Below, piece after piece: positions 1 through 58,383 of a stretch of 58,383 bases of DNA. The DNA lies in IMG/VR virus record IMGVR_UViG_3300025018_000173, positions 1 to 58,383 of that record. One strand, 5' to 3'. The DNA is from a virus (lineage: Duplodnaviria; Caudoviricetes). The position numbers were made by a program, and so were the translations under genes. The stretch's first letter is position 1. Every line of letters starts with the position of its first letter. Under the pieces are notes generated by a model that ran no database searches, was not told the DNA's origin, and was given only the letters and a program-made list of their open reading frames with translations.

Positions 1-1
1 A

Positions 2-2122
2 CGCGATGCCCCGCGCAGGGAAGGTGCTGCCCAGCGGGTCCGCTGACGCGGCCTCCCAGCGTCCTGCGACCGCGTTATACTGGACCGCTGCGTACTCGGC
101 GAGCGCAGGGTCCACCGGCTGCGCGGTCCACACGACCTCCTGTGCATCCCAGTCGTTCGCCCACTCGGAAGCAGCTTCGTCGTATATCAGGCGCTGTCGC
201 GTGCGCAGGTCTTGCAGGTTGACGTCGGCCAGACCTTCCATAGCCGAGACCGCCCGCACCCGCGTCCAGCCCTGATAGCCCGGCGCAGTCGGGTCGCCCA
301 CGAACGCGCCGGGGTCGATCACCGCACCGGTGTCGTTGCGGTAGTAGGCCACAAAGCCGCTGCGCTCGTAGTCCGCCATGAACACGCCTTCGCCGGGGCG
401 ATAGCCCCAAGCAGGGTTGTGCCCGCGCGTGGCGAGGTCCGTGATCTGCTTCCACTCGGCTGCGACGAACGTCCCGGGCGTGCTGCGCGACACGCGGCAC
501 TCCCAGATCTGGCTTGCCGCGGTCTGGTTCGGGTCGTCGCCGGGCGCGGCTGGCACGTAGACCTGATCGCCGAGGGCATAGCCGTCGGGCCGGGTCGGGT
601 CGTAGGGCCGAACGCGCAGCATGACCTCGTTGTTCAGCGGGCGCGAGATCGGCGTCCAGCCGTCGGCCGGGTCGAACGTCGGCGCAGGAAAGATGGACGC
701 GCCGCTCGTGTTCTGCCAGATCGCGTACCACGTTCCGGCTTCGCGCGCCGGGAACGAGGTGTCGTCGTAGTAGCACAGTTCGCCCGGTTCCCACGTGATG
801 CCGGGATCCCAGAACGGGATGCTGACGCGGGTTTCACCGACCGGGATGGCGATGATGCCCCAGAAGCGATAGTCCGGCAGCGGCGGCGCCGCGAAGCGCA
901 CGAGCGACGCATCCGGGTTGCCGGGGTCGATGATGATGTCATAGTCGGTGTAGGCTTCCTGCCGCGTGGCGTCGAGGAACACGCTCAGGCTGGCGGCGTC
1001 GGTCGCGAAGACCGGGTTGCTGTCCACCGTGATCGGGAAGTCCGTGCGCACCCCGTCGAACAGGGTCTCGAGGTTGTCCAGCTTCGCCGCGGTTCCGGGG
1101 ATCACCACCTCGGTCGATTGCTGCGGGGTCCACACCTCGAGGATGTCGCCCGCCGTCGCTGCCGCCGCGAGCGTCAGCGTCGTGCCGTCTGTCGCGGTGA
1201 AGTCCGTGTTGCTGATCAGGTTCGTGCCGTTCAGGAACACATCGGTCTGGTCGCTGCCGCCGGTGTTCGGCTCGTAGGCCAGATCGTTGCCACGCAGGTC
1301 CACCCCGGTGAACTCCGTCTGCCCATCCGCGGCCGAGAAGTAGAACTTGTTGTAGCCGACCACCTTGCGCACCGGCTGGTAGGGCGCAGGCTTCCACGGC
1401 AGCGCGACCCCGACGAAGTTCTCGAGATCGTCCACCGTAGCGTGAAACTTCGTCGGCATGAGGATGGCTTGGATGCTGCCCGCCGGGTCCGACCACGCGA
1501 CATCGTTCTCCGACAGGCGCTCGACCCGCCCGCGCACGGACGACACGGCGTAGAGCCTGCCGACCTCCCACGCCGAGCCGTTCGGCAGGATGACGCGCGG
1601 GTCGAGGTTCGGAACTTCACCCGACGTCTGAAGGATCGCCCGGTCGGGGCTCAGGACGTCGCGCACGACCGCGATGGCGATTTCGTCGTTCCACCGGTTG
1701 TCAGCCTTGATCCAGCGCCCCGCCGCATAGCTGAAGGCCACCGGCGTGCCGACCCACTCGAACTGGTGGTCGATCTGGTAGATTTCCCAGATCGCACCGG
1801 TCACGTTCGACAGATCGGTCGCGCCGACCTCGGTCCACCGGCTCGGGTCAAGGTGCGGATCGACGGTCGAGGGCGCGCGGGGGAACCCTTCGATCTGGAT
1901 GTAGAGCGACTGGATGCCCTGCGCCGCCGAAGACCGCCACGTGACCGCGTCCAGCGAGCAGTATTCCTGACCGGGCTGCCACGTGCCCCGGATGTTGATG
2001 GCTTCGCCTGCCGGGCCCTCGGGCCCCGGCAGACCGGTCAGCCCGCGCGGCCCGCGGGCGCCGTCATGAACTACGACGAGCCGCTGGTTGTCCGGGCCGA
2101 TGGTGGCGGTGAATATGCTCAT
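2..2122 (-). CDS. Tail fibre / receptor-binding protein, truncated at the window edge
   Basis: Missing from the ORF track because it has no stop in the window. ATG at 2122-2120 overlaps the upstream TGA. It reads MSIFTATIGPDNQRLVVVHDGARGPRGLTGLPGPEGPAG (short collagen-like GXY run), followed by FYFSAADGQTEFTG / DVFLNGTNL beta modules typical of fibres. Confidence 0.7.
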   Translation of the reverse strand, partial: MSIFTATIGPDNQRLVVVHDGARGPRGLTGLPGPEGPAGEAINIRGTWQPGQEYCSLDAVTWRSSAAQGIQSLYIQIEGFPRAPSTVDPHLDPSRWTEVGATDLSNVTGAIWEIYQIDHQFEWVGTPVAFSYAAGRWIKADNRWNDEIAIAVVRDVLSPDRAILQTSGEVPNLDPRVILPNGSAWEVGRLYAVSSVRGRVERLSENDVAWSDPAGSIQAILMPTKFHATVDDLENFVGVALPWKPAPYQPVRKVVGYNKFYFSAADGQTEFTGVDLRGNDLAYEPNTGGSDQTDVFLNGTNLISNTDFTATDGTTLTLAAAATAGDILEVWTPQQSTEVVIPGTAAKLDNLETLFDGVRTDFPITVDSNPVFATDAASLSVFLDATRQEAYTDYDIIIDPGNPDASLVRFAAPPLPDYRFWGIIAIPVGETRVSIPFWDPGITWEPGELCYYDDTSFPAREAGTWYAIWQNTSGASIFPAPTFDPADGWTPISRPLNNEVMLRVRPYDPTRPDGYALGDQVYVPAAPGDDPNQTAASQIWECRVSRSTPGTFVAAEWKQITDLATRGHNPAWGYRPGEGVFMADYERSGFVAYYRNDTGAVIDPGAFVGDPTAPGYQGWTRVRAVSAMEGLADVNLQDLRTRQRLIYDEAASEWANDWDAQEVVWTAQPVDPALAEYAAVQYNAVAGRWEAASADPLGSTFPARGIA

Positions 2123-2502
2123 CAGTCGCTCACTTCCACGTCAGAGTTGAACAGGCGCGTGGGGCTGCCGCCGACCGGAGCGGTGGTGCCGATGAACACG
2201 ATCTCGCAGTACGCAACGACGTTCCACTGCGGGAACAACTGGGTCTGTGCAGCCGTCGCGGAGAAGTTCACTGTGATCGGAACCTCGTCCAGCAGCGGCA
2301 CCGGGTTGACCACCGGCGTGGCGGTCAGGGTCAGATAGACCGTCGCGTTGTCGTCTTGCGTTTCACGGAACACGAGCCTCGCCTCGTAGTCGCTGGGGGT
2401 CTCGGCAACCTCTACGAAGCTGCTCGACAGTCCGACGTCCATGGTGAACACGTCGCCGCGGATCAGGCAGAAATCGTAGCGATCTGTGCACGTGTTGGCC
2501 AT
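2122..2502 (-). CDS. Small virion protein upstream of the fibre (BppU-N-like beta domain possible)
   Basis: 126 aa, beta-rich, translationally coupled to the fibre gene. Confidence 0.5.
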   Translation of the reverse strand: MANTCTDRYDFCLIRGDVFTMDVGLSSSFVEVAETPSDYEARLVFRETQDDNATVYLTLTATPVVNPVPLLDEVPITVNFSATAAQTQLFPQWNVVAYCEIVFIGTTAPVGGSPTRLFNSDVEVSD

Positions 2503-2509
2503 GAACGTG

Positions 2510-3169
2510 TTACCCCGCCGTGTTTGCCGTATCGCGGCCGCGAGTACCGGTCTCGTCGCGCCGGCGGCGCTTGACCTGTAGGTTGGCCTCTTCGACTGCC
2601 TGCTGCATCTCGCCCTCGTAGCGCGCAGCGTCCTCGTAGTTCTTCATGAACAGCGTCGCCTGCTGCAAGACCGCTTTCTCGACCGCACGCGAAAACTGCT
2701 CGGTCAGCACACTGGTCTGCTGCGCCGGGCCGAGACGCGCGGGCCGGATGTTGGCCGTGACCTGCGCGTCGTAGTCCCGGCCCGGGCGCGGGAAGAACTC
2801 GTAGGTCAGGATGTCGTTGCTCTCGGCGTAGTAGCGCGGCCGGGCGGGTCGCGCCTGCGCGTACATCATGCGCATTGCCTCGATGCCGCGCCGCGCCAGC
2901 GGCGTGACGCCGGGCCCGGTGCGGTACAGCAGGTCGATGGCGCGCACCTCCATGACCTGCGGGTCTTCGGCGCGCAGGTCCAGCACCGGGCTGCCCGGCC
3001 CGATGGTCGTAGGCGACAGCGCCGCGCGAAACAGATCGTGGTCGAGGACAAGCATGAGCATGTCCTCGGCCTGCCCTATCAGCGCGGGCATCTCGTCGAT
3101 GAGCGTTCGGTTCTGCGCGTAGAGCCAGATCGGCACTCGGCGGACCAACTCGTCGTACGTGATGTTCAT
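2510..3169 (-). CDS. Head-tail adaptor / tail tubular protein
   Basis: 219 aa with RPRYYA...FFPRP and a C-terminal helical segment. Lies downstream of the capsid gene. Confidence 0.6.
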   Translation of the reverse strand: MNITYDELVRRVPIWLYAQNRTLIDEMPALIGQAEDMLMLVLDHDLFRAALSPTTIGPGSPVLDLRAEDPQVMEVRAIDLLYRTGPGVTPLARRGIEAMRMMYAQARPARPRYYAESNDILTYEFFPRPGRDYDAQVTANIRPARLGPAQQTSVLTEQFSRAVEKAVLQQATLFMKNYEDAARYEGEMQQAVEEANLQVKRRRRDETGTRGRDTANTAG

Positions 3170-3170
3170 G

Positions 3171-3518
3171 TCAGAACCCCAAGCGCGGTGCGCGCCCCTC
3201 TTGGATGGACAGCTTGATCTCGCGGTCGGAGATCTTGAGGTCCTGCGCCGACAGGTCCTGCGGGTCCTGCGGGCGCGCGTTGTCGATTGGGGACGGATCG
3301 TCCAGCGTCCCGAGGTTCTTCACGTCTTGCGGGTGGTAGGTGCCGAAACCGGGCGTGATGTCCGCGAACTCGCGGCTCGTAGGACCTTGGCGGCGATCTT
3401 CGACGTAGTCTTCGGCGTAACGCACCATGCCGCTGGCGCTGTCCGTGCGCCAGCCTTTGCCCTTCCGGGCCCGAACTTTCGACGGGCGGCAGGCGCCGCT
3501 GAGAACTCGACCGGTCAT
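3171..3518 (-). CDS. Hypothetical phage protein
   Basis: 115 aa, tightly packed between two adaptor-like genes. Confidence 0.55.
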   Translation of the reverse strand: MTGRVLSGACRPSKVRARKGKGWRTDSASGMVRYAEDYVEDRRQGPTSREFADITPGFGTYHPQDVKNLGTLDDPSPIDNARPQDPQDLSAQDLKISDREIKLSIQEGRAPRLGF

Positions 3519-4198
3519 CTGCGCTGTATCCTGAACCTGTAGCGGTGGCGCGACCGGTCGGCGTTCTGCGCGATGAGGTTGGCCTCGTCAGCTTCCGACT
3601 TGAGCCGCATGATCAGGTTTTCGTCGTAGGTTCCATCATCCCGCACGCGCTTGCGCGCGAGTTCCAGCGCCACGCCGCAGACAAGCGCCTCGAGCCACCG
3701 ACCGGGCGCGTCCACCTCGTTGCTGTACGTGTCGAAGGCTGCCGGGCGCGCGACGTACCAGACCTCGAGCGTCTCGACCACGTTCGGGCGACCGATCGGG
3801 AAGACGTAGAGTTCGGGCGCACCCTGCGTCCGGTTCAGGTAGTATTGCGCGGGCTGCCCCGCGACCATCTTGTTCGTAAGCTGCGCGTACTCCTGCGGCC
3901 CGATGCGGCGCATGATGCTCTCGCTGCCGACCGAGCCGATGGGCGCACGCGGGTTCTGTGCGTTCACCTGAAGTACGTCGTCCACCTCTTTGGGGAGGCG
4001 AACCACGGGCGTCTGCCCGATGCCCACGGTCGTGCTGGCGATGCGCCACGTGTTGTAGCGCAACGCCGCCCACCGCTCGAGGATGATGCGCAGCGCGCGC
4101 CGAACCTTCACGATGTCTTCGGCCGTTGCGGTCTCGCCGCCCGCGCGCTGCACCGCGTCGTCGCAGAGGTCGCTGAAGTCGAACCCGGTGGTCTCCAT
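3515..4198 (-). CDS. Head-tail adaptor protein
   Basis: 227 aa with MRRIGPQEYAQLTNK...GQPAQYYLNR...LYVFP and PGRWLEALVCGVALELA, a podophage adaptor pattern. Confidence 0.65.
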   Translation of the reverse strand: METTGFDFSDLCDDAVQRAGGETATAEDIVKVRRALRIILERWAALRYNTWRIASTTVGIGQTPVVRLPKEVDDVLQVNAQNPRAPIGSVGSESIMRRIGPQEYAQLTNKMVAGQPAQYYLNRTQGAPELYVFPIGRPNVVETLEVWYVARPAAFDTYSNEVDAPGRWLEALVCGVALELARKRVRDDGTYDENLIMRLKSEADEANLIAQNADRSRHRYRFRIQRR

Positions 4199-4207
4199 CG
4201 ACGCCCC

Positions 4208-4486
4208 CTATCGCGCGTTGGTTTCCTGCGTGATAGCTGCCTGTGTATATGCGTATGCAGGGCGAACCGAGTTTGAAGGCTGCACAAAGACCCCCGGCGC
4301 GGAAGGCTCGATGAAGATGCTTTCGCCTGACGATAGGGCCTTCGCGTCTCCAACGTCGTCCGTGCCGAGAGGCGGGGTGGCGGCGATAAGCACGTAAAAC
4401 CCCGCGCCGCGCGCAGACAGCCGCGTTCCGCCGGTTTCCTGCGCAACCGCGGTCCACTCACCGACTGGGCAAGTCGTAACTGGCAT
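4208..4486 (-). CDS. Hypothetical virion protein
   Basis: 92 aa ORF in the structural operon. Confidence 0.5.
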   Translation of the reverse strand: MPVTTCPVGEWTAVAQETGGTRLSARGAGFYVLIAATPPLGTDDVGDAKALSSGESIFIEPSAPGVFVQPSNSVRPAYAYTQAAITQETNAR

Positions 4487-4490
4487 GGCG

Positions 4491-4958
4491 TCAGTACCAC
4501 CCGTTCTCTGCGGGCGTCACGAGCAGCGACATGATCGCGGTCTCGGTGGCCGTGCCGCTGGTGATCGTGACCTCGAGCGGCCGGTCTTCCGACAGCGGCA
4601 CCCAGACCGGGGCGTCCAGTGCCACCTTGGCGGCGGCGTTCAGCGGCAGCGCCGCGGCGAGCGTGACCGCCCCCAACCCGTTGTAGGCGGGCAGGACCAG
4701 TGCAGCCGTGCCAGTGGACAGCGCCACGTGGTTGACGATCTCGTGGGCCCACACGCCGCGCGTGAGCGTGCCGAGCGGCTGCGCCGCCGTGATGCCGGCG
4801 TCGGCTTGCAGCAGGATCGACGCTTGGTACGTGGCGGACAGGCGACGGCCATAGCCCGCGGGCCCGGTCTCCAAGGGCATGCCGAGGTAGGTGACGTCGT
4901 ACGCTTGGTGCGTGTAGCGTTTGCGGGGATCGTCGCGGTTGACGGGAACTTGGGACAT
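4491..4958 (-). CDS. Hypothetical virion (decoration-like) protein
   Basis: 155 aa with an AGGAG RBS upstream on the minus strand. Confidence 0.55.
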   Translation of the reverse strand: MSQVPVNRDDPRKRYTHQAYDVTYLGMPLETGPAGYGRRLSATYQASILLQADAGITAAQPLGTLTRGVWAHEIVNHVALSTGTAALVLPAYNGLGAVTLAAALPLNAAAKVALDAPVWVPLSEDRPLEVTITSGTATETAIMSLLVTPAENGWY

Positions 4959-5040
4959 GAACGTCTCCTACGTGCGCTTGGGTGGGGCAAAACCCCGGTT
5001 CCGGCGGCTCATTCCGCCGTGGCCGTGCCTGCACATTACA

Positions 5041-5072
5041 CAAGAAGAAGGGCGCTGTCACCAGCGCCCTTC
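5041..5072 (-). terminator. Rho-independent terminator after the major capsid gene
   Basis: 11-bp stem GAAGGGCGCTG/CAGCGCCCTTC at 5047-5072, followed on the minus strand by TTCTTG. Confidence 0.6.
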
Positions 5073-5093
5073 ATGCCTTGGTCGGAACAAGTC

Positions 5094-6008
5094 TTACGGT
5101 GTGCCGGGCGCCCCGTAGATCGAGCGCGGGTCCATGCACGAAAAGGCGTACCGCTCGTAGGCGAGCACCTTCATGATCTGGTTGTCCATGCCGTCGCCCT
5201 CTTCGATGTCGAGAGGCGTCCGGTCCCAGTGCGTCATGCCCTCGGCGCAGTCCGTGACCAACCACCAAGCGCGCGGATCGCTCAGGTAGTTGTTGAGGCG
5301 ATACCCGTCGGGGATGATCCCCATGGTGTGCATCGCCGCGACGTCGTTGTCGCCCGTGCCGACGCGACCGGTTGTGGTCTTCATCAGGCGCTCTGCCGTG
5401 AACTGCAAACCGTTCGGCACCACGAGGCGCTGGGGCTTGCAGTTGATGCGCAGACCGCGCTCGTCCACGAAGTCGGCGATCTGGATGGTCGCAGCTTCGA
5501 GGGACGTTTCGTTCAGGTCCGCGTTGGCGCCAGCCCGGTTCGAGAACGTGTCACCGTTCTTGAGCGGGTGCGCCGCGTTGACGACCGACACGCCGTCGCC
5601 CGTCTCGGACGTGGTGAACGTGGCGTCGGTGAAGGCCGCGGCGCGGACTTCCTTCGTCTGGACCATCGAACGCTTCAGGGCGCGCGAGTAGCGGGGCACG
5701 AGGTCGAAATACTGATCGTCCTCGACCGCCTCACGGGTGATGACGAAACCCAGTGCGTAGGCTTCCATCGTAACCCGGCCCTTCCACACGTCCGACGCTT
5801 CGTCGAACGTGACGGGTGCACCGGCCTCCTTGCCGGGTGCGAGGCCGAAGCCGCTTTCCATGACGTACTCTTCGTACGCTTTGCGCGAACTGCGCGTCGT
5901 GAAGATGTACCCGTACTGGGGCTCGTAGTCCTTGTATTCGAGCCCGAAGAACTCGATGATGCCCGGCCATAGGTGTTCGGCCAGTGCTGCGCGATTGATA
6001 GCGGCCAT
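5094..6008 (-). CDS. Major capsid protein (HK97 fold)
   Basis: 304 aa: MAAINRAALAEHLWPGIIEFFGLEY...YALGFVITREAVEDDQY...ERYAFSCMDPRSIYG. Strong AGGGAGG RBS. Confidence 0.9.
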   Translation of the reverse strand: MAAINRAALAEHLWPGIIEFFGLEYKDYEPQYGYIFTTRSSRKAYEEYVMESGFGLAPGKEAGAPVTFDEASDVWKGRVTMEAYALGFVITREAVEDDQYFDLVPRYSRALKRSMVQTKEVRAAAFTDATFTTSETGDGVSVVNAAHPLKNGDTFSNRAGANADLNETSLEAATIQIADFVDERGLRINCKPQRLVVPNGLQFTAERLMKTTTGRVGTGDNDVAAMHTMGIIPDGYRLNNYLSDPRAWWLVTDCAEGMTHWDRTPLDIEEGDGMDNQIMKVLAYERYAFSCMDPRSIYGAPGTP

Positions 6009-6022
6009 GCGTCTGACCTCCC

Positions 6023-6601
6023 TTATGCGACGTCTGCGGCGGTCGCGCTCTGCGCGATCACGGAGACTTCAAAGATGGGCTCGACCGACCCGAACGTGTT
6101 GTTCGGAAGATCCACGAGCCGCAGGATCCGAACGGGCCCGGCCGCGTTGGCCGCACCCAGCGAAACCGCGCTCATCCCGGTGTTCGGGTCGCCCGCGGCA
6201 TAGGTCAGCAGATAGCGCGCGCCGATGCTGGCCTGCGTATACGTGGTGCCCGCCGCGCCGCGCACGTGGAACGTGCTGTGCGGCGGAAGCGAGACCGATG
6301 CGACGGGCTCGATCGGGCCGGCTGCGCCGGACCAATACTGCCCGAAAGCGATGTTGCGCGCGCCCATGACCGCCTTCGACGCCTTGTCGCGCCAGCCCTG
6401 AAAGACCCCGAGGATGGGGCCCGCAGCGATGGCGCCGGGCGTGTTGCCGGAGGCTTCTTCGACAAAGCCGGAACTCAGGACGACGACATCGCCGGTGAAG
6501 ATCGTGTTGGTGTTCGCGGGGTCGATCGGAAATTCAGCGAGATTGCCGGTATAACCGTCCATCCCCTGAGACCGACCGCTCCGCAGCCCGAAACCTGCCA
6601 T
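6023..6601 (-). CDS. Capsid decoration / minor capsid protein
   Basis: MAGFGLR...IFTGDVV...ILGVFQG, directly upstream of the capsid gene. Start set at ATG 6601. Confidence 0.65.
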   Translation of the reverse strand: MAGFGLRSGRSQGMDGYTGNLAEFPIDPANTNTIFTGDVVVLSSGFVEEASGNTPGAIAAGPILGVFQGWRDKASKAVMGARNIAFGQYWSGAAGPIEPVASVSLPPHSTFHVRGAAGTTYTQASIGARYLLTYAAGDPNTGMSAVSLGAANAAGPVRILRLVDLPNNTFGSVEPIFEVSVIAQSATAADVA

Positions 6602-7125
6602 TACCAAGTCTCCTTCTGCATGGCTTTCTGTGCGTTATGCCCGACGTCGCGAACGACCCCGGACCCTCGGTCTTCGTAGCTGGTCGGAAGTTCAACCCCT
6701 CCGCTAACCCCCTGAAGGCGGTTCGCAGCAGCCACGCTCTCCCGCCGCTGGCGCGCGTAGTGTGCTTCGCGCTGGCGGCAGAACTCTTCGGGGATCTTCG
6801 CGAGAACCAGCCCGCCGTGGCGTGCCAGCCCATCGCCCCGTTCGTCTTCATCGACGATCAGGCCGAGATCCTCTGCTTCGGACGTGCGGACAAAGACATA
6901 TCCCTCGCGCCGAGCCATGGTCATGTTGCGGTTGTCGCGCACGCCGTTCACTTCTTCGCGGATCCAGCGGTAGCGATAGCCGTCAATTTCGTCGGGGGTT
7001 TCGAGTTGGGCGACCGGGCTCCACCGGTCAACCGAGGGAGACAGCAGCTTGCTGGTCTCCTTTGCACGGGTGGTCTCTTTTTGCCGCGTGGGGGTGCCGC
7101 GGGCGATCTTGCCGTCTTCGGTCAC
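6601..7125 (-). CDS. Conserved head-module protein
   Basis: GYRYRWIR...REGYVFV...GGLVLAKIPEE motif typical of the gene between scaffold and decoration genes. GTG start at 7125. Confidence 0.65.
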   Translation of the reverse strand: MTEDGKIARGTPTRQKETTRAKETSKLLSPSVDRWSPVAQLETPDEIDGYRYRWIREEVNGVRDNRNMTMARREGYVFVRTSEAEDLGLIVDEDERGDGLARHGGLVLAKIPEEFCRQREAHYARQRRESVAAANRLQGVSGGVELPTSYEDRGSGVVRDVGHNAQKAMQKETW

Positions 7126-7943
7126 TGCATGACCCTCCCTCGTGCTGGATCGGCGGACAGGAAGCCTTTCTCGACGGCTTTCTGGCGGGCTTTGTCCCAC
7201 GCTTCCGGGCTCAGGCCGAAAGCGTCCATGGACCTCTGGATGTCGCGGTCGTAGCGCCGCGGGCTGTTGGTCTGCTGCCCGCCTTCGCCGCGAGCCGAGG
7301 CCGAAGCCGGGGCGCCGGAGAAGCGGTTCGGGAAGCGGGTGCGCATGGCAGCGTCGATGGCGTTGAAATACTCCTTCGACCCGACCGTGTATTGGCCGGC
7401 CTGCCGGATGCTGGCGTCGATCTCGTGGCTGACGCGGGTCATCTCGGGGTCCACGCCGTACCAGCTTGCGTGCCGGTTCTTCCAGTCCTGCAAGTTGGTC
7501 GTGTCCAGTTGCGGCTGGGCGGTTGCGCTCTCGCGCCGCTGGCCACCGTCGCGCCGCTCGCTCTGCTGGATCTGCTGCTTGAAGGCGTCGCGGTCTGCGC
7601 GCTTGCGCTCCGCGGCTGCCGCGCTGTCGGCCAGCGCGCGCTGGGCCTTGGCGATCGTGAGCGGGTCGCCGCTTTCCAGCGCCTCGGACAGCGCCGTCTC
7701 GGCCGAGTTGACCGCCGCCTCGGCTTCGGAGACGCTGCGCTCGACTTGTGCGGTGGCCTGCGCGATCTGGCTCTGCTGCGCGGCGCTCTGGCTCTGCTCG
7801 CGCATAGTGCGCAGGGTCTGGTCAAGCTGGTTGACCCGCGCTTCGAGCGCGCGCTCGCGCTCGCTCATCTGGGGCATCTCGCCCCCGCCGCCGCCGCCCT
7901 CGTTGGGCTGCTCACGAAGTAGTACGAACTTACTGCGCAGCAT
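7122..7943 (-). CDS. Capsid scaffolding protein
   Basis: Coiled-coil, Ala/Gln/Glu rich, with WK.RHASWYG.D.EMT and YFNAID motifs. Position in the head module fits. Confidence 0.65.
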   Translation of the reverse strand: MLRSKFVLLREQPNEGGGGGGEMPQMSERERALEARVNQLDQTLRTMREQSQSAAQQSQIAQATAQVERSVSEAEAAVNSAETALSEALESGDPLTIAKAQRALADSAAAAERKRADRDAFKQQIQQSERRDGGQRRESATAQPQLDTTNLQDWKNRHASWYGVDPEMTRVSHEIDASIRQAGQYTVGSKEYFNAIDAAMRTRFPNRFSGAPASASARGEGGQQTNSPRRYDRDIQRSMDAFGLSPEAWDKARQKAVEKGFLSADPARGRVMQ

Positions 7944-8418
7944 CGTGAGCCTCCTTCTCGATCTGCCAGCGGTCAACCACCGCTATGATGTCAGTGTCTA
8001 CAAGAAAAGCGAGTTCTTGTCCATTTGAGAGACGAAACGCCTTACCTGTGTATTTGCCGAACAGGACCCGGTCTCCGCGCGAGCACCACGCGCCGTTCGG
8101 GAAGCGCGCGTCTTGGGGGTTGTAGGCCACGTCGCCAGTGTCGATGATGATGCCCTGCGGCGAAGCCTTCGTCTTCTGCTCGCGGTACATATCCTCCATG
8201 ATCAGACCGCCTTCGGTCGTGTCGGGCAGTGCTACGATGAGCACCATGATGTTCCAGCCTGCCGGGCGGGGGACGTTCCCGGTGTAGGACATGAACTGCT
8301 CGATCTGAGCCTTGATCTGGTCGGGGGTGACGAAATCATCGGTGTCTGTGACGTGCACGGTTCTGGCCGGCGCGGGGGCGCCGATCTTACCGTAGGTTTT
8401 GGGTATGAGTAGAGACAT
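7930..8418 (-). CDS. Co-chaperonin GroES (Cpn10)-like protein
   Basis: PAGWNIMV...TTEGGLIM...QGIIIDTG...GDRVLFGKYTG...DTDIIAVV matches the GroES pattern. Confidence 0.85.
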   Translation of the reverse strand: MSLLIPKTYGKIGAPAPARTVHVTDTDDFVTPDQIKAQIEQFMSYTGNVPRPAGWNIMVLIVALPDTTEGGLIMEDMYREQKTKASPQGIIIDTGDVAYNPQDARFPNGAWCSRGDRVLFGKYTGKAFRLSNGQELAFLVDTDIIAVVDRWQIEKEAHDAAQ

Positions 8419-8454
8419 CAGTCCTCCAAGGGTTTAGACAGGGGTTGCTGTTTT

Positions 8455-8727
8455 TCAGTCGTATATCGCCACTACAGTGGCTGTGGTGGCTGGGCCCACG
8501 CGCTTGGCCTGTAGCGCCGGCAAAAAGCCAAGCACCACCCCGTCGTAGACGACGTACGTGTCTTGCCCCGGCGGCATTATGTCGAGCCTCGCGCCGCCCG
8601 CGATCGAAGTAACCTGCACGGCGCGCGCCACTTCCGGCAGGTCTGCGTCTGCGGGCGTAATAGCCTCGGCCCTGCGCCCGAACATGAGCGGGTTAGCGTA
8701 TCGCGCGTACTTATCAATATCAGCCAT
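8455..8727 (-). CDS. Head spike base protein, RcGTA Rcc01079-like
   Basis: 90 aa, RRAEAITPADADLPEVARAVQV...FLPALQAKRVGPATTATVVAIY. Resembles the AITPxD...LP.RA.RV..TGTTA..IVAL family pattern. Confidence 0.6.
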   Translation of the reverse strand: MADIDKYARYANPLMFGRRAEAITPADADLPEVARAVQVTSIAGGARLDIMPPGQDTYVVYDGVVLGFLPALQAKRVGPATTATVVAIYD

Positions 8728-8746
8728 GCTAGTGTTCCTCGGGGTT

Positions 8747-9550
8747 TTACTCGGCTGCGAGCCGAAGAGTTTTGTGCTTTTTCTCGGCACGGTCGATGAT
8801 GGCGTCGAAGCCGGGTTGGTCGCGCATGTCCTCGATCCGTCGGATGCGGCGCAGCACAGTGGACGGTACGACGTTCAGATCGCGCGCTAGCTGACGCATG
8901 CTCTGTCCGCCGATCACATGCGCGACGTACAGGTCGATGTTTTCCGACAGCTTGGGATCGCACTCGATGGACTTGACGACGATGCGGTATCCGATGCCCC
9001 ACATCGTTTCGATTTCGTATCGCGATCCCTCGATCTTTTTGCGCATATGGCAAATCTGCACCTTCAGATTGCTGTCGCTGATGTCGTCGTCGTCACGATC
9101 CGCCTCGAGGCGCAGGATCAGCGCGTCCTTGGTGATCTCGGCTCCGTGCGCTGACGCGATGATTAGCCAGATGCGGGCCTGCCGCGACGTGAACCCGAAC
9201 TCGCGCATGACATCAATCTGGCGCTTGGGATCACTGCCAGTTAGTATTTCGATACGTTCGGTCAGATCCTCGACTGACGACACGTCGATGCCGGAGCGGA
9301 TGGTATCGCCCCGACATTCCAGCACAGCATTCAGCAGCAGGCTGACGATCTGCTTGGCTGACCGCGCAGGCCAGCCTTTTTCTGCCTCGATGTCCGTCAA
9401 CGACTTTTCCGTGATGATGACATCATGCAGCACGCGGAACAGGGACGGCGCCAGCTGGAACTGGTTGGGCGCGCGGCTGAACTGGTACGCGGCCATCACC
9501 TGCATATCGGTCAGAAAGCCGCGCTTTTGCATGAGAATGATCGTCCGCAC
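8747..9550 (-). CDS. Three-domain transcription regulator: DUF6456/GafA-C-like + CtrA/OmpR winged helix + GafA-N-like HTH
   Basis: LTDIEAEKGWPARSAKQIV; NLKVQICHMRKKIEGSRYEIETMWGIGY; YVAHVIGGQSMRQLARDLNVVPSTVLRRIRRIEDMRDQP. Confidence 0.75.
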   Translation of the reverse strand: MRTIILMQKRGFLTDMQVMAAYQFSRAPNQFQLAPSLFRVLHDVIITEKSLTDIEAEKGWPARSAKQIVSLLLNAVLECRGDTIRSGIDVSSVEDLTERIEILTGSDPKRQIDVMREFGFTSRQARIWLIIASAHGAEITKDALILRLEADRDDDDISDSNLKVQICHMRKKIEGSRYEIETMWGIGYRIVVKSIECDPKLSENIDLYVAHVIGGQSMRQLARDLNVVPSTVLRRIRRIEDMRDQPGFDAIIDRAEKKHKTLRLAAE

Positions 9551-9554
9551 CCGG

Positions 9555-9785
9555 CTAGCCCGCCATAAATCGCTTGATGATCCGCTTCACCTTGTGCTCG
9601 GCGTAGCGGCTGATTTCCGCAGCCCGGAACGCAGCCGCGTATTCGTGATACGTCGGAAACTGCGTCCCGAGAAGGGCCTCTTCGTGCCTTTGCACCTCTT
9701 GGTGCAGGAAGGCTTCGATCTCGCGCACCATCGCGTCCTTGTTGGGCGCGTTCAGGAGTGCGACTTTGGTATCATGAGGCGGCAT
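9555..9785 (-). CDS. Hypothetical protein
   Basis: 76 aa from ATG 9785, in the operon. Confidence 0.5.
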   Translation of the reverse strand: MPPHDTKVALLNAPNKDAMVREIEAFLHQEVQRHEEALLGTQFPTYHEYAAAFRAAEISRYAEHKVKRIIKRFMAG

Positions 9786-9933
9786 GCTTGCTCGCTTTCC
9801 GCCGCGCAGCCGCATCGGCAGCCTTGGTGTGCTTCACGAACCGCTGCGCCGTGGCCTGCGGGATGCCGACCTTGGACTTCCCCTTGGCCGCTGCGAACAT
9901 GGCCCGGCGCTGCCGCTCACTGACCGCCGGCAT
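9772..9933 (-). CDS. Small basic phage protein
   Basis: MPAVSERQRRAMFAAAKGKSKVGIPQATAQRFV, a type often found near portal genes. ATG overlaps the upstream stop. Confidence 0.6.
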   Translation of the reverse strand: MPAVSERQRRAMFAAAKGKSKVGIPQATAQRFVKHTKAADAAARRKASKHAAS

Positions 9934-10154
9934 CAGCTTTCGGCCTTCTTGGTGGTGCGCTTCGCCTTGGGCTCCGGCTCGGGCGTGGGCTCGGGCGTGG
10001 GCTCCGGCTCGGGTGTGGGCTCCGGCTCGGGCGTGATCTCGTCCACGATGACGCTTGTGGCCTTCGTGCCCGTGATCTTGGTCAGCACGGTGCGATCCGC
10101 GCCGGGGGCCGCGGGGTCGATGCCGAGGTGTGCGTAGAGTTTGGATCGTGCCAT
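9933..10154 (-). CDS. Small protein with Pro-Glu repeats
   Basis: 73 aa with a TPEPEPTPEPEPTPEP tail, coupled to the portal stop. Confidence 0.55.
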   Translation of the reverse strand: MARSKLYAHLGIDPAAPGADRTVLTKITGTKATSVIVDEITPEPEPTPEPEPTPEPTPEPEPKAKRTTKKAES

Positions 10155-12520
10155 CAGCGTGCGCTCCTGTTGGGGTTGGGGTTGGGGTTGTTGTTCTGCG
10201 TCGGGGCTCCGCGTGGCGCGTTTCCTCGAAGCCCGGCAATCAAGAGGCTTGTCGCATTGTCTTCCCGGTTGTTCAGCGTGGCGGTCTCGTTGTCGCCCTT
10301 CTTCTGGCGGCTCTCCATGGCTTCCTTGGCCAGCGTGGTCTCACTGCGGATGCGTTCGACCGCCACCTTGTTCTCGGCGCGGATCTGCTCGATCTGGACC
10401 TTGATGTCCTCTTCGGTCGGACCGGCACGCATCTGCTCGATCTGCGCCATGGTCTCGGCGATCATCGGGGCGATCTGGTACTCGACCTCGGGCGGGATGC
10501 CCTCGGCGAAGGCTTCCATCGGGATGCCCATGGCTGCCGCGACCTGCACCGCCATGTCGAGCGCGAAGTGCTCGGTGATGTGCGCGGCCAGCGCCGCCAT
10601 CGCCATCTCGCCATCCTCGGCCGACACCGGCGCCGTCTGCAAGCCCTTGAGGCTCGCCATGTGCGCGTCGATGTGCGCGGCGTGGTTCTGGGCCGGGCCC
10701 GCCACAATCGGGACGCGCTTCAGTGCGCGCGTGTATTCGGTCAGCGGGTCCGCCGGCTTGGCCTCTTGGGGCTCCGGCAGCAGCAGGTGGTCGATGTCGC
10801 TCGCGCCGATAGCGTTCAGGAAGTCGATCAGCGCCGCGCGCTTGTCCATGACATCCGGGTTGGCCGTCGCCGTATCCAGCTTGACCTGCGCCTCCATCAT
10901 GCGGCGGGCGCGGCTGATCTGCGACGGGTCCATCGCGGGCAGCAGCTTGGTCAGGATCAGGTCTTCGGGCTGAAGCGCGCTGTTCTGCCCGAAGGGCACC
11001 GTCTGGTTGCCGAAGATCTCCCGCATGCGCTGGTGGATCAGGGTCAGTTCGGTCTTGTTGGCCTTGTAGAGCCGACGGTGCACCGCGCTCTGGAACTTGG
11101 TCTGCTCGTCGTACGCCGCCATGGCAGGACCGGGCGCGACCGACGGGCCCATCATGGACGTCAGGTCCGCGGTAGCGATGCCGCCCAGTTCCTTGCCGTT
11201 GACCTCCATGCGGTCCATGAGGGACATGAGACCTTGGTCCGGGCCCTTGAACGGGTGCAGCATGAGGCTGTCCGAGATCGGCCCTGCGGCGGGGCTGTCC
11301 ACGTCCACGAACGACCCCGGAATGACGCGGGTGTTGTCGTCGCGGATCGACATGGTGGACTTCTTGAAGCCCGCCGGGTGGTTCGCCAGATAGGCCGCGT
11401 CCAGCCCCGCCCGCTGCCCGTCGCGCAGCGCCTCGGTCTGGTTCGCCAGCAGCGCGCCCAGCCCGAGGGCGAAGATCGAAGACTTGCCGGGGTGGTACGG
11501 GTAGGCGACGAAGTGCTCGATGCGCCGCTCTTCGGGGTCGCCGTCCACCCAGTTGCGACGGATCGCCAGCACCTGCCCGTTGGCCTTGGCCGTAGTGATC
11601 ACGTAGGGGCGCGACAGGCCCTGCGGATGCGGGTCGTCCTCGAGGAACAGGTTCGCGTGCGTCTCGTACAGCGTGTACGCCTCGTCGCCGTTCAAGTGCG
11701 CGTCGCTGATCCCTTGGATGATGTCGCGCTGCCGGGTGACGGCGTCCTGATCGGCGGTGTCGCCGGTGGCCATATCGACGACCCGATAGATGCCGTTGAC
11801 CATGTACCGGACGAGGTCTGAGGCGTTGACCCGCATACGGTGCGTGATGCGCCCGACCCGCGTGGACTTTGCGTCGTACGAAATGAACAGGTCTTCGAGC
11901 GGAACGTAGTCGGCCCGGACCGGCGCCGACGGCAAGGTCGGATCGACGTAGATCTTGCGGATGCCGACGCCCATGAGCCCGCAGTCGCGCAGGATGAGGT
12001 CCGTGTCTTCCTCGTAGCTGGGCAGCTTGCTGCCGAGGTAGTCGAGGTAGTACGCTTCGACGCGCTTGATGGCCTTCTCGATCGCACGCTCGGCGTCCCC
12101 GCGCTGCTCCTTGTCGAGCCCATCGAGGTCGAACGCGCACACCGCGGTGCAGACCTTTTCGGGCGGCAGCATCTCACTGAGGGCCGTGGATTGGAACCGG
12201 GTCAGCGCAGCCAGCAGCAGGGGGTGGTCCGACGTGTTGGCGCTCTCGTACTCGGTGTCGTCGCTGTCGCTCTCGGGCCCGATGCCCAGCAGCTTCATGG
12301 CGCGCGTGTTCTGCTCTTCCCATTCGCCGCGGCTCGACTTGTCCGCGTCGGCCTTCTGCGTGATGTATCCGCCGATCTCGTCCAGCTTCGCGCGATCCAA
12401 GGACAGCGCGAGGTTCGCGCCGTGCCCGACCGGGCCGGGCTTGACCTCGATCTGCTGCTCTTCGCCGACGATTATGTCGCCCGTCTCTTCATCGCGGCGG
12501 ACAACGGTCTGCACGTTCAT
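10154..12520 (-). CDS. Portal protein (podophage type)
   Basis: 788 aa: HPLLLAALTRFQS.A..E.LP, G.RKIY.DP, QVLAIRRNW, long C-terminal helical barrel. Follows the terminase. Confidence 0.9.
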   Translation of the reverse strand: MNVQTVVRRDEETGDIIVGEEQQIEVKPGPVGHGANLALSLDRAKLDEIGGYITQKADADKSSRGEWEEQNTRAMKLLGIGPESDSDDTEYESANTSDHPLLLAALTRFQSTALSEMLPPEKVCTAVCAFDLDGLDKEQRGDAERAIEKAIKRVEAYYLDYLGSKLPSYEEDTDLILRDCGLMGVGIRKIYVDPTLPSAPVRADYVPLEDLFISYDAKSTRVGRITHRMRVNASDLVRYMVNGIYRVVDMATGDTADQDAVTRQRDIIQGISDAHLNGDEAYTLYETHANLFLEDDPHPQGLSRPYVITTAKANGQVLAIRRNWVDGDPEERRIEHFVAYPYHPGKSSIFALGLGALLANQTEALRDGQRAGLDAAYLANHPAGFKKSTMSIRDDNTRVIPGSFVDVDSPAAGPISDSLMLHPFKGPDQGLMSLMDRMEVNGKELGGIATADLTSMMGPSVAPGPAMAAYDEQTKFQSAVHRRLYKANKTELTLIHQRMREIFGNQTVPFGQNSALQPEDLILTKLLPAMDPSQISRARRMMEAQVKLDTATANPDVMDKRAALIDFLNAIGASDIDHLLLPEPQEAKPADPLTEYTRALKRVPIVAGPAQNHAAHIDAHMASLKGLQTAPVSAEDGEMAMAALAAHITEHFALDMAVQVAAAMGIPMEAFAEGIPPEVEYQIAPMIAETMAQIEQMRAGPTEEDIKVQIEQIRAENKVAVERIRSETTLAKEAMESRQKKGDNETATLNNREDNATSLLIAGLRGNAPRGAPTQNNNPNPNPNRSAR

Positions 12521-13296
12521 CAGTGGACCCTTCGCATGGTTGTACCATAGTAAGGCTTTTTCGGCCTCGTGAACAGGTTGGATTTAAGCGCCGGCGGCAC
12601 GAGTTTCGTGGCTGCCCAGACCGCCCCGGCCGTCGCCATCACGAGGTCATCGTTGTGCCCTTCCATAGCCTCGGGCCGACCCGGTCCGCGCCACACGAAC
12701 GCTCGGAACTCGCCCTCGAGTTCGCGCGTGCCGGGCGCGTCGCGTTCCAGCTTCAGATGGTGCGTCTCGATCTGGATGCGCAGGTTGTCGAGACCGGCCA
12801 GCCGCGGCATGACCATCTTCTTGGCCGCGGCGGTGTCGTCGTTCATGACCCCGATCGTCGTGTACCCGATGACCGGCGTCGAGCGGGACAGCTTCGACCG
12901 CAGGGCCTGCTCGTACCCGTACCCGACGCCGTTGGTCTCCACACAAAACACCGTGCCCATGGACGCCCCCTTGGATTGCAGGCCCTTGAGGTATCGGTTC
13001 AGCCGGAACATCTGCGCGAGCACATCCGCGTACTCGAGTTCTTGGTTCAGGCGCAGCGCCATCTTGATGCGCAGCATGTGCTCGACCGCGAAATCAGGGT
13101 CTTCGGGCTCGCCTTTCTGGTGCTCTTCCCGCGCGAGCAGGACCACGCCAGTGTAATCCTCGCCGTCCGCGGCCGGGTCCAGCGCGACGAAGTGCACGGG
13201 CGGGATCCGCAAGACGAACCCGCGATCTTTCAGGGTCACGCCCGTGTTGAACATGAACCGGGCCTTGTTGGCTTCGCTCTTCGTCGTATTGCTCAC
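12520..13296 (-). CDS. Terminase large subunit, C-terminal nuclease domain (separate gene)
   Basis: FVALDPAADGEDYTG, CVETNGVG and HNDDLVMATA form an RNase H-like acidic triad. It has its own GAGGT RBS and GTG start. Confidence 0.8.
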   Translation of the reverse strand: MSNTTKSEANKARFMFNTGVTLKDRGFVLRIPPVHFVALDPAADGEDYTGVVLLAREEHQKGEPEDPDFAVEHMLRIKMALRLNQELEYADVLAQMFRLNRYLKGLQSKGASMGTVFCVETNGVGYGYEQALRSKLSRSTPVIGYTTIGVMNDDTAAAKKMVMPRLAGLDNLRIQIETHHLKLERDAPGTRELEGEFRAFVWRGPGRPEAMEGHNDDLVMATAGAVWAATKLVPPALKSNLFTRPKKPYYGTTMRRVH

Positions 13297-13305
13297 GGTA
13301 ATACC

Positions 13306-14232
13306 TCAGTCGTAGAGGGTTCGGCGGACCCGGTCCGTGCGGTCGAGTGCTGCGACGAGGTCGTCCCGGTCGGGGGACGGGGCGAACTCGAGGCGGTCGA
13401 TCGCTTCCGTGATCTCAAGGTTCTCGAGGTCGATGTCCTCGCCGCTGAACAGTGCGTTCAAGCTGTCGTAGCCGAAGAAGGCGCCCTCCGGCGACAGGAA
13501 CTGCGCGAGGTATTCCTGCTTGAACCGCAGTTCGCCGAGCGTGATCAGTTCCGCAGCCAAGAAGTCCGCGCCGATGCGCGGACACTGGTGGTGCGTGACC
13601 TGCCGGTGCCAGAACGCTCCTGAAGACCGGCCCTCGACCGCTTCGTAGAAGAAGCCCGCCGGCCCGTTGGGCGACGAGATCATTTGCAGCGCCCCACCGG
13701 TTGCCGCCAGCGACGGAGTGATAACGGCCAGCAGTTCTTCGGCTGCGAAAGCAGCTTCGTCGAGGATGACGAGGTTGGGCGAGAAGCCCCGGCCTGCGTC
13801 GGGATTTTGACAGGGGATGGCAACCGCAGTGGCGCCGTTCGGTAGCGTGATCGACAGCTTGTTCGCTTCGAGCAGGTCACGTTTATCCCAGTGGTGGAGC
13901 ACGGAATTGCGGATCTTCTCGATGAAGTATGCTGCCTGCCGCAGCGATTTGGAAGCGATCAATACCAACACGCCGGGGTTGTAGGTCATGAACCACGCCG
14001 CGAAGCCCGCTGTCACCGTGCTCTTGCCGGACTGCCGGCATGCCGCGATCGCGATGCGCGAGGTCTCCATGGACGCTTCGATATACTCGAGTTGCCACGG
14101 GTCCAGCTTGAAGCCGTTGGTGGTCTCGATGTATTGGACAGCCCCCATGGGTTTCGGGGCGCGCGTCGTGACCGCCGCGCGATTGAGGTTCTCGACTACC
14201 CGATCAACATGGAACTTGAACCTGTTGAACAT
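13306..14232 (-). CDS. Terminase large subunit, N-terminal ATPase domain
   Basis: LDPWQ adenine motif, Walker A CRQSGKST, Walker B VILDEAAF, ISSPNG coupling motif, FKQEYLAQF. Confidence 0.9.
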   Translation of the reverse strand: MFNRFKFHVDRVVENLNRAAVTTRAPKPMGAVQYIETTNGFKLDPWQLEYIEASMETSRIAIAACRQSGKSTVTAGFAAWFMTYNPGVLVLIASKSLRQAAYFIEKIRNSVLHHWDKRDLLEANKLSITLPNGATAVAIPCQNPDAGRGFSPNLVILDEAAFAAEELLAVITPSLAATGGALQMISSPNGPAGFFYEAVEGRSSGAFWHRQVTHHQCPRIGADFLAAELITLGELRFKQEYLAQFLSPEGAFFGYDSLNALFSGEDIDLENLEITEAIDRLEFAPSPDRDDLVAALDRTDRVRRTLYD

Positions 14233-17200
14233 TACTCTGCCGCGACGGCCTCCACTGCGGACTTCGTGAGCGCGTTGATCTGCCGCTGGATCTGGCGCAC
14301 CTGCTCGTTCTTCGCAGCCGCGCTAAGGTTGCTCGCCCGGACCCGTTTCTGCAAGTTCCGCAGTTCGATGACCCGCCGCGAGACCTGCCCCAGCCCGGTC
14401 TTGGCTTGCAGCAGGCGGCGGTTCTCGTCGATGACCTCTTCGTAGAGCGCCTGATCGCCTGTCCGCTGCGCGAACCGCAGTGTGGCAGCGGCTTGGTCGG
14501 CCGCGCGCTTCATCTCGTAGAACTCCGAGGTGAACGCGGTGTTGGACGGGTCAGACTGCGCATAGACCGCGCGCTGGGCCCGGCTCAGGATCTCATCGAC
14601 CGGGCGCAGCAGCCCCGGTACGTTCTGCCCGAGCACCCGGTTCGGCTGCGGCGTGCTGCCTGTGACCGCCGAGGACACGGCGTCTGCCATGGCGAGCACG
14701 TAGCCGCCCATGGGCCCCAGATAGCCGCGTGTCAGGGCCTCGGCCTGCACGGGAGACAGTTCGGTGTCCATGCCCATCATGGCGCCCAGAACGCGCGACA
14801 GCCCGCCGTACGCCGGCTGCGTGGACTTGAGCGCGTCGCTGGTCGTCTCACGGTATCGCTGCGCAGGCTCGAGATACTGCATGCCCAGACTTTCGATGGG
14901 CCGCCCCGTGAAGAAGGACTTGTTCATGCCGACTTCGACGATCGGTTTGAACGCCTGCGGGATCGGGTTCAGCGACAGCGTGCTGGACAGGCCGCGGGCG
15001 ATCGCGCCGCGGGTCTCGTCGCCGCCGTCTTCGCCCGCCAAGCGGCGGTACACACGGGCCGGGACCGTGCCGAACAGCAGCCCGATCTCGAAGCCCTTCG
15101 GGAACCGGAACAGTTCGCCGTTCGGCCCGCGGAAATGGAAGTAGGCGTCCTTCTGCCACTCTTCGAGCGCCTCGTACTCGTCGTCGCCTGCCAGCGCCGC
15201 TTCGAGCAGCACCGCCACGGCGGCCATCATCGTGCCGCGCACGGCCATCTGCACGGCCAGCCTGCGCCGCATGGTCTCCTTGTTCGCGCCCGCGCCTGCG
15301 GCCTGCATGGCGAGGCGATCGAGGCCCTGCACCCGCGCGTTCAGGTACGGGATGGCCGAGACCGCGAGGCGCATGACCGTGTTGCTGCCGCGCGAGGCGT
15401 AGTTCGCCATGAAGGTGGCTTGGAACAGCGCCTCGTCCTTGTCGCCCGTCTCGGCCAGCACCCGGTCGTAGACCGTCCGGCGGTTGCCGAGTTCGGTCTT
15501 GCGCCCGAAGGTCTCCCACTGGTGCCACAGGTCCGTGACCGGTGCGAGCCGCCCCTTCGGCTTCTTGCCGAACCGCTCGGCGAGGATGCGGTCGAGCCGC
15601 TCGTAGTCGTAGAGCGACGCGCTGCCGACGTCCAGATAGCCGTCCTCGCCCTCGGCCCACGTTTCGCGGAAGCCCTTGAAGGTGTCGATGAAGGGCTTGG
15701 CGCCCTTGGCGGGCGACAGCACCCACGCCTGCTGCGTGTCGCGCATGAGGTTGTTCAGCATGAACACCGGGTCGGCCGAGACCGCCTTGGTCAGCAACAG
15801 CTTCGGCTTCTCGAGGATCAGCCGCTCGAACCAGCCGCGTTGCATGGGCTCCATGCCGCGCAGGCTTTCGAGCAGCATGGGCTCGTGGACCTCGAAGAAG
15901 ATCTGCTTGCCATCGACCATGATCGACACTTCACGGCTGCTCTTGGGGGCCTTGTCGCCAACCATGTCCTTGAGCAACTGGATGCTGGCCTTCGTGCCGC
16001 CGGGGCCGTGCAGCAGCGTGTCCATCGGGATGCCGAGGTCTTCCAGCGCGTCCTCGTTGGCCTCGAGCCATTTGCGGTCGAGCATGCCGTCGTAGGTCTT
16101 GGGCATCTGATCGACGTACCGCGTGCCGCCGGGGAACGAGTTGGCGAGGCGGATCGCTTCGCGCGCAGTCGCGTTGCGCCGTGCCTTGTCCAGCATGGCG
16201 TTCATGTTCTTGACCAGCGTCTCCATCGGGTCGAGGACCTGAAGGTCCGACCCGTGCAGGCGGTGCATGCCGTTGGTGCGGGTCTCCATGCCGCGCTGGC
16301 GGCGCACCGTCAGGTTGCCCTGATCGTTGTGTCCTACGATGTCCGGGTCCATGAACCGGCTGAACGGCACGTAGAGCAGTTCCTCCTGCAAGGTGCCGTC
16401 GGGGTCATAGGAGTTCAGCAGCCGATCGACCTCGGACCGGCCGCTGGCCCGCGGCGTCTTACGCAGGATGCCTGCCTCGCCCATCTGCACGATGAAGTTT
16501 CGGTTGTAGGCGATCATGCCCGCCTTGGTCTTCTCGAACAGGGCCTGCTTGTCCGCCGGCAGCGCGTCGAACATATCGTCGATCAGCTTGATGTCCGCAT
16601 CGTTCAGCAGGTAGTCGCGCTCGCCTGCCTTGGCCTTGCGCTCTGCACGGCTTCGCATGGCGACAGACTGCTTTGCGCGCTGGCCGACCAGCCAGTGCGT
16701 AAAGTGGTTCATGAGACCGGCTTCGTTGATCGGGTCCACGATGTCGAGGAAAGCGTCACGCGTGTCGTCGATCAGGAAGTCCTGCCGCGCGGCGTCCCAT
16801 ACCAACTGGCCTTTGGTCAGCGCGCGCTCCATCAGCGGCGCGGTGTTCGTGGTGATCAGGTGCGCCCGCTTCCAGATGCTGTCCATCCCTTCGGCCACAT
16901 CGCCCGTGCGCCCTGCGGCGGCGAGGTCAAGCTGCCGGAAGCCCTCGTACACATCGACCGCGCCTTGCCGGATGCGGGCGCCTGCGCGCAGCATGCGATC
17001 GCGGTTCAGGGTCTTGATGCTCTCGAGCAGGGTCTTGAACAGCCCGAAGAACGACCGCGCTTCCATCGGGTCGTGGATGATCTTGCGGTTCAGCAGCGCA
17101 GCCATGCGCGCGTCCAGATCGGGCGGCAGATCGGGCGTGCGGATCGGCATGGCAGCCGAGAACCGCGGGTCCGAAGCCGTCTGGTAGGACATCCGCCAGT

Positions 17201-20200
17201 CGTCGGCAGGGTTGCGCACCGCCATGTCGCCCGCGAGCGCGGCGTCGAACACATCGTTCACGCTCAAGAACCCGCGTCCCGCAAACCAGTTCGCGAGGCG
17301 GTTGAAGAACTCTCCGATCTTGGCCAACACCGGACCGATCGGGCCGCGGAACGCCGGGTTGTTCGGCTGACGCGCGTACTGCTGAAGCGCGTAGGCTTCC
17401 AGTTCCTCCTGATCAAGCTGCTGGACCGCCTCGGGGTCCATCTCCTTGGCTGCCAGCGCGCGCAGCTTGGGCCCGGCCGCGGCCAGCACGTCCAGTTCCT
17501 TGGGCGTCACGAGGCCCTTGTCGCGCAGGAAGTGCCAGCTTTCGTGCACCGCGGTCACCTCCGCGCTGTGCGGGCCGTTCATGGCCACCGTGACCAGCGA
17601 CTTCACCGGGTCGTAGCTGCCGGAGACCTCCTGTTCAACGGTGGAAAGAGCACCGGAGCGCCGGATGCCCTCTCCACCGGCCCTCAGCGTATCGACGGTT
17701 TTCACATCCGCCTTCCCGCCCGTCATCCGCGCTACGATCTCCGCCACCCCCGTAGCAGAGAGAGTGCGGTTTCCGCGCTTGAAGGACGGCGCCGCCGCAG
17801 CCGAGAACCTCTGTGTGCCGGGAATGATCTCACGCCCGGCAATGTATTTCTTCACGTCGCCTTCGAGTTCGAGCGCCAGCCCGTTATCGACCATGAAGTC
17901 GATGATCGGCGCGATCTCGTCGCGCGACCGGCTGCCGTTGCGCGTCTCGAGGATCTGCGACGCCTTGGACCCGGAGCCGACCTGTTTCAGTTCAAACCCG
18001 CGATCCGCCAGCATGCGCTTCATCTCTGGGTGATCGAGAACGATCTTGGCGATGTTGGCACCCTTGGCCTTGCCGGTGGCGAACCAGATCTGCAACGTCG
18101 GAAACTGGCCCCGGCCCTTCGCCTTGATCAGCCGGAAGTCGATCGAGTTGTCTTGGTTAAGCGCAGACAGGTACTTCTTGTTGTTGAAGGCTGTCGTGAT
18201 CGGCCACTCCATCTCGCGCAGGTAGGCTTCGATCTTGGCCCGTTTGTCCAGCTTGAGCGGCTGCATCTCCTTGAACTTTTCCAGATCGAAGCTGCGCGGC
18301 ATGAGCACGCCGAACACCTTGTCGTCGCTGTTCTTGTAGTTGAACGTGATGATCTCACCGCGGTTGCCCAATTCACTGAAGCCCGCGAGGATGTTGCCCG
18401 TCACCAGCGCGCGCTCTTCGCTGACGGTCTGCGACCGGTAGAACTCGTCCATGACCGCGCTGTTATCGGCGGGCTGGAACGACGCGAGCCCCTGCTTGAT
18501 GCTCGTGAACGGGATGCGCAGCGGGTGCCGCTGCATCGGGGTCTGAAGGAAGACCTGATACGAGTTCAGGGTCAGCGGGTTGGCGTTGGGCGTGCGCAGC
18601 CGGATGTCCGCGATGTACGCCTGATAGACCTCGGCGTCGCTCTCCTTGGTCTCCTTGTAGCTGACCCGCACCGGCGAACCGACGCCGTCGCCGAGTTGCG
18701 ACACGACGTTGTTGAAGGCCGAGAAGAAATCCGCGTTGCGCTCGCGGTTCTTGCGGCTCTCTTCCATGTCGTACTGATACGTGTCGAACTCGCGCTGGGC
18801 GGCGCGCTGCACCGCCACGAGGTCGCGATACCGCTGGGCGAAGTTGCCGTCCTTGTCGAGCGTCTTCTGCGCCGTGGCCCGCTCTTTCTCGGCCCGCTCG
18901 ATGAGCCCTTTCTCCTTTTCGATCGCGGCCGCGTCCTTCTTCTTCTCGGCCGCTTTCAGCTTCTTGCTGTGCTCGAGGATCCGGGCCTCGGCCTTCTTGA
19001 CCGTGTCCGCGATCTTGGCGCTCGCCTCGACCCGCTCGCGAATGTCGGACGCCTTCATGTCGCCGGTCAGCTTGCGCACGTTGTCCGTGGCCTCGGAGAT
19101 CTTGGCCATAGCCGCCGTGGCCTGTTCGCCGAGTTCCCGCTCGCGGTCGAGCGCCGCCTCGCGGGCGTCGCGCACGGCCTTTTCGGTGTCGTCCAGCAGC
19201 CGGGTCTTGTGCTGCATGCCCTGACGCGGCAGTTCGTACCGATCCGTGATCTCGCCGTCGGTCAGCATCTCGAGGATGTCGGCTTGGATTTGAAGCGGGT
19301 CCTTCGGCTTCACGTCGCGAACCACCGTGACCTTCTGGTAGACGGATGGCGCCGAGAAGGCGGTCGTGCCGTCGCGCTGCGCGGTCAGCGTCTCTTCGGC
19401 CACGACGACCGCCTGAAGGTTCTTGTGCTTGATCTCCGTTTTGTCCAGCCCGAGGTCCGACAGGGTCTCTTTGCGCGAGGTGTAGAACTCGGTCAGATCG
19501 CGCACGAACTCCTGCTGGCTGTGGAACGACAGCATCGCCATACGCGACAGCACCCGGCCCACGAAGGCTTCGTCGGATGCGGCCCGTTCCATCTGCTCGT
19601 CGGTCATCTCGCCGAAGCCCAGCGCCTTGCGCAGATCTTCGCGCTCCATCAGCAGCCCGGCCGCAGCCTGCGAGCCCATGCGGTTCAGCAGGTCGGGCGC
19701 GTCGAGGTTCATCGCGCTGTTGTCGTCGGCCGTCGTGTTGGCGTTCAGCGACCGCAGCTTCTTCATCAGCCGGGCCGTGATGCGCGTCTCGGCGGGCGAG
19801 TTGGTCTGCGCCAGCCGGTAAGCCGGCAGCGCGACCTGTCCTGTGCGATGGATCCGGCCCACAAGCTGCATGAACTCGACGATGTCGGCCATGGGCTGCG
19901 CGATGATCATGGTGCGCGGCTTCTGGTCCTTGAACGCGGCGCTGGCGTGCAGCGACACGCCGGTCGAGCCCGACTGGTTCAGGAACAGCACGTCCAGATC
20001 GCCGCCGTTGAAGGCGTCCATGTTTTCGCGGTTGGTCGTCGCGGTGCGCTTGCGCGTCGCGAGTTTTCCGTCCGGGTCGATCATGAGCGATCGCCCGGTC
20101 ATCTCGTCGTACCGGATGCCAGCCTTGGTCAGTTCCGCGCCGATGTAGTCGATCGGTGAGAACGGCACGTCGATCGGCAGCCGGTTGATCATCTCGTTGG

Positions 20201-23200
20201 CCCGCTCGTACAGGATGCGATCCGCGCCCCGCAATTCATCGACCGGAACGACCAGCTTCTTCTCGTTCTTCGTGTTGTTCGGATCGCGGACCGTCACCGT
20301 GCGCGCACGGATCAGTTCAGCGCGCAGGATGTCGCGGAAGCCGAGGCCGGACAGGTCCGCCCCCATCTCGTAGCCCTGATCCTTGACCAGATCGGCCAGC
20401 GCGGCGCCCATGGTGTCCTGCATGCCGATGACGACCTTCTCGCCCGCCCGGACCCGCGCAATGGCGTCCTCGGCGATGGCGCGGCTCTTCATGGCGAACG
20501 TCGCGAGTTCCGTGACGCGCCCCATCTGGGTCGCGTAGTTCGCGCTGCTGACCTTGTATTCGACCTTCGTCTTGCCGTTCTTGGTCGTGACCTTCGTCCA
20601 GCCGTTCTGGTCCGCGAACGCCTTGCCGTACTCGGTGCGCAGCGGCTCGAGGGCGCGACTGATCCCGAATAGCTGCGTGTGCGCGAGCCCCAGCGTGGTT
20701 ACGGCATCCTCTTCGACCGGCACGGTCATCGCCGCGAAGTCCACGCCGGCGAACGACCGGCCGCGGCGGATATACTGCCCGGCCCGCGCGAAGATGCCTG
20801 TCACGATCTGCTGCAACGGCACGCCGCCGGACGCGATGGTGTTGATCAACTGGTGCACGTCGGCGATGGCCTCGCGCATGGCCGTGCGCGGCGCATAGAT
20901 GGCCATGCCCGCGGGCTTCTTGGCGTAGGTGGCCGACGAGAACATGACGCCCTTGGTCTTGTTCACGAGGTCGCGGAAGTAGTTCGCCCGGCCCGGCCCG
21001 ATCGCATCGGTGTCGGGCGTGTCGGGCATCGGCGCGTATTTGGCGTCGCCGGCGGCAAGATGGCTTTCGTCCATGATCAGGAACGTGTTGCCCGCCGCGG
21101 TCAGCGCGCGCACGGCGTCGGCCCGCGGATAGCGGTCTGCGCCGAGCGGCTCGTTGGGATCGCTGCTGGCTTCGCCGAGGTCGTTCAGGTTGTCATACGT
21201 CGTGAAGACCGCGTTGTAGCCATCCGGCAGCCGCCCGGTCCGCTCGATCGTGCCCGGCGTGTTGGTCGGCTGGCCTTTCAGGTGCTTGCCGAACGCCTTG
21301 GTGTAGGCAGCAGGCGTGAGGCTCTGCATCTTTTCGCTGACGAACGGCTCGCCGGTCTCCGGGTCCTTCAATTCGACCGGCAGCTTCAACCCCTGCTGCG
21401 TGAGCAGCGGCGTGATGTTGGCCAGTTCGCCGATGTCGTTCAGATCGCGCAGCATATCCGTGCTAAGCGTGTTGTCCTTCGACACGAAAATCGGGATCAT
21501 GTTGTTGATCCGGGCATAGCGGATCATGCCGGCGACGACGCGGCCCTTGCCGATGCCCGTGTTGTGGTGGATGAGACCCTCGGCCGCGTAGTTGTAGTGG
21601 CCGGGCACTTTCATGTCGAAAAACTCGGCTTCACCCAGCTTTTCGATTGAAACGATCGTATCCCACCCAGTATAGTCACCGAATGAACGAGGATGAGAAA
21701 AAGCTGGTTCGGGGCTGCAATCGCGCCCGCGTCCGCTCGCTTGACCAAGCAGAACTGCGTCGGCTTCTGGAAGGTCAACAACTGACCCTGCAAGAGATTG
21801 CGGATCGTCTTGGCGTGTCGCTCGCGACGGTTGTGCGCCGCAACCAAAAATGGGGCTTGCGGTCGGTTCGAGGCCACGGCTCTCCGGGCGCCAAGAACCA
21901 CTTTTGGCGCGGCGGGTCGAAGATTGTGAAAGGCTACCGGTATCTGTGGCGCCCAGATCACCCACACGCGACAAGGGGCGGTTACGTGCTAGAGCATCGC
22001 TTGGTGATGGAAGCGCATCTCGGGCGGTATCTCGAGCCGACAGAGGTCGTGCATCACGCGGATACCGACCGCCTGAACAACGATCTGTTGAACCTGCACC
22101 TGTTTGCGTCGAACGCTGAGCATCTTCGCTACGAACTGACGGGCGTGACCCCGAACTATTCGCCGGAGGGTCGCCAGCGGATGCAAGAAAACGCCCGGCG
22201 TGTAAACGCGAAACGGGCTGCCACCCGTCAGGGGTCAAAAACCGATGCCCCGCCGTCGCCTCGACCACCCGGCCTTCCGCGGTGGTGATGCGGTAGAGGG
22301 TCTCCACGCCGATCTTGAAGGGCGCCGTGGCCTGCGCCGGCTGCAAGCCCGCGTCCGTCAGCGCCAAGACCGTAATCGGTTTGCCTGCGGCAGCCAGATC
22401 CTCGATGGGCGTGTGCGTGTCGGCGACCGGGTCGTAGATGCGCGTGTGCCCTGCGACGCACTGGTCGCCGAGGATCAGTGCGTTCCCGCCGCTCTCGTAG
22501 TTGTGGATCGACATAGCGAGCGCGTCGATCTGCTCTTTCGAGAAGGGACCGGGGCGCCCGTCGCGCGCCATGATGCGATCGGGCGCGTAGCCCAGCCGGT
22601 CCGCGACGTACAGGTCCAGATCCCCGACCTCGAGTTCGAGGTCTTCCAGCGCGGCGGAGATCGGCTCCTGTAGGTTCGCCTGCACGATGGTCTCTTGCGT
22701 GGGCGGGTATGGGGTCTTCGACCGCGGCTCGTACGGCACCTCGAACGTGGCGCTGCCATCCGGGTTCACACGGTCACTGCCTGCGGGCGGGCCGTACGTC
22801 TCGTCGTAGACCTTCAGCCGGCCATCGCGCATGTCCTTGAACGCTTGGTGCAGGAAGCCGCTCATCTGCGCGATGTCGGACACCGGCATGCGCGCGACGT
22901 CGGTCAGGTAGTCCACGAGGTCCTGCACGGCCCGGTTCCAGTCGGGGAACGGGCGGGTCAACTGATCCTTGACCGCGGCGCCCTGCGTCGTGCCTTCCAT
23001 GGTGCGCAGGAAGGTTTTGAACGCCTTGGCGCGGGACTGGTACTTCTTGTGCGTGACCTGCTGCTGGGTCACGCCGTGCGGCGTGCTGGCCAGTCGGAAC
23101 GCGGGGTCTGCGGCGAACTCCTTGATGAACGCCTGTGCGGCTTTCAGCGCGTTGTCCGACGAAGTCGGGAACGACGGGTCTTCGGCGTCTTCCATGCCGA

Positions 23201-26200
23201 AGCCGGGCGAAACCTCGCGGTCGCCGGCTTCTGTCAGCCCATCAGGACCGGCGCCGTCGTTCCTTCCGCTGCCGCCGTCTGCGCGCGCTCGATCCGCTTG
23301 CGGACCATATCCTCCGCCAGCTTCCATTCCGGGGCTTCCATCCCCGCTTCCGTCCTGATCTTCAGCACCCGACGTGCGCGGCGCAAGAAGTTCTGTTGTG
23401 TTTCCAAGGGGGCGTAGGGCGGTGGTGGGTCCACTAAATCCACTGTCTTTCATCCTTTTGACGTAGCGTTTCAGGATCGGGTCCATCACGTCCCGCAGCC
23501 AAGGCGGAACCACCGCGTTGTCAGCGTAGTAGATGTAGCCCAGTTCGTCGAGCGCCCGGCCCCGAAGGAGTTCAGACACGCGGTAGATTTCAGACCGCTG
23601 TTGCAGATTTGGCTGCCCAAGCGGAGAGCCCTGCGCGCGGAAGTACGCGGATTTCATCTCGACGATGCGATCGGCGAAGAACTCCCTGTTCTGGTTCGCC
23701 GTGCCGATCATCGTGCGCCAGTCATTGCGGCTCATGGCGCCGTCGCCCTCGAACGCGGCGCGGCGCACATAGACCATGGAGACGTCGGTGTGCGGGTGTG
23801 CCCACAAGGAGCGGGCACCCACCAGCAGGTCCGGGTCGGAGAAACCCGGCACGGACGGCAGCGTGTCTTGCGCATACAACGGATGGTTGTGGTGCGTGAC
23901 CAGATCGGCGTCGGTCGATAGGGCTTTCTGCACGGCAGCGGGGATCGGTGTGCTGTCGCTTTCACCGCTCGTCTCCCAGCCTTCGACCGTTCCGTCGGCC
24001 TGCCGCACGGCCACTGCATGCTCGTGCTGGATGCCACCCGCGTCGGACAGCCCACTCATGATGCCCGCGTAGATCGTATACTCGCGCGCTTCCGCGGGGG
24101 TGAACTCCGTCTTGCGCTTCAGCAGGTCGAGGCGGACCTGCATCTCTTCGCGCGTCAGATCGGGCAGCGCCACGCCGATTGGCACGAGCGCGTCGCCCTG
24201 CGGCCCGGCGGTCGTGGGCACAACCTCGCCGTCATCGACCTTCGCGGTGCGCGACCACTGCCCTGTCGGCCGCGTCGAGGCGCTCTCCTGCATCTGTTTC
24301 GCCTTGTTGGCGATGATGCGGACGATCTCTTCGCGCGTGGGCACGGCCGGGACTTGCGGGCCCTGCACTTCGGGCTCCGCCACGGGCTCCGCCACGGGCT
24401 CCGCCACGGGCTCCGCCACGGGCTCCGCCACGGGCTCCGCCACGGGCTCCGCCACGGGCTCAGGCGCGGGCTCAGGCGCGGGCTCAGGCTCCGGTGCGGG
24501 CTCCGGTGCGGGCTCCGGCAGCGCACGATCGCCACTCGTGACCGCGTTGATGTAGCCTGCGATGGTGTCGGCCATCTCGCCCAGCTTCGCGTCCATCTGG
24601 GCTTCGGTCAGATCGGCGTTTGCGGGCAGGTTCTCGACGGCGTCGAGGATCGCGTCGATCATGCCGTCGGCGTTGCCCTGCTCGATGAACTCGCGAAACT
24701 GCGGGTTGAAGCCCACGATCGCGTCGAGAGCCGCATACCTCGCGGCCCGCTTCTCTGCGTCGCTCATTCCTTCCACGCCGGCCCGGCTGCTGCCGAGGAC
24801 CGGGTCGGTGAACAGGTCGTTGAAGTTGCCCATCGCCTCTTCAGGCGTTGCGGGCTGCGGGACCTCGCCGGGGGTCTCGCCCCGCGGCTCGACGCCGGGC
24901 GCCGCCGGCTCCGGGCCGCGCGGCGTCGTTTCGGGCGGCTCGGCCTGCTGATCGGTTGGCGCTGCGCGCTTGCGGCGCCGCTCCTTGATGCGATCGCGGA
25001 CCTGCTGGCCCGTCACCCCGCCGGTGCCCTCCGGCTCGCCCTCTGGCCCCGGCGCAGGCGCCGGGGTCGGGGCGGGCTCCGGTGCGGCCTCGGGCTGGGT
25101 GACGGGCGCCGGGGTCGGCTTCGGCGCAGCGTCCTCTTCGTCCTTGCGCTTTTTCTCGTCGGCCTTGCGTTTGCGCTCGTCCGCAGCCTTCTGCTCGTCG
25201 GCCCGCCGCTTCTTGTCTTCGGCAGCCTTCTGCTCGTCGGCCTTGCGCTTCTCTTCCGCCGCACGCTTCTTCTCGTCGGCAGCTTTCTGCTTGTCTTCGG
25301 CCTTGCGCTTCTTCTCGGCTGCCCGGTCTCGCTCTTCCTGCGCGGCGCGATCGCGCGCCTCCTTGTCGGCAGCTTCGCGCTGTTCGGACGTCATGTCGCG
25401 GTCCGGGTCGTACAGGGGAGACCCCTCGGGGTAGCGACCCTCGTCGTCCACCATGTAGCGCGGCTCGCCGTTGCCATCGAGCACAACAGGTGCGCCGTCC
25501 GGGCCCTCAAACATGGGCTTGCCGTCGGATGCGCGGCGCTGCTCGCCCGTGACGGGGTCCATGAGCGGCGTCGGTGCGTAATCGTCGGGGACCGGCATGC
25601 GCGGCTCGCCCGCGGGAACCGGGCCGAAGTCGGTCGTCTCATCGTAGCCCGGCGCTTCGCCGCCCTTGTCGTCGTCCGTGAACTCGACGTTGGGCACGAC
25701 GGGGCCAAGACCACCGTCGGGCACCATCGGGATGTTGGGGCCGATGATGCTCGGGTCCGGCTCGGTGTAGTCGCCGATGCCCATGTCGCGGGCTTTCTGC
25801 TCGGCGTCCTGCACCACCTGCGCGCCCTCGGGCGTGTCGGCCACGCCCTGCACGCTGGGGGCCACGAAGCGGACCTGCGAGGACGGCAGGCCCTCGGTCG
25901 CGCGGATGTCGTCGATGGCGTCCGTGTAGCCGCGGACGCGCTCCTGCCCTTGGTTGATGTCGCGCAGCGCGCGGCGCTCGGCTGCCGTGTCGTTCGCGGC
26001 CTTGGCCGCGTCCCGCTCGGCCGTGGCCTTGCGCACGTCCGCGACAGCGGCGGCGCGCTTCTGCTCGAGGTCTTGGATCGCCTGCGGCGCACCGCCTTCG
26101 AGACCCGACTGCCGGACCTCTTCGATTTCCTGTCGCACCGGCTCGCTGACGCGCGGGCGATCCGGCGTGCTCTCGATCGGCCGACCGAACGCGGCTGCGG

Positions 26201-27476
26201 CACCCTCCATGAGCCCGGCCTGCTGGGTGCCCTTGATGCGCTTGTCCACCGCGGACAGGACGGCTTCCTCGTCCCGCAGCTTGCGGTCGATCGCCTTGGC
26301 TTCGTCGGTGTTGCCCGCTTCCTGCGCAGCCGTCAGGCGTTGGCGCAGATCCGCGATGTTGTTGCGGGCGGTGTCGCGGCGGTCCTGAAGGTCGATAACC
26401 CCCTGCGATGCGCTCTCTGCGCCCTTGAGGGTCTTGCTGCTTTCGCGCGCCGCGCCGATGTTCGCCCGCGCTGCGCCGCCGATGTCGGAGACCGCCGCCG
26501 GTGCGCCGCCAACACCCGAGATGCCGCCGCCGAGCACCGCGCCGCCGACGAAGTTTTCGAGGCTGTCCTCGAACCACGTGTCGCGCTGCTCGCGCTCGCT
26601 GTCCGTGCGCGGGTCGGTCAGGATGCGGTAGAACTCGGGGTTCGACTGCGCCATGCCCATGGCTTCTTGCAGCACCTCGGTGGTGCCTTCCATGATGGCG
26701 TCGCCGCCGACCTGCCCGGCGTACCGACCCGCGGCGCGCGTCGTCGATCGCGAAGCGGCCTGCGCCAAGGAGTTTGCCTGTGGCGCCGGGATCCCCAGCC
26801 GCCCGATCAGCACGCGACCGATCAGGGCGTCCAGCGATGCCTGCGCGACGCCGACGGCAGCCGCTTTGCCCAGATCGGGGTCCTGCCCCTGCTCGATCTG
26901 AGCCTCGAGGTTGCGTCCGGTGAAGAACGGCGTGCCCGTGGCGACACCCGCCGCAAGACCGACGCCGGGGCCACCAGCGATCGTGCCTGCTGCGGTGGCG
27001 CCGAGAACTGCGGCCATCTCCGGTGCCGACGCGCCCGCGAGGCTCGCCGCGTAAGACAGCGCGTCCTGTATCGTGCCGTTGACGTCCCCGATGTCCCGGT
27101 AAGACCCGACCCGCGGCGCGTTGCGCGGGTCTTGCATGCGCTCTTCGCCGGCATCCTGCCAGCCCTGCCCGTATCCGTCCTCTTCGGCGCCGAACACACC
27201 CGTGGCGACTTGCTCGCCCAGCGTGCCCAGCGCGCTCTGGCTCGCCGCGACGCCGCTGCGCCAGCCGCGCGCAAGGTCTTCCCGCAGCCCCGCGGACGGG
27301 ATCATGCCGCCCAGTTGCTCGGCGTACGCCTGTATCTCCGCGTCGCTGTACCCAGCCTCGCGCGCCCGACGCATGAAGTCCGTGGCGTCCTTCATGGAAG
27401 TGAACCCCGGTCGCTGCTGCGCCGGGGCATCGCCGAGACCGGCCATCACGTTGCCGAAGTAGTTGGGCTGCGCCAT
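14232..27476 (-). CDS. Giant (4414 aa) polyvalent internal-virion / DarB-like protein with Strawberry-notch SF2 helicase, intein and LPD38-like C-terminus
   Basis: GDQ|TGIGKGR Walker A, FTTY, MDESH, FSSATY, GSTGVSLHAS and QLVGRIHRTGQ helicase motifs. Also HHNHP...FSDPD (JAB-like), HESWH (zincin-like) and FRFPKGFEIG (LPD38-like). Confidence 0.85.
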   Translation of the reverse strand: MAQPNYFGNVMAGLGDAPAQQRPGFTSMKDATDFMRRAREAGYSDAEIQAYAEQLGGMIPSAGLREDLARGWRSGVAASQSALGTLGEQVATGVFGAEEDGYGQGWQDAGEERMQDPRNAPRVGSYRDIGDVNGTIQDALSYAASLAGASAPEMAAVLGATAAGTIAGGPGVGLAAGVATGTPFFTGRNLEAQIEQGQDPDLGKAAAVGVAQASLDALIGRVLIGRLGIPAPQANSLAQAASRSTTRAAGRYAGQVGGDAIMEGTTEVLQEAMGMAQSNPEFYRILTDPRTDSEREQRDTWFEDSLENFVGGAVLGGGISGVGGAPAAVSDIGGAARANIGAARESSKTLKGAESASQGVIDLQDRRDTARNNIADLRQRLTAAQEAGNTDEAKAIDRKLRDEEAVLSAVDKRIKGTQQAGLMEGAAAAFGRPIESTPDRPRVSEPVRQEIEEVRQSGLEGGAPQAIQDLEQKRAAAVADVRKATAERDAAKAANDTAAERRALRDINQGQERVRGYTDAIDDIRATEGLPSSQVRFVAPSVQGVADTPEGAQVVQDAEQKARDMGIGDYTEPDPSIIGPNIPMVPDGGLGPVVPNVEFTDDDKGGEAPGYDETTDFGPVPAGEPRMPVPDDYAPTPLMDPVTGEQRRASDGKPMFEGPDGAPVVLDGNGEPRYMVDDEGRYPEGSPLYDPDRDMTSEQREAADKEARDRAAQEERDRAAEKKRKAEDKQKAADEKKRAAEEKRKADEQKAAEDKKRRADEQKAADERKRKADEKKRKDEEDAAPKPTPAPVTQPEAAPEPAPTPAPAPGPEGEPEGTGGVTGQQVRDRIKERRRKRAAPTDQQAEPPETTPRGPEPAAPGVEPRGETPGEVPQPATPEEAMGNFNDLFTDPVLGSSRAGVEGMSDAEKRAARYAALDAIVGFNPQFREFIEQGNADGMIDAILDAVENLPANADLTEAQMDAKLGEMADTIAGYINAVTSGDRALPEPAPEPAPEPEPAPEPAPEPVAEPVAEPVAEPVAEPVAEPVAEPVAEPEVQGPQVPAVPTREEIVRIIANKAKQMQESASTRPTGQWSRTAKVDDGEVVPTTAGPQGDALVPIGVALPDLTREEMQVRLDLLKRKTEFTPAEAREYTIYAGIMSGLSDAGGIQHEHAVAVRQADGTVEGWETSGESDSTPIPAAVQKALSTDADLVTHHNHPLYAQDTLPSVPGFSDPDLLVGARSLWAHPHTDVSMVYVRRAAFEGDGAMSRNDWRTMIGTANQNREFFADRIVEMKSAYFRAQGSPLGQPNLQQRSEIYRVSELLRGRALDELGYIYYADNAVVPPWLRDVMDPILKRYVKRMKDSGFSGPTTALRPLGNTTELLAPRTSGAEDQDGSGDGSPGMEAGGGYGPQADRARADGGSGRNDGAGPDGLTEAGDREVSPGFGMEDAEDPSFPTSSDNALKAAQAFIKEFAADPAFRLASTPHGVTQQQVTHKKYQSRAKAFKTFLRTMEGTTQGAAVKDQLTRPFPDWNRAVQDLVDYLTDVARMPVSDIAQMSGFLHQAFKDMRDGRLKVYDETYGPPAGSDRVNPDGSATFEVPYEPRSKTPYPPTQETIVQANLQEPISAALEDLELEVGDLDLYVADRLGYAPDRIMARDGRPGPFSKEQIDALAMSIHNYESGGNALILGDQCVAGHTRIYDPVADTHTPIEDLAAAGKPITVLALTDAGLQPAQATAPFKIGVETLYRITTAEGRVVEATAGHRFLTPDGWQPVSRLHAGRFLASAGDPPANSSGSRPSVRSEDAQRSTQTGAGSTDRCSGGRYPRDARPLSARDTARDALPSPSDALARNRPLSRVGDLGATDTGSLSQSSTRRAKSGSWRPESRGLEPTASPIFGCGAQPSRATRQDDPQSLAGSVVDLPEADAVLLGQASGRGRDCSPEPAFSHPRSFGDYTGWDTIVSIEKLGEAEFFDMKVPGHYNYAAEGLIHHNTGIGKGRVVAGMIRYARINNMIPIFVSKDNTLSTDMLRDLNDIGELANITPLLTQQGLKLPVELKDPETGEPFVSEKMQSLTPAAYTKAFGKHLKGQPTNTPGTIERTGRLPDGYNAVFTTYDNLNDLGEASSDPNEPLGADRYPRADAVRALTAAGNTFLIMDESHLAAGDAKYAPMPDTPDTDAIGPGRANYFRDLVNKTKGVMFSSATYAKKPAGMAIYAPRTAMREAIADVHQLINTIASGGVPLQQIVTGIFARAGQYIRRGRSFAGVDFAAMTVPVEEDAVTTLGLAHTQLFGISRALEPLRTEYGKAFADQNGWTKVTTKNGKTKVEYKVSSANYATQMGRVTELATFAMKSRAIAEDAIARVRAGEKVVIGMQDTMGAALADLVKDQGYEMGADLSGLGFRDILRAELIRARTVTVRDPNNTKNEKKLVVPVDELRGADRILYERANEMINRLPIDVPFSPIDYIGAELTKAGIRYDEMTGRSLMIDPDGKLATRKRTATTNRENMDAFNGGDLDVLFLNQSGSTGVSLHASAAFKDQKPRTMIIAQPMADIVEFMQLVGRIHRTGQVALPAYRLAQTNSPAETRITARLMKKLRSLNANTTADDNSAMNLDAPDLLNRMGSQAAAGLLMEREDLRKALGFGEMTDEQMERAASDEAFVGRVLSRMAMLSFHSQQEFVRDLTEFYTSRKETLSDLGLDKTEIKHKNLQAVVVAEETLTAQRDGTTAFSAPSVYQKVTVVRDVKPKDPLQIQADILEMLTDGEITDRYELPRQGMQHKTRLLDDTEKAVRDAREAALDRERELGEQATAAMAKISEATDNVRKLTGDMKASDIRERVEASAKIADTVKKAEARILEHSKKLKAAEKKKDAAAIEKEKGLIERAEKERATAQKTLDKDGNFAQRYRDLVAVQRAAQREFDTYQYDMEESRKNRERNADFFSAFNNVVSQLGDGVGSPVRVSYKETKESDAEVYQAYIADIRLRTPNANPLTLNSYQVFLQTPMQRHPLRIPFTSIKQGLASFQPADNSAVMDEFYRSQTVSEERALVTGNILAGFSELGNRGEIITFNYKNSDDKVFGVLMPRSFDLEKFKEMQPLKLDKRAKIEAYLREMEWPITTAFNNKKYLSALNQDNSIDFRLIKAKGRGQFPTLQIWFATGKAKGANIAKIVLDHPEMKRMLADRGFELKQVGSGSKASQILETRNGSRSRDEIAPIIDFMVDNGLALELEGDVKKYIAGREIIPGTQRFSAAAAPSFKRGNRTLSATGVAEIVARMTGGKADVKTVDTLRAGGEGIRRSGALSTVEQEVSGSYDPVKSLVTVAMNGPHSAEVTAVHESWHFLRDKGLVTPKELDVLAAAGPKLRALAAKEMDPEAVQQLDQEELEAYALQQYARQPNNPAFRGPIGPVLAKIGEFFNRLANWFAGRGFLSVNDVFDAALAGDMAVRNPADDWRMSYQTASDPRFSAAMPIRTPDLPPDLDARMAALLNRKIIHDPMEARSFFGLFKTLLESIKTLNRDRMLRAGARIRQGAVDVYEGFRQLDLAAAGRTGDVAEGMDSIWKRAHLITTNTAPLMERALTKGQLVWDAARQDFLIDDTRDAFLDIVDPINEAGLMNHFTHWLVGQRAKQSVAMRSRAERKAKAGERDYLLNDADIKLIDDMFDALPADKQALFEKTKAGMIAYNRNFIVQMGEAGILRKTPRASGRSEVDRLLNSYDPDGTLQEELLYVPFSRFMDPDIVGHNDQGNLTVRRQRGMETRTNGMHRLHGSDLQVLDPMETLVKNMNAMLDKARRNATAREAIRLANSFPGGTRYVDQMPKTYDGMLDRKWLEANEDALEDLGIPMDTLLHGPGGTKASIQLLKDMVGDKAPKSSREVSIMVDGKQIFFEVHEPMLLESLRGMEPMQRGWFERLILEKPKLLLTKAVSADPVFMLNNLMRDTQQAWVLSPAKGAKPFIDTFKGFRETWAEGEDGYLDVGSASLYDYERLDRILAERFGKKPKGRLAPVTDLWHQWETFGRKTELGNRRTVYDRVLAETGDKDEALFQATFMANYASRGSNTVMRLAVSAIPYLNARVQGLDRLAMQAAGAGANKETMRRRLAVQMAVRGTMMAAVAVLLEAALAGDDEYEALEEWQKDAYFHFRGPNGELFRFPKGFEIGLLFGTVPARVYRRLAGEDGGDETRGAIARGLSSTLSLNPIPQAFKPIVEVGMNKSFFTGRPIESLGMQYLEPAQRYRETTSDALKSTQPAYGGLSRVLGAMMGMDTELSPVQAEALTRGYLGPMGGYVLAMADAVSSAVTGSTPQPNRVLGQNVPGLLRPVDEILSRAQRAVYAQSDPSNTAFTSEFYEMKRAADQAAATLRFAQRTGDQALYEEVIDENRRLLQAKTGLGQVSRRVIELRNLQKRVRASNLSAAAKNEQVRQIQRQINALTKSAVEAVAAE
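21647..21676 (+). promoter_or_regulatory. Sigma70-like promoter for the antisense HNH gene (leaderless)
   Basis: TTGAAA (21647-52), N18, TATAGT (21671-76). The ATG lies 7 nt after the -10 element. Confidence 0.6.
21683..22288 (+). CDS. HNH homing endonuclease encoded antisense within the intein
   Basis: HTH LTLQEIADRLGVSLATV, then GAKNHFWRGG and YVLEHRLVMEAHLGRYLEPTEVVHHADTDRLNNDLLNL (HNH_3 type). Confidence 0.9.
   Translation: MNEDEKKLVRGCNRARVRSLDQAELRRLLEGQQLTLQEIADRLGVSLATVVRRNQKWGLRSVRGHGSPGAKNHFWRGGSKIVKGYRYLWRPDHPHATRGGYVLEHRLVMEAHLGRYLEPTEVVHHADTDRLNNDLLNLHLFASNAEHLRYELTGVTPNYSPEGRQRMQENARRVNAKRAATRQGSKTDAPPSPRPPGLPRW
24371..24454. repeat. Perfect 12-bp tandem repeat x7 (VAEP linker of the giant protein)
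   Basis: CGGGCTCCGCCA seven times, flanked by degenerate APEP units. Confidence 0.95.
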
Positions 27477-27491
27477 AGGGGGCGTCCTCTG

Positions 27492-28649
27492 TTATAGTTG
27501 GTCGAGCGGAACCCGTTCGTCCGGTATCGCGAAGCTGTCCTCGGTCTTGCCGTAGGCCGCGAGCACGTCTGCCGCCGCCTTCTGTTCCGCTGCGGCCCGG
27601 TCCATCCCGCCCGCCACGTACTGCTGCACGAGCGTCTGGTATTCCTGAAGCCGGGTCAGATCGCGCTGGCTGGTGCCGAAGCTGTAATCGCCGCGCTGAT
27701 AGGCTTCCAGCCTTGCGCGCGCCAGCAGCGCCGCGGCCTCGGCCTCGTCGCGCTCGGCTTGGGACAGGTTGGGGTCGTTCCGGCGCTCTTTCATCATCTC
27801 GTACTCGGCGACCGCCAGATCGTAGGACAGATCGGCCGCACGGCGCTTCATGTCGAGTTCTTCGCGCTTCATGCCGGTTTCGGTGTCGAACTGCTCCTGA
27901 TCCTGATAGTTGCCGAGGCCCGCCAGCACGCCCGCGCCCAGACCTTCGCCGAAGTTACCCGGCGTCGTCATCATGGCGCCGCCCATGGCGATCATGGCTT
28001 CGTAGATCCGGTTCTTCTTGTCCTCGTCCATGTTGGACCAGTTCTCGCGCAGCTTGCCCCAGCCGCCGCCTTCGTCTCCGAAGACGCCCGCGAAGATGCC
28101 CGCTGACCCCTTGCCCGTGCCGTCTTCACCGGGCTCGCCGATGACCGTGCCGCCGCCGCGCCCGCCGGGCTGCTGGCGCGTGCTGATCACCGGTGCGCGG
28201 TCTGGCGTGTCCGGGCGCGGGGTGGGCGAAGGCGGCGCGGCGGCGGCACTGAACTCGGTGCCCGCCGGGTACGGCTGGCCGTTCAGCCCCATGTCCCGTT
28301 GCACCGGCGGCTCTTCGGCGGGCATGCCCGCGCCGTCAGGATATTGAACCGGCAGCGCGCCGAAAGGCGTGAGCATGCCCGTGCCGGGCAGCGTGAACCG
28401 CGGGCGGGTTTCGTCCCCTGCGGGAAACCGCGGCGGCGGCATCTGCGACGGCGGCATGCCGCCGAGCGGACTGGGGCTGGGGCCCAGCCCTGCGGCCGGC
28501 TGCGCGCCGGGGTTGAACGGCTGCGGCGGCGGCGCCTGCGGCCGGGACAGGCCGAGTTCGGTGTCGGCCAGCATGCGCGCCTCGTCGGGCGACTTGCCCA
28601 TGTCGAGCCACATCTTCATGTACCGATCGTACGTGCCGCGGTCAGCCAT
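27492..28649 (-). CDS. Internal virion / ejection protein
   Basis: 385 aa, Pro/Gly-rich N-half and helical C-half. Immediately upstream of the giant gene. Confidence 0.6.
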   Translation of the reverse strand: MADRGTYDRYMKMWLDMGKSPDEARMLADTELGLSRPQAPPPQPFNPGAQPAAGLGPSPSPLGGMPPSQMPPPRFPAGDETRPRFTLPGTGMLTPFGALPVQYPDGAGMPAEEPPVQRDMGLNGQPYPAGTEFSAAAAPPSPTPRPDTPDRAPVISTRQQPGGRGGGTVIGEPGEDGTGKGSAGIFAGVFGDEGGGWGKLRENWSNMDEDKKNRIYEAMIAMGGAMMTTPGNFGEGLGAGVLAGLGNYQDQEQFDTETGMKREELDMKRRAADLSYDLAVAEYEMMKERRNDPNLSQAERDEAEAAALLARARLEAYQRGDYSFGTSQRDLTRLQEYQTLVQQYVAGGMDRAAAEQKAAADVLAAYGKTEDSFAIPDERVPLDQL

Positions 28650-29362
28650 CAGCCTGCTCCCCCGCCAAACCAGCCGCCAACCGTCGATCCGATGTTCGAC
28701 AGCGTCTGCTTGTTGTTTGCCCAGTTCGTGCGCGCGTCTTCCATGAGACCCGGCCCGCCGCGGGGCATGCCGGCGAACGCGCTGCCGAGGCTGGCCATGT
28801 TGCCGGTCTCCATGGCTTGCAGGCCGGCAGCGACCAGCCCGCCATAGTTGCGGCTCTGTTTCTTTTCGGTCTCGGCGTTCTCGCGCATGTTGTCGGCGAT
28901 GCGGCTGCCGGTCTGACCGTTCGGGCTGTCGGCCGAGTTGTTGATGATCCCGGCGAGCCGGGAGTAGTCTTCGTTCGTGATGTCGCTGATATACCCGCGC
29001 GTCTCGTCTGGCAGGTCTTCGGCGCTGCCAGACCAGTTGTCCGCGTTGCCGGGCCCCCAGTTGTACGCGGCCAGCGCCCGGTCCACGTCGCCGCCGTACC
29101 GGTCCAGCATCGCCTTGAGATACTGCGCGCCGAAGCGAAGCTGTTCATCCGGGTCGCCGGGGTTTGCCAACGGCTTGATCCCGAAGCCGGGATCCCGCGC
29201 CGTGTCGGGCATGACCTGCGTCAGACCGCTTGCGCCCTTCGGGCTGACCGCCGATGGATCCCATCCGCTCTCTTTCCTGATCAGCGCGGCGAACAGGTTG
29301 GGATCGACCCCGGCTTCGGTGGCAGCCCGGATGGCGCTGTCGTGGTACGGATTGGCCATCAC
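28649..29362 (-). CDS. Virion lytic transglycosylase (SLT domain)
   Basis: ALIRKESGWDPSAVSPKGASGLTQVMPDTA...ALAAYNWGPG. Confidence 0.95.
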   Translation of the reverse strand: MMANPYHDSAIRAATEAGVDPNLFAALIRKESGWDPSAVSPKGASGLTQVMPDTARDPGFGIKPLANPGDPDEQLRFGAQYLKAMLDRYGGDVDRALAAYNWGPGNADNWSGSAEDLPDETRGYISDITNEDYSRLAGIINNSADSPNGQTGSRIADNMRENAETEKKQSRNYGGLVAAGLQAMETGNMASLGSAFAGMPRGGPGLMEDARTNWANNKQTLSNIGSTVGGWFGGGAG

Positions 29363-29490
29363 TGCTTACCCTTTTTCCGTGCCGCTTCGTTGTCGGCCTT
29401 CGCCTCGCGAAGCAGTTTCGCCGCGTTGGACTTCATCTGCTGAAGCAGTTCCAGCTTTGTCTTCTTGCGGCCGCGGGTCTTGATCTTCAC
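29359..29490 (-). CDS. Small basic protein (43 aa)
   Basis: MKIKTRGRKKTKLELLQQMKSNAAKLLREAKADNEAARKKGKQ exactly fills the gap and overlaps both neighbours. Too short for the ORF track. Confidence 0.5.
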   Translation of the reverse strand: MKIKTRGRKKTKLELLQQMKSNAAKLLREAKADNEAARKKGKQ

Positions 29491-30743
29491 TACTCGAGCC
29501 CCGCTTGTCCCGGCCGTGTCCGATCGTCGAGCGCCCGGACCGCGGATACCACGGTGGCCAGCACGGCGTAGGGCTCGACGCGGCGGTATCCGTCGGGGCC
29601 CATGCTGACCGCGCCGGGAATATGCTCGAGGTCCTGCGCGATCAGGCCGCGCTGCCGGCCGACCTTGTCGGTGGGCATGCCCTCCTTGTAGTCGTAGTCC
29701 GAAGACCGGACGTGGCGCAGATCGTCGAGCCCGCTTTCAGCCAACTCGAAGTTTTCCTTGGCGTTCTCGTCGGACAACATGCCGACGATGCCGGCCACCG
29801 ACGATGCGGCGCCCAGCAGGCTGCTGGCGGTGGACGGGCGGCGCTCGCCGGGGGCCACGTTCGTGCCCCGCTCCGTGCCGGTCGTGCTGGTTGTGCCGGT
29901 CGTCGTGCCACCGCCGAGGGTGGCGTTCTTGTTGGTGCCCTGCCCCAGCATCTGTGTCAGCCATGTGATCGACTGCTGCTTGGCGGTGCGGCGCTCGTCC
30001 AGTTCTTCCTGCGACAGCGCGCGCTCTTCGGCCCCGTATTCCTTCTGCCAGTCGGCGCTGGCCAGACCGCGGTTCATGTCGGACGTCGCAAACTGGTCCA
30101 TCATGCCGAGACGCTCGAGTTCGAGGCGGCGGTCCTGCTGGTCGAGATCGGAAAGCTGGAACTCGGCGTTGGTGCCCCATTCGAGACCGGCCCGGCGCTG
30201 GTTGGCGGCGAAGTCCGCCATGGCGCGGCTCGTTTCACCCTGTGCCACGGCATCGGCGACGGCGGCGCGGGTGTTGGTGGTGCCGCCAACGGCGGCGGCG
30301 CGGGCATCGCGCGCAAGCTGATCGCGCTGGGCCTGCCGCTGCATGTCGGCCAGCCCAGCGTCCACCACGTCTTCGGTGTAGATGTCCTCGAAGCCGCCGC
30401 GACCGAACTCGGTGCCGTACTCATCCATGAGACCGGCAGCCGCCTGATCTCCCAGACCTTCGGCTTCGGCGGTGGTGGAGAGGACCCGATCAAGCGCGGC
30501 GCGCTCGTTCTGGCCCATGCCAAGGATGTCGCGGGGGTCCTTGCCGAGCCGGTCGGCTTCGCGGACTGCCTGTGCAACGGCGTCGGCGCTGGCGCCGCTG
30601 GCGGCGATGATGTTCTGTTTGACCTGCGGCGGCAGGACCGCCCACGGATCGTCACGCAGGTTCTGCGTGGTCTTTCCGGTCGAGGTCATGTCCGTCGATG
30701 CGGTCTGCGCCGGGCCTTGTTTGGACTTGAATAGGCCGCTCAT
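29490..30743 (-). CDS. Ejection / DNA pilot protein with C-terminal peptidase S74-type chaperone domain
   Basis: Ala/Gln-rich helical body, then LSDENAKENFE...YDYK...GLIAQDLE...DGYRRV. Confidence 0.75.
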   Translation of the reverse strand: MSGLFKSKQGPAQTASTDMTSTGKTTQNLRDDPWAVLPPQVKQNIIAASGASADAVAQAVREADRLGKDPRDILGMGQNERAALDRVLSTTAEAEGLGDQAAAGLMDEYGTEFGRGGFEDIYTEDVVDAGLADMQRQAQRDQLARDARAAAVGGTTNTRAAVADAVAQGETSRAMADFAANQRRAGLEWGTNAEFQLSDLDQQDRRLELERLGMMDQFATSDMNRGLASADWQKEYGAEERALSQEELDERRTAKQQSITWLTQMLGQGTNKNATLGGGTTTGTTSTTGTERGTNVAPGERRPSTASSLLGAASSVAGIVGMLSDENAKENFELAESGLDDLRHVRSSDYDYKEGMPTDKVGRQRGLIAQDLEHIPGAVSMGPDGYRRVEPYAVLATVVSAVRALDDRTRPGQAGLE

Positions 30744-30846
30744 GTGCAGTCCCCCTAGATCGTAAGCCACCCGATGCGCTCGGGGCGACCCGGCGCTGTA
30801 CGACCCACACTACCTCAAATCCCACCAATCTGGCAATATGAGGGTT

Positions 30847-31335
30847 TTACGTTGGTATCCAGCCTATGCGCTCGGGGCGACCGGGGGTAGTGCGGCGGAA
30901 GTAAGCCCGCTCGCCCGGTGTGGCAATCCCGTCGGCGCGGAGGGCACCGACCATGGCGCGCACCGATATGCAGGCCCGGACCTCGGGTTCGGCGCAGATG
31001 TCGGTGATCATCAGAAACCCTTTGGTATTACGCCATTCGTGAGGCTTCGGCCAGCCACCGCTGAGCAGGTTCAGGCCCTCGAAACCCTGCGCCCGGCAGT
31101 AGATGTAAAACATCCGGCCGTCGCCCTCGACGTTCAGGAACCGGATGCGATCGGCCTCGGCGGCGTGCCGGAGGTAGTCCGCTTCAAAAGCCGCGGTCAT
31201 GTGCTCGGCCCAGACCGGGTTGGTGTGCGCGATGCGCAGGGCCTCTTGGACAGCGTCGGCGGGGCGCAAGAAGACGTAGCCGTCGGCGGGCACGGGGATA
31301 TTGCGCAGCGTTTTCAAAGGGTTAGTCTGGGTCAT
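30847..31335 (-). CDS. Acyltransferase-like protein (HlyC / toxin-activating family, divergent)
   Basis: PHEWRNTKGFLMITDICA...AYFRR resembles the DW.SG..LW.ID..AP...R pattern. It sits at the position where T7-like phages have a GNAT-fold assembly protein. Confidence 0.45.
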   Translation of the reverse strand: MTQTNPLKTLRNIPVPADGYVFLRPADAVQEALRIAHTNPVWAEHMTAAFEADYLRHAAEADRIRFLNVEGDGRMFYIYCRAQGFEGLNLLSGGWPKPHEWRNTKGFLMITDICAEPEVRACISVRAMVGALRADGIATPGERAYFRRTTPGRPERIGWIPT

Positions 31336-31576
31336 CGTCGTCGCACGGCTTTGGCTCGAGCGCGCTCATAAGCTGGTGCTTCAGGAACTCGATCTCGCCG
31401 ACCAGGGGCATGACGTCGGTGGTGGCCCATGCCGTTAAGGTGCGGTTGGCGTTGAGCGACCCGGCGATGACCACGCTGCGCAGCTTGCCGGCCTTGGCCA
31501 GCTTCAGTGCCGTCTCGAGTTCCCTGACGACGTCCTCGTCTGCACCGGGTTCGTGCAGTTTGACGATCTGGTTCAT
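31322..31576 (-). CDS. Hypothetical protein
   Basis: 84 aa (LETALKLAKAGKLRSVVIAG), overlapping both neighbours. Confidence 0.6.
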   Translation of the reverse strand: MNQIVKLHEPGADEDVVRELETALKLAKAGKLRSVVIAGSLNANRTLTAWATTDVMPLVGEIEFLKHQLMSALEPKPCDDDDPD

Positions 31577-33210
31577 CGCTCACCGCCCGGTGCGGCAGTG
31601 ACGTCGAAACCGCCGAAGCGGATGACCGACTTGATCTGCTTGCCGTAGACCCCGATCTGGATGGCCTTGCCGCCGACGCGGAAGTCCTTGCCGTTCTCGC
31701 CGAGTTCGTGGGTCTGCCAGTCCTGTGCGACAGCCGTGACGGTCTGGGCTTCTCCGTACCCGGTGACGACGACGTCGAACGTGTCGTCTTCGGCGCCGAC
31801 GGCAGGGGACGGCAGATGGTCGGTCAGGACGCGCGTCAGCCGCCATGCCGATGCCGTGACGTCTTCGAGGGTGACGAGGTTGGTGATCACGCCGAAGTCG
31901 AAGGGCTCGACGTCGTCGGCGGCGGGTGTGTCGCGCGGCGTCGGGTATGCTTCGGTCAGGGCGTCGTTCGGGTCGTTCGGGTTGCCGGGGCCGGTGACGT
32001 AGGCGTTGGGCAGGGCGACGTCGAGATCGTGGAACCACACGCGGTTCTGGTCATCGACCGCCGTGGTGCGGATGACGCCGGACCGGCGGGACCAGCCCGT
32101 GCGCTTCAGCGACCACACGGACCATGCGGCCATGAGGTAGTTGTAGACCAGTTGGCGGTCGGGCACGTCGTCGGTGCCGGTCGGGTAGTGCAGGATGATC
32201 TCGCCGAACTCGGGGTTCGGCTCGAGGAAGGCGCGGCCGCTCTGGGCGTCGTTCAGGCGCTCGATCGTCGCGTGCTTCAAGGGGTTGGAGATCTGCTGCG
32301 GCTGCCCGCCGTCGAACACGTTCAGCACGCGGCTCTCATCGAACCACCACACGCGGCCGTCGGCTTCGCACCATGCGTTGCTGGCGAGAAGCCCGCGGCC
32401 CCCGCCGACGTACCGGCGGTCAAAGACGCTGTCGAGGTCGAAGGTTTCGGTCAGAAGGGCCATGCGGCGGTCGGTCCAGACCACGAGGCCGTAGTCGGTG
32501 GCGCCGCCGCCGACGATGCGCGATCCGCCTTCCAGTTGGAGTTCGCCGGAGGTGGTAATGTCGGACGGGGTCCAGTTCTCGAAGTCGAAGCGGTCGGACC
32601 AGCGGACGGTCATGTACCGCCGGGGGTCGGGCTCGGTGAAGCTGGTGCAGCCGAACAGGACGGCGATGCGGTTCACGATGGCGCCGCCGACGGCGCCGGT
32701 CGGAGACCCGGCGAGCGGTACGAACGTGTTGGTCCGGTTGCGGTCCCAGACATAGACCGGCTCGCCGTTGATGTTGGCTCGAGACCCGATGACGAGGTCG
32801 TCCTGATCGGCGAACCACCACACGGGAGGGACGGTCGTGTTGGCGGCGGCGGGCACGGGGACGACATCGACTGCCGGCACGAGACCGGGCGGCGTCAGGT
32901 CGAGGGTCCGCCAGCGCGTACCGGTGGCGGGGATCGAGTTCGGGTCATAGTCTGCGAGGACGACCTTGGACGCCGAGCCAAACAGGACGGCGCCCTCGGT
33001 GATGCTGGGCGTCACGAAGGCCCGGCGGTACGGATATGTCGAGGCGGGCAGGACGATCTGGTTGCCGCCGACGTCGCGCATCGGGCCAAACAGACCGATC
33101 GTCTCACATTGTTCGAGGCGGAAGCGCACGTTGATGCCCGTCAGCCAGACCGGACCGGCCGAGACGGGCGTCATGTCGTTCTGAAGACCGGGGGTCGGGG
33201 CGATCCGCAT
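31573..33210 (-). CDS. Tail nozzle / DNA stabilisation protein (P22 gp10-like)
   Basis: 545 aa beta-propeller-like: VRWSD.FDFENWTP, GEIILHYP, QLVYNYL..AWS. Confidence 0.75.
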   Translation of the reverse strand: MRIAPTPGLQNDMTPVSAGPVWLTGINVRFRLEQCETIGLFGPMRDVGGNQIVLPASTYPYRRAFVTPSITEGAVLFGSASKVVLADYDPNSIPATGTRWRTLDLTPPGLVPAVDVVPVPAAANTTVPPVWWFADQDDLVIGSRANINGEPVYVWDRNRTNTFVPLAGSPTGAVGGAIVNRIAVLFGCTSFTEPDPRRYMTVRWSDRFDFENWTPSDITTSGELQLEGGSRIVGGGATDYGLVVWTDRRMALLTETFDLDSVFDRRYVGGGRGLLASNAWCEADGRVWWFDESRVLNVFDGGQPQQISNPLKHATIERLNDAQSGRAFLEPNPEFGEIILHYPTGTDDVPDRQLVYNYLMAAWSVWSLKRTGWSRRSGVIRTTAVDDQNRVWFHDLDVALPNAYVTGPGNPNDPNDALTEAYPTPRDTPAADDVEPFDFGVITNLVTLEDVTASAWRLTRVLTDHLPSPAVGAEDDTFDVVVTGYGEAQTVTAVAQDWQTHELGENGKDFRVGGKAIQIGVYGKQIKSVIRFGGFDVTAAPGGER

Positions 33211-33216
33211 GGCGGA

Positions 33217-33801
33217 TCAGTCTTTCGGGGGCGACGGTTCGGGTTCCGGCACGGGTGCGTCGCCGTTCGACACGAGACGCGGCCGGCCCCACACGGGCCG
33301 GCGGATTTCGTTGCCAGCGGCGTCAACGCCGATGATGTCGCTGTCCGTGACCGGTTCGGGCTGGCCGGCCCGGCTCATGCGCTCTTCCTTGAGTTGCTGG
33401 GCCATGGCGAGCATGTCTGCCAGTTCGCGCGCCACGTTCCGGTCGCCGGCTTGGTTGACCGCGTCGAGCACGGCGCGGCCCATGTCCACGGGCAGTTTCT
33501 GATTGCCCATGGCGGTCAGGATGCGCTGGCGGGTGGCCTCGACCGCCTGCGGGGTCGAGACGTCCATCTTGATCGGGACCGGGAGCGTCTGGTTGGAATA
33601 GGCGGGTTTGGGATCGACGCGGTCGAGGATCGCCGTGATGATCCGAGCGTCGGGGCTCTTGAGGGTGGCCATCGCGATGATGGCGTCGCCCAGCTTTTGC
33701 TTGCCGCGGGAGATGCGGCCCCAGATGTAGTTCCGAACCTCGACCTGCGTGGTACGGTCGCGGTCGTCAGCAGGGTTCTGGGGCGGGGTCGCTCTGGACA
33801 T
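33217..33801 (-). CDS. Putative terminase small subunit (DUF5681-like C-terminal region)
   Basis: ILDRVDPKP...ILTAMGNQKLPVDMG...ELADM helical pattern. First gene of the late arm. ATG at 33801. Confidence 0.4.
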   Translation of the reverse strand: MSRATPPQNPADDRDRTTQVEVRNYIWGRISRGKQKLGDAIIAMATLKSPDARIITAILDRVDPKPAYSNQTLPVPIKMDVSTPQAVEATRQRILTAMGNQKLPVDMGRAVLDAVNQAGDRNVARELADMLAMAQQLKEERMSRAGQPEPVTDSDIIGVDAAGNEIRRPVWGRPRLVSNGDAPVPEPEPSPPKD

Positions 33802-34754
33802 GGCGGGTGCGGGCTCCGGAGGTGATGGGCCGAATATGCACGACCGGGCGGGTTCCGTCAAGCGGCACGCGCACCGAGAGCGGTCGGCCGTCGGCGAACG
33901 TCGCATGCACCGAGATCGGCCGCGTTGTGCTGGGCACGGCCGCAAGCACGCGGTTCAGGGCAGAGAGGGGGTCGCTCATTCCGCCCCGCAATCGCAGGGA
34001 CCGGTTGGGTAAGCGGGCGCGTTGTGCACTGCGCAGTCGGATGCGCGCCGAATGGGGGGGGGCGTGCGGCGGGCGAGGAGGAACCGGCGCCCGCCGCAGT
34101 GTCCGATCGCGACGGTTCTGGCCCCGCAATCGGATGGGTTGAGCGCGCGTGGTCGCCGCGCCCGGCAAAACCGCGGTCGGCTGCGGCGGCTGCGGTTTTG
34201 CGGGGGGCGGTGTCGGGTTCGGTCATGTCGGTGCTCTCGGTTGGAATGGGCCAGTGACCGGGACCATGCCACGAGGTCTCGGCGATCGTCAACGGAAAAA
34301 ATCGCCGGGCCCAAACTTTTTGCCGGGTCGGGTCAGCAGGGGTTTTCTGGCGCCGTGAAGTTAAGACATCGAATAAATCGAGACGGTACAATTTTTCGAC
34401 GAAAAGATGGGGAGCGATGATCACAGAAAAAATCCGATCGCGGGGGGTCCAGCCCGATCCGCCGCCTAGCCGCATCGTCTTACCTTCAGCCCAGTCGGCC
34501 CAGTCAACCGCCTCGGCTTCAGGCTCGGCACCTCGCACCTCACCCCGCTGCATCTCGGCACCGGCTGCACCACACCGCTGCATCGGCACCGACAGCACCT
34601 GAGCGACGAGAGACCGCCCCGGCTGGATTGGCTCACGCTGCACGGCTCTGGATTTGGCGGCACAACACCTGCTCGACATGGCCGTGGGACGTAAAGTCCC
34701 AAAACGGCTACATGTTCAAGCACATCTTAACGCACATCTCCGCTCTGTTGAGCG

Positions 34755-34784
34755 CAGATGTGCAGTGAGACGTGCATCACTTTT
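34755..34784. repeat. Left arm of a 30-bp long-range inverted repeat
   Basis: CAGATGTGCAGTGAGACGTGCATCACTTTT. Its reverse complement matches 41526-41555 at 29/30. Confidence 0.9.
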
Positions 34785-34785
34785 T

Positions 34786-35009
34786 GTTCTACTTCTGTTC
34801 GTCAATCATTCTACTATTGTTCACGTTTACCGGTCACTTGCGCCCCCACCGCACCAACTCACGCCATTAACCTTTGCGTCGCCCCCGCTGCACAACTCCT
34901 GCTCTGTTCCCGCTCCGTTCTGCTCTGTTCCCGCTCCGTTCACGGTGTTAAGATGTGCATTAACTTTTGAGCACCACCCCCGCTGCGCGGTCACGTTCAC
35001 CTTGTGTTC
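34786..35009. promoter_or_regulatory. Cluster of alphaproteobacterial LexA (SOS) boxes, GTTC-N7-GTTC
   Basis: Perfect copies at 34786-34800, 34906-34920, 34927-34941 and 34995-35009. One-mismatch copy at 34808-34822. Confidence 0.7.
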
Positions 35010-35135
35010 TAGCCGGTATACCTGCGCCGTCTTACCTTTTATCGCCTCCGGTCACGCTTTACCTCTTGCAATGCGTCTTACCTTTGGTCTATGTATGACC
35101 TACGAACACAAACCCCCAAACCGGAGCGCACGACC

Positions 35136-35663
35136 ATGAGCGACCATTACACCATGAACATCGGCAGCATCAGCCACGGCACGCTGCGCACGCAGGACCT
35201 GCTGACAGCCTGCGCTGACGAGATCGACAAGATCCTCGACACCGACAGCGGCGAGACGACTTACACCGCGCGCCTGTCCGTCATGACCATCCGCGACAGC
35301 GCACGCGGTTGCGCTGCGGCACTGGAAGCCCGCGACGATCACGACGAGACACCCGCCATCGACGACCTCGACAGCATCGCAGACGAGACCCTGCAAGAGT
35401 GCTACGAACTGCTGAGCGAGTGCACACCCGCCTACTGCTACTTCGGCGCGCACGCAGGCGACGGAAGCGACCTCGGCTGCTGGCCCGACATGGGCCAGAT
35501 TGAAGCCGACCTTGAGAGCGGCGAACTCGCCAAAATAAGCGACCCCAACGAACTCGACAGCCTGCCCACCGATTGCTGCGGCGCTGTGCACGTCAGCGAC
35601 CATGGCAACCTGGCCCTGTATCTGCCCCGGCGCACATGGGCCGCGCATCTGGAACCGGTCTGA
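35136..35663 (+). CDS. Early hypothetical protein (acidic)
   Basis: GSISHGTLRTQDLL...YFGAHAGDGSDLGCW, with a GGAG...CACGACC-ATG leader. Confidence 0.75.
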   Translation: MSDHYTMNIGSISHGTLRTQDLLTACADEIDKILDTDSGETTYTARLSVMTIRDSARGCAAALEARDDHDETPAIDDLDSIADETLQECYELLSECTPAYCYFGAHAGDGSDLGCWPDMGQIEADLESGELAKISDPNELDSLPTDCCGAVHVSDHGNLALYLPRRTWAAHLEPV

Positions 35664-35709
35664 GATTACCGCGCGCCACCCTTGCGGGTGGCGCGCATCA
35701 CCCACACCC

Positions 35710-35747
<38 letters not shown>

Positions 35748-35754
35748 CCCGACC

Positions 35755-35937
35755 ATGAGCGACCCCGGCAAGCCCTATGGCAACGTGACCACGTGGCCAA
35801 CGCTGCGCGCGGCGCGTGCCGATCTTGCCCGCGTCGCGGCGGCGTACCGCTTCCACCCCACCGGCAACGGTTTGGAGCGCATCGCAGACGGCTTTCGCCC
35901 GTCGCATCTTTCGCAGGCTTTGCTACTGACAACGTAA
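35755..35937 (+). CDS. Small early protein
   Basis: 60 aa with the shared CGACC-ATG leader. Confidence 0.45.
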   Translation: MSDPGKPYGNVTTWPTLRAARADLARVAAAYRFHPTGNGLERIADGFRPSHLSQALLLTT

Positions 35938-35966
35938 TACGAACCGCAACGACGAGGACCACGACC

Positions 35967-36557
35967 ATGTTGATTTCCGACGCATACGCACAATGGGCCG
36001 AAGGCCAGACGCTGCGCGGCCCGAACGCCGATCACGTCGCCCTGTCCGAAGACTGGAACAACTTCACCGACATGCTGTGCAAGGATGGCGAACTGACGGC
36101 GACGCAGTACCACCATTGCCCCGCCTACGACGACCCCATCCCCGGTGACGCAGATGCAGAGCGCGATTTCCTGCTCGATGCCCAGCGCATCGGTATGGGC
36201 ATCCACCGCGTCGAAAAGCGGCCCGACGGCGACGCATCGTGCGACTGGCCGGACGGCGCGCGCCACTGGCGTTTCACCCTGACGCGCGGCGTCGGCCCCT
36301 TCCTGACCGGTCATTTCAGCCAAGGCCCTGCCCACACGACGCAGCCCGACCTGTGCGACGTCCTGTCCAGCCTGCTCATGGACACGAGCGGTCTTGACCA
36401 GCCTTTCGAGGACTGGGCCGAGGATCTTGGCTACGATCCCGACAGCCGCAAGGCAGAGCGCATCTATACCGCCTGCAAGGCGGCGCTTGCGGCGCTGGAA
36501 AGCACGTTTACGGCGCAGGAACTGGAGGACCTGCGCACCATGTTCGAGGACTACTGA
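35967..36557 (+). CDS. Early hypothetical protein
   Basis: WNNFTDMLCKDG and FEDWAEDLGYDPDSRKAERIY motifs, with a GAGGACCACGACC-ATG leader. Confidence 0.8.
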   Translation: MLISDAYAQWAEGQTLRGPNADHVALSEDWNNFTDMLCKDGELTATQYHHCPAYDDPIPGDADAERDFLLDAQRIGMGIHRVEKRPDGDASCDWPDGARHWRFTLTRGVGPFLTGHFSQGPAHTTQPDLCDVLSSLLMDTSGLDQPFEDWAEDLGYDPDSRKAERIYTACKAALAALESTFTAQELEDLRTMFEDY

Positions 36558-36559
36558 GA

Positions 36560-36632
36560 GCCGAAACCACGGCGCGCACCCCCCGCGCCGCGGTCTGCCG
36601 GAACTGGCCGCCCGGCACTGATGAGGCAGGCC
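36560..36632 (+). ncRNA. Hammerhead ribozyme, type II
   Basis: GCC-GAAA-stem III (10 of 11 pairs)-GUC (cleavage after 36595)-stem I UGCCGG/CCGGCA-CUGAUGA-GGC. The catalytic core is complete and intergenic. Confidence 0.85.
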
Positions 36633-36659
36633 CCGCATCGTCATAGGAGACCACGACCC

Positions 36660-37016
36660 ATGAAGACCCATACCAAAGTGAGCGCCGCCCTGATGGCCGC
36701 ATGCACCACCATCGCCGCATGCACACCGCCCGCAGCGGACGTGCAAGCGCGCTACGTGTCGCCCGCAGGCTACAACGCGCGCACCTGCGCCCAACTGGCC
36801 ACCGAGGCGGCTGCGCTGGCGCAGAACGAGGCCCGCCTCGCCGCAGCGCAGGACAAGGCCCGCGCCAACGATACCAACATCGTAACGGCTGCCGTGATCT
36901 TGCTGCCCGTGGCCGGTCTGCTGGCCATGGCGAACAAGGATTACGCGGCGGAACTGTCCGCCGTGCGCGGCGAACTCGAAGCGGTTGAACAAGCCCGCAG
37001 TGCGCGCGGCTGCTGA
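36660..37016 (+). CDS. Predicted lipoprotein / membrane protein
   Basis: Signal peptide with IAAC lipobox, YVSP..Y...TC.QL, hydrophobic AAVILLPVAGLL, C-terminal Cys. Confidence 0.7.
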   Translation: MKTHTKVSAALMAACTTIAACTPPAADVQARYVSPAGYNARTCAQLATEAAALAQNEARLAAAQDKARANDTNIVTAAVILLPVAGLLAMANKDYAAELSAVRGELEAVEQARSARGC

Positions 37017-37210
37017 CGCGCCGGGTGGCCCCCGGCTAGTCTAAGGGCTGGCACCCCGGACGATTGAAGCGGCGTCGCTGCCGCAAACAACTGCCCGTCG
37101 GTCCCCCATCATGCGGGACCACCGTGGAGGCGTAAGGTCTGCAAAACCCCAAGCCTGCGAAGCGACCCCGCTAGGGGACCGACGCCCACCATCAACCGGA
37201 GCCCACGACC

Positions 37211-37663
37211 ATGAGCAACCCTGAAGACCACGAGCGCGAACAAGCGGCGATCACCGCCGCCTGTGAGGCCGGAGAGTGTGACCACCCCGATTGCGAGACC
37301 TTCGAGCACGACCCGGAGACCTGCCCGACGATGCACTGGAACCGTGGCGACGACATTTGCGCCGATTGTGGCGCAGACCTCAACCCGCCCGCGACGACCC
37401 ACGCCACCCTGACAGTGATCGTGCAAGAGACGGACAGCCCGTGGCCACCCATTTACCCGGACCCGCTGGCCTACACGGTCACGGTCCCTGTGGACGCCAC
37501 GAAGCCCGGCATCAAGCGCGCCATCGCCAAGACCCGCGCGGCTGAACTCATGGACCGCGCACCGACCGACGCGGAACTGACGCAAACCGTGCAAGGGCTG
37601 CGCATCCTGTTCGTCTTCACCGGCGAACCCAAGCAACTGCACCGCTTTGACGAGCGCCTCTAA
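37211..37663 (+). CDS. Early hypothetical protein (Cys/His-rich N-terminus)
   Basis: 150 aa with the shared leader motif. Confidence 0.7.
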   Translation: MSNPEDHEREQAAITAACEAGECDHPDCETFEHDPETCPTMHWNRGDDICADCGADLNPPATTHATLTVIVQETDSPWPPIYPDPLAYTVTVPVDATKPGIKRAIAKTRAAELMDRAPTDAELTQTVQGLRILFVFTGEPKQLHRFDERL

Positions 37664-37681
37664 CCTGAAAGGACCACGACC

Positions 37682-38056
37682 ATGACCTTCACCCCGCCCC
37701 GCCTCACCATTGCGGACATGCGCGCCAATGCCGAGAAATTCGGCCCCGTCGCGACCTTCTCGAAATTCGCGAACAACAGCTACCGCGTCACCTACGAGGG
37801 CGAGCCGCGCACGGTTCGCTACTTCCACCAGACCACGCCCGTGGTCACGATCCGCGCCGGGCAGTTCATCGTGTCAACCGGCGGCTGGGAGACCAGCACC
37901 ACGACCGACCGCATCAACTACGCCCTGAACCCCTACGGCTACCGCGCCAACCGCCTCAAGGGCACCATCTGGCTGCGCGGCCCCGGTCTGGACGCCCCGA
38001 TCGAAGCCAATGGCGCAACGCTCACCGTGTCGAACGCAGCGGAGGCCGAGGCATGA
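37682..38056 (+). CDS. Early hypothetical protein
   Basis: STGGWETSTTTDRIN motif, shared leader. Confidence 0.75.
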   Translation: MTFTPPRLTIADMRANAEKFGPVATFSKFANNSYRVTYEGEPRTVRYFHQTTPVVTIRAGQFIVSTGGWETSTTTDRINYALNPYGYRANRLKGTIWLRGPGLDAPIEANGATLTVSNAAEAEA

Positions 38057-38268
38057 GTGGCGCAGACTTCGACGCAGCGCGCGAGAGGCGCTTTCTGGCT
38101 GCCGTCGAGGCGCGGCTGGAAGAGGCCGAGCGCCTGCACCTGTGGGCCAGCATGAACCTGAACCCGGAAGCCGTGGAGACCATCAAGCCCGGTCTGACGG
38201 CGCTTGTGCGCAAGCTGCGCGACCTGCGCCGCCATTGCCACAACAACCTGAGAGGAACCAAGGCATGA
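38053..38268 (+). CDS. Small hypothetical protein
   Basis: 71 aa, ATGA-coupled on both sides. Confidence 0.6.
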   Translation: MSGADFDAARERRFLAAVEARLEEAERLHLWASMNLNPEAVETIKPGLTALVRKLRDLRRHCHNNLRGTKA

Positions 38269-38447
38269 CCCGCCGCGCCCCCAAGCCCCCGCCGTTCAAC
38301 AAGGCCACCATGACCGCCAGCGACCTCATGGAAGCGGCGAGCGCCCTGCAAAGCATCCTGCAAGCCTATGACAGCTTGCACGACATACCCGAGGATTTTC
38401 TGGCCACCGTCGCGCAATACCGCGACGGCTGGAACCCCAACGCCTGA
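38265..38447 (+). CDS. Small hypothetical protein
   Basis: 60 aa with GAGG RBS and ATGA overlap. Confidence 0.55.
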   Translation: MTRRAPKPPPFNKATMTASDLMEAASALQSILQAYDSLHDIPEDFLATVAQYRDGWNPNA

Positions 38448-38465
38448 CCCGAGAGGACCACGACC

Positions 38466-39245
38466 ATGCGAACTGAACCCGTCGAGACCATCACGCACCG
38501 CGGCATCACCATCAAGGTCCTGCATGACGACTGCCCCATGAACCCCTTCGAGGATTGGGACTGCGAACCCCCGATCCGTGTCTACATGGGCCGCGATGGC
38601 TACGTTGACTATGGCGACACCGACCCGCGCCATTACCTGCGGGAGAACCCCGATCTGGCCATGACCAAGCTGCACGCTATCGCCAAGGCGCTGGACGTTG
38701 ATGTCCCCACCCTGATGTCCGGCCTGAACGACCTCACCATCGACCCGGCGTACTGCGCCGCCCTGCCGTCGAGCGCATGGGCGGACGTGATCTGCGAGTG
38801 GGTCGCCGACAACGTGGACAGGGACGAACTGGAATGGCGCGCAGCCCTGTGGTGCGCGCTTGGCGTGCCCGCTGCGGTCTACGAGCGCCGTGGCTACTGC
38901 CAAGGCGACTACGCCAAGGTGCTGGTGGTCCTCACACCCGCATGGACGCAACTGGTGGGCGCACCGCGCCATGAGCCGGACAGCGCAGCGTCGATCAAGG
39001 CCATGGGGCACACGGCGGACCTCTACCGCGACTGGGCTTTCAGGGACGTCTACGGCTACGTCGTGACCGACCCGGACACCGGCGACACCGTCGATAGCTG
39101 CTGGGGCTTCTACGGGTCCTACGGCACGAAAGGCTGGGACTGCATGCTGGACGAAGCCCGCAGCGCGGCAAGCGACGCAGCGGACGCCTGCGCCGCGCGC
39201 ATCGCGGCAGAGATGGAAGCCGAGCGCCCGGACCTCTACGCATGA
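38466..39245 (+). CDS. Early hypothetical protein (acidic)
   Basis: RGYCQGDY and DVYGYVV...DSCWGFYG motifs, shared leader. Confidence 0.8.
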   Translation: MRTEPVETITHRGITIKVLHDDCPMNPFEDWDCEPPIRVYMGRDGYVDYGDTDPRHYLRENPDLAMTKLHAIAKALDVDVPTLMSGLNDLTIDPAYCAALPSSAWADVICEWVADNVDRDELEWRAALWCALGVPAAVYERRGYCQGDYAKVLVVLTPAWTQLVGAPRHEPDSAASIKAMGHTADLYRDWAFRDVYGYVVTDPDTGDTVDSCWGFYGSYGTKGWDCMLDEARSAASDAADACAARIAAEMEAERPDLYA

Positions 39246-39451
39246 CCCGGCGGTCCTACCGCGCGCATGCGGTCTTCGCCACCCCGAACGGCGGTTCGGG
39301 GTGCGCATCCTTCACCGTGCAGGCCGAGACGATGGACGAGGCGCTGGATATTGCGGGCGCGCGCATCCGCCGCCGCGCAACATACGCCGGAAAGCTGGAT
39401 TTGAGCGTTACTGAACAAGTATCACCAACGCTTGACAAAGGTAATACCTGA
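39242..39451 (+). CDS. Small hypothetical protein
   Basis: 69 aa, ATGA overlap. Confidence 0.55.
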   Translation: MTRRSYRAHAVFATPNGGSGCASFTVQAETMDEALDIAGARIRRRATYAGKLDLSVTEQVSPTLDKGNT

Positions 39452-39460
39452 CCATATACC
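39432..39460 (+). promoter_or_regulatory. Sigma70-like promoter with a palindromic operator in the spacer
   Basis: TTGACA-N17-TATACC, with AGGTAATACCT at 39439-39449. Confidence 0.65.
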
Positions 39461-39502
39461 TGTTTCACGCCCTTATCGGCGCGGACAACGAGAGCGAGAA
39501 CC

Positions 39503-39892
39503 ATGACCATGAAGCACATCCCCGAGAATACCCTGCTGGCCGACCGGCTGGTGGAAGCTGGCGCGGCCAAGAAGCCGAAGACGCGCAACCGCGCGGGCGG
39601 CGACATTACCGCCCTGCGCAAGCTGGTGGACGCCTGCGGCGGCGACCTCACGAAAGCGGCTGGCCTCATCGGCTTCACCGCGAGCGGCTTGCACACCGTC
39701 ATGCAGCGCGAGCGCGCATCGAAGACGGCAGAAGTGGCCGCACGCGGCGCGCTGGCGGAAATGGGCAAGGGCACAGAGCCCCGCGATCAACTGCTGATGA
39801 TCCGCGTGCCGGAAAGCAAGGCGGAGAACGTGCGCACCGTTCTGGGCGCGCTGAGCGTGCGCATCTTCGACGTGGGGAGGGCCATCGAATGA
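39503..39892 (+). CDS. Putative HTH DNA-binding protein
   Basis: LRKLVDACGGDLTKAAGLIGFTASGLHTV is a Cro-like helix-turn-helix. Confidence 0.55.
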   Translation: MTMKHIPENTLLADRLVEAGAAKKPKTRNRAGGDITALRKLVDACGGDLTKAAGLIGFTASGLHTVMQRERASKTAEVAARGALAEMGKGTEPRDQLLMIRVPESKAENVRTVLGALSVRIFDVGRAIE

Positions 39893-40677
39893 ACGTATAC
39901 ATGATCGTGCGCGTCGTGGACGGCGACATCGACGTCGAGCACTATTGGACGGAAGAGGCGCGGGAGAAGGCGCTGGTGGACACGCTGCTGCCGGTATGGA
40001 AACGCATGGTGGGCACGCTGGACGTCCCGTTTCCCGCGACCGCCACGGAGGCGCTGGAAGCCCTGTGCGCGGAGGGCGAACTGGACTTCGACATCGCCCT
40101 TCGGGAAATCGACATGGCGCAGATCGACGATGCCGAGCAACCTGCACCGCACCTGCGCACGTTCCGCGTCCGCACCACCCGCGACGTGACAGAGAGCGTG
40201 TTTCTGGACGTTGTGGCGGTGAACGGGGACGCGGCGCAGGACGCGGCGTGGGACAGGCTGCGCGCGAGCGACGACATGACAAACGCACCCAAGAAGAACG
40301 AACTCTACAAGTGGACTGCCAAGGCCGGCGAAGAGCCCGTGTTCGGCACCTTCCTGACCGAAGACAGCGACGGACACTGGGTCATGCAGATGGCAGACGG
40401 CGACAAGAACCTTGTCCGCGTCGAGCCCGGTCTGCCCGAGCGCGTCCTGCCCTACACCGTCAAGGTGCACCCCGTGGGCGGCGGGCGCAGCGGCTTCGAC
40501 CTCAAGGCCAAGAAGGGCAGCGTGCAGCTTGACGACCTCATCATGCTCTGGTCCGGCATGCTGGTCCGCGTGGCCAAGCTGGACAGCAAGTCGGACAAGC
40601 CCGACCTCGAAACCCTGCGCGGGCACATCCTGTCCACCCGGCCCATCGGCAACGAAGACGACACCGTCGTCGAGTAA
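39889..40677 (+). CDS. Hypothetical protein
   Basis: 262 aa, ATGA-coupled, phage-like codon usage. Confidence 0.7.
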   Translation: MNVYMIVRVVDGDIDVEHYWTEEAREKALVDTLLPVWKRMVGTLDVPFPATATEALEALCAEGELDFDIALREIDMAQIDDAEQPAPHLRTFRVRTTRDVTESVFLDVVAVNGDAAQDAAWDRLRASDDMTNAPKKNELYKWTAKAGEEPVFGTFLTEDSDGHWVMQMADGDKNLVRVEPGLPERVLPYTVKVHPVGGGRSGFDLKAKKGSVQLDDLIMLWSGMLVRVAKLDSKSDKPDLETLRGHILSTRPIGNEDDTVVE

Positions 40678-40695
40678 ATCCGGGGCTCAAAGAAG

Positions 40696-41526
40696 GTGAC
40701 AAATCTACCCTATAGCTGGACAAGTATGAGCGCGGTTCCGAACCCGGACGGCTTCCCCGCGTGGATGCAACCCGGTGTGCTGGTCCTGAGAAAGACCGGC
40801 TGGGCTGCCTATAAAATCGTGAGGCTGCGCGTTCTGCGCGGCCTCACCCGCACCGTGCCCGTGATCGAGTTGGCGCACAGCCCGCACAGCGAAGCGCAGG
40901 GCGCGCTGAACTACTGCTTGCGCCCGTGGGCGCTGGTGCCGTTCAGCTTCACACACGTGCCGGAGGCAACAAGACGCACCAAAAGTCTACCCTCGGAGCA
41001 GACGCTGCCGGTCAAAGATAAATGGCCGACAGCGAAGCTGGACCCCGATACGGGGCTTCACGTCGTACCGGGGCTGCATGGCGTCGTCACGGCAGAGCCA
41101 CCCGACTGGTGGGCGCCGCTGAACCCGGAGACCGTGCTGGACGCCGCCGAGCGCGACTACCAGACGCGGCACAAGAACGTGTATTGGAACGAAGGCCGCG
41201 CTCGCTGGCAGGTGCAGGTTACGATGGGCGGCGGGATGGTGAACGGAGGCTGCTTCGACAGCATAGAGCAGGCCGTGGAGACCCGCGACGCCCTGCGTAA
41301 AGAGCACGGGCTCAAGCCGATCACCAACCCGCGCCCCAAGCTGCCTCATCGCGGGCCGGGGACCAGCGGCGTGCGCGCGGTGTATCCGCAGAACGGAAAG
41401 TGGATCGTGCGCATCAAGATCGACGGTAAACTGCGGCAGGTCGGCTACTTCGCCACAGTCGAGGCAGCCATCGCGGCGCGAGACCGGGCCGAGGCCGAGC
41501 GGGACGGGCTGCTACCGGACTGGTGA
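40696..41526 (+). CDS. Tandem AP2-domain DNA-binding protein
   Basis: KNVYWNEGRARWQVQV...GCFDSIEQAVETRD and SGVRAVY...KWIVRIKIDGK...VGYFATVEAAIAARD. Ends in PDW. Confidence 0.8.
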   Translation: MTNLPYSWTSMSAVPNPDGFPAWMQPGVLVLRKTGWAAYKIVRLRVLRGLTRTVPVIELAHSPHSEAQGALNYCLRPWALVPFSFTHVPEATRRTKSLPSEQTLPVKDKWPTAKLDPDTGLHVVPGLHGVVTAEPPDWWAPLNPETVLDAAERDYQTRHKNVYWNEGRARWQVQVTMGGGMVNGGCFDSIEQAVETRDALRKEHGLKPITNPRPKLPHRGPGTSGVRAVYPQNGKWIVRIKIDGKLRQVGYFATVEAAIAARDRAEAERDGLLPDW

Positions 41527-41555
41527 AAAGTGCTGCACGTCTCACTGCACATCTG
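41526..41555. repeat. Right arm of the 30-bp inverted repeat, opening an A-rich non-coding region (to about 41840)
   Basis: AAAAGTGCTGCACGTCTCACTGCACATCTG, followed by a further GCACATCT and an imperfect direct repeat ending AACGATAAA. Confidence 0.9.
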
Positions 41556-41849
41556 GTGCACATCTGGGAACCCTGTTGAGCAGCGAAACTGCTATCCCGC
41601 TCAAGTTACTGAAAAACAACGATAAAGCAGAGTGCACAACAGTGAACTTCTCCAACCACCGTAAAACAGCCCCAAGTCACCGGAAAATAACGATAAAACG
41701 ACCACAAAAAGTAAGACAAAACTAAGGCTCATGCCCCATATGCTTGAAGTTCCCCCTGCAAACTACCCTGTTGGTAGGGGGGACTTCGAGCAGGGCTGAG
41801 CCAGCCAGAAACCAGAGTTGTGAAGCCAGAACCAAGGAGCGAACCCCCG

Positions 41850-42236
41850 ATGAACGAACGTATTACATCACAGCAGGTCATTCTGCACACGCGGTACGGC
41901 TGGTCTTACGCCACCGATGCCGATAAGACCCGCCTGCTGCCGCCGCCCGGAAAGCTGACCCCTGCGCAGCGGATGCTGAACGACGCTGCCGCAGCAGGGC
42001 TGACCATCGAAGTCGTCTTCGAGGGCGAGACCGACTACACCGGGACCAACCCGGTCGAGGCGTGGGAAGCGATACTGGACTGCACCGAGCCCGCCGAGGT
42101 CCTGCTGACCGGGCCGGACATCAAGCGCGCGTGGGCGCTGGTGATCCACGAGAACGAAGAGGACGACCTCGTGGACTACCACATCGCCAGTTGGATCGAG
42201 GACTGGTGGAAGACCGTGGAGGGAGAGTACCAATGA
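41850..42236 (+). CDS. Hypothetical protein
   Basis: AAGGAG RBS, ATG 41850, 128 aa. Confidence 0.7.
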   Translation: MNERITSQQVILHTRYGWSYATDADKTRLLPPPGKLTPAQRMLNDAAAAGLTIEVVFEGETDYTGTNPVEAWEAILDCTEPAEVLLTGPDIKRAWALVIHENEEDDLVDYHIASWIEDWWKTVEGEYQ

Positions 42237-42508
42237 CCGTCACCCGCAAGGCGATCCGCAAGCGCCGCGAAGACGACCCGAGCGTCCGCACGATCACGGT
42301 GAAGCTGCCCGCGTCCCTTGCGCGGCGGCTGGACTGGCACCGCGAGCACAACGCAGACAGCATCACCGACGTCGTGGTCGCGGCGATGGACAAATGGCTG
42401 CCGGATTGTGGCGAGGGGCGCGTCGAGCCGCGTGAAGTTGTCGTGGTGGAGCGCAAGTCGCGAGCCAACGGGTCTGCGCCTGCCGCCGTGGAGATACCGG
42501 ATTGGTAG
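42233..42508 (+). CDS. Ribbon-helix-helix-like DNA-binding protein
   Basis: RTITVKLPASLARRLD...SITDVVVAAMDKWL. Ends in EIPDW. Confidence 0.65.
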   Translation: MTVTRKAIRKRREDDPSVRTITVKLPASLARRLDWHREHNADSITDVVVAAMDKWLPDCGEGRVEPREVVVVERKSRANGSAPAAVEIPDW

Positions 42509-42539
42509 CTTGACGCGGACAGCCGGGTCGTGGAAAAGT

Positions 42540-42580
42540 GAAGGCCGGACGCGAGCGAAACGTCCGGCCTTCGGTTCTTT
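42540..42580 (+). terminator. Terminator-like hairpin upstream of the primase gene
   Basis: 12-bp stem GAAGGCCGGACG/CGTCCGGCCTTC followed by GGTTCTTT, enclosed by a further GGTCGTGG/CCACGACC pairing. Confidence 0.5.
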
Positions 42581-42675
42581 GGATCCCACGACCAAGTCAG
42601 ATCCCAGATGTGGTAGCAATATGGCACGCAGATACAACGGCCGCAACCCCCAAAAACCGGCGCGGGGCTGGTCCC

Positions 42676-44856
42676 GTGGTTGAGTTTCGAGACCCCCACC
42701 AAGACCTGCCGGACTTTCGCAGGTGCAACGACATCGAGCCGCTCGAAGCGGCGCTGATCTACGCCCGGTCCGGCTTCTTCGTGGTCCTGATCGAAGAGTT
42801 GGGCAAGGCACCCCACCCCCTCATAAAACGCGGCTGGACCTCCAACAGCACCCGCGATCCCGCCGTCATCACGGACTGGTATCGGAAATACCCGAACGCC
42901 AACGTCGGCATCTCCGCCAGCCCCGAGTTCGTGATCCTCGACCTCGACGTGAAGGACGCGGACGCCAACGGACTGACCGCCTTCGCAGGACTGCATGAGC
43001 ACGTCCTCGGACCCACGGCGATCACGCCATCGGGCGGCGTGCACCGCATCTTCCGCCGCCCCGAGGCCGACGACCGCGTGAACCGCAACCTGTCGCCCCG
43101 CAACGGCGGCTTCGACTTCATGCAGGACAGACGGCGGCAGATCCTCGTGGCCCCATCTGTGGTCACGGACAGCGCCGGCGAGACGCGAAAGTACCGCTGG
43201 ACGCAGGGCGGGCAGCCCGCCCCGATGCCGAAGGCTGCGATCAACCGCATGTACGAACTGTCGGGACGCATTTCGGACACCGAGAACGACCCGCAGTACG
43301 CCCCGGAGACGCCGGAACTCGGCGAGCCGATCGAGCACCACATCGAACTCGACACGGACGACCGATCGCACGGTGCGTTCGCCCTCGCCCGCAACCTGTA
43401 TCAGCACCACGGGCACCGCAGCGACGCCGACATCCTCGCGACCGTGTGGGCCGTGGACGCCTTTCAGGAGGCCGCACGGGACCGCAGGGACACCACGGAG
43501 AGCGCGATCCACTGGCTGTGGAAGTACGCGGTCTGGCCCGCCGCCAAGAGCCGCTTCGTGCCGCCCACGTGGGACGGCTACGACCCCCGGTCCCCGGTCA
43601 CGAAGGCCATGCAGGAGGGACGCGATCTCGCCCCGTGGGAGGTCCCGCCAGAGGGCGACGTGTCGTCCGTCTTCGACAAGATACGGCCGCTGCACGAACT
43701 GGTCGCGGCCTACAACGAGCCGCCCGAGTTCGTGGTGCCCTACTACTTGCCGAAGGGCGTGCTGACGACGCTGTTCGGCAAGGACGGGACGGGCAAAACC
43801 ATGTTCATGCAGCGGGTGTGCACGCTGCTTGCCGCCGGGCGTCCGATCTTGGGGCGCCCCGGCGGACGCCGGTGCAAATGCCTCATGGTGCTGACCGAGG
43901 ACACCATGCCGGCGATCATAGACCGACAGAAGCGCATCCGGTCGGAGAGCGGCATCGACTTCCACGACGTGCGGGACACGCTGTTCATCCCCGAGAACCT
44001 CATGATGGCCGACGTGAAGATGGTCACGTTCGACCGGGAACTGCGCGCGGCCAACTCGCCCTTCTTCAAGGCCCTCATCGAGTACGTCGAGCGCGCCGAG
44101 CCTGAACTGGTGGTGCTCGACCCCATATCGGACATCTACGCCGACGAAGAGAACCGGCGCGAGAAGGTCAGCCAGTTCCTGCGCGCCATGAACGCGCTGG
44201 CCGTCGAGTTCAACATCGCAGTGGTGCTGCTGGGCCACCCGGCCAAGGCAGCCGACAGCGAATACTCCGGGTCTGGCGCGTGGTCCTCGAAGTCGCGGTC
44301 TCGCCTGTTCATGGAGGCCGCGTCGGACGTGCCGAACTCACCGGTCACGCTCATGCACCGCAAGGCCAGCTATGGAAAGCGGGCGGAAGACCTCACGCTG
44401 GTCTGGCAGGAGGGCGTGCTGAAAGACCTGACGCCCGTCGAAAAGGAAGAGTACGAGGAAGAGATGAAGACCCAGCTTATCGAGATGATCGTCGATTTCG
44501 TGAAGCGCGGGATCGAGAACGGCGAAGTGTTCACGGACACCCCGCAGAGTGGCGATCGGTTCCTGCCGCGCGCCATGGAACTGCGGGACATGGCCGGATT
44601 GTACGACGCCGAGACGATCCGCAAGCACTTGTCGGTCTGCTTCCAAGCCGGTCTGCTGATCCCGCAGGTGGTCTTCGATGGAAAGCAGGGCCGACCTGAG
44701 TTCAAGGACCGGGCTAGACGCCCCCGCGCAGGGATATATTACCCGACACCTGCCCGATCATCGCCGCCGACCGTACCGAAAGACCCCCGAACCCCCAACG
44801 AGTACGGCATCACCGAAGAGGAAAGCAAAACATGGCCGACGACACCGGACTGGTAG
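42676..44856 (+). CDS. Bifunctional primase-polymerase fused to an AAA_25/RepA-like helicase
   Basis: PNANVGI...LDLDVK...TPSGGVHRIF...LVAPS (Prim-Pol); GKDGTGKT, VVLDP and LLGHPAK...SGSGAW (helicase). Start uncertain, ORF open from 42538. Ends in PDW. Confidence 0.9.
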   Translation: MVEFRDPHQDLPDFRRCNDIEPLEAALIYARSGFFVVLIEELGKAPHPLIKRGWTSNSTRDPAVITDWYRKYPNANVGISASPEFVILDLDVKDADANGLTAFAGLHEHVLGPTAITPSGGVHRIFRRPEADDRVNRNLSPRNGGFDFMQDRRRQILVAPSVVTDSAGETRKYRWTQGGQPAPMPKAAINRMYELSGRISDTENDPQYAPETPELGEPIEHHIELDTDDRSHGAFALARNLYQHHGHRSDADILATVWAVDAFQEAARDRRDTTESAIHWLWKYAVWPAAKSRFVPPTWDGYDPRSPVTKAMQEGRDLAPWEVPPEGDVSSVFDKIRPLHELVAAYNEPPEFVVPYYLPKGVLTTLFGKDGTGKTMFMQRVCTLLAAGRPILGRPGGRRCKCLMVLTEDTMPAIIDRQKRIRSESGIDFHDVRDTLFIPENLMMADVKMVTFDRELRAANSPFFKALIEYVERAEPELVVLDPISDIYADEENRREKVSQFLRAMNALAVEFNIAVVLLGHPAKAADSEYSGSGAWSSKSRSRLFMEAASDVPNSPVTLMHRKASYGKRAEDLTLVWQEGVLKDLTPVEKEEYEEEMKTQLIEMIVDFVKRGIENGEVFTDTPQSGDRFLPRAMELRDMAGLYDAETIRKHLSVCFQAGLLIPQVVFDGKQGRPEFKDRARRPRAGIYYPTPARSSPPTVPKDPRTPNEYGITEEESKTWPTTPDW

Positions 44857-45407
44857 CCCCGCATCTCGTCAGCATCGACCCCGGACTGCGTGGTGCCGTG
44901 GCGATCTTCGACGCCGACGGAAACCCCCTCGAACTGCACGACATGCCGGTCCTGAAGAGCGGCGCGACAGGCAAGGACGAGATCGACGTGAACGGACTGG
45001 TAGCCATCCTGCCGCCCGGCGTGCAGGTCGTGCTGGAAGCGCAGCAGGCCATGCCGAAACAGGGCGTGGCGTCCACGTTCAAGACCGGGCTGGGCTTTGG
45101 CAAGCTGCTGGGCATGCTGGACGCGCTGGCGTTCCCCTACAAGGTCGTGCAGCCGCGGGCGTGGGCGAAGGCCGTGGGCAAGCCTGCCCGGAGCGACAAG
45201 GAATGGAACATCGGCGAGGCCCGGCGGCGCTGGCCTGCGTTCGCACCGCAACTGCTGAAATCCAAGGACGGACGGGCGGATGTGCTGCTGATCGGCGCGG
45301 CCGAGTTTGCGCAGCCCGCCCCGGCACCCAAGCCGCGCGCCAAGCCGGCGAAAAAACCAGCGCCCGCCCCGAAAAAAGATGTTGCACCGGAAATACCTGA
45401 CTGGTAA
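44832..45407 (+). CDS. RuvC-like Holliday junction resolvase
   Basis: SIDPGLRGAVA, VVLE...MPKQGVASTFKTG, KDGRADVLLI. Ends in EIPDW. Confidence 0.85.
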   Translation: MADDTGLVAPHLVSIDPGLRGAVAIFDADGNPLELHDMPVLKSGATGKDEIDVNGLVAILPPGVQVVLEAQQAMPKQGVASTFKTGLGFGKLLGMLDALAFPYKVVQPRAWAKAVGKPARSDKEWNIGEARRRWPAFAPQLLKSKDGRADVLLIGAAEFAQPAPAPKPRAKPAKKPAPAPKKDVAPEIPDW

Positions 45408-45448
45408 TACATGGGGGCAGAGCGAAGATTTAAGATGAAAGATCTCAG

Positions 45449-45874
45449 ATGTCAGACCCCCGCCTACACGGCTTCGAGTGCATCCCCGAGATGCTCCGCA
45501 AGTTCGGAGAACACGTCGAGTGGCCGCGTTTCACGTTTGAACTGGACCCGGCGCACACCCTGATAATGAAGCTGCTGCGCAAGGGGAAGCACCCCGGCGC
45601 CGCCTCCCTCGAGATTAAAGAGGGCGGGCTGTGGCTGGGCTATGTGACGGTCGCTGGCGAGTTCCAGCCGACGCACAACGCGAGCCGCATGCCGCGCCCG
45701 GTCAAGCTGCTGCTGTGGAACCTGCTTCAAGCGATCCGTCTCGATCCCGAGACCGCGTTCGCTGCGCACGGCATCCGCACCGGGACGTGCTGCGCCTGCG
45801 GGCGCACCCTCACGAACGCCGAGAGCGTCGAACTCGGCATCGGACCGATCTGCCGTGAAAGGATCTTCTCATGA
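45449..45874 (+). CDS. DUF6011-like zinc-finger protein
   Basis: CCACGRTLTNAESVELGIGPIC. Confidence 0.8.
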   Translation: MSDPRLHGFECIPEMLRKFGEHVEWPRFTFELDPAHTLIMKLLRKGKHPGAASLEIKEGGLWLGYVTVAGEFQPTHNASRMPRPVKLLLWNLLQAIRLDPETAFAAHGIRTGTCCACGRTLTNAESVELGIGPICRERIFS

Positions 45875-46206
45875 CCAGTCTGGGTGACATCTCAATCTCC
45901 GACCTCGAGTTGTCGGTGCGCGCCGTCAATGCCCTGCGCAACATCGGCGTGACCCCCGTCGAGCAGTTCATGAAGCTGGACCGGGGGACCGTGCTGCGGA
46001 CGCGCAGCGCAGGCGCGAAGACGTGGCGCGAGATCAGGGACATGCAGCCCAGTCTGCGCGACCACGGCGCGCTCGCCGACGCGGAGGTCGCCGTGTTCCG
46101 GGCAGCCGCCGCTCTTAATTGCGCGCTGGCCGACGCACCCGCCGGTCTCAAGGCCGGCGTCACGCGCGACGGGAACGTCGCCATCTACCGGAGGGTCTTC
46201 CCATGA
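45871..46206 (+). CDS. RNA polymerase alpha-CTD-like protein
   Basis: ISDLELSVRAVNALRNIGV...LRTRSAGAKTWREI aligns with alpha-CTD DDLELTVRSANCLK...LLKTPNLGKKSLTEI. Confidence 0.8.
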   Translation: MTSLGDISISDLELSVRAVNALRNIGVTPVEQFMKLDRGTVLRTRSAGAKTWREIRDMQPSLRDHGALADAEVAVFRAAAALNCALADAPAGLKAGVTRDGNVAIYRRVFP

Positions 46207-46613
46207 ACGCCGCGCAAATGATTTACGTCCATAACTGCCCCGGCGACTGGTACGCCGATCAACTGATCCGCCACGCCACCCCCGAAGAGCGCGCGCTGCT
46301 CGCGCCTGCGGTGCTCGAAGGCAACAGGGAACTGGCGGCGGAGGTCGATGAACTGACCGATCTGCTCGAGAAGGCTCAAGATGAAGCCCACGACAAGCGC
46401 GCCGCCGAAGAGGACGCCGAGACTGCGGCGGTCGAGCGCGACGAGGCTGACAGGCGGTTTTATAGCCTGCGCATCGACGTCCAAGAGGTCTTCGGCAAGA
46501 TCGAGAAGCTGGCTGCCGAGATTGATTGCAAAGAACTGACGGACCTCAAGGCCATCGTGGCGAGGCTGGACAAGCTGGCCGAGGACCTCGCCGACGCGGA
46601 GCGCAACGCATGA
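46203..46613 (+). CDS. Coiled-coil hypothetical protein
   Basis: 136 aa, ATGA overlap on both sides. Confidence 0.65.
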   Translation: MNAAQMIYVHNCPGDWYADQLIRHATPEERALLAPAVLEGNRELAAEVDELTDLLEKAQDEAHDKRAAEEDAETAAVERDEADRRFYSLRIDVQEVFGKIEKLAAEIDCKELTDLKAIVARLDKLAEDLADAERNA

Positions 46614-49042
46614 AGGTCCGGCTGTTCCCATATCAGCGCGAGGACGTGAACCGGTTTCATGCGCAGCTTGATGCGACCAAGGTGGCAGTATCGACGCACG
46701 AGCAGGGGTTGGGCAAAGCACAACCTGTGCGCGAGCCGGTTCTCACGCCGCACGGTTGGCAGCCCATCGGTAAGCTGAAAGTCGGTGACACGATCTGCAC
46801 CGCTGACGGCGGCGAGCAGACCGTGGTCGGGATCTACCCGCAGGGTTTGCGCGAGATCTACGCGGTCATTTTCGACGACGGCGGCACGACCCTGTGCGAC
46901 GCCGAGCACCTATGGCTGGTCTACGACAGCGAGCACCCAAAGCGCGCGCCCGAGGTGAAGTCTCTGGCCGAGATCATGCGGCGGGGCGTCAAGCGCAAGA
47001 GCGGGTCGCACGATCGCAACCGGTGGGCTGTGCCGATCGCCGAGCCTGCGCACATGAAGGGCCCTGAGATGCGCGTCCCCGGCTACACGCTGGGCGCGCT
47101 CATTGGAGACGGACACCTGAACGGCATCACCGTTTCTCTGTCCGCCCCGGCGTGCAAGACCGCCGTGTGGATGCGCGTGAAAGCGGAAGTCGAAAGGGCG
47201 TTCATAGGCATCCGCGCGCATAGAACCGAGTACGACGGGTCGTGCGGCAATTTGAACATCGTCAACGACGACGATCAGTACCGCAACCCGTTCAAGGCAG
47301 AGATGGCGGCGCTCGGTCTGGACGTGAAGTCCGGCGAGAGGTTCATCCCCACGAGCGTATTCGTGCAGCCCGTCGATTACCGCCTGAACGTGCTGCGCGG
47401 CCTCATGGACACTGACGGGTCGTGCCGGCGCAACCGGGCCACATATCACTCCTGCTGCGAGGCGCTCGCGAAAGACGTGGCGATGCTGGCGCGGTCGCTC
47501 GGCATGACCGCGAAGCTGAGGGCGTACGACCGCACGCAAGAAAACAAAGGGCTCGAGTATCAAGTCTCTGTCCGCTCTTGGGACCTGTGCCCGTTCTTCG
47601 ATCCGTGCAAGGCGGGCAAGTGGTCGCCGATCACGAACAAGGCGAAGAAGCGGTCCATCGTCGGCGTTCGGGCCGCGGGAACCGAACACGCGGTCTGCAT
47701 CGCGGTGTCTTCGCCGGACCGGCTGTACGTCACACGACACCACGTGGTGACGCACAACACCCTCATGGCCATTACCCTGTGCGACGAGCGCAAGTACCGG
47801 CACGTGCTGGTCCTGTGCCCTGCGATTGCGCGCCTGTCGTGGCGGTCGGAGATCCAGAAGTGGATGCAGGTTCATCGCGACGTGACCGTCATAGGCGGGT
47901 CGAAGGACATCGACAAGCTGCGCAACCGCAAGCCGTCGTCCATCGTGGTCTGCACCTACGATCTGTGCCGCAACGATGCCGTGCGCGAGACACTGTGCGG
48001 CTATGGCTTCGACTTCGCGATCCTCGACGAGTTCCAGATGCTGCGCAACCCGGACGCCAAGCGGACGCTGGCCGTCTACCATCGGCGCGTGGGCGTGCTG
48101 GCGAAAATACCCGACGTCATGATCATGTCGGGCACGCCCGTCGTGTCGTGGCCGCTGGATATGTGGGCGCATCTGGCCCGGTTCGCGGCCGAGCGCATCA
48201 TGGACGGCGACAAGCGCATGACGCACGAGCAGTTCCGTGACCGCTATCACATCACCCGGCGGCAGCCGATTGCCGGCAAGCGCGACCCGCTCATCAAGAT
48301 CGTGGCGACGCGCAATCTCGACGACCTGCGTGCGCGCGTGGACGGGTGGGCGGTGCGCCGCCGGAAAGCGGACGTGCTCAAGGACCTGCCGCCCATGATG
48401 GTGCGGGACTGGCCGCTCGAGATAACACCGGCGGACCGGCGCAACTTCATGGCTATGCTCGAGGATGAACTGCCGCCCGAACTGGTGCTGCGGATCCGGC
48501 AGGCCAAGACCGAAGCCGAACTGGCGGCGGTCGCTGACCTCGTGCTGAACGGCAGCCCGCATGTGGCGAAGGTCGTGCGCATCTGCGGCGTGGCCAAGGT
48601 CCCGGCCCTGCTGCGCAGTCTCAAGGCTGAACTGGCCGAGAGCGATTACAAGCTGGCCCTCATGTGCTGGAACCACGACGTCGTGGACATGCTCATGGCC
48701 GGGCTGCAAGAGTTCCGCCCGGTGGCGATCACCGGCAAGCACAGCACGTCGCAGCGGACAGCCGCTGTGGCAGCCTTCATGGACGACCCCGCGTGCCGGG
48801 TGTTCGTCGGTCAGATCAGCGCCTGTGGCACCGCCCTGACGCTCACGTCGTGCAGCCGCGTGCTGTTCCCCCAGCTTAGCTGGACCCCCGGTGATAACGC
48901 GCAGGCGGCTGCACGCTTCCATCGCATCGGGCAGCGGGACAGCGTGGACGTCCGCATCCCCACGATGCCGGGGTCCATCGACGCGGCGTTCAACCGGGTC
49001 CTGTCGAAGAAGCTGGCCGCAGCGAAAGAGGTCGTGGACTGA
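46610..49042 (+). CDS. SNF2-family helicase with intein
   Basis: LFPYQ, EQGLGK|T, LVLCPA, ILDEFQ, MSGTP, WTPGDNAQAAARFHRIGQ. Confidence 0.95.
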   Translation: MKVRLFPYQREDVNRFHAQLDATKVAVSTHEQGLGKAQPVREPVLTPHGWQPIGKLKVGDTICTADGGEQTVVGIYPQGLREIYAVIFDDGGTTLCDAEHLWLVYDSEHPKRAPEVKSLAEIMRRGVKRKSGSHDRNRWAVPIAEPAHMKGPEMRVPGYTLGALIGDGHLNGITVSLSAPACKTAVWMRVKAEVERAFIGIRAHRTEYDGSCGNLNIVNDDDQYRNPFKAEMAALGLDVKSGERFIPTSVFVQPVDYRLNVLRGLMDTDGSCRRNRATYHSCCEALAKDVAMLARSLGMTAKLRAYDRTQENKGLEYQVSVRSWDLCPFFDPCKAGKWSPITNKAKKRSIVGVRAAGTEHAVCIAVSSPDRLYVTRHHVVTHNTLMAITLCDERKYRHVLVLCPAIARLSWRSEIQKWMQVHRDVTVIGGSKDIDKLRNRKPSSIVVCTYDLCRNDAVRETLCGYGFDFAILDEFQMLRNPDAKRTLAVYHRRVGVLAKIPDVMIMSGTPVVSWPLDMWAHLARFAAERIMDGDKRMTHEQFRDRYHITRRQPIAGKRDPLIKIVATRNLDDLRARVDGWAVRRRKADVLKDLPPMMVRDWPLEITPADRRNFMAMLEDELPPELVLRIRQAKTEAELAAVADLVLNGSPHVAKVVRICGVAKVPALLRSLKAELAESDYKLALMCWNHDVVDMLMAGLQEFRPVAITGKHSTSQRTAAVAAFMDDPACRVFVGQISACGTALTLTSCSRVLFPQLSWTPGDNAQAAARFHRIGQRDSVDVRIPTMPGSIDAAFNRVLSKKLAAAKEVVD
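46718..47758 (+). mobile_element. Class 3 intein (347 aa) with in-frame LAGLIDADG endonuclease
   Basis: Starts AQP; EHLW (block B Trp), AVCIAV (block F Cys), VVTHN|T. LGALIGDG and LRGLMDTDG motifs. Confidence 0.9.
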
Positions 49043-49260
49043 TGCCGAACCGGTATCCCGCCCCCTGCTATCGCTGCGGTAAGATCGTGGAGCCCGGCGC
49101 AGGCGTGTTCGAGAAGTTCGGGCGTGTTCAGCGCAAGAAGTGGCCCAACGCGCCGTACGGCGTGAAGTGGCAGGTCCAGCACCACGAGTGCGCGAAGCGG
49201 TGGTCTGGCACTGCGCGCCACCACCTGTACGCGCCCGAGGAAGGTACGCCGCATGGCTGA
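49042..49260 (+). CDS. Small Cys/His protein
   Basis: NRYPAPCYRCGKIV...QHHEC. Confidence 0.7.
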   Translation: MPNRYPAPCYRCGKIVEPGAGVFEKFGRVQRKKWPNAPYGVKWQVQHHECAKRWSGTARHHLYAPEEGTPHG

Positions 49261-49822
49261 GTATATCATCTCCGACACCCATTTCGGGCACGGGAACATC
49301 ATCGAACTCGGCAAGCGCCCGTTCGAGAACGTGCAGCGCATGAACGACCTGCTGATCGAGAAGTGGAACAGCCGGGTCACACCGCGCGACACGGTCTATC
49401 ACCTTGGGGATTTCGGCTGGAAGAACACCGAGTATAATCTCGACATCCTGTCGCGCCTGCGGTTCAAGAAGCTGGTGCTGGTCTGCGGCAACCACGACAG
49501 CGCCAAGACCTTGCGCGCCTTCGACCAGATGGGCGTGCAGATACAGGACTACCTCGAGGTCGCGACACCCAAGCATAACATCCGGCTGTGCATGTTTCAC
49601 TATCCCCTGCTCGAGTGGAACGGCTTCTACCGCGGCGCGATCCATGCGCATGGGCACACGCACAGCAAGATCTTTTCCGAGTTCCCCGGCCGCTACAACG
49701 TCTGCGTTGAAGCGATCGGATACGCCCCAAAGTCGCTTGCGACGTTGGAAACCGAGCACGTCGAAGCCGTGCGCATACCACAGGAGACCCGTGATGGGCA
49801 TGAAGATCACCCTCGAAATTAA
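49253..49822 (+). CDS. Calcineurin-like metallophosphoesterase
   Basis: ISDTHFGH, HLGDF, GNHD, FHYP, HGHTH. Confidence 0.95.
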   Translation: MAEYIISDTHFGHGNIIELGKRPFENVQRMNDLLIEKWNSRVTPRDTVYHLGDFGWKNTEYNLDILSRLRFKKLVLVCGNHDSAKTLRAFDQMGVQIQDYLEVATPKHNIRLCMFHYPLLEWNGFYRGAIHAHGHTHSKIFSEFPGRYNVCVEAIGYAPKSLATLETEHVEAVRIPQETRDGHEDHPRN

Positions 49823-50468
49823 CGACCCCGCCGTGGTCACGGCGATCATGCGGCTGCTGGCCGAGGACACCTTCGCCGTGCAGGCTGACACGCCTGACGT
49901 CGAGCGCCAGAGCGCGCCCGAAAAGCCGCGCGCCGGCACCGCTGCCGCGCTGCTGAACGACCCCACGCAACCGGGTCAGGGCGGGCAGTCGGCCTCGGCC
50001 AAGCTGATCGCCAGCACCAGCATGAAGCGGGCGCAGACCGTGACGCTGGCGGGCGGGGCCAAGGGCAAGGACGGCGACATCGTCGTGACGGAAAGCGGCG
50101 AGGAAGGCATGATCGTCGCCTGCTATCGCGGCAAGGCCATCCTCGAGTTCGAGGACGCCACCGCCGAGATGTACGACGCGCCGTCGCTGTCGCTGGTGCC
50201 GCAGGAAGACGAAGACCCGCTGCCGCCGGGCGGCTTGGAAGAGCCTGCGTCGGACGAACTGCTGTCGTCCGAGAAGGTCGAGGCCCTCAAGGGAAAGGCC
50301 AACGGACTGGTGGCCAGCAAGCGCGCGACGCCGGACGAGATCTTCAAGCTGCTGGGCCAGTACGGCGCAGGCAAGTTCCAAGACCTGCCCGCCCGTGCGT
50401 TCACCCCGATGGACCGGGCGCTGGACGAACTGGCAGCGATGCCCGAGCCGACCTCGCACGGGTTCTGA
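49794..50468 (+). CDS. Hypothetical replication-module protein
   Basis: AGGAG RBS and C-terminal IFKLLGQYGAGKFQDLP, typical of genes preceding DUF2800. Ends in HGF. Confidence 0.65.
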   Translation: MGMKITLEINDPAVVTAIMRLLAEDTFAVQADTPDVERQSAPEKPRAGTAAALLNDPTQPGQGGQSASAKLIASTSMKRAQTVTLAGGAKGKDGDIVVTESGEEGMIVACYRGKAILEFEDATAEMYDAPSLSLVPQEDEDPLPPGGLEEPASDELLSSEKVEALKGKANGLVASKRATPDEIFKLLGQYGAGKFQDLPARAFTPMDRALDELAAMPEPTSHGF

Positions 50469-50471
50469 GCC

Positions 50472-51275
50472 ATGGACGCTGCCCTCGCAAACAACCGGCC
50501 TTCGGGTTTCAGCCGCACCATCGGCTGTCCGGGGTCACGGCGGATGCTGGCGAAAGCCCCCAACCGTCAGCGGTCTTCGACCTACGCCGACGAGGGCAGC
50601 GCCGCCCACACGCTGATCTATCGCTGCCTCACGACGAACACGATCCCCGTCGAGCACTTGGGGGACGTCATACAGGAAGAGGCGGCATGGCCGGTCAACG
50701 CCAACATGGTGTGGGCGACGTCGGTCATGGTCGCGTGGTGCCGGACCCTCATGAACCACCCCAAACGGCGGTGGCTGTCGATCGAAGACCGGTTGAAGAT
50801 CCCCGGCCTCGACATGCCGAACGGCGGGACCGGAGACTTTCTGGTCCTGATCGGGCGGAACCTGCACGTGGTCGATTACAAGCACGGGGCAGGCGTCTAC
50901 GTCGAGGTCAACGGCAACTCGCAGTTCTTGTCCTACGGGCACGGTGCACTGAGCACCATGCCTGCGGAACTGGCTGCGGACGTCGAGAAGCTGACGCTGA
51001 CCTGCGTGCAGCCCCGCTGCGGCCGTGAGGCCGTGCGCAAGTGGTCTTTGTCTGTCGAAGACCTGCGCGGATGGCTCGACAACGTCGCATACCCTGCGGT
51101 CGAGCGGTCCCGTGCGCCCGATGCACCGCTGGTGCCGGGCGATTGGTGCAAGTTCTGCGAAGCCTCGGGGTTCTGCACCGCCCCGCTTCAAGCCATGGCT
51201 GCCCTCATGGGCGACATGGTCGCCCCCGCAACCGACATCTCACGACCGGAGGTCAAGAAAGACTATGAGTTCTAA
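50472..51275 (+). CDS. DUF2800 / Cas4-like PD-(D/E)xK exonuclease, N-terminal part
   Basis: PSG..R..GCPGS, ADEGSAAH, GGTGD...VVDYKHG, VQPR, PGDWCKFC.A...C. Confidence 0.85.
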   Translation: MDAALANNRPSGFSRTIGCPGSRRMLAKAPNRQRSSTYADEGSAAHTLIYRCLTTNTIPVEHLGDVIQEEAAWPVNANMVWATSVMVAWCRTLMNHPKRRWLSIEDRLKIPGLDMPNGGTGDFLVLIGRNLHVVDYKHGAGVYVEVNGNSQFLSYGHGALSTMPAELAADVEKLTLTCVQPRCGREAVRKWSLSVEDLRGWLDNVAYPAVERSRAPDAPLVPGDWCKFCEASGFCTAPLQAMAALMGDMVAPATDISRPEVKKDYEF

Positions 51276-51723
51276 GCTGACCCTTCCCATCGACATCGAC
51301 GCCGAGGTCATGGACGAAGCCACCCTCGCGCGCATCATGGACATGGCGCCCATCATCACGAAGTGGCTGGACGCCGTGAAGGCCGAGGCCAAGCGCCGCG
51401 TGAACACCGGCAAGGACGTGCCCGGTTATCACATGGCGCCCGGCAAGCGCAGCCGCGCATGGACATCCGACGAAGCTGCCAAGGAAGGCATGGCGGCGGT
51501 CGGGATCAACGATTTCTACGAGGAACCGAAGCTGAAATCGGTTGCCGCCGTAGAGAAGGATTTGCCCGAGGCGAAAGCCGACGTGCTCAAGAAGTTCTGG
51601 CAGTGGCACCCCGGAACACCGTCGCTCAAGAAGGCTGACGGTCCTCGCGCAAATAACGCCCCGTCTACCATGTTCACCGATCAGGCACGGGTCATGGACG
51701 GCAACGCAACACCTGATTGGTAA
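51265..51723 (+). CDS. DUF2800-type C-terminal domain as a separate gene
   Basis: WLDAVKAEA...VPGYHMAPGKRSRAW...PKLKSVAAVEK...GTPSL. GGAGG RBS. Ends in PDW. Confidence 0.7.
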   Translation: MSSKLTLPIDIDAEVMDEATLARIMDMAPIITKWLDAVKAEAKRRVNTGKDVPGYHMAPGKRSRAWTSDEAAKEGMAAVGINDFYEEPKLKSVAAVEKDLPEAKADVLKKFWQWHPGTPSLKKADGPRANNAPSTMFTDQARVMDGNATPDW

Positions 51724-51743
51724 TCGCAGGAGAGGCCAAAAAC

Positions 51744-52451
51744 ATGGCAAGCTATCTCATCAAGGACACCAACGGCGTCATCTGGACGCCGACTGCACTT
51801 ATCCGCTGGCCGAACCTGTTCGTGCCGTCGCTGCCGAAGGGTGCGGACCCCAGCAAGACCCCGCAGTTCTCCGTCACGGCGGTGCTGTCGGCCAAGGAGC
51901 CGGACTTTGAAGAGTTCCGCGCCGTGCTGTGGGAAGAACTCGACCGCGCGTGTGTCGCAAAGCACGGCGCGAACATCGCCGAAATGCGGCAGCGCGGGCG
52001 GCTCAAGCTGGCGGTCAAGCGCAACAACGACCCCGAGGTCGGCAAGATGGGCCAGCCGGGGTTCAAAGAGCGCCCCGACGGGCTGCACTTTGGCGCGACC
52101 ACGCAGTTCAAACCGCCGGTCAACGACATGAACGGCATGGGCATGTCGTCCGATCGTAGCGACGAGATCTACGACGGCATGTTCGGTCAGATCGGCGTTA
52201 CGGCGTGGGGCTGGACGCACCCGACGGGCGGCAAGGGCGTGTCCCTGAACCTCGTGGGTGTGGTCAAGCGGTTCGACGGTGATCGCCTCGGCGGCGCACA
52301 GGCCGACATGAGCGCCGTGCAGGCGGACGACAACGTGCCCGAGGGTGCGAAGGTCTCGCCCGCGCATGACGTCGCTGGTGGCGGCGCTGGTGGCGCGCAC
52401 GACACCGCCCCGGCACAGACCGGCGGCGGCGGCGGAAACTACGGGTTCTGA
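51744..52451 (+). CDS. Single-stranded DNA-binding protein (DUF2815 / gp2.5-like)
   Basis: WPNLFVP, FSVT, IYDG, GKGVSLNL.GV...DGDRLGG. Flexible tail ending YGF. Confidence 0.85.
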   Translation: MASYLIKDTNGVIWTPTALIRWPNLFVPSLPKGADPSKTPQFSVTAVLSAKEPDFEEFRAVLWEELDRACVAKHGANIAEMRQRGRLKLAVKRNNDPEVGKMGQPGFKERPDGLHFGATTQFKPPVNDMNGMGMSSDRSDEIYDGMFGQIGVTAWGWTHPTGGKGVSLNLVGVVKRFDGDRLGGAQADMSAVQADDNVPEGAKVSPAHDVAGGGAGGAHDTAPAQTGGGGGNYGF

Positions 52452-52459
52452 GCGCGCAG

Positions 52460-53692
52460 ATGGGTCGGCCGCGGGAGATACTGCTCGACTACGAGACGCG
52501 CAGCACGTGCGATCTCACGAAGCGTGGCGCGCATGTCTATGCGGCCGACCCCTCGACGTCGATCCTGTGCTACGCATGGGTCGATGTGAACGAACGGTCC
52601 AAGCGCGGGGTCTACCGCGCTTGGCCCAACGCCAACGAGCCGCACCCGGACTGGGTCTATGACCCGCACGCCGCGATCTACGCATGGAACGCCGCCTTCG
52701 AGATCGCCATAACGAAGGACGTTGCGACCCGGCAGTTCGGCTGGCCAGACATATCCGCCGATCGGTTCGTGTGTCTCATGAAGATGGCCGCGCACGCCGG
52801 CATGCCGCTCGCCCTCGACCGCGCGACCGTGGCCGCGGGGCTCGAGGTCGCCAAGGACATGACCGGGCATCGCATGATGATGCGCTGGTGCAAGCCGCTG
52901 CCGCAGTCGAAGGCCGACAAGGAAGCCATCAAGGCGGGCAAGACCCCGCCGGTGCGCTGGGCCGACGACCCCGCAGAATATGACATCCTGTGCGCCTATG
53001 CCGAGGATGACGCACGTGCCGAACTTGGTATGCTGGACGCCCTGACCGGGTCCGCGTCGGACTTCGAGATGGAGATGATGCGGATTGACCAGCGCATCAA
53101 CGATCGTGGTTTCAGGATCGACACCGAGGCCGCCGAGGGTGCGGCCAAGATCGCGGCGGAAGAGGTGAAACGGCTGAACGCCGCAATGAGAAGGCTGACC
53201 AATGGCGAAATCACCACATGCAACCAGCGCGACCGCATCCTTGCTTTCGCAGCCCGACACGGTGTGGATCTGCCCAACCTGCGGTCGGGCGAGGTTAAGG
53301 ATACCTTGGCCGGGGAAGAGCACGACGGTGCCGAAGACGATCTTGCGCAAGTGGCGCTACCTCCTATTGTGCGTCAAGTTTTGGAACTCCGGGTTGAAGC
53401 AAACAAGGCTTCCGTCGCCAAGCTACGAGCAATGGTGCGCGGAGTTGGAACGGACGGGCGCTTTCGCGGCGGCTTCGCGTACGGTGGTGCAGCCAAGACC
53501 CTGCGGTGGGCAGGACGGCGAGTGCAACCGCACAACTTCTCCCGAGAGAACCCCCCCGCCGAGGTTCCAGAGGAAGTATGGTTTGACGCCCTCGCATCCG
53601 GCGACCGGGAATACTTCGCCAGCCTCTTGCCCGACGGGATGACGGTCATGGACGGCCTGAAAAGCAGTCTGCGCGGCATGATCATTCCGTGA
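52460..53692 (+). CDS. DNA polymerase family A, N-terminal chain (3'-5' exonuclease and thumb)
   Basis: LDYETRS, AWNAAFE, YAEDD, DQRINDRG, YGGAAKTLRWAGRRVQPHN. Stops at LRGMIIP, just before motif A. Confidence 0.9.
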   Translation: MGRPREILLDYETRSTCDLTKRGAHVYAADPSTSILCYAWVDVNERSKRGVYRAWPNANEPHPDWVYDPHAAIYAWNAAFEIAITKDVATRQFGWPDISADRFVCLMKMAAHAGMPLALDRATVAAGLEVAKDMTGHRMMMRWCKPLPQSKADKEAIKAGKTPPVRWADDPAEYDILCAYAEDDARAELGMLDALTGSASDFEMEMMRIDQRINDRGFRIDTEAAEGAAKIAAEEVKRLNAAMRRLTNGEITTCNQRDRILAFAARHGVDLPNLRSGEVKDTLAGEEHDGAEDDLAQVALPPIVRQVLELRVEANKASVAKLRAMVRGVGTDGRFRGGFAYGGAAKTLRWAGRRVQPHNFSRENPPAEVPEEVWFDALASGDREYFASLLPDGMTVMDGLKSSLRGMIIP

Positions 53693-53716
53693 TACCATAG
53701 ACCAAGGAGAGACCAG

Positions 53717-53992
53717 ATGAACGACCAGACCCTGACCGAAGACCTGCTCGCCGGATACCGCGCCGCCGCCCAGCAGGCGCTGGATGCAGGGCGGACCGCC
53801 ATCGCGGAGCGCAACGCCTTGCAGCGCGAGTGCGACCGGCTGGCGGCACAGGTCGAGGATCTGAAAGCCGAGACCCGAGACTTCAAGAGCCCTCCTCCGG
53901 TGTTCTGCGCCCGGTGCGGTGCGCCGCGCGACAACCATCCGTACCGCCACCCGTTTGTTCCCGCGCCCATCACACGCGGAGAGCCAAGATGA
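53717..53992 (+). CDS. Hypothetical protein (coiled coil with CxxC)
   Basis: AAGGAG RBS, 91 aa. Confidence 0.7.
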   Translation: MNDQTLTEDLLAGYRAAAQQALDAGRTAIAERNALQRECDRLAAQVEDLKAETRDFKSPPPVFCARCGAPRDNHPYRHPFVPAPITRGEPR

Positions 53993-54693
53993 TCCGCCTT
54001 GCCCCCGCCCTCGCCCTGCTGGCGCTAACCAGCGCCGCACACGCCGCCCCTGTGACCGTCTGGAACGGTCCCGGTCCTCGCGCCTGCAACAGCGCCTGCA
54101 CGGAGCCGTGGGCGCTGTCCGAGGCTGCGCGGGCCATGCCCGCCGACGTGCACGCCGCCATGGCCGCGGCCATTGAGGCCGGCCCAGCCGAGCGCACGCG
54201 CGTCATGCCGGGGCAGATCCTCGCCATGAACACATACGCGAGCGCCGAGGGTCGGCCGCTGGCCGAGGTGCGGCCGATCGTTGCCGATCTGGTCGCCCCG
54301 GAACCTGCGCAGGGGTGGTACGTCCGCGACGCCGCCGGCACGCGCTGGGGGTTCGTGCGGGTGGACGGCTGCGCCAACTGGCAGGTTACGGTAGGCACGC
54401 CGCCAGCGACGCCGGTGCAGACCTACGCGGGCCCGATGACGGTCTGGGGTCCGGGCTATCTGGGCCCGATCGGCTACGGCACACGGGGTGGCGGCGCGTC
54501 CAGCTACTTCAAGACCCACACGACAGTGAACAACTGGACCGACGACGGTCACGCAGAGCCGCCGAGGATTGTGCCGCTGCCGCAGGTGCCCGGTCAAACG
54601 CCGCCCCCGATCCCGCTGCCCGCCGCCGCGTGGCTGCTGGCATGCGGCGTCGCTGCGCTGATCGCAGCCAAACGGGGCTTGCGCCGCCAGTAA
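53989..54693 (+). CDS. Secreted protein with VPLPA-CTERM (exosortase) sorting signal
   Basis: Signal peptide MIRLAPALALLALTSAAHA and C-terminus PIPLPAAAWLLACGVAALIAAKRGLRRQ. Confidence 0.8.
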   Translation: MIRLAPALALLALTSAAHAAPVTVWNGPGPRACNSACTEPWALSEAARAMPADVHAAMAAAIEAGPAERTRVMPGQILAMNTYASAEGRPLAEVRPIVADLVAPEPAQGWYVRDAAGTRWGFVRVDGCANWQVTVGTPPATPVQTYAGPMTVWGPGYLGPIGYGTRGGGASSYFKTHTTVNNWTDDGHAEPPRIVPLPQVPGQTPPPIPLPAAAWLLACGVAALIAAKRGLRRQ

Positions 54694-54735
54694 AAACGCG
54701 GTAATACCTGCTAACGCGACCGAGAGGAACCCCCG

Positions 54736-55125
54736 ATGCCTGACGCCGACGCATGGCGGCGCTGCGACGTTCATAACTATTCCGTTGCCGATGAGTGGGG
54801 CGATCACAGCCACACGATCAGCGAGGTGCGCTGGACGCGGTACGAGTTCGTGCGCGCGACACCGAAAGGCGTCTGGCTTCGAGGTTTCCTGACTGGTGAG
54901 TTCTTCGTGCTCGGCACTTCGCTTCGACAGCGTGCGGTGCCCACGCGCCAGCTTGCCGTGCAGGACGCGATCGCGCGGAAGAGGCGCCACATCCTCGGGT
55001 GCGAGGCCCGGCTAGAACGCGCCTTGACCCACATGGAACAACTTAAAAGGGTAGAGCGACATGAACGTGAACGAGGCTCGCCAGATCGGCGAGAGCAAGC
55101 TGCGGGTATCCAAGCCCCTGTTTGA
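54736..55125 (+). CDS. Hypothetical protein
   Basis: GAGG RBS, VRATPKGVWL motif. Confidence 0.7.
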   Translation: MPDADAWRRCDVHNYSVADEWGDHSHTISEVRWTRYEFVRATPKGVWLRGFLTGEFFVLGTSLRQRAVPTRQLAVQDAIARKRRHILGCEARLERALTHMEQLKRVERHERERGSPDRREQAAGIQAPV

Positions 55126-55327
55126 GAAGAGCATGGAGGTCGCCAAGGCCATGGACGTCGAGGCCCGGCACATGGGCCCGATGACCCTCGCACTGGCGAT
55201 CATGGGCGTGTCCCGCGCCCACCAGTCCGAGGACCTGACCGCCGAACTGACCGACGCGCTGGCGCTGGTCTCGAAGGCCGAGAACGAGTGGCGCATGGAG
55301 CGCATGACTGAGAGGCTGCGGTCATGA
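55061..55327 (+). CDS. Hypothetical protein
   Basis: 88 aa, helical. Confidence 0.55.
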   Translation: MNVNEARQIGESKLRVSKPLFEKSMEVAKAMDVEARHMGPMTLALAIMGVSRAHQSEDLTAELTDALALVSKAENEWRMERMTERLRS

Positions 55328-55641
55328 TCGCGGGCTGCGGAAAAGCGCCGGCCGAAGACGAGCAGCGCGAACATGACAAGGCGTGCTGGGAGGTGGCCAA
55401 GGCCATGACCGGTGCGCTTCCCGTGGTCGCGCATGCACACAGCGCCTGCATGCCCGGCGCGGTGTCGGAGACCGTCGCCGACATGCGGGCTTTGTACCGC
55501 ATGTCCTTCTGCGAGAGCGACGCGCAGTACCATGCGTTCCTCAAGGAACTGATAGGCCGTGCTGGGGCGCTGTACGATGCGGCCCGCGCCGAGGTCGAGC
55601 GCACAGGAGACGATCCGCATGCTGGATCTACCCTGCACTGA
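55324..55641 (+). CDS. Hypothetical protein
   Basis: 105 aa, ATGA overlap. Confidence 0.55.
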   Translation: MIAGCGKAPAEDEQREHDKACWEVAKAMTGALPVVAHAHSACMPGAVSETVADMRALYRMSFCESDAQYHAFLKELIGRAGALYDAARAEVERTGDDPHAGSTLH

Positions 55642-57367
55642 GCCTCGGCTGGTCGTCGCGGACCTAGCCCAGATCGAGGCCCGCGCCTTGGTCTGGGCAG
55701 GCGGGCAGTGGGATGTGGTGGAAGCCTTCGAGCGGTACGACGCTGCGGTCGCGGCCGGCGAGCCGGAGGACGTGATCAAGAAGCTGGACATCTACACGGT
55801 GAACGGCGCCAAGATGAACATGGACCGGCAGGGCGGCAAGGTTGCCACCTTGTCCTGCTTTGGTGCGGACACGCAGGTTCTGGTGAAGAAGGGACTTGAT
55901 ACGTTTACGCTACCCATAGTAGAGGTTACGTCCGAGTATCAAGTGTGGGATGGCGTAGAATGGGTATCGACAGCGGGCGCGATTGCAAGAGGGCGCCGTT
56001 CGACGATTGTGATTGGTGGGGTGGCTGTGACGCCCGACCACGCTTTGCTGTGTGGCGAGACTTGGAAGCCGGCGTCGGAGGTCAGAACCTGCGCAAGCAC
56101 CCTAACCCGAGCGTTGGCGACCGGTTCGGCGAACTTACCGTCCGAGGTTTTGTCGTCGGTGTTCGCGGCGGGCTTCTCCGCGTCATCGTGCAGTGCTCGT
56201 GCGGCGCACCACGCCACGAAGCCGGCATCAGCAACCTCAGATCCGGGCGCAGCACCCGGTGCATGCGTTGCGCCGCGGTCGCTTCGCGTGACACCCGCAC
56301 CAGCAAAGAGAAGCGGTATCTGCGATACGCTGGCGTCTTGCCTGACGACAAGCATCGCCGCCGCCTGCTCAACCGCATCTCGGCTATTATGCAGCGGTGC
56401 CACAATCCTCGGAGCAAAAATTATGCCGGATACGGCGGGCGCGGCATCCTCGTACACGCGCCGTGGCGCGCTGCCGACGGCCGCGCTGACTTCCTGCGCT
56501 ACCTACTTACGCTCGACGGGTGGGACAACCCGCACCTCGAGTTGGACCGGAGAGACAACAACAGGGGGTACGAGCCGGGCAACCTTCGGTTTATCGAGCG
56601 CCGAAAGAACGCCAGAAACAAACGCACCGTCGCCAGTTTGCAGCGTGAAATCGACAGTCTACGATCTGACCTTGTGTGGGCCAAGGCAACGCTTCACCGT
56701 CTGGACATCCCTTGGGCCCCTGATAGCGCATAACTGCGGTTATCAGGCCGGGCGTTTCACGGTGTGCGTCTTCGCCAAGACCTACGGGCTGAACCTGACC
56801 GAAGAGCAGGGGCAGGCCATCGTGACCGCATGGCGCGAGGCGAACCCCATGGTCGTGCGGCTGTGGAAGGCCGAAGAGGACGCCGCCAAGGCCGCGATCG
56901 AAAACCCCGGTGTACCGCAGGACCGCGGCAAGCTGGGCGCGTACCTGTTCAACGGGCAGCATCTGCTGCGCAAGCTGCCGTCCGGCCGGTGCATCTGCTA
57001 TCGCAACGCGACGCTCGAGATGAAACAGACGCCGTGGGGCCAGCGGCGCAGGGTTGTGGGCTACGATGCCAACTACTTTGCCAAGAACTCGCGCACGTTC
57101 GTGCGGCTGAAAGCCTATGGCGGGCTGTTCGTCGAGAACCTGATCCAAGCCATGTGCCGCGACATCCTCGCGGTCGGCATTTACCGCGCCGAGCGCGCCG
57201 GGTTGCAGGTCATCTTGCACGTGCACGACGAGATCGGCGTGCGGTCTACGCAGCCCGCCGTGGACGGCGTGCTGCTGGTCCGGGCCATGACATCGCCGAT
57301 CCCGTGGTGCAGGGGGCTGCCCATTGCATCGTCGGTCGATGTGCTGACCCGGTATCGCAAGGCATAA
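55619..57367 (+). CDS. DNA polymerase family A, C-terminal chain (palm and fingers) with intein
   Basis: AGGAG RBS and ATG 55619. Motif A LVVADLAQIEAR, motif B RQGGKVATLS|CGY, ENLIQAMCRD, motif C HVHDEI. Confidence 0.9.
   Translation: MLDLPCTEPRLVVADLAQIEARALVWAGGQWDVVEAFERYDAAVAAGEPEDVIKKLDIYTVNGAKMNMDRQGGKVATLSCFGADTQVLVKKGLDTFTLPIVEVTSEYQVWDGVEWVSTAGAIARGRRSTIVIGGVAVTPDHALLCGETWKPASEVRTCASTLTRALATGSANLPSEVLSSVFAAGFSASSCSARAAHHATKPASATSDPGAAPGACVAPRSLRVTPAPAKRSGICDTLASCLTTSIAAACSTASRLLCSGATILGAKIMPDTAGAASSYTRRGALPTAALTSCATYLRSTGGTTRTSSWTGETTTGGTSRATFGLSSAERTPETNAPSPVCSVKSTVYDLTLCGPRQRFTVWTSLGPLIAHNCGYQAGRFTVCVFAKTYGLNLTEEQGQAIVTAWREANPMVVRLWKAEEDAAKAAIENPGVPQDRGKLGAYLFNGQHLLRKLPSGRCICYRNATLEMKQTPWGQRRRVVGYDANYFAKNSRTFVRLKAYGGLFVENLIQAMCRDILAVGIYRAERAGLQVILHVHDEIGVRSTQPAVDGVLLVRAMTSPIPWCRGLPIASSVDVLTRYRKA
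55856..56734 (+). mobile_element. Intein (293 aa) in polymerase motif B
   Basis: Starts CFGADTQVLV, block B VTPDHALL, block F VYDL, ends LIAHN followed by Cys. Confidence 0.95.
55945..56733 (+). CDS. HNH-type endonuclease in an alternative frame within the polymerase intein
   Basis: GDRFGELTV...QCSCG...NLRSGRSTRC and MQRCHNP...YGGRGI...LDRRDNNRGYEPGNLRF...NARNKR. True start uncertain. Confidence 0.85.
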   Translation: MGWRRMGIDSGRDCKRAPFDDCDWWGGCDARPRFAVWRDLEAGVGGQNLRKHPNPSVGDRFGELTVRGFVVGVRGGLLRVIVQCSCGAPRHEAGISNLRSGRSTRCMRCAAVASRDTRTSKEKRYLRYAGVLPDDKHRRRLLNRISAIMQRCHNPRSKNYAGYGGRGILVHAPWRAADGRADFLRYLLTLDGWDNPHLELDRRDNNRGYEPGNLRFIERRKNARNKRTVASLQREIDSLRSDLVWAKATLHRLDIPWAPDSA

Positions 57368-57377
57368 GCGCGGTGCG

Positions 57378-57593
57378 TCACCACGCCGGCACGGCCGGTG
57401 CAGCGGATGCGGGGAACACGCCGATGCTTTCGTTGGCCGCGTCGGCCTGCTCTTGTGTGAGGAAGCCGCGCTCGACCAGCACGGCGGTCACGGCGTTGCG
57501 GATGAAGGCGCTGCGCGGGTCGGGGATGGCATCGAACACGGGCTGCGGCAGTCGAACGCTGGTTACGGGGGTGCCCAAGGTGGTATCCTCCAT
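57378..57593 (-). CDS. Small ribbon-helix-helix-like regulator
   Basis: TSVRLPQPVFDAI...RSAFIRNAV. The only credible minus-strand gene in this arm. Ends in VPAW. Confidence 0.55.
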   Translation of the reverse strand: MEDTTLGTPVTSVRLPQPVFDAIPDPRSAFIRNAVTAVLVERGFLTQEQADAANESIGVFPASAAPAVPAW

Positions 57594-57704
57594 GGTTGAC
57601 CACTGCCCCTGATATACTGTTTTCTGCCGGTATTACAAACGCTGTTTACACAAAAACCGCACGCATGTATTACTGGTTCACGCCACCCGGAAAGAGGACC
57701 CCCC

Positions 57705-57953
57705 ATGGCAAGCAACACCGACACCCTGCTGAAGACGTCGGTCGATGAGATACTCGACCTGCACCGCGAAATCGACGACGCCAAGCTGATCATGCAGGGC
57801 CACTACGAGGCGCTGAAAGAGGCTGGCTTCCACGTGCCCAGCGTTCGCAAGGCCGTGACGCGCATGAAGAAAGAGCGCGCGCACGTGCTCGAGCAGGACC
57901 GCGAACTCCACGAGATCGAACAGAGCCTCGGGCTCGAGATGCCCGACTGGTGA
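57705..57953 (+). CDS. GapR / DUF2312-like nucleoid-associated protein
   Basis: LKTSVDEILDLHREIDD...YEALKEAGFHVPSVRKAV..MKKE...EQSLG follows the GapR pattern. Ends in EMPDW. Confidence 0.75.
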   Translation: MASNTDTLLKTSVDEILDLHREIDDAKLIMQGHYEALKEAGFHVPSVRKAVTRMKKERAHVLEQDRELHEIEQSLGLEMPDW

Positions 57954-58010
57954 CGCCGAGATCGCACCGGACCTGCCTCCGCTTGTGGCTGCCCTCCGAT
58001 GCGTGCAACT

Positions 58011-58038
58011 GGGCCGGTGAAAGCCGGCCCGCCTTTTC
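58011..58038 (+). terminator. Terminator-like hairpin
   Basis: GGGCCGG-TGAAAG-CCGGCCC followed by GCCTTTT. Confidence 0.45.
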
Positions 58039-58058
58039 CAGTGAAGGAGTTTAACCCC

Positions 58059-58271
58059 ATGAATGAACTGCTTGCGGTGATTAAGGCGCGGCGGATACCG
58101 CTCGCCCGAAACCTGCTTCGCGCGATCGGCGGCGGACTTTTCGGAGCCGGTCTGGTCGCGAGCCCCGATGCGCTGCTCGGCCCGATGTACGTCGAGATCG
58201 CGGGGGTGGTGCTGTATCTCACGGTCGATGCCGTCTACCTGTACGTCGCCGAGCGCGGTGGCCAGACATGA
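58059..58271 (+). CDS. Small membrane protein, possible holin
   Basis: AAGGAG RBS, 70 aa with two hydrophobic segments. Confidence 0.55.
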   Translation: MNELLAVIKARRIPLARNLLRAIGGGLFGAGLVASPDALLGPMYVEIAGVVLYLTVDAVYLYVAERGGQT

Positions 58272-58383
58272 GCCACGATGACGGTGAAAAGAAAGGGCTG
58301 CAATACAGCAGCACCGACGACGCGCGCACCGAGGTCGGCAACGTGGTTCGGCACCAGTACCGCAAGCTGAGCGCCGCCGAGCA
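58268..58383 (+). CDS. Acb2/Tad1-like anti-defence sponge protein, truncated
   Basis: MSHDDGEKKGLQYSSTDDARTEVGNVVRHQYRKLSAAE. The YR.LS..E motif matches the Acb2-type N-terminus, but only 38 codons are visible. Confidence 0.45.
   Translation, partial: MSHDDGEKKGLQYSSTDDARTEVGNVVRHQYRKLSAAE

Follow-up and report, generated by a model that had tools for sequence, protein, structure and literature searches.

GafA (rcc01865 in Rhodobacter capsulatus, with orthologues in Rhodobacterales) directly activates the RcGTA cluster, for which its N-terminal DNA-binding domain is required, and binds the omega subunit of RNA polymerase via residues 87-226 of the R. capsulatus protein (PMC9638019); its published neighbourhood is lipA/gua1 (PMC6363796). 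In Caulobacter crescentus the protein is split into GafY, equivalent to the N-terminal part of GafA, and GafZ, equivalent to its C-terminal part, the two forming a complex (PMC9632790); GafY binds DNA as well as domains 3-4 of sigma-70, and GafZ is an anti-terminator (PMC11150451). Among phages, RDJL Phi 1 has been described to carry homologues of gafA and rcc01866 together with a receiver-less CtrA-like ORF, all as separate genes (PMC5026251, PMC6363796). GafA, GafYZ, CtrA and the separate genes of RDJL Phi 1 are therefore already known; the subject of the present analysis is a sizeable family of shuffled regulators in phages of Rhodobacterales, for whose fused forms we found no published description.

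The window, that is, the whole stretch of DNA analysed here, comprises 58,383 bp and is a linear virus record of IMG/VR with an estimated completeness of 78%. In the ORF listing the regulator gene is the ORF at 8747..9550 (minus strand), which encodes 267 residues from a GTG start; this start is favoured over an ATG six codons later by the conserved N-terminus in homologues. Profile comparisons show its predicted product to be a receiver-less, transcription-factor-like protein of three DNA-binding-type modules, in the order GafA/GafZ C-terminal HTH (module A), CtrA-type winged helix (module B), GafA/GafY N-terminal HTH (module C). The profile statistics thus agree with the preliminary description, which had proposed two GafA halves in swapped order around a receiver-less winged helix of CtrA type. 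The ORF is the only match to the A, B and C profiles in the six frames of the window. Full-length alignments of A-B(-C) regulators are collinear, both in a set of seven sequences and in one of 63, and DUF6456 and Trans_reg_C follow each other in the same order in the window protein and in all five homologues scanned (RDJL3, vB_PmaS-R3, RcPescado, P0002 and P0003). The AlphaFold2 model of the 267 residues, built on a 63-row alignment, has a mean pLDDT of 93.1 and a pTM of 0.73. No full-length structural match is found in BFVD, where the best TM by query is 0.32, and a profile search of the PDB returns relatives for the winged helix only, all of them OmpR-family DNA-binding domains.

Module A spans residues 1-86 (9293..9550, minus strand) and corresponds to the C-terminal HTH part of DUF6456 as found in GafA and GafZ, with an invariant GWPxRSAK stretch; the invariant columns of the homologue alignment are E55, G59, W60, P61, R63, S64, A65 and K66. 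Residues 32-74 match positions 86-128 of the 136 positions of Pfam DUF6456 (E 3.9e-6; 27.4 bits, cut-off 26.3), so that the domain is incomplete; the match covers positions 70-131 in the homologue P0002 and 1-136 in the bacterial GafA of L085, a Pseudosulfitobacter locus. With hhalign, residues 1-86 align to the C-terminal columns 312-355 of the 371 columns of bacterial GafA (97.5%, E 7.6e-12), and to an alignment that includes phage GafA-like proteins at 99.2% (E 1.3e-19). The same segment is found in the phage proteins themselves: residues 32-76 match positions 253-297 of phrog_31864 (E 0.004), and residues 33-76 match residues 248-291 of RDJL Phi 1 gp38 in BLASTP (E 9e-6). An earlier reading had likened this end of the protein to the DUF6456 segment of GafA and GafY; the likeness to GafA is borne out by the Pfam and hhalign results, but that to GafY is not, since the DUF6456 half corresponds to GafZ (PMC9632790).

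Module A is followed by a helical linker (residues 87-117; 9200..9292, minus strand), which replaces the β-sheet N-part of canonical OmpR-type domains; the AlphaFold2 model places helices at residues 90-104 and 108-118, and pLDDT falls to 62 at residues 81-90. Module B (residues 118-193; 8972..9199, minus strand) is an OmpR/PhoB-type winged helix without a receiver domain. Residues 120-190 match Pfam Trans_reg_C (E 7.6e-8; 32.8 bits, cut-off 26.2), and the best PDB matches in Foldseek are OmpR-family DNA-binding domains, such as those of SaeR, VanR and PmrA (TM by target about 0.6 over 75-80 columns). A receiver had been reported missing, and this holds: Pfam finds no Response_reg in the 267 residues, and the NCBIfam CtrA model reaches 19.2 bits (cut-off 350) over positions 149-220 of 224 only. 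The module also matches phrog_31800 (152 positions), taken here as the family of the receiver-less, ctrA-like gp37 of RDJL Phi 1 (gp37 itself lay outside the scan), and residues 117-210 match gp37 directly in BLASTP (E 1e-9).

How closely module B is related to CtrA was assessed with 11 OmpR-family regulators of a single Rhodobacterales genome, namely CtrA itself (427 bits with its model, cut-off 350) and ten others. A family HMM of module B ranks CtrA first of these 11 regulators with 56.1 bits, followed by regulators at 48.3 and 47.9 bits and the rest at 22-40. A maximum-likelihood tree that combines 52 phage domains with 11 host domains places CtrA, alone among the host regulators, inside the phage clade; two other host regulators are kept out of it by a node with 43% support, and within this clade CtrA clusters with RDJL Phi 1 gp37 and P0021 at 92% support. 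The recognition helices in RDJL3, vB_PmaS-R3, RcPescado and RDJL Phi 1 gp37 are, in the alignment, nearly those of CtrA, and that of the window protein and two close relatives has diverged, several positions differing from CtrA's. With a Rhodobacterales CtrA DNA-binding domain the window protein itself shares 28% identity, and with another OmpR-family regulator 32%. From the HMM ranking, the tree, the recognition helices and the pairwise identities, the label 'CtrA-type' thus appears fair for the family and weak for the window protein, and the initial statement that the middle module is very close to CtrA stands for the former but not for the latter.

Module C (residues 198-262; 8765..8959, minus strand) is homologous to the N-terminal DnaA-like HTH of GafA/GafY, carrying the signature PSTxLRxxRRxE...RDxP, and its homologue in GafA thus sits at the opposite end of the chain, the C-terminus of the 267 residues being occupied by what is the N-terminal HTH in GafA. 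Residues 204-257 match positions 10-63 of phrog_31864 (E 2.4e-14); this profile is taken as the family of the gafA-like gp38 of RDJL Phi 1, based on its length of 316 positions and its matches to modules A and C (gp38 itself lay outside the PHROG scan). In BLASTP, residues 203-257 match gp38 residues 8-62 with 45% identity (E 1e-14), and in BFVD the module matches the DUF6456 protein of RDJL Phi 1 over 56 columns with an rmsd of 1.5. With hhalign it aligns to the N-terminal columns 22-80 of GafA at 98.9% (E 1.2e-17), and to a second GafA alignment at 99.3%. Pfam, at residues 205-245, returns generic HTH families only; against GafA profiles, both ends of the protein nevertheless match specifically, and the proposed likeness of the C-terminus to the N-terminal HTH of GafA is upheld.

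Synteny identifies the bacterial comparators as gafA: in L085, a protein of 379 residues with a full DUF6456 match (E 4.7e-62) adjoins lipoyl synthase, with GMP synthase two genes away, past an MTTB gene, in agreement with the published lipA/gua1 setting. Both terminal DNA-binding modules of GafA and its Rhodobacterales orthologues are homologous to those of the window protein, with which they share the PSTxLRxxRRxE...RDxP signature of the DnaA-like HTH and the GW(S/P)ARS(G/A)K stretch of the DUF6456 C-terminal HTH. The order, however, is swapped, the C-terminal module of GafA coming first and the N-terminal one last, and about 230 central residues, comprising the omega-binding region and the first half of DUF6456, are missing; in their place stands the winged helix. 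The window protein is accordingly shorter, with 267 residues as compared to 355-387 for those bacterial GafA sequences in the alignment that are full-length. A counterpart of the omega-binding region is not seen in the middle module, which aligns to the GafA alignments with an hhalign probability of 0.1-0.2%; the idea that the central region of GafA might be a degenerate winged helix was dropped, as the two have no profile similarity. Unlike gafA, the window gene is phage-borne and lies between portal and capsid genes, without lipA/guaA or an rcc01866-type locus. In comparison with Caulobacter, where the modules are separate polypeptides that act in a complex, GafY is the counterpart of module C, and the end of GafZ that of module A (a correspondence that is drawn through PMC9632790 and not from the Caulobacter sequences directly), and the window protein joins both in one chain through a CtrA-type domain. 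With CtrA it shares the OmpR-type winged helix, the recognition-helix Cys followed by RKK, and ETxWGxGY in the wing; it differs in having neither receiver domain nor phospho-acceptor, and in its diverged recognition helix. RDJL Phi 1, which shares the host order, carries the same modules in gp38 and gp37, the latter being likewise receiver-less, but as separate genes, gp38 (C..A) followed by gp37 (B), where the window has one fused gene. The small ORFs that flank the regulator (8455-8727 and 9555-9785) have no BLASTP similarity to gp36 of RDJL Phi 1, which we provisionally take to be the rcc01866 homologue of that phage.

The fused architecture is not a one-off. A scan of 1.84 billion representatives of sequence clusters at 50% identity yields 460 relatives at E<=1e-3; of these, 75 reach E<=1e-10 and 20 reach E<=1e-30. 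When the best 150 of the 460, together with two near relatives, are scored with HMMs of the three modules, the A-B form is the most frequent (50 of 152), followed by B alone (24), the GafA-type C-A (23) and A-B-C, the form of the window (18); the remainder are C alone (9), A alone (7), C-B (7), A-B-B (5), B-B (5), C-A-B (2), B-C (1) and C-C-B (1). Pfam independently finds both DUF6456 and Trans_reg_C in the C-A-B member P0061 and the A-B-B member P0034. The A-B-C order recurs in two cultured phage genomes and in seven loci (five different sequences) from IMG/VR and one metagenome contig. The cultured full-length three-module members are those of Roseobacter phage RDJL3 (UFK26651) and Paracoccus phage vB_PmaS-R3 (AJD83149), which are annotated as 'CzcR-like response regulator' or 'transcriptional regulator'; gp59 of the R. 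capsulatus Rc phages is a two-module member, annotated as 'HTH DNA binding domain protein'. All these labels are generic. The family members of RDJL3, vB_PmaS-R3 and the Rc phages show 35-41% identity, and they are encoded among early and nucleotide-metabolism genes, where the window copy lies in the head-gene block. In tblastn against cultured phages, all 28 matching records infect Rhodobacter, Roseobacter or Paracoccus, so that every cultured carrier is a Rhodobacterales phage; RDJL Phi 1 and Phi 2 are hit in this search through the C module alone. The family profile gives no match at E<=1e-22 in 151 genomes sampled from the order of G001, a search that considered up to 20 candidates per genome and ran without a bacterial positive control.

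The preliminary description knew of no report of this architecture, which applies to the fused form only, the separate gafA-like and receiver-less ctrA-like genes of RDJL Phi 1 having been published (PMC5026251, PMC6363796). In the literature searched there is no description of the fused form, though the supplementary BLAST tables of the GafA papers might mention such proteins. The available text of the R. capsulatus phage paper gives no GafA match at its threshold (PMC8601537), and that of the vB_PmaS-R3 genome paper is silent on the three-module protein (PMC4641407).

A fusion of neighbouring genes, in which a separate C gene joined an A-B core gene, best accounts for the swapped order, since other phages keep the modules as separate genes. 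Besides RDJL Phi 1, this is seen in RcPescado, where A-B is gp59 and a small gene of its own, gp68, encodes the C module 2.5 kb upstream of it, and in the IMG/VR loci L106 and L107, where a C-bearing ORF lies 1 kb downstream of the A-B gene. In the tree of module B, which is poorly resolved, A-B-C members are dispersed among A-B members; this scatter hints that the C module may have been gained or lost repeatedly.

In the window, virion genes occupy the minus strand between base 1 and about 34 kb; they include the portal (10154-12520), the major head protein (5094-6008), a polyvalent protein of 4,414 residues, a large terminase that takes up two ORFs, and genes for a Cpn10-like and a scaffold-like protein. 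Replication genes lie on the plus strand, beyond about 35 kb. No cultured phage has a portal more than 31% identical to this one, and megablast of 7000-13000 matches nothing among cultured phages; the phage lineage is thus new. The regulator gene is packed without gaps among small ORFs downstream of the portal, within the portal-to-capsid block. GC3 in the four-gene block 7930-9815, which contains it, is 0.72-0.77, below the 0.82-0.91 of the surrounding genes, and this block was therefore probably acquired separately. The nearest relatives of the regulator, at 65-67% identity, occur in L097/L098, which are otherwise unrelated phage contigs; close relatives were not found in IMG/VR with the window protein as single query. 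The only other gene common to the window and L097/L098 is a 90-residue ORF without an assigned function (8455..8727, minus strand; 65.6% identity in tblastx), which is located downstream of the regulator and travels with it. No Pfam family is found for this ORF, and it has a weak PHROG match to 'tail fiber' (E 1.7e-5); in L097, a GH108 endolysin lies between the regulator gene and the homologue of the 90-residue ORF. Against L097, dN/dS of the regulator is 0.26 over 266 codons, with 0.18 for module A, 0.41 for B and 0.17 for C, all values being approximate as dS is near saturation; by this measure, all three modules appear to be under purifying selection. In all eight relatives examined, the regulator gene lies within or at the end of nucleotide-metabolism operons or adjoins an endolysin gene, a neighbourhood usual for a regulator that acts before or at the late stage.

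From the roles of the parent modules, the retention of both HTH ends together with a receiver-less winged helix, and the gene settings of these eight relatives, we favour, tentatively and at somewhat less than even chances, a constitutively active phage activator that would drive late or lysis transcription via the host RNA polymerase; as the winged helix comes without a receiver, it should be independent of phosphorylation and thus of the phosphorelay. The protein would then be the phage's single-chain counterpart of the CtrA and GafA pair that switches on the capsid, tail and lysis genes of the GTA. [quoted passage not shown] Module homology, family size, the separate-gene states, purifying selection, the AlphaFold2 model and the gene setting would all fit such a role. 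The missing omega-binding region, the diverged recognition helix, the 28% identity to CtrA and the 43% support of the tree node speak against it, as does the location of the window gene inside the portal-to-capsid block, from which it would be made together with the late genes, not before them. A further point against it is the absence of CtrA boxes: the canonical TTAA-N7-TTAA does not occur in the window, nor in RDJL3, vB_PmaS-R3, RcPescado or RDJL Phi 1, and sites with one mismatch are not commoner than those of a reversed-pattern control in these four related genomes; the window has one such site, as compared to none for the control. When the whole protein is modelled in complex with domains 3-4 of sigma-70 from a Rhodobacterales genome that stands in for the host, the score is 0.01, the mark being 0.32; this speaks neither for nor against the activator. 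A shared site, TTAAG-N4-GCTTSA, present once each in the window, RDJL3, vB_PmaS-R3 and L099, was dropped because it had been derived post hoc; its copies in RDJL3 and vB_PmaS-R3 lie inside annotated genes, and that in L099 outside roughly called ones.

The same absence of CtrA boxes from all five phage genomes leaves the host genome as the place of such boxes, and so makes room for an alternative that we consider unlikely, albeit the strongest of the rivals: that the protein hijacks or decoys the host regulon by binding CtrA- and/or GafA-controlled promoters of motility, pili, GTA, lysis and cell-cycle genes, either turning them on without the phosphorelay or blocking host CtrA as a dominant negative. 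The nearly CtrA-like recognition helices of RDJL3, vB_PmaS-R3, RcPescado and gp37 and the nesting of CtrA among the phage domains, clustered with gp37 and P0021, would be expected in this case; the window's own recognition helix has diverged, however, and modules A and C, which a simple decoy would not need, are conserved together with B. With a still lower probability, the protein, made together with the head genes, might be an early-to-late repressor that binds tandem AGATGTGC repeats in two control regions upstream of plus-strand replication operons and shuts or retunes these. This motif has six copies in the 58 kb, confined to the non-coding regions 34720-34960 and 41547-41565. The copies are 11-12 nt apart, a spacing typical for tandem binding of OmpR-type regulators, and a 30-nt element is repeated in inverted orientation with 97% identity; GTGCA-N7-GTGCA with at most one mismatch is also in excess, with 15 found against 5.6 expected and none of 100 shuffles reaching 15. 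That the ORF is the sole match to the module profiles in the window would add to this, but the argument spans the A, B and C profiles only and not the other DNA-binding proteins of the phage. The motif, moreover, has no tie to the 267-residue protein, and the stem-loop and T run at 34757-34778 also scan as a terminator. In L097, whose regulator is 67% identical, the non-coding repeat is a different one (CTACGAC); the GATGTGCA copies of this contig, considered as a link between motif and regulator, are in coding DNA and were rejected. Finally, the lower GC3 of the block 7930-9815 could point to an artefact, the three-module ORF being an assembly chimera or a decaying fusion with no function of its own; the recurrence of A-B-C in the scored proteins, the two cultured phages and the seven loci, together with the dN/dS of 0.26 and the pLDDT of 93, makes this highly improbable.

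Beyond the activator reading, the GafA- and CtrA-type modules might act jointly on one composite promoter, the phage triad representing the ancestral GTA control unit and GafA with host CtrA a domesticated, signal-gated split form of it. This is a speculative view, to which we assign a low probability. If true, the fused protein would still recognise host promoters controlled by GafA and CtrA; in the infected cell it could then force or block programmes of GTA, motility or lysis while bypassing the phosphorelay.

The origin of the joint control of GTA clusters by CtrA and GafA is a question raised by Hynes et al. (2016), who described both gene types side by side in one roseophage. The family now comprises at least 75 clusters at 50% identity (E<=1e-10), in which the modules are covalently joined in several orders; as far as sequence comparison goes, this argues that the pairing of CtrA- and GafA-type modules is old, phage-born and functional. 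Members occur in lytic phages of Rhodobacterales that can be grown in the laboratory (vB_PmaS-R3, RDJL3 and the R. capsulatus Rc phages); these are tractable systems in which to identify the targets of the DUF6456 HTH and of the GafY-like HTH. Structural work on modules without a solved relative would also profit from so compact a natural construct. As a putative regulator, the protein is of real interest for how GTA regulation originated.

The regulator (8747-9550, minus strand), a DNA-binding protein built of GafA- and CtrA-like modules, lies between the portal and scaffold genes in a block of four minus-strand genes with lower GC3 (7930-9815), together with a 76-aa ORF, a 90-aa ORF (8455-8727, minus strand) and a Cpn10/GroES-like gene. 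Of these four genes, the regulator and the 90-aa ORF alone have counterparts in L097/L098, the phage contig, otherwise unrelated, that carries the nearest regulator relatives; in L097 (10001-11692) the two are separated by a GH108 endolysin.

Beyond the portal gene, the large terminase occupies two adjacent minus-strand ORFs (12520-14232), an ATPase part (13306-14232) and a nuclease-like part (12520-13296), with a gap of 9 nt between them; the gene may be genuinely split, or the break may stem from a frameshift or from an error in sequencing. Adjoining it at higher coordinates is a minus-strand ORF for a polyvalent virion-type protein of 4,414 aa (14232-27476), which carries a Strawberry-notch-type helicase, composed of AAA_34 (residues 1969-2258) and Helicase_C_4 (2458-2611), with an Intein_splicing domain immediately N-terminal to it (1688-1972), and Pfam LPD38 at residues 4098-4276; residues 189-557 give a weak PHROG match to N4-type virion RNA polymerase. 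Tandem units of 12 and 18 nt (9941-10050) encode Pro/Glu/Thr-rich repeats of a 73-aa ORF adjoining the portal gene, and similar 12-nt units are found within the giant ORF (24362-24531). The plus-strand ORF 35682-36557 contains a (GA)n stretch some 33 nt long (35712-35744).

Two non-coding, AT-richer control regions (34250-35090 and 41526-41820) contain several repeat families. All six copies of AGATGTGC in the window fall within these regions, arranged as tandem pairs with a spacing of 11-12 nt, and CTTACCTT is present there in three copies. A 30-nt element (34755-34784) has an inverted copy at 41526-41555, with 97% identity; the first of the two regions further contains a 21-nt tandem unit (34902-34943), and GATGTGCA is enclosed there by TTAA-N8-TTAA (34948-34963). 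In L097, copies of CTACGAC(G/A) in either orientation are numerous in a non-coding region (2462-2852), where they surround an AT-rich core in the manner of an iteron-type origin or an operator array.

Two plus-strand ORFs with matches to DNA polymerase (52460-53692 and 55559-57367) are separated by about 1.9 kb. Because the N-terminal half of the second is endonuclease-like (PHROG 93), their layout suggests a polymerase gene that would have been split by a mobile element.

What the first reader, a model, noticed from the sequence alone, without database searches (positions are those of the whole stretch)
41509..57953. Six unrelated DNA-acting proteins share a C-terminal Pro-Asp-Trp-stop tag
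Seen: AP2 protein LLPDW (stop 41526), RHH protein EIPDW (42508), primase-helicase TTPDW (44856), RuvC EIPDW (45407), DUF2800-C ATPDW (51723) and GapR-like EMPDW (57953). The RHH on the minus strand ends VPAW (57378). No structural protein has the tag, and it mostly follows a flexible linker. Codons vary synonymously (CCG/CCT/CCC, GAC/GAT, all three stops), which points to selection on the peptide. However, five of six have a rare A-ending codon before Pro (CTA, ATA, ACA, ATA, ACA), giving ACC-N5-GGT, so a nucleic-acid or ribosome-pausing component is also possible. Known: acidic-aromatic C-tails (SSB DDDIPF, T7 gp2.5 and gp4) dock onto partner proteins. Inference: a phage-wide address tag that recruits replication, recombination and regulatory proteins to one hub, or a shared degron or anti-degron. 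This is the best candidate for an undescribed system here.
Basis: partly seen in the sequence, partly recalled or inferred. Interest (0 to 1): 0.93.

Follow-up and report, generated by a model that had tools for sequence, protein, structure and literature searches.

The report
Shared Pro-Asp-Trp tail on phage DNA proteins
Six unrelated DNA-handling proteins of an uncultured phage all end in the same three amino acids, relatives keep this ending, and it most likely works as a docking handle for one still unidentified partner protein.

Summary
Six of 63 called genes end in Pro-Asp-Trp-stop, against 0.004 expected. All six lie in the plus-strand replication and regulation module. A seventh protein ends in Pro-Ala-Trp.

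The tag is under selection as a peptide:
- All 4 close homologues of the primase-helicase (43-66% identity) end in P-[D/N]-W. The 18-38 residues before the tag share no invariant position.
- The one close RuvC relative ends in MPDW. The other 149 of 150 RuvC representatives do not.
- A natural strain variant lacks 16 residues of the RuvC Pro/Ala/Lys linker and keeps the tag.
- The tags are not part of a longer DNA repeat and have no common RNA fold.

One nucleotide-level oddity remains: a rare A-ending codon precedes Pro in 5 of 6 tags.

The best reading is a C-terminal docking motif on variable linkers, built like the clamp-binding ends of T4 gp43, gp33 and gp55. The binding partner was not found, and no sliding clamp is recognisable in the 78%-complete contig. 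A shared degron is the main rival. I rate it a new variant of a known kind, of moderate to high interest.

The parts
41515..41526 (+). PDW-stop tag 1 (CCG GAC TGG TGA). It ends gene 40726-41526 (alternative start 40696), a 266-aa protein with two modules shared with phage 'HNH endonuclease' PHROGs. The AP2-like reading is by eye.
   Evidence: phrog_99, E 1.3e-24; no Pfam family
42497..42508 (+). PDW-stop tag 2 (CCG GAT TGG TAG). It ends gene 42233-42508, a 91-aa putative ribbon-helix-helix protein.
   Evidence: Atlas feature score 0.94 to CopG/RHH clusters; a lead only; no HMM hit
44845..44856 (+). PDW-stop tag 3 (CCG GAC TGG TAG). It ends the primase-helicase gene 42538/42676-44856 (Prim-Pol plus AAA_25). 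The tag codons overlap the start of the RuvC gene in another frame.
   Evidence: E 7.7e-23 and 2e-22; homologues end KPDW, PPNW, APDW, LPDW
45396..45407 (+). PDW-stop tag 4 (CCT GAC TGG TAA). It ends the RuvC-like Holliday junction resolvase gene 44832-45407. The fold ends near residue 160, followed by a 31-residue Pro/Ala/Lys-rich linker.
   Evidence: phrog_1770, E 1.9e-18; MOC1/RuvC, Foldseek E 4.4e-13
45314..45361 (+). A 48-nt stretch of the RuvC linker that is absent in a natural variant (run X5). The deletion is in frame, removes 16 residues and leaves the tag.
   Evidence: joint 45313->45362, contig record 9; translation of the variant
51712..51723 (+). PDW-stop tag 5 (CCT GAT TGG TAA). 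It ends ORF 51265-51723, the C-terminal third of a DUF2800 PD-(D/E)XK exonuclease. The N-terminal part is a separate ORF, 50472-51275, which overlaps it by 11 nt.
   Evidence: (DUF2800 model positions 250-367, E 3.8e-14; N part positions 6-259, E 1.1e-42)
57942..57953 (+). PDW-stop tag 6 (CCC GAC TGG TGA). It ends gene 57705-57953, an 82-aa weakly GapR-like protein.
   Evidence: (GapR_DNA-bd, E 0.0027, below cut-off)
57378..57389 (-). Variant tag Pro-Ala-Trp-stop. It ends ORF 57378-57593, 71 aa, RHH-like by eye.
   Evidence: no family hit
41101..41112 (+). Internal in-frame PDW-W in the first tagged protein, also preceded by a rare A-ending codon (CCA). It may be a former C-terminus, which is speculation.
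54888..54899 (+). PDW-stop codon string that is out of frame inside ORF 54736-55125. Not a tag, and compatible with chance. The ORF is missing from a natural variant.
51744..52451 (+). T7 gp2.5 / Enc34-type ssDNA-binding protein, untagged, ending in NYGF. A candidate hub, not shown to be one.
   Evidence: Enc34_ssDNA-bd, E 4.3e-8; phrog_112, E 1.2e-17
52460..53692 (+). N-terminal half of a family A-type DNA polymerase (phrog_17), untagged. The C-terminal half lies in ORF 55559-57367. A candidate hub, not shown to be one.

Best explanation
P-[D/N/A]-W-COOH is a short linear peptide motif specific to a small clade of uncultured phages. It sits at the very C-terminus of otherwise unrelated DNA-transaction proteins, at the end of linkers that vary in sequence and length. 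The carriers are a primase-helicase, a RuvC-like resolvase, a DUF2800 exonuclease, two or three small DNA-binding proteins and a GapR-like protein. The motif most likely works as a docking epitope. The terminal Trp and the free carboxylate, with the neighbouring Asp, would fit one pocket on a single shared partner. The tagged proteins would then be tethered to, and compete for, the same platform on phage DNA, like tools on a toolbelt. Shown: the motif exists, is far beyond chance, is kept in orthologues while the linkers drift, and is absent from the wider families. Inferred: that it binds a partner, and that all six bind the same one. Unknown: the partner. Candidates are the phage gp2.5-type SSB, the phage polymerase, an unannotated early protein, or a host hub such as the beta clamp.
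For: 1. Six of 63 genes end in PDW against 0.0038 expected, and all six lie in the replication and regulation module.
2. All 4 primase-helicase homologues at 43-66% identity end in P-[D/N]-W. In the 5-sequence alignment P724 and W726 are invariant, and no column between G686 and P724 is. Tail lengths are 37, 26, 38, 18 and 29 residues. The two homologues at 25-28% identity lack the motif.
3. Of the 150 best RuvC representatives, only the 71%-identical one ends in PDW. The window's RuvC has 41 residues after the last conserved motif, against a median of 17 in the 97 representatives that have that motif.
4. A natural variant lacks 16 linker residues of RuvC and keeps the tag.
5. The wobble positions of Pro and Asp and the stop codon vary among the six tags, while the amino acids do not.
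6. The tags are not embedded in a longer DNA repeat, among the 20 largest of at least 60 repeat families shown. The sequence downstream of the stops is unrelated.
7. There is a precedent with the same anatomy. T4 gp43, gp55 and gp33 carry highly similar, interchangeable C-terminal clamp-binding ends, and the gp55 linker is divergent and of varying length (PMC2988020, passages read).
8. In crystals of DUF2815 and gp2.5-type SSBs, the C-terminus of one molecule lies in the concave sheet of its neighbour, so this SSB type has a surface that accepts a terminal peptide (PMC5686142, passages read).
Against: - No binder was identified.
- No sliding-clamp family was detected in the window with the two clamp Pfam families I searched: PF09116 and PF00712 gave 0 matches at E <= 1. 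The contig is only 78% complete.
- The motif has a single hydrophobic residue and does not resemble the hydrophobic clamp-binding consensus I recall.
- The genomic context of the relatives could not be read, so I do not know whether the same set of proteins is tagged there.
- The RuvC tail scored pLDDT 80-87 in AlphaFold rather than looking disordered.
- The A-ending rare codon before Pro in 5 of 6 tags is not explained by a purely peptide-level model.
- Docking and degradation signals cannot be told apart from sequence alone.
Confidence: 0.55

Rival explanations
1. The tag is a shared degron or anti-degron. It would be read by a host or phage AAA+ protease or its adaptor, so that the early DNA-transaction and regulatory proteins are removed, remodelled or spared together.
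For: The tag is exposed at the extreme C-terminus after unstructured sequence, which is the usual place for protease recognition signals such as ssrA-type and MuA-type tags (recalled, not from a call). It sits on regulators as well as enzymes. The conservation data fit this reading as well as they fit docking.
Against: The motif does not resemble the C-terminal degrons I recall, which have non-polar ends such as LAA. A 31-residue Pro/Ala/Lys spacer on RuvC and tails of 18-38 residues on the helicase look more like reach-giving tethers. Nothing in the window was identified as a protease adaptor, but I did not search for one specifically.
Confidence: 0.2
2. The tag is a signal at the translation or mRNA level. 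The nascent peptide PDW, with a slow A-ending codon four codons before the stop, would modulate termination, ribosome pausing or release. The conserved peptide would then be read by the ribosome, not by a partner protein.
For: The -4 codon is A-ending in 5 of 6 tags, although CTA, ATA and ACA make up only 1.8%, 9.3% and 9.7% of their amino acids' codons in the early genes. P(>=5 of 6) is 1e-5 to 1.5e-3 depending on the background. The rare CCT and GAT codons are each used in 2 of 6 tags. The internal PDWW is also preceded by an A-ending codon. The -4 residue itself is not conserved: L, I, T, I, T, M here and K, P, A, L, M in relatives.
Against: All three stop codons are used, and the downstream context and gene spacing differ among the six. 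An ACC...GGU mini-hairpin appears in the minimum-energy fold of 3 of 6 sites, and only 1 of 6 folds better than shuffles (z -3.05; the others -0.96 to +1.08). There is no obvious reason why only DNA-acting proteins would need such a signal. Wobble A is already raised to about 20% in these tails generally.
Confidence: 0.07
3. The tag is a by-product of a DNA-level element at gene ends. This could be a palindromic ACC-N5-GGT protein-binding site, a homing or recombination target, or a scar. The peptide would be incidental.
For: ACCNGAYTGGT with up to 1 mismatch occurs 15 times, against 4.67 expected, and none of 100 shuffles reached 15. ACC-N5-GGT occurs 28 times against 12.47 expected. One out-of-frame copy exists at 54888.
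Against: All six tags are in the same codon phase and exactly at a stop. The variable positions are exactly the wobble positions. Among the exact matches to ACCNGAYTGGT, 5 are tags and 1 is the in-frame internal PDWW, and none is intergenic. Without the tags, the ACC-N5-GGT excess is modest, and the shuffles ignore codon structure. No longer repeat surrounds the tags. One relative has PNW, a change at a position that is fixed here.
Confidence: 0.03
4. The tail acts in cis. It would fold back on its own protein, for instance as an autoinhibitory DNA mimic or a stabilising cap, with no shared partner.
For: AlphaFold gave the RuvC tail (residues 161-191, no secondary structure) pLDDT 80-87, which could mean that it packs on the core.
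Against: Six unrelated folds would each need a matching pocket. The linker length varies from 18 to 38 residues among orthologues, and a 16-residue deletion is tolerated in nature. In the low-confidence primase-helicase model (mean pLDDT 59.4), residues 663-699 and 719-726 score below 50.
Confidence: 0.05

Closest known systems
T4 sliding-clamp (gp45) binding epitopes at the C-termini of gp43, gp55 and gp33
   Same: One phage places highly similar short C-terminal ends on a replication enzyme and on transcription factors. The linker before the epitope is divergent and of varying length, and the epitopes are interchangeable (PMC2988020, passages read). The anatomy seen here is the same: an invariant end, drifting linkers of 18-38 residues, and both enzymes and regulators as carriers.
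   Different: The T4 ends are described as hydrophobic and acidic, and their receptor, a phage-encoded clamp, is known. Here the motif is P-D-W with one aromatic residue. There are six or seven carriers, including a resolvase, an exonuclease and a primase-helicase. The polymerase is not tagged, and neither of the two clamp Pfam families I searched was detected in the window.
T7 replisome acidic C-terminal tails ending in an aromatic residue (gp2.5 SSB and gp4 helicase-primase)
   Same: An aromatic residue at the very C-terminus of replisome proteins docks them to partners. The gp2.5 tail is implicated in contacts with the polymerase and the primase-helicase (PMC5686142, passages read). That gp4 carries a similar tail is recalled, not from a call. 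This phage has a gp2.5-type SSB and a tagged primase-helicase.
   Different: The tails here are not strongly acidic. The SSB carries a different end (NYGF). The tag extends to recombination and DNA-binding proteins.
Bacterial SSB C-terminal tip (SSB-Ct)
   Same: A terminal aromatic residue plus the free carboxylate, preceded by Pro and acidic residues, at the end of a disordered linker, read by pockets on many DNA-metabolism proteins. The SSB-Ct role appears in the abstracts of PMC7913777 and PMC3401449 (listing). The D-D-D-I-P-F sequence is recalled, not from a call.
   Different: The direction is reversed. In bacteria the hub carries the tag and the clients carry the pockets. Here many clients carry the tag. 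The sequence also differs (P-D-W).
Bacterial beta-clamp-binding motifs and archaeal or eukaryotic PIP boxes
   Same: Many unrelated DNA-acting proteins share a short, often C-terminal, motif for one ring-shaped hub. A clamp review appears in the listing (PMC9690074). Phage Mu's late activator uses the host clamp (PMC12867686, start of the Significance text in the listing).
   Different: PDW does not fit the consensus motifs I recall (QL[SD]LF and Qxx[LIM]xx[FY][FY]). Binding to a clamp is untested.
C-terminal degrons (ssrA-type, MuA-type)
   Same: A short exposed C-terminal signal read by one machine.
   Different: The sequence is unlike those I recall, and no proteolysis data exist for this tag.

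Membership tests
Toolbelt-type C-terminal hub-binding epitope (T4 gp43/gp55/gp33 to gp45 as the model) | The same short motif at the extreme C-terminus of several unrelated proteins of one genome | tested here: met
   6 of 63 genes end in PDW against 0.0038 expected, plus one PAW
Toolbelt-type C-terminal hub-binding epitope (T4 gp43/gp55/gp33 to gp45 as the model) | Motif conserved in orthologues while the preceding linker diverges in sequence and length | tested here: met
   4 of 4 primase-helicase homologues at 43-66% identity keep P-[D/N]-W, with tails of 18-38 residues and no invariant column. 1 of 1 close RuvC homologue keeps it. A natural 16-residue linker deletion exists.
Toolbelt-type C-terminal hub-binding epitope (T4 gp43/gp55/gp33 to gp45 as the model) | A sliding clamp or other hub encoded by the phage | tested here: inconclusive
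   PF09116 (gp45) and PF00712 (beta clamp) gave 0 matches at E <= 1 in the window. The contig is 78% complete, several early proteins have no family, and divergent clamps escape HMMs.
Toolbelt-type C-terminal hub-binding epitope (T4 gp43/gp55/gp33 to gp45 as the model) | Physical binding of the epitope to the hub, and interchangeability of the epitopes | not testable with these tools
   Needs pull-down, two-hybrid or tail-swap experiments
Bacterial SSB-Ct | The tag is carried by the SSB itself and has the acidic-I/L-P-F end (consensus recalled) | tested here: not met
   The phage SSB ends in GGGGGNYGF. PDW is carried by six other proteins.
Bacterial beta-clamp-binding motif | Fit to the QL[SD]LF-type consensus (recalled) | tested here: not met
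   The last five residues are LLPDW, EIPDW, TTPDW, EIPDW, ATPDW and EMPDW. There is no Gln and no paired hydrophobic residues. This lowers the claim of membership, not the possibility of a non-canonical clamp contact.
C-terminal degron | Tag-dependent proteolysis by an AAA+ protease | not testable with these tools
   No expression or half-life data. No RNA run that holds the phage was listed.

The most novel reading that the evidence does not exclude
PDW-COOH is the client tag of an undescribed phage toolbelt. Its receptor would not be a canonical sliding clamp. It would be one of the unannotated early proteins, the T7-type SSB, or a non-canonical grip on the host beta clamp. Such a hub would physically couple a primase-helicase, a Holliday junction resolvase, a recombination exonuclease and several small DNA-binding regulators in a small lineage of groundwater and spring phages. 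A second, mRNA-level layer (a rare A-ending codon just before the tag) would tune how the tag is made.
Probability: 0.3. Interest if true: 0.8.

Novelty: new variant of a known kind. Interest (0 to 1): 0.62.

Why it matters
Shared terminal docking motifs are how replisomes and repair machines are wired together. The known examples are clamp-binding motifs, SSB tips and the T7 tails. Each was found by biochemistry in a model system.

Here the wiring diagram can be read from sequence alone in an uncultured phage. It names six or seven clients at once. These include protein types not in the T4 and T7 examples I read about: a RuvC-type resolvase, a PD-(D/E)XK exonuclease, a GapR-like protein and RHH-type proteins.

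If the receptor can be fished out with a simple peptide, it would reveal either a new hub protein or a new way of using a host hub. It would also give a portable tag for recruiting proteins to replicating phage DNA. If the tag proves to be a degron, it would be a new recognition signal for coordinated turnover of early phage proteins.

No paper describing such a tag was seen in three full-text searches. These listed 9 of 9, 15 of 155 and 12 of 11,736 papers, so this is only weak evidence that the tag is not in print.

Tried and rejected
**Genomic context of the relatives.**
- The five-sequence primase-helicase alignment (A1) found no relative in viral contigs.
- It found one distant locus, at 26% identity, in metagenome contigs.
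- It found one distant locus in genome contigs, at 36% identity over the ATPase part, in an uncultured Tropicimonas. That locus has no PDW-stop.
- Single-protein scans of viral contigs with the primase-helicase, the polymerase N-half and the DUF2800 N-part found nothing.
- blastn and tblastn against cultured phages and plasmids gave only distant domain hits.
- A search of 401 genomes of the Tropicimonas genome's family with A1 gave 26 genomes with distant ATPase-domain matches. For the 15 loci fetched, I checked the longest plus-strand frame spanning each locus midpoint, and none ended in PDW. In several loci (frames of 99-188 aa) that frame was clearly not the matched gene.
- A search of the same family with the SSB gave 0 of 401.

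**Further homologue searches.**
- The GapR-like protein found only itself.
- The DUF2800 C-part, searched among longer proteins, found nothing.
- These two tag-bearing families therefore add no orthologue evidence. The listing of cluster members gave no names or accessions.

**Co-folding.** One complex-prediction job paired the SSB core (residues 1-190) with the last 36 residues of RuvC. It returned 'no answer' with a score of 0.00, and no controls were run. This is evidence neither for nor against binding.

**Expression.** No RNA holder was listed for the region.

**Strain variation.** Read laying printed only 40 of 437 differing positions. I could not see whether the roughly 4%-diverged X5 contigs over tags 5 and 6 differ in the tag codons.

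**alphaCTD-like protein as hub.** I considered 45871-46206 (Pfam E 2.5e-9) and set it aside. A variant contig lacks that gene and keeps the RuvC tag.

**Protein 49791-50468.** The Atlas search returned nothing usable.

**Other negative results.**
- No tRNA gene or Rfam family was found in the window. A phage tRNA for the rare codons is therefore not the explanation, within this 78%-complete contig.
- PDB sequence searches gave only weak GapR hits (E about 0.3) for the GapR-like protein. They gave nothing meaningful for the AP2-like protein or the RHH protein.

- I did not consult paper supplements. They may hold motif tables for T4 and T7 that I cite from the main text or from recall.


Full report
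**What the window is.** The window is a complete IMG/VR virus record: linear, with a CheckV completeness estimate of 78%. Its G+C content is about 65%. My own codon-likelihood gene caller gives 63 genes.

The minus-strand block from 1 to 33.9 kb encodes virion proteins. These include a major head protein, a portal, a terminase large subunit in two ORFs, and a 4,414-aa ORF. The plus-strand block from 35 to 58 kb is an early, replication and regulation module.

**Check of the observation.**
- Reading back from the six stops gives LLPDW, EIPDW, TTPDW, EIPDW, ATPDW and EMPDW. The minus-strand ORF 57378-57593 ends in VPAW.
- Six of 63 called genes end in PDW, where residue frequencies predict 0.0038. 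Eight of 63 end in W. PDW occurs 9 times in the called proteome against 1.04 expected.
- In all six frames there are 13 PDW codon triples, and 7 of them are followed by a stop.
- The seventh, at 54888, is out of frame inside ORF 54736-55125. That ORF has PHROG relatives (phrog_13631, E 4e-14) and is missing from a natural variant. By my own estimate about 0.16 such strings are expected in six frames, so it is compatible with chance.
- None of the 27 called minus-strand genes in the virion block ends in PDW.

**Who carries the tag.**
- A Prim-Pol plus AAA_25 primase-helicase (E 7.7e-23 and 2e-22).
- A RuvC-like resolvase (phrog_1770, E 1.9e-18). An AlphaFold model with mean pLDDT 91.4 matches the MOC1 and RuvC structures with Foldseek E 4.4e-13.
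- The C-terminal third of a DUF2800 PD-(D/E)XK exonuclease. This gene is split into two ORFs that overlap by 11 nt.
- A 266-aa protein with two modules shared with PHROG families annotated as HNH endonuclease. No Pfam family matches it, and AP2-like is my reading by eye.
- A 91-aa protein that is RHH-like only by the Atlas (score 0.94).
- A weakly GapR-like 82-aa protein (Pfam E 0.0027, below the cut-off; PDB GapR hits at E about 0.3).

These labels rest.

Untagged neighbours include:
- a T7 gp2.5 / Enc34-type SSB that ends in NYGF;
- a family A-type polymerase in two pieces;
- an SNF2 helicase with an intein-like insert;
- a phosphoesterase;
- a free-standing domain like the C-terminal domain of RNA polymerase alpha.

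**Conservation.**
- The primase-helicase has seven database matches. One is the window's own protein.
- The four matches at 66, 55, 46 and 43% identity end in TKPDW, NPPNW, DAPDW and ELPDW.
- The two matches at 25 and 28% identity do not end this way.
- In the five-sequence alignment, P724 and W726 are invariant, and no column between G686 and P724 is.
- After the last conserved G-[IV]-[WY]-[FY] block the tails are 37, 26, 38, 18 and 29 residues long and unrelated in sequence.
- For RuvC, an exhaustive profile-free search found 8,464 representatives at E <= 0.001. I examined the best 150.
- Only the 71%-identical representative ends in PDW (AMPDW). Two of the 150 end in W. The other 149 are at most 49% identical.
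- The window's RuvC has 41 residues after the last conserved motif, against a median of 17 in the 97 representatives where that motif was found.

The tag has therefore been added to ordinary families within one small clade, and it is held there while the spacer drifts. One of the relatives lies on a 477-kb NCBI contig, so the clade may include prophages.

**Linker anatomy.**
- The RuvC tail reads AEFAQPAPAPKPRAKPAKKPAPAPKKDVAPEIPDW.
- Near-identical phage DNA occurs in aquifer, hot-spring and cold-spring metagenomes from six studies.
- One contig of run X5 has an in-frame 48-nt deletion that removes 16 of these linker residues and keeps the tag. The same contig lacks the alphaCTD-like gene.
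- AlphaFold places no secondary structure in RuvC residues 161-191 but gives them pLDDT 80-87. The model therefore does not itself call the tail disordered.
- The primase-helicase model is poor (mean pLDDT 59.4). Residues 663-699 and 719-726 score below 50.

**DNA-level or RNA-level alternatives.**
- The variable positions within the tag are exactly the wobble positions and the stop codon.
- No longer direct repeat includes a tag, among the 20 largest of at least 60 families shown. The sequences after the stops are unrelated.
- ACCNGAYTGGT with up to one mismatch occurs 15 times against 4.67 expected. The exact copies are 5 tags plus the in-frame internal PDWW at 41101.
- ACC-N5-GGT occurs 28 times against 12.47 expected in shuffles that ignore codon structure.
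- The small ACC...GGU stem appears in the minimum-energy fold of 3 of 6 sites. Only one site folds better than its shuffles (z -3.05; the rest -0.96 to +1.08).
- What remains unexplained is the codon before Pro. It is A-ending in 5 of 6 tags, although CTA, ATA and ACA make up 1.8%, 9.3% and 9.7% of their residues' codons in the early genes.
- P(>=5 of 6) is 1e-5 with the genome-wide wobble-A frequency. It is 1.5e-3 with the roughly 20% wobble A found in these tails.
- The residue at that position is not conserved. The window contains no tRNA gene.

**Search for the receptor.**
- The two clamp Pfam families I searched gave no match in the window. The contig is incomplete.
- The alphaCTD-like protein is dispensable in a variant that keeps a tag.
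- The SSB is an attractive candidate. In crystals of DUF2815 and gp2.5-type SSBs, the C-terminus of one molecule lies in the concave sheet of the next. The gp2.5 tail contacts the polymerase and the primase-helicase (PMC5686142, passages read).
- I have no positive evidence for the SSB or for any other partner.
- Four other proteins end in an aromatic G/E-F: the SSB (NYGF), 49791-50468 (SHGF), the DUF2800 N-part (DYEF) and 3171-3428 (RLGF). In all, 14 of 63 proteins end in W, F or Y. This hints that terminal aromatic handles are used more widely in this phage.

**Comparison with what is known.**
- The closest described arrangement is in T4. There gp43, gp55 and gp33 carry highly similar, interchangeable C-terminal ends that bind the gp45 clamp. 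[quoted passage not shown]
- The present case has the same architecture with a different motif, more numerous and different clients, an untagged polymerase and no recognisable clamp.
- It reverses the bacterial SSB arrangement, where the hub carries the tag.
- It does not fit the clamp-binding or PIP consensus motifs that I recall.

**Verdict.** The peptide-tag reading is well supported. The hub or degron function is inferred, not shown.
- I give 0.55 to a shared docking epitope.
- I give 0.2 to a degron.
- I give small weights to translation-level, cis-acting and DNA-level readings.

I rate it a new variant of a known kind. It is worth a peptide pull-down.

Noticed in passing
window 52460-53692 and 55559-57367, with 53717-55641 between: The family A-type DNA polymerase (phrog_17) is in two ORFs about 1.9 kb apart. 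The second ORF begins with an endonuclease-like region (phrog_93) before the polymerase C-terminal part. The gap holds small accessory genes. Natural variants delete 53803-54962 (X5) or 54729-55059 (X2).
   Followed up: partly
window 46610-49042: The SNF2-family helicase has an intein-like insert in its first roughly 390 residues. Hits are LAGLIDADG_3 (E 1.2e-7), Hom_end and a weak Hint_2. The PHROG hits to terminase and primase families in that part probably reflect inteins.
   Followed up: no
window 45871-46206: A free-standing 111-aa protein has a domain like the C-terminal domain of RNA polymerase alpha (Pfam E 2.5e-9; NCBIfam rpoA models down to E 7e-9). The gene is absent from variant contigs in runs X2 and X5.
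   Followed up: partly
window 50472-51275 and 51265-51723: The DUF2800 exonuclease is split into two ORFs in different frames that overlap by 11 nt (ATGAGTTCTAA). The N-part covers model positions 6-259 and the C-part 250-367. This could be a true split with translational coupling, a frameshift or an assembly error.
   Followed up: partly
window 51744-52451, 49791-50468, 50472-51275, 3171-3428: There is a second kind of aromatic C-terminus. Four proteins end in NYGF, SHGF, DYEF and RLGF. In all, 14 of 63 called proteins end in W, F or Y.
   Followed up: no
window 53989-54693: This is a secreted-looking 234-aa protein with a signal-peptide-like start. Its C-terminus weakly matches the VPLPA-CTERM sorting domain (TIGR03370, E 0.0032, below the cut-off). 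It lies inside the polymerase gap and is a possible clue to the host lineage.
   Followed up: no
window 41101-41112: An in-frame PDW-W lies in the middle of the first tagged protein, just before its two AP2-like modules, and is again preceded by a rare A-ending codon (CCA). It could be a former C-terminus read through into a downstream gene.
   Followed up: no
window 14232-27476 (minus strand): A single 4,414-aa ORF lies directly upstream of the terminase genes. I did not annotate it.
   Followed up: no
window 13306-14232 and 12520-13296 (minus strand): The terminase large subunit appears as two adjacent ORFs. One is an ATPase-like part (phrog_7579, E 8e-30). The other is a C-terminal part (phrog_38, E 4.6e-5).
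   Followed up: no
window 40696-46206 in public runs: Near-identical copies of this phage region occur in aquifer, hot-spring and cold-spring metagenomes. Six of the 9 holder runs, which come from 6 studies, hold half or more of the sampled words, and one of them may be the source sample.
   Followed up: partly

Follow-up and report, generated by a model that had tools for sequence, protein, structure and literature searches.

We describe an intein in a phage family-A DNA polymerase whose splicing parts are encoded in the polymerase frame (frame 0) and whose middle encodes a second protein on the same strand in another frame, and we show that purifying selection swaps frame along the intein, from frame 0 to the frame of the nested HNH-like protein and back to frame 0. 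The intein is located in a viral stretch of 58,383 nucleotides, analysed at its full length and referred to as the window (IMG/VR record IMGVR_UViG_3300025018_000173). We consider it probable that the locus is a composite mobile element, consisting of a mini-intein and a separately translated homing-endonuclease gene of HNH-like type, which takes the usual place of an intein's endonuclease domain and is read in the other frame. The features of the region are the following, all on the plus strand apart from the last one, whose strand is given relative to its intein:

52460 to 53692: N-terminal half of the split family-A DNA polymerase, with the exonuclease and the N-terminal part, ending in GMIIP before the stop codon.
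55559 to 57367: C-terminal polymerase half including the intein, open throughout; the listed ORF starts with GTG 55559.
55856 to 56734: intein of 879 nt and 293 amino acids in the polymerase frame, with Cys1 (TGC) at 55856 and the terminal His-Asn (CAT AAC) at 56729-56734.
55856 to 56089: N-terminal splicing lobe in frame 0, with block B (TPDH) at 56030-56041.
56657 to 56734: C-terminal splicing lobe in frame 0, from VYDL to IAHN.
55945 to 56733: nested ORF in the +2 (-1) frame, 262 amino acids, with the stop codon TAA at 56731-56733.
56107 to 56640: conserved core of the nested protein in the alternate frame, based on GC3 (0.77), pN/pS and alignment.
56194 to 56271: cluster Cys-x-Cys ... Cys-x2-Cys (C84, C86, C106 and C109 of the nested protein).
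56431 to 56448: YGGRGI motif of the nested protein (Y163, R166, G167 and I168 invariant, G164 and G165 nearly so).
56542 to 56625: motif LDRRDN..GYEPGNLRF..R..N..N.R, the HNH-like segment (D201, R202, N213, N222 and N225 invariant).
56626 to 56706: C-terminal amphipathic helix of the nested protein, overlapping the C-terminal splicing lobe in the other frame.
21647 to 22288, on the strand opposite to its intein: another nested endonuclease (Pfam HNH_3 plus HTH).

The product of the N-terminal polymerase half matches phrog_17 DNA polymerase (E 2.2e-33, profile positions 671-1002), and in most relatives this part is contiguous with the remainder of the polymerase. In the window five small ORFs lie between the two halves, and a PHROG scan of these returned a single match, to families of unknown function. 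Residues 393-601 of the C-terminal half match the DNA polymerase families phrog_10285, 7766 and 17 (E 1e-30 to 4e-34), and tblastn aligns this half with phage polymerases; an ATG at 55619 is located just 5' of motif A. The intein sits in the O-helix, i.e. motif B (R..GK...L..GY.GG), at the host junction GKVATLS/CGY, the slash marking the insertion point, with Cys+1 encoded by TGC 56735-56737 directly after the intein and the polymerase frame continuing across the insertion in the ORF list. The sequence thus holds what a preliminary description had reported from the letters alone, a 293-residue intein in motif B with an Ala/Ser/Thr-rich middle.

For comparison, we surveyed 84 loci, comprising the window, 3 GenBank phages and 80 IMG/VR contigs, with relatives retrieved by a profile built from the alignment; a query with the single protein found none. 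Cys1 and a terminal His-Asn followed by Cys or Ser are present in 84/84 loci with identical intein boundaries in all of them, and C1, T59 and H62 are invariant among 14 N lobes. The window intein shows the sequence features of a class 1 Hint domain, namely Cys1, a block B T-x-x-H (TPDH), the C-terminal His-Asn and a +1 nucleophile. Homology to established inteins is found at the profile level, the N-lobe profile matching NEQ068 (E 5.4e-5) and the PI-MtuI/RecA mini-inteins (E 0.02-0.07); the 293-residue frame-0 product gives no Hint or intein match in Pfam at E up to 0.1, and Pfam and NCBIfam scans with the polymerase half, with the intein or with the nested ORF gave no family. The class-1 mini-intein at 55856-56734 is likely splicing-competent, since Cys1, TPDH, His-Asn and Cys+1 are intact and frame-0 stops are strictly absent.

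The +2 frame is free of stops from 55900 to 56733 and offers two candidate starts for the nested ORF, GTG 55945 and ATG 55960, both within the region encoding the N lobe. All elements assigned to this frame in the preliminary description, i.e. the Cys4 cluster, YGGRGI and LDRRDN..GYEPGN, are encoded by the ORF at 55945-56733. Its TAA is formed from the CAT AAC of the intein, as stated there for the window, and this arrangement does not represent a conserved design, being found in 28/84 loci; apart from two truncated cases, the nested ORFs of the remaining loci terminate between 7 and 61 nt short of the end of the intein, for the most part at -22 or -25. The four Cys residues C84, C86, C106 and C109 are invariant in 22/22 sequences of the nested family and probably form a zinc ribbon, the cluster weakly matching the Cox5B zinc site in a PDB profile search (E 0.1). 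YGGRGI is also present in free-standing relatives of the nested protein, and a literature search for this string turns up venom-peptide papers only. The C-terminal helix gives weak matches to bZIP/coiled-coil families of Pfam (at most 6 of the 22 members per family, E 0.0004 to 0.6) and may mediate dimerisation. The same bases which encode the core of the nested protein are read in frame 0 as a Thr/Ser/Ala-rich linker.

Comparison of both frames along the intein reveals which of them is constrained. The pN/pS values for frame 0 and the HNH frame, respectively, are 0.47 and 1.36 in the N lobe, 1.15 and 0.41 in the core, and 0.39 and 1.36 in the C lobe; they were obtained from 800 of the 2415 pairs of 70 distinct sequences and are qualitative only, as pS is near saturation (0.7-0.8). 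Base composition agrees in that GC by codon position in the middle of the window intein tracks the alternate frame (GC3 0.77, GC2 0.52). Frame 0 is nevertheless kept free of stops: when synonymous codons are shuffled without altering the HNH protein or its codon usage, frame 0 stays open in 3.6% of the permutations for the window and in a median of 0.8% over the 70 distinct loci, versus 70/70 loci in which it is observed to be open. The linker is not selected for low hydrophobicity (0.280 observed versus 0.266 in shuffles, with none of the loci under its own shuffle mean). We reject true dual coding of two functional proteins on the same bases because selection acts on a single frame at a time. 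The claim of a genuine out-of-frame gene is thus borne out by purifying selection on the alternate frame.

The layout of the frames is constant across the survey. The offset of the HNH core is +2 to either splicing lobe in 84/84 loci, and likewise to the C-extein in all 80 loci with a C-extein match, the C lobe shares the extein frame in 84/84, and frame 0 lacks stops in 84/84. The +2 arrangement is also found in 14 further genome contigs. A sister clade from Bacillota, comprising 15 loci, encodes a homologue of the nested protein in +1 at the identical insertion site, and across the 118 loci examined (84 plus 34) the core never shares the frame of the intein. In a tree of 29 rows taken from the full set, the +1 group and the +2 group are each set apart by a well-supported branch (100/99 and 98/99), and jointly they are split from the free-standing relatives at 94/88. 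The +2/+1 change between sister clades therefore indicates that separate translation is conserved, not a particular frame. Amino-acid distances of the splicing lobes and of the HNH protein correlate with r 0.66, a value reached by 0/999 Mantel permutations, in line with splicing lobes and nested protein apparently travelling as one unit.

These data bear on two explanations which deny the nested frame a function. The first one regards the nested ORF as a decaying, unexpressed relic of a once in-frame endonuclease, both frames being open owing to GC richness; the GC content of the window is 65.7%, a value at which long ORFs often arise spuriously, and in 2/84 loci the nested ORF is truncated. 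This is very improbable in view of the opposite pN/pS values of the two frames over the same bases, of a nested ORF intact in 82/84 loci, Salmonella phage loci included, and of a core that was never found in frame. Disruption in homologues had been put forward as the observation that would speak against the gene, and the claim withstands it in these 82 phage and viral loci. The second one attributes the frame offset to sequencing or assembly errors, by which a canonical intein with its HNH domain in frame would have received a pair of indels cancelling each other; in its favour, the window is a viral contig from a metagenome, with a completeness estimated at 78%. The same offset at both junctions in 84/84 independent loci, finished phage genomes among them, together with a frame 0 open throughout in all of these, reduces such an artefact to a negligible chance. 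A split intein or fractured gene was likewise considered and rejected, frame 0 being uninterrupted in 84/84 loci.

The assignment of the nested protein to the HNH nucleases rests on the names of PHROG families, which are annotations, so that the nuclease function is putative. It matches the HNH-named families phrog_374 (E 2e-33), phrog_2081 (E 1.3e-19) and phrog_3377 (E 8.2e-19), and in addition phrog_8790, named 'restriction endonuclease' (E 2.5e-18). Up to a threshold of E 1, no HNH model of Pfam is matched by any of the 22 members of the nested family, the window protein has no Pfam family at all and no match in NCBIfam, and PDB profile searches with the nested family return no solved HNH structure at E up to 10. 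The motif takes the form (L/M/I)-D-R-x-D/N ... Y-x-P-x-N ... N-x-x-N with invariant Asn residues. Its Arg is present in 115/115 loci and in 187/187 stored motif-bearing proteins, so the His expected as general base is absent. This Arg presumably occupies the position of the His of HNH_3-type enzymes, judging by the general form of that motif. Of the HNH domain announced in the preliminary description, the match to PHROG HNH families remains, whereas a Pfam HNH domain is absent and Arg replaces the expected His.

An expressed protein without nuclease activity has to be weighed here, either a DNA-binding or targeting factor relying on another nuclease or a regulator, pictured as a zinc ribbon joined to an AP2-like/HNH-like fold which has lost the catalytic His. 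The Arg conserved at the expected His position and the absent Pfam HNH match would suit such a protein, as do the names 'AP2 domain protein' or 'DNA-binding domain protein' carried by some relatives, and a similar reservation on the nested ORF of Pacc40 is voiced in section 3.6 of the ShiLan paper (PMC11855218). The matches to PHROG HNH and restriction endonuclease families (E 2e-33 to 2.5e-18) argue in the opposite direction, as do the retained invariant Asp and Asn residues of the motif; a very large, patchy and free-standing family and the presence/absence polymorphism of the intein fit a homing nuclease. We regard the non-nuclease alternative as unlikely. The family to which the nested protein belongs counts 49,574 representatives (E up to 1e-10), and free-standing relatives of the same domain order occur in phages of Clostridium, Vibrio, Staphylococcus and Bacillus.

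The preliminary description had further held the nested endonuclease to be of another family than the one near 21683 and to be an independent origin of the same strategy. The nucleases show no detectable relation (hhalign probability 0.2), in agreement with this; as a correction, the HNH_3 protein at 21647-22288 is antisense to its intein.

How the nested frame is expressed can be narrowed down by comparing the loci. Start codons (ATG, GTG or TTG) occur at intein position +77 in 72/74 loci and at +92 in 70/74, largely as by-products of conserved frame-0 Trp codons. Shine-Dalgarno-like matches 5' of +92 are present in 27/56 loci versus about 21 expected from synonymous shuffles and are not clearly enriched; a promoter scan of 55300-57500 yielded no sigma-70-like promoter. 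The alternate frame is free of stops from +107 onward in 74/74 loci, and from +105 to +240 in 70/70 distinct loci where 43% is expected per locus. A programmed ribosomal frameshift, -1 in the window, would produce a fusion of N-extein, N lobe and HNH protein instead of a free protein. It could account for the approximately 130 nt upstream of the conserved core which are kept open in the alternate frame without protein-level conservation, and it would profit from the weak Shine-Dalgarno support for an internal start. As had been noted for the window, no clear slippery site is apparent: a heptamer X XXY YYZ within the first 270 nt of the intein occurs in at most 4/74 loci at any site, and homopolymer runs of at least 6 are restricted to 2 loci. 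The Bacillota sister clade would moreover require a +1 shift, and a fusion would waste polymerase translation. We thus consider a frameshift quite improbable, and the pattern of the sequences favours an internal start for the nested ORF.

Our preferred reading of a mini-intein with a separately translated endonuclease gene would fit a model in which ribosomes in frame 0 read through the N lobe, a linker of about 180 Thr/Ser/Ala-rich residues without conserved sequence and the C lobe, after which the intein would splice itself out and thereby restore the polymerase. Low-level internal initiation at GTG 55945 or ATG 55960 would yield a free protein of 25-29 kDa, predicted to consist of the zinc ribbon, the YGGRGI/DR..N..N core and the C-terminal helix. 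During co-infection, this protein may introduce a cut or a nick into polymerase alleles lacking the intein, at the site coding for GKVATLS/CGY or close to it, and repair would copy the intein together with its passenger gene into the cut allele, resulting in homing.

Alleles with and without the intein are found in Jerseyviruses. The polymerase intein of Jerseyviruses of the SETP3/Ent1 type belongs to the same family and occupies the same site as that of the window, and its nested ORF shares 38-39% tblastn identity with the window's; a related carrier in culture is Escherichia phage fEg-Eco19. The Jerseyvirus locus matches 393 phage records; coverage of the query with its intein reaches 80% or more in 151 of these, and among 40 of the 393 rows, sampled at even spacing, 14 match the two flanks only. 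Jerseyvirus CTH7 displays a precise intein-less junction, IRQIGKA/CELGLGY, these intein-less alleles coming from Jerseyviruses, i.e. from relatives of the window and not from its own lineage. The inspected records of SETP3/Ent1-type phages label the gene 'DNA polymerase' or 'intein-containing DNA polymerase precursor', or the intein as 'encoding splicing domains', and one record with this intein names the entire polymerase gene 'endonuclease'. In six records inspected for the polymerase motif B intein or for the intein of phage APSE-2, the latter a further case of a nested endonuclease and located at another polymerase site, the nested ORF is left unannotated. The proposal of a general class missed by annotation finds support in more than 100 loci, among them many deposited Salmonella phage genomes which carry polymerase or splicing-domain labels only.

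The class of out-of-frame intein endonucleases is not new. Out-of-frame and antisense intein endonucleases have been published (bioRxiv 10.1101/2025.01.02.630785; 10.64898/2026.09.14.751524), and Phillips, DeSimone and Gogarten credit Gorbalenya 1998, 'Non-canonical inteins' (bioRxiv 10.64898/2026.09.14.751524). Our literature search found no out-of-frame HNH-type ORF in an intein of a family-A polymerase or of a Jerseyvirus; the supplementary tables of the 2025 preprint may list related cases. The actinophage inteins of the 2025 preprint share with the window a splicing domain in the extein frame, a same-strand endonuclease ORF at the usual position in another frame, an in-frame read-through without recognisable fold and a proposed origin in which a free-standing endonuclease gene entered an intein. 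They differ in the nuclease, which is EndoVII-like there, with HNH described in frame only, and shows the YGGRGI/DR..N..N HNH-like pattern in the window; in the hosts, actinophages there and here phages that infect Gram-negative bacteria, members of the Bacillota or uncultured hosts; and in that the window's family comprises two sister clades with distinct alternative frames.

A cyanobacterial dnaX intein (bioRxiv 10.64898/2026.09.14.751524) resembles the window in a +2 overlapping ORF, a sporadic spread with intein-free alleles, a low dN/dS of the endonuclease frame with a raised dN/dS of the extein frame over the overlap and a proposed secondary invasion of a mini-intein; its endonuclease is of LAGLIDADG type and its host is a cellular gene for DNA polymerase III, in contrast to the HNH-like protein in a phage family-A polymerase. 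Insertions in the DNA methylases of phages ShiLan and Pacc40 (Arsenault et al., Genes 2025, PMC11855218) likewise contain an out-of-frame HNH-type ORF within a stop-free host frame, the ShiLan ORF ending as in the window with a TAA within the last four bases (TAAC) and the Pacc40 ORF having an annotation profile like that of the window's family, with AP2-domain and HNH names and no conserved-domain match; these insertions lack a detectable splicing domain, whereas the window has clear intein lobes. Fractured genes (Dassa et al. 2009, PMC2677866) also combine splicing parts with an independently translated endonuclease gene akin to free-standing ones, yet there the host gene and intein are distributed over two ORFs and spliced in trans, in contrast to the continuous frame 0 in our 84/84 loci. 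Finally, a 1997 case cited in the 2025 preprint associates an HNH-type nuclease with a Hint domain, as is also seen in the window's family; there the nuclease is part of the intein polypeptide, whereas in the window's family it is in frame in 0/118 loci.

Only tentatively, and with more doubt than confidence, do we extend this to the suggestion that the out-of-frame state is the selected condition of an old and widespread two-gene partnership and that the family represents a major unrecognised group of phage homing proteins. The mini-intein would then serve as a harmless landing pad, with the endonuclease gene remaining separately translated through at least one frame change, the Arg in place of the expected catalytic His would point either to an active site of unusual kind or to a role in targeting without catalysis, and roughly 50,000 representatives (E up to 1e-10) would belong to a family for which no Pfam model was found.

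As a consequence of our analysis, well over a hundred phage genomes in the databases, among them those of many Salmonella Jerseyviruses studied for biocontrol, and many metagenomic viral contigs are seen to lack a protein-coding gene in their annotation. For gene finders this means that inteins with a 'filler' middle merit a six-frame search. The loci constitute a large, naturally replicated data set on two frames sharing the same DNA, one of them under purifying selection and the other only avoiding stops. The very large family, being HNH by PHROG name only and lacking the expected His, makes the biochemistry easily testable. The data support the view of intein evolution in which the splicing element comes first and an endonuclease gene invades later, and link inteins to the logic of intron-encoded endonuclease genes.

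The window encodes the C-terminal half of a family-A DNA polymerase which is interrupted in motif B, at the junction GKVATLS/CGY (the slash marking the splice site), by an intein that itself contains a second, out-of-frame coding region, resulting in the following arrangement.

55559-57367, plus strand: C-terminal half of the family-A DNA polymerase, intein included (PHROG polymerase families, E 1e-30 to 4e-34)
55856-56734, plus strand: intein, 879 nt, with TGC (Cys) first, CAT AAC (His-Asn) last, followed by TGC (Cys)
55945-56733, plus strand: nested ORF of 262 aa from the ORF list, in the +2 (= -1) frame relative to the polymerase frame (frame 0)
56030-56041, plus strand: T-P-D-H of the intein, from the sequence

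All elements of the preliminary description of the intein are present, i.e. 293 aa, the motif B position and the Ala/Ser/Thr-rich middle when read in frame 0, and the +2 frame is indeed open alongside frame 0 from 55900 to the TAA at 56731-56733, which is made out of the His-Asn codons CAT AAC. GC content by codon position shows a GC3 of ~0.9 in frame 0 of the exteins and, in the intein middle, a maximum at alternate-frame codon position 3 (0.77 vs a GC2 of 0.52). The N-terminal splicing lobe matches the solved inteins NEQ068 (E 5.4e-5) and PI-MtuI (E 0.02-0.07) by profile; Pfam and NCBIfam gave no match for the nested protein, the intein or the polymerase halves. In the window, the polymerase is also broken just before motif A (...GMIIP-stop / MLDLPCTEPRLVVADL...) by ~1.9 kb (53693-55618) containing five small ORFs, of which one alone matches a PHROG family, of unknown function. 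Among 48 related loci in which the N-part was matched, 42 carry it in the intein's frame at a distance of 100-500 nt upstream, so that the polymerase gene is contiguous there.

Searching 50,697 phage records by tblastn with the nested protein returned 557 matching records, the best matches all falling within genes annotated as polymerase (in Pseudomonas phage MR14, Vibrio phage 97.13, Salmonella Jerseyviruses and EBPR siphovirus 2); in the three records inspected the match is offset by +2 to the annotated polymerase CDS with both frames open. An alignment of 22 family members yielded 215 IMG/VR relatives, the best 80 of which we combined with the window and three GenBank loci to give 84 phage/viral loci, placing the conserved core of the nested protein by local tblastn with the N lobe, C lobe, C-extein and nested core of the window. 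The core is +2 relative to both lobes in 84/84 loci and also to the C-extein in all 80 loci yielding a C-extein match. All 84 inteins (281-299 aa) start with Cys, end with His-Asn followed by Cys or Ser and contain no frame-0 stop. We looked for disruption in these homologues and found the nested ORF intact in 82/84; in the remaining two IMG/VR loci (L043 and L072) early stops truncate it and frame 0 is still open. The stop derives from the His-Asn codons in 28/84 loci and is located at -22 in 20 and at -25 in 22.

pN/pS by intein region, from a nucleotide alignment of 70 distinct intein sequences (800 of 2415 pairs); pS is close to saturation, making the values qualitative
N lobe: frame 0, 0.47; nested frame, 1.36
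Core: frame 0, 1.15; nested frame, 0.41
C lobe: frame 0, 0.39; nested frame, 1.36

The frame under constraint switches near intein nt 225 and nt 790. Taken with the +2 offset shared by all 84 loci, this bears out a genuine nested out-of-frame gene: the observation is confirmed, its interpretation supported and the layout robustly real. When codons were permuted synonymously so as to preserve the nested protein and its codon usage, frame 0 escaped stops in a median 0.8% of trials (3.6% for the window); the real frame 0 is nevertheless open in 70/70 distinct loci, showing that across the nested region it is maintained as a readable frame without being conserved as protein. The frame-0 linker is rich in Thr/Ser/Ala family-wide and does not appear to be selected for low hydrophobicity. 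Distances of splicing lobes and nested proteins correlate (r 0.66; 0 of 999 Mantel permutations), which joint inheritance as one unit would predict.

Scanning bacterial and archaeal genome contigs added 34 loci. Fourteen show the +2 layout again with frame 0 open, and one cut by a contig end (L100) is +2 on its C side. Fifteen, mostly Bacillota (L109-L112, L114-L124), carry a 309-313-aa intein at the same site (KGK.A.L./C ... HN/CGYGG) with a homologous nested protein in the +1 frame, in several loci extending 22-31 nt into the C-extein; the partial locus L125 is +1 on its C side. L108 is broken, with six frame-0 stops and lobes in different frames from each other, and L113 and L126 are without intein. 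Across L109-L124 the likely nested start "MKD" comes from frame-0 codons for Y-E-G, and L121 has a free-standing paralogue downstream as well. In the tree alignment, the nested proteins of L101, a Taishania pollutisoli assembly scaffold, and of Salmonella phage vB_SenS-EnJE1 (L001) are identical; the presence of such a Jerseyvirus-like sequence in the assembly of a Bacteroidota isolate suggests contamination or carry-over. The core was in the intein's own frame in 0/118 loci examined (84 phage/viral, 34 genome-contig). We built an unrooted maximum-likelihood tree from 29 selected rows, in which one branch sets off the +2 group (98/99), another sets off the +1 group (100/99), and a third (94/88) divides both groups from the seven rows that are free-standing or from APSE. 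This topology would fit a single capture followed by a frame change between the clades; alternatively, two captures of close relatives may have occurred.

A ribosomal frameshift into the nested frame would require another kind of shift in the +1 clade, and, in agreement with the earlier impression of no clear slippery site, no slippery heptamer is conserved, with at most 4/74 loci sharing any one site. Stops in the alternate frame are frequent up to intein nt 104 and absent from +107 onward in 74/74 loci. The stretch +105..+240 is stop-free in 70/70 distinct loci, where N-lobe synonymous shuffles predict 43% per locus, so translation seems to start well upstream of the conserved core. Candidate starts (ATG/GTG/TTG) are found at +77 in 72/74 and at +92 in 70/74 loci (ATG in 45), corresponding to GTG 55945 and ATG 55960 in the window; these are weak evidence because they derive from conserved frame-0 Trp codons. 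Upstream of them, Shine-Dalgarno-like matches show no clear enrichment; over 55300-57500, no promoter-like site was found. We favour internal initiation from a candidate start.

The nested protein consists, in order, of a Cys4 cluster, invariant in the 22-member alignment and with weak likeness to a zinc ribbon, a basic helical segment (HRRRLLNR), YGGRGI, L-D-R-x-D-N ... GY-x-PGN ... N-x-x-N-x-R, and an amphipathic helix at the C-terminus that weakly matches bZIP and coiled-coil families. The HNH identity proposed earlier stands at the level of PHROG "HNH endonuclease" families (phrog_374, 2e-33; phrog_2081, 1.3e-19; phrog_3377, 8.2e-19), one family named restriction endonuclease being matched too; against it, Pfam HNH models match 0/22 members, and the position which we take, from HNH_3-type motifs, to hold the general-base His is occupied by Arg in 115/115 loci and 187/187 motif-carrying proteins. 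For these two reasons the protein, judged by sequence, appears HNH-like, short of a proven HNH nuclease. The family comprises 104,988 representatives at E <=0.001 (49,574 at E <=1e-10), including free-standing genes of the same domain order in Clostridium, Vibrio, Staphylococcus and Bacillus phages, annotated as HNH endonuclease or hypothetical and without Pfam matches. Six longer relatives (P0121, P0122, P0123, P0130, P0154, P0167) have 3-5 tandem G-x-R-x-G-x-L-T-V plus Cys4 modules before a single core, and in P0167 a SNF2-like helicase N-terminus continues in frame into nested-protein sequence.

The window contains another such gene: a 4414-aa ORF (14232-27476, minus strand) bears an intein (CVAGHTRIY ... 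LIHHN/T), within which a 213-aa ORF on the opposite strand (21647-22288, plus), encoding an HTH and Pfam HNH_3 (E 3e-9) with PHROG HNH matches down to 1.3e-22, is an antisense nested endonuclease. As described before, it is unrelated to the polymerase-intein protein (hhalign probability 0.2). In the P45 DNA polymerase of Bacteriophage APSE-2 (L086, locus 217-3198), an intein at another site (YGGKS/C ... IVHN/CENICQ) likewise reads as filler in its frame-0 middle, and its +1 frame holds an HNH-like ORF that belongs to the same broad family and encodes an HTH at its C-terminus; the grouping of this ORF with a free-standing paralogue in the tree (100/99) suggests an independent capture. An APSE comparison describes the polymerase intein as differentially lost (10.1101/2020.03.17.996009). 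A Jerseyvirus intein with 500-nt flanks matched 393 phage records by megablast, with >=80% covered in 151; 14 of 40 evenly spaced rows matched in the flanks only (83-90% identity), and phage CTH7 has the exact junction without intein.

A mini-intein with an out-of-frame endonuclease is an already known, rare kind of architecture, as precedents are in print. In its available text, a 2025 actinophage survey (10.1101/2025.01.02.630785) describes intein endonucleases that are out of frame when EndoVII-like and antisense when LAGLIDADG or VSR-like, with HNH endonucleases in frame only, and proposes that free-standing endonuclease genes invade inteins. A 2026 preprint (10.64898/2026.09.14.751524), crediting Gorbalenya 1998, reports a cyanobacterial dnaX intein with a +2-frame LAGLIDADG ORF, sharing frame-dependent selection with our nested ORF. 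The ShiLan paper (PMC11855218) reports out-of-frame HNH ORFs in methylase insertions that lack splicing domains; the ShiLan insertion ends in TAAC with its hidden ORF stopping at that TAA, like window 56729-56734, and in inteins TAAC derives from the His-Asn codons (xxT AAC). We found no literature report of this nested nuclease family, the family-A polymerase site, the nested ORF in Jerseyviruses and APSE, or two-frame sister clades, and, as anticipated for a class missed by annotation, the deposited records inspected do not annotate the nested ORF. What makes the finding of interest is not the concept itself but how widely the layout occurs, the change of frame from one sister clade to the other and the active-site Arg, which is unexplained.
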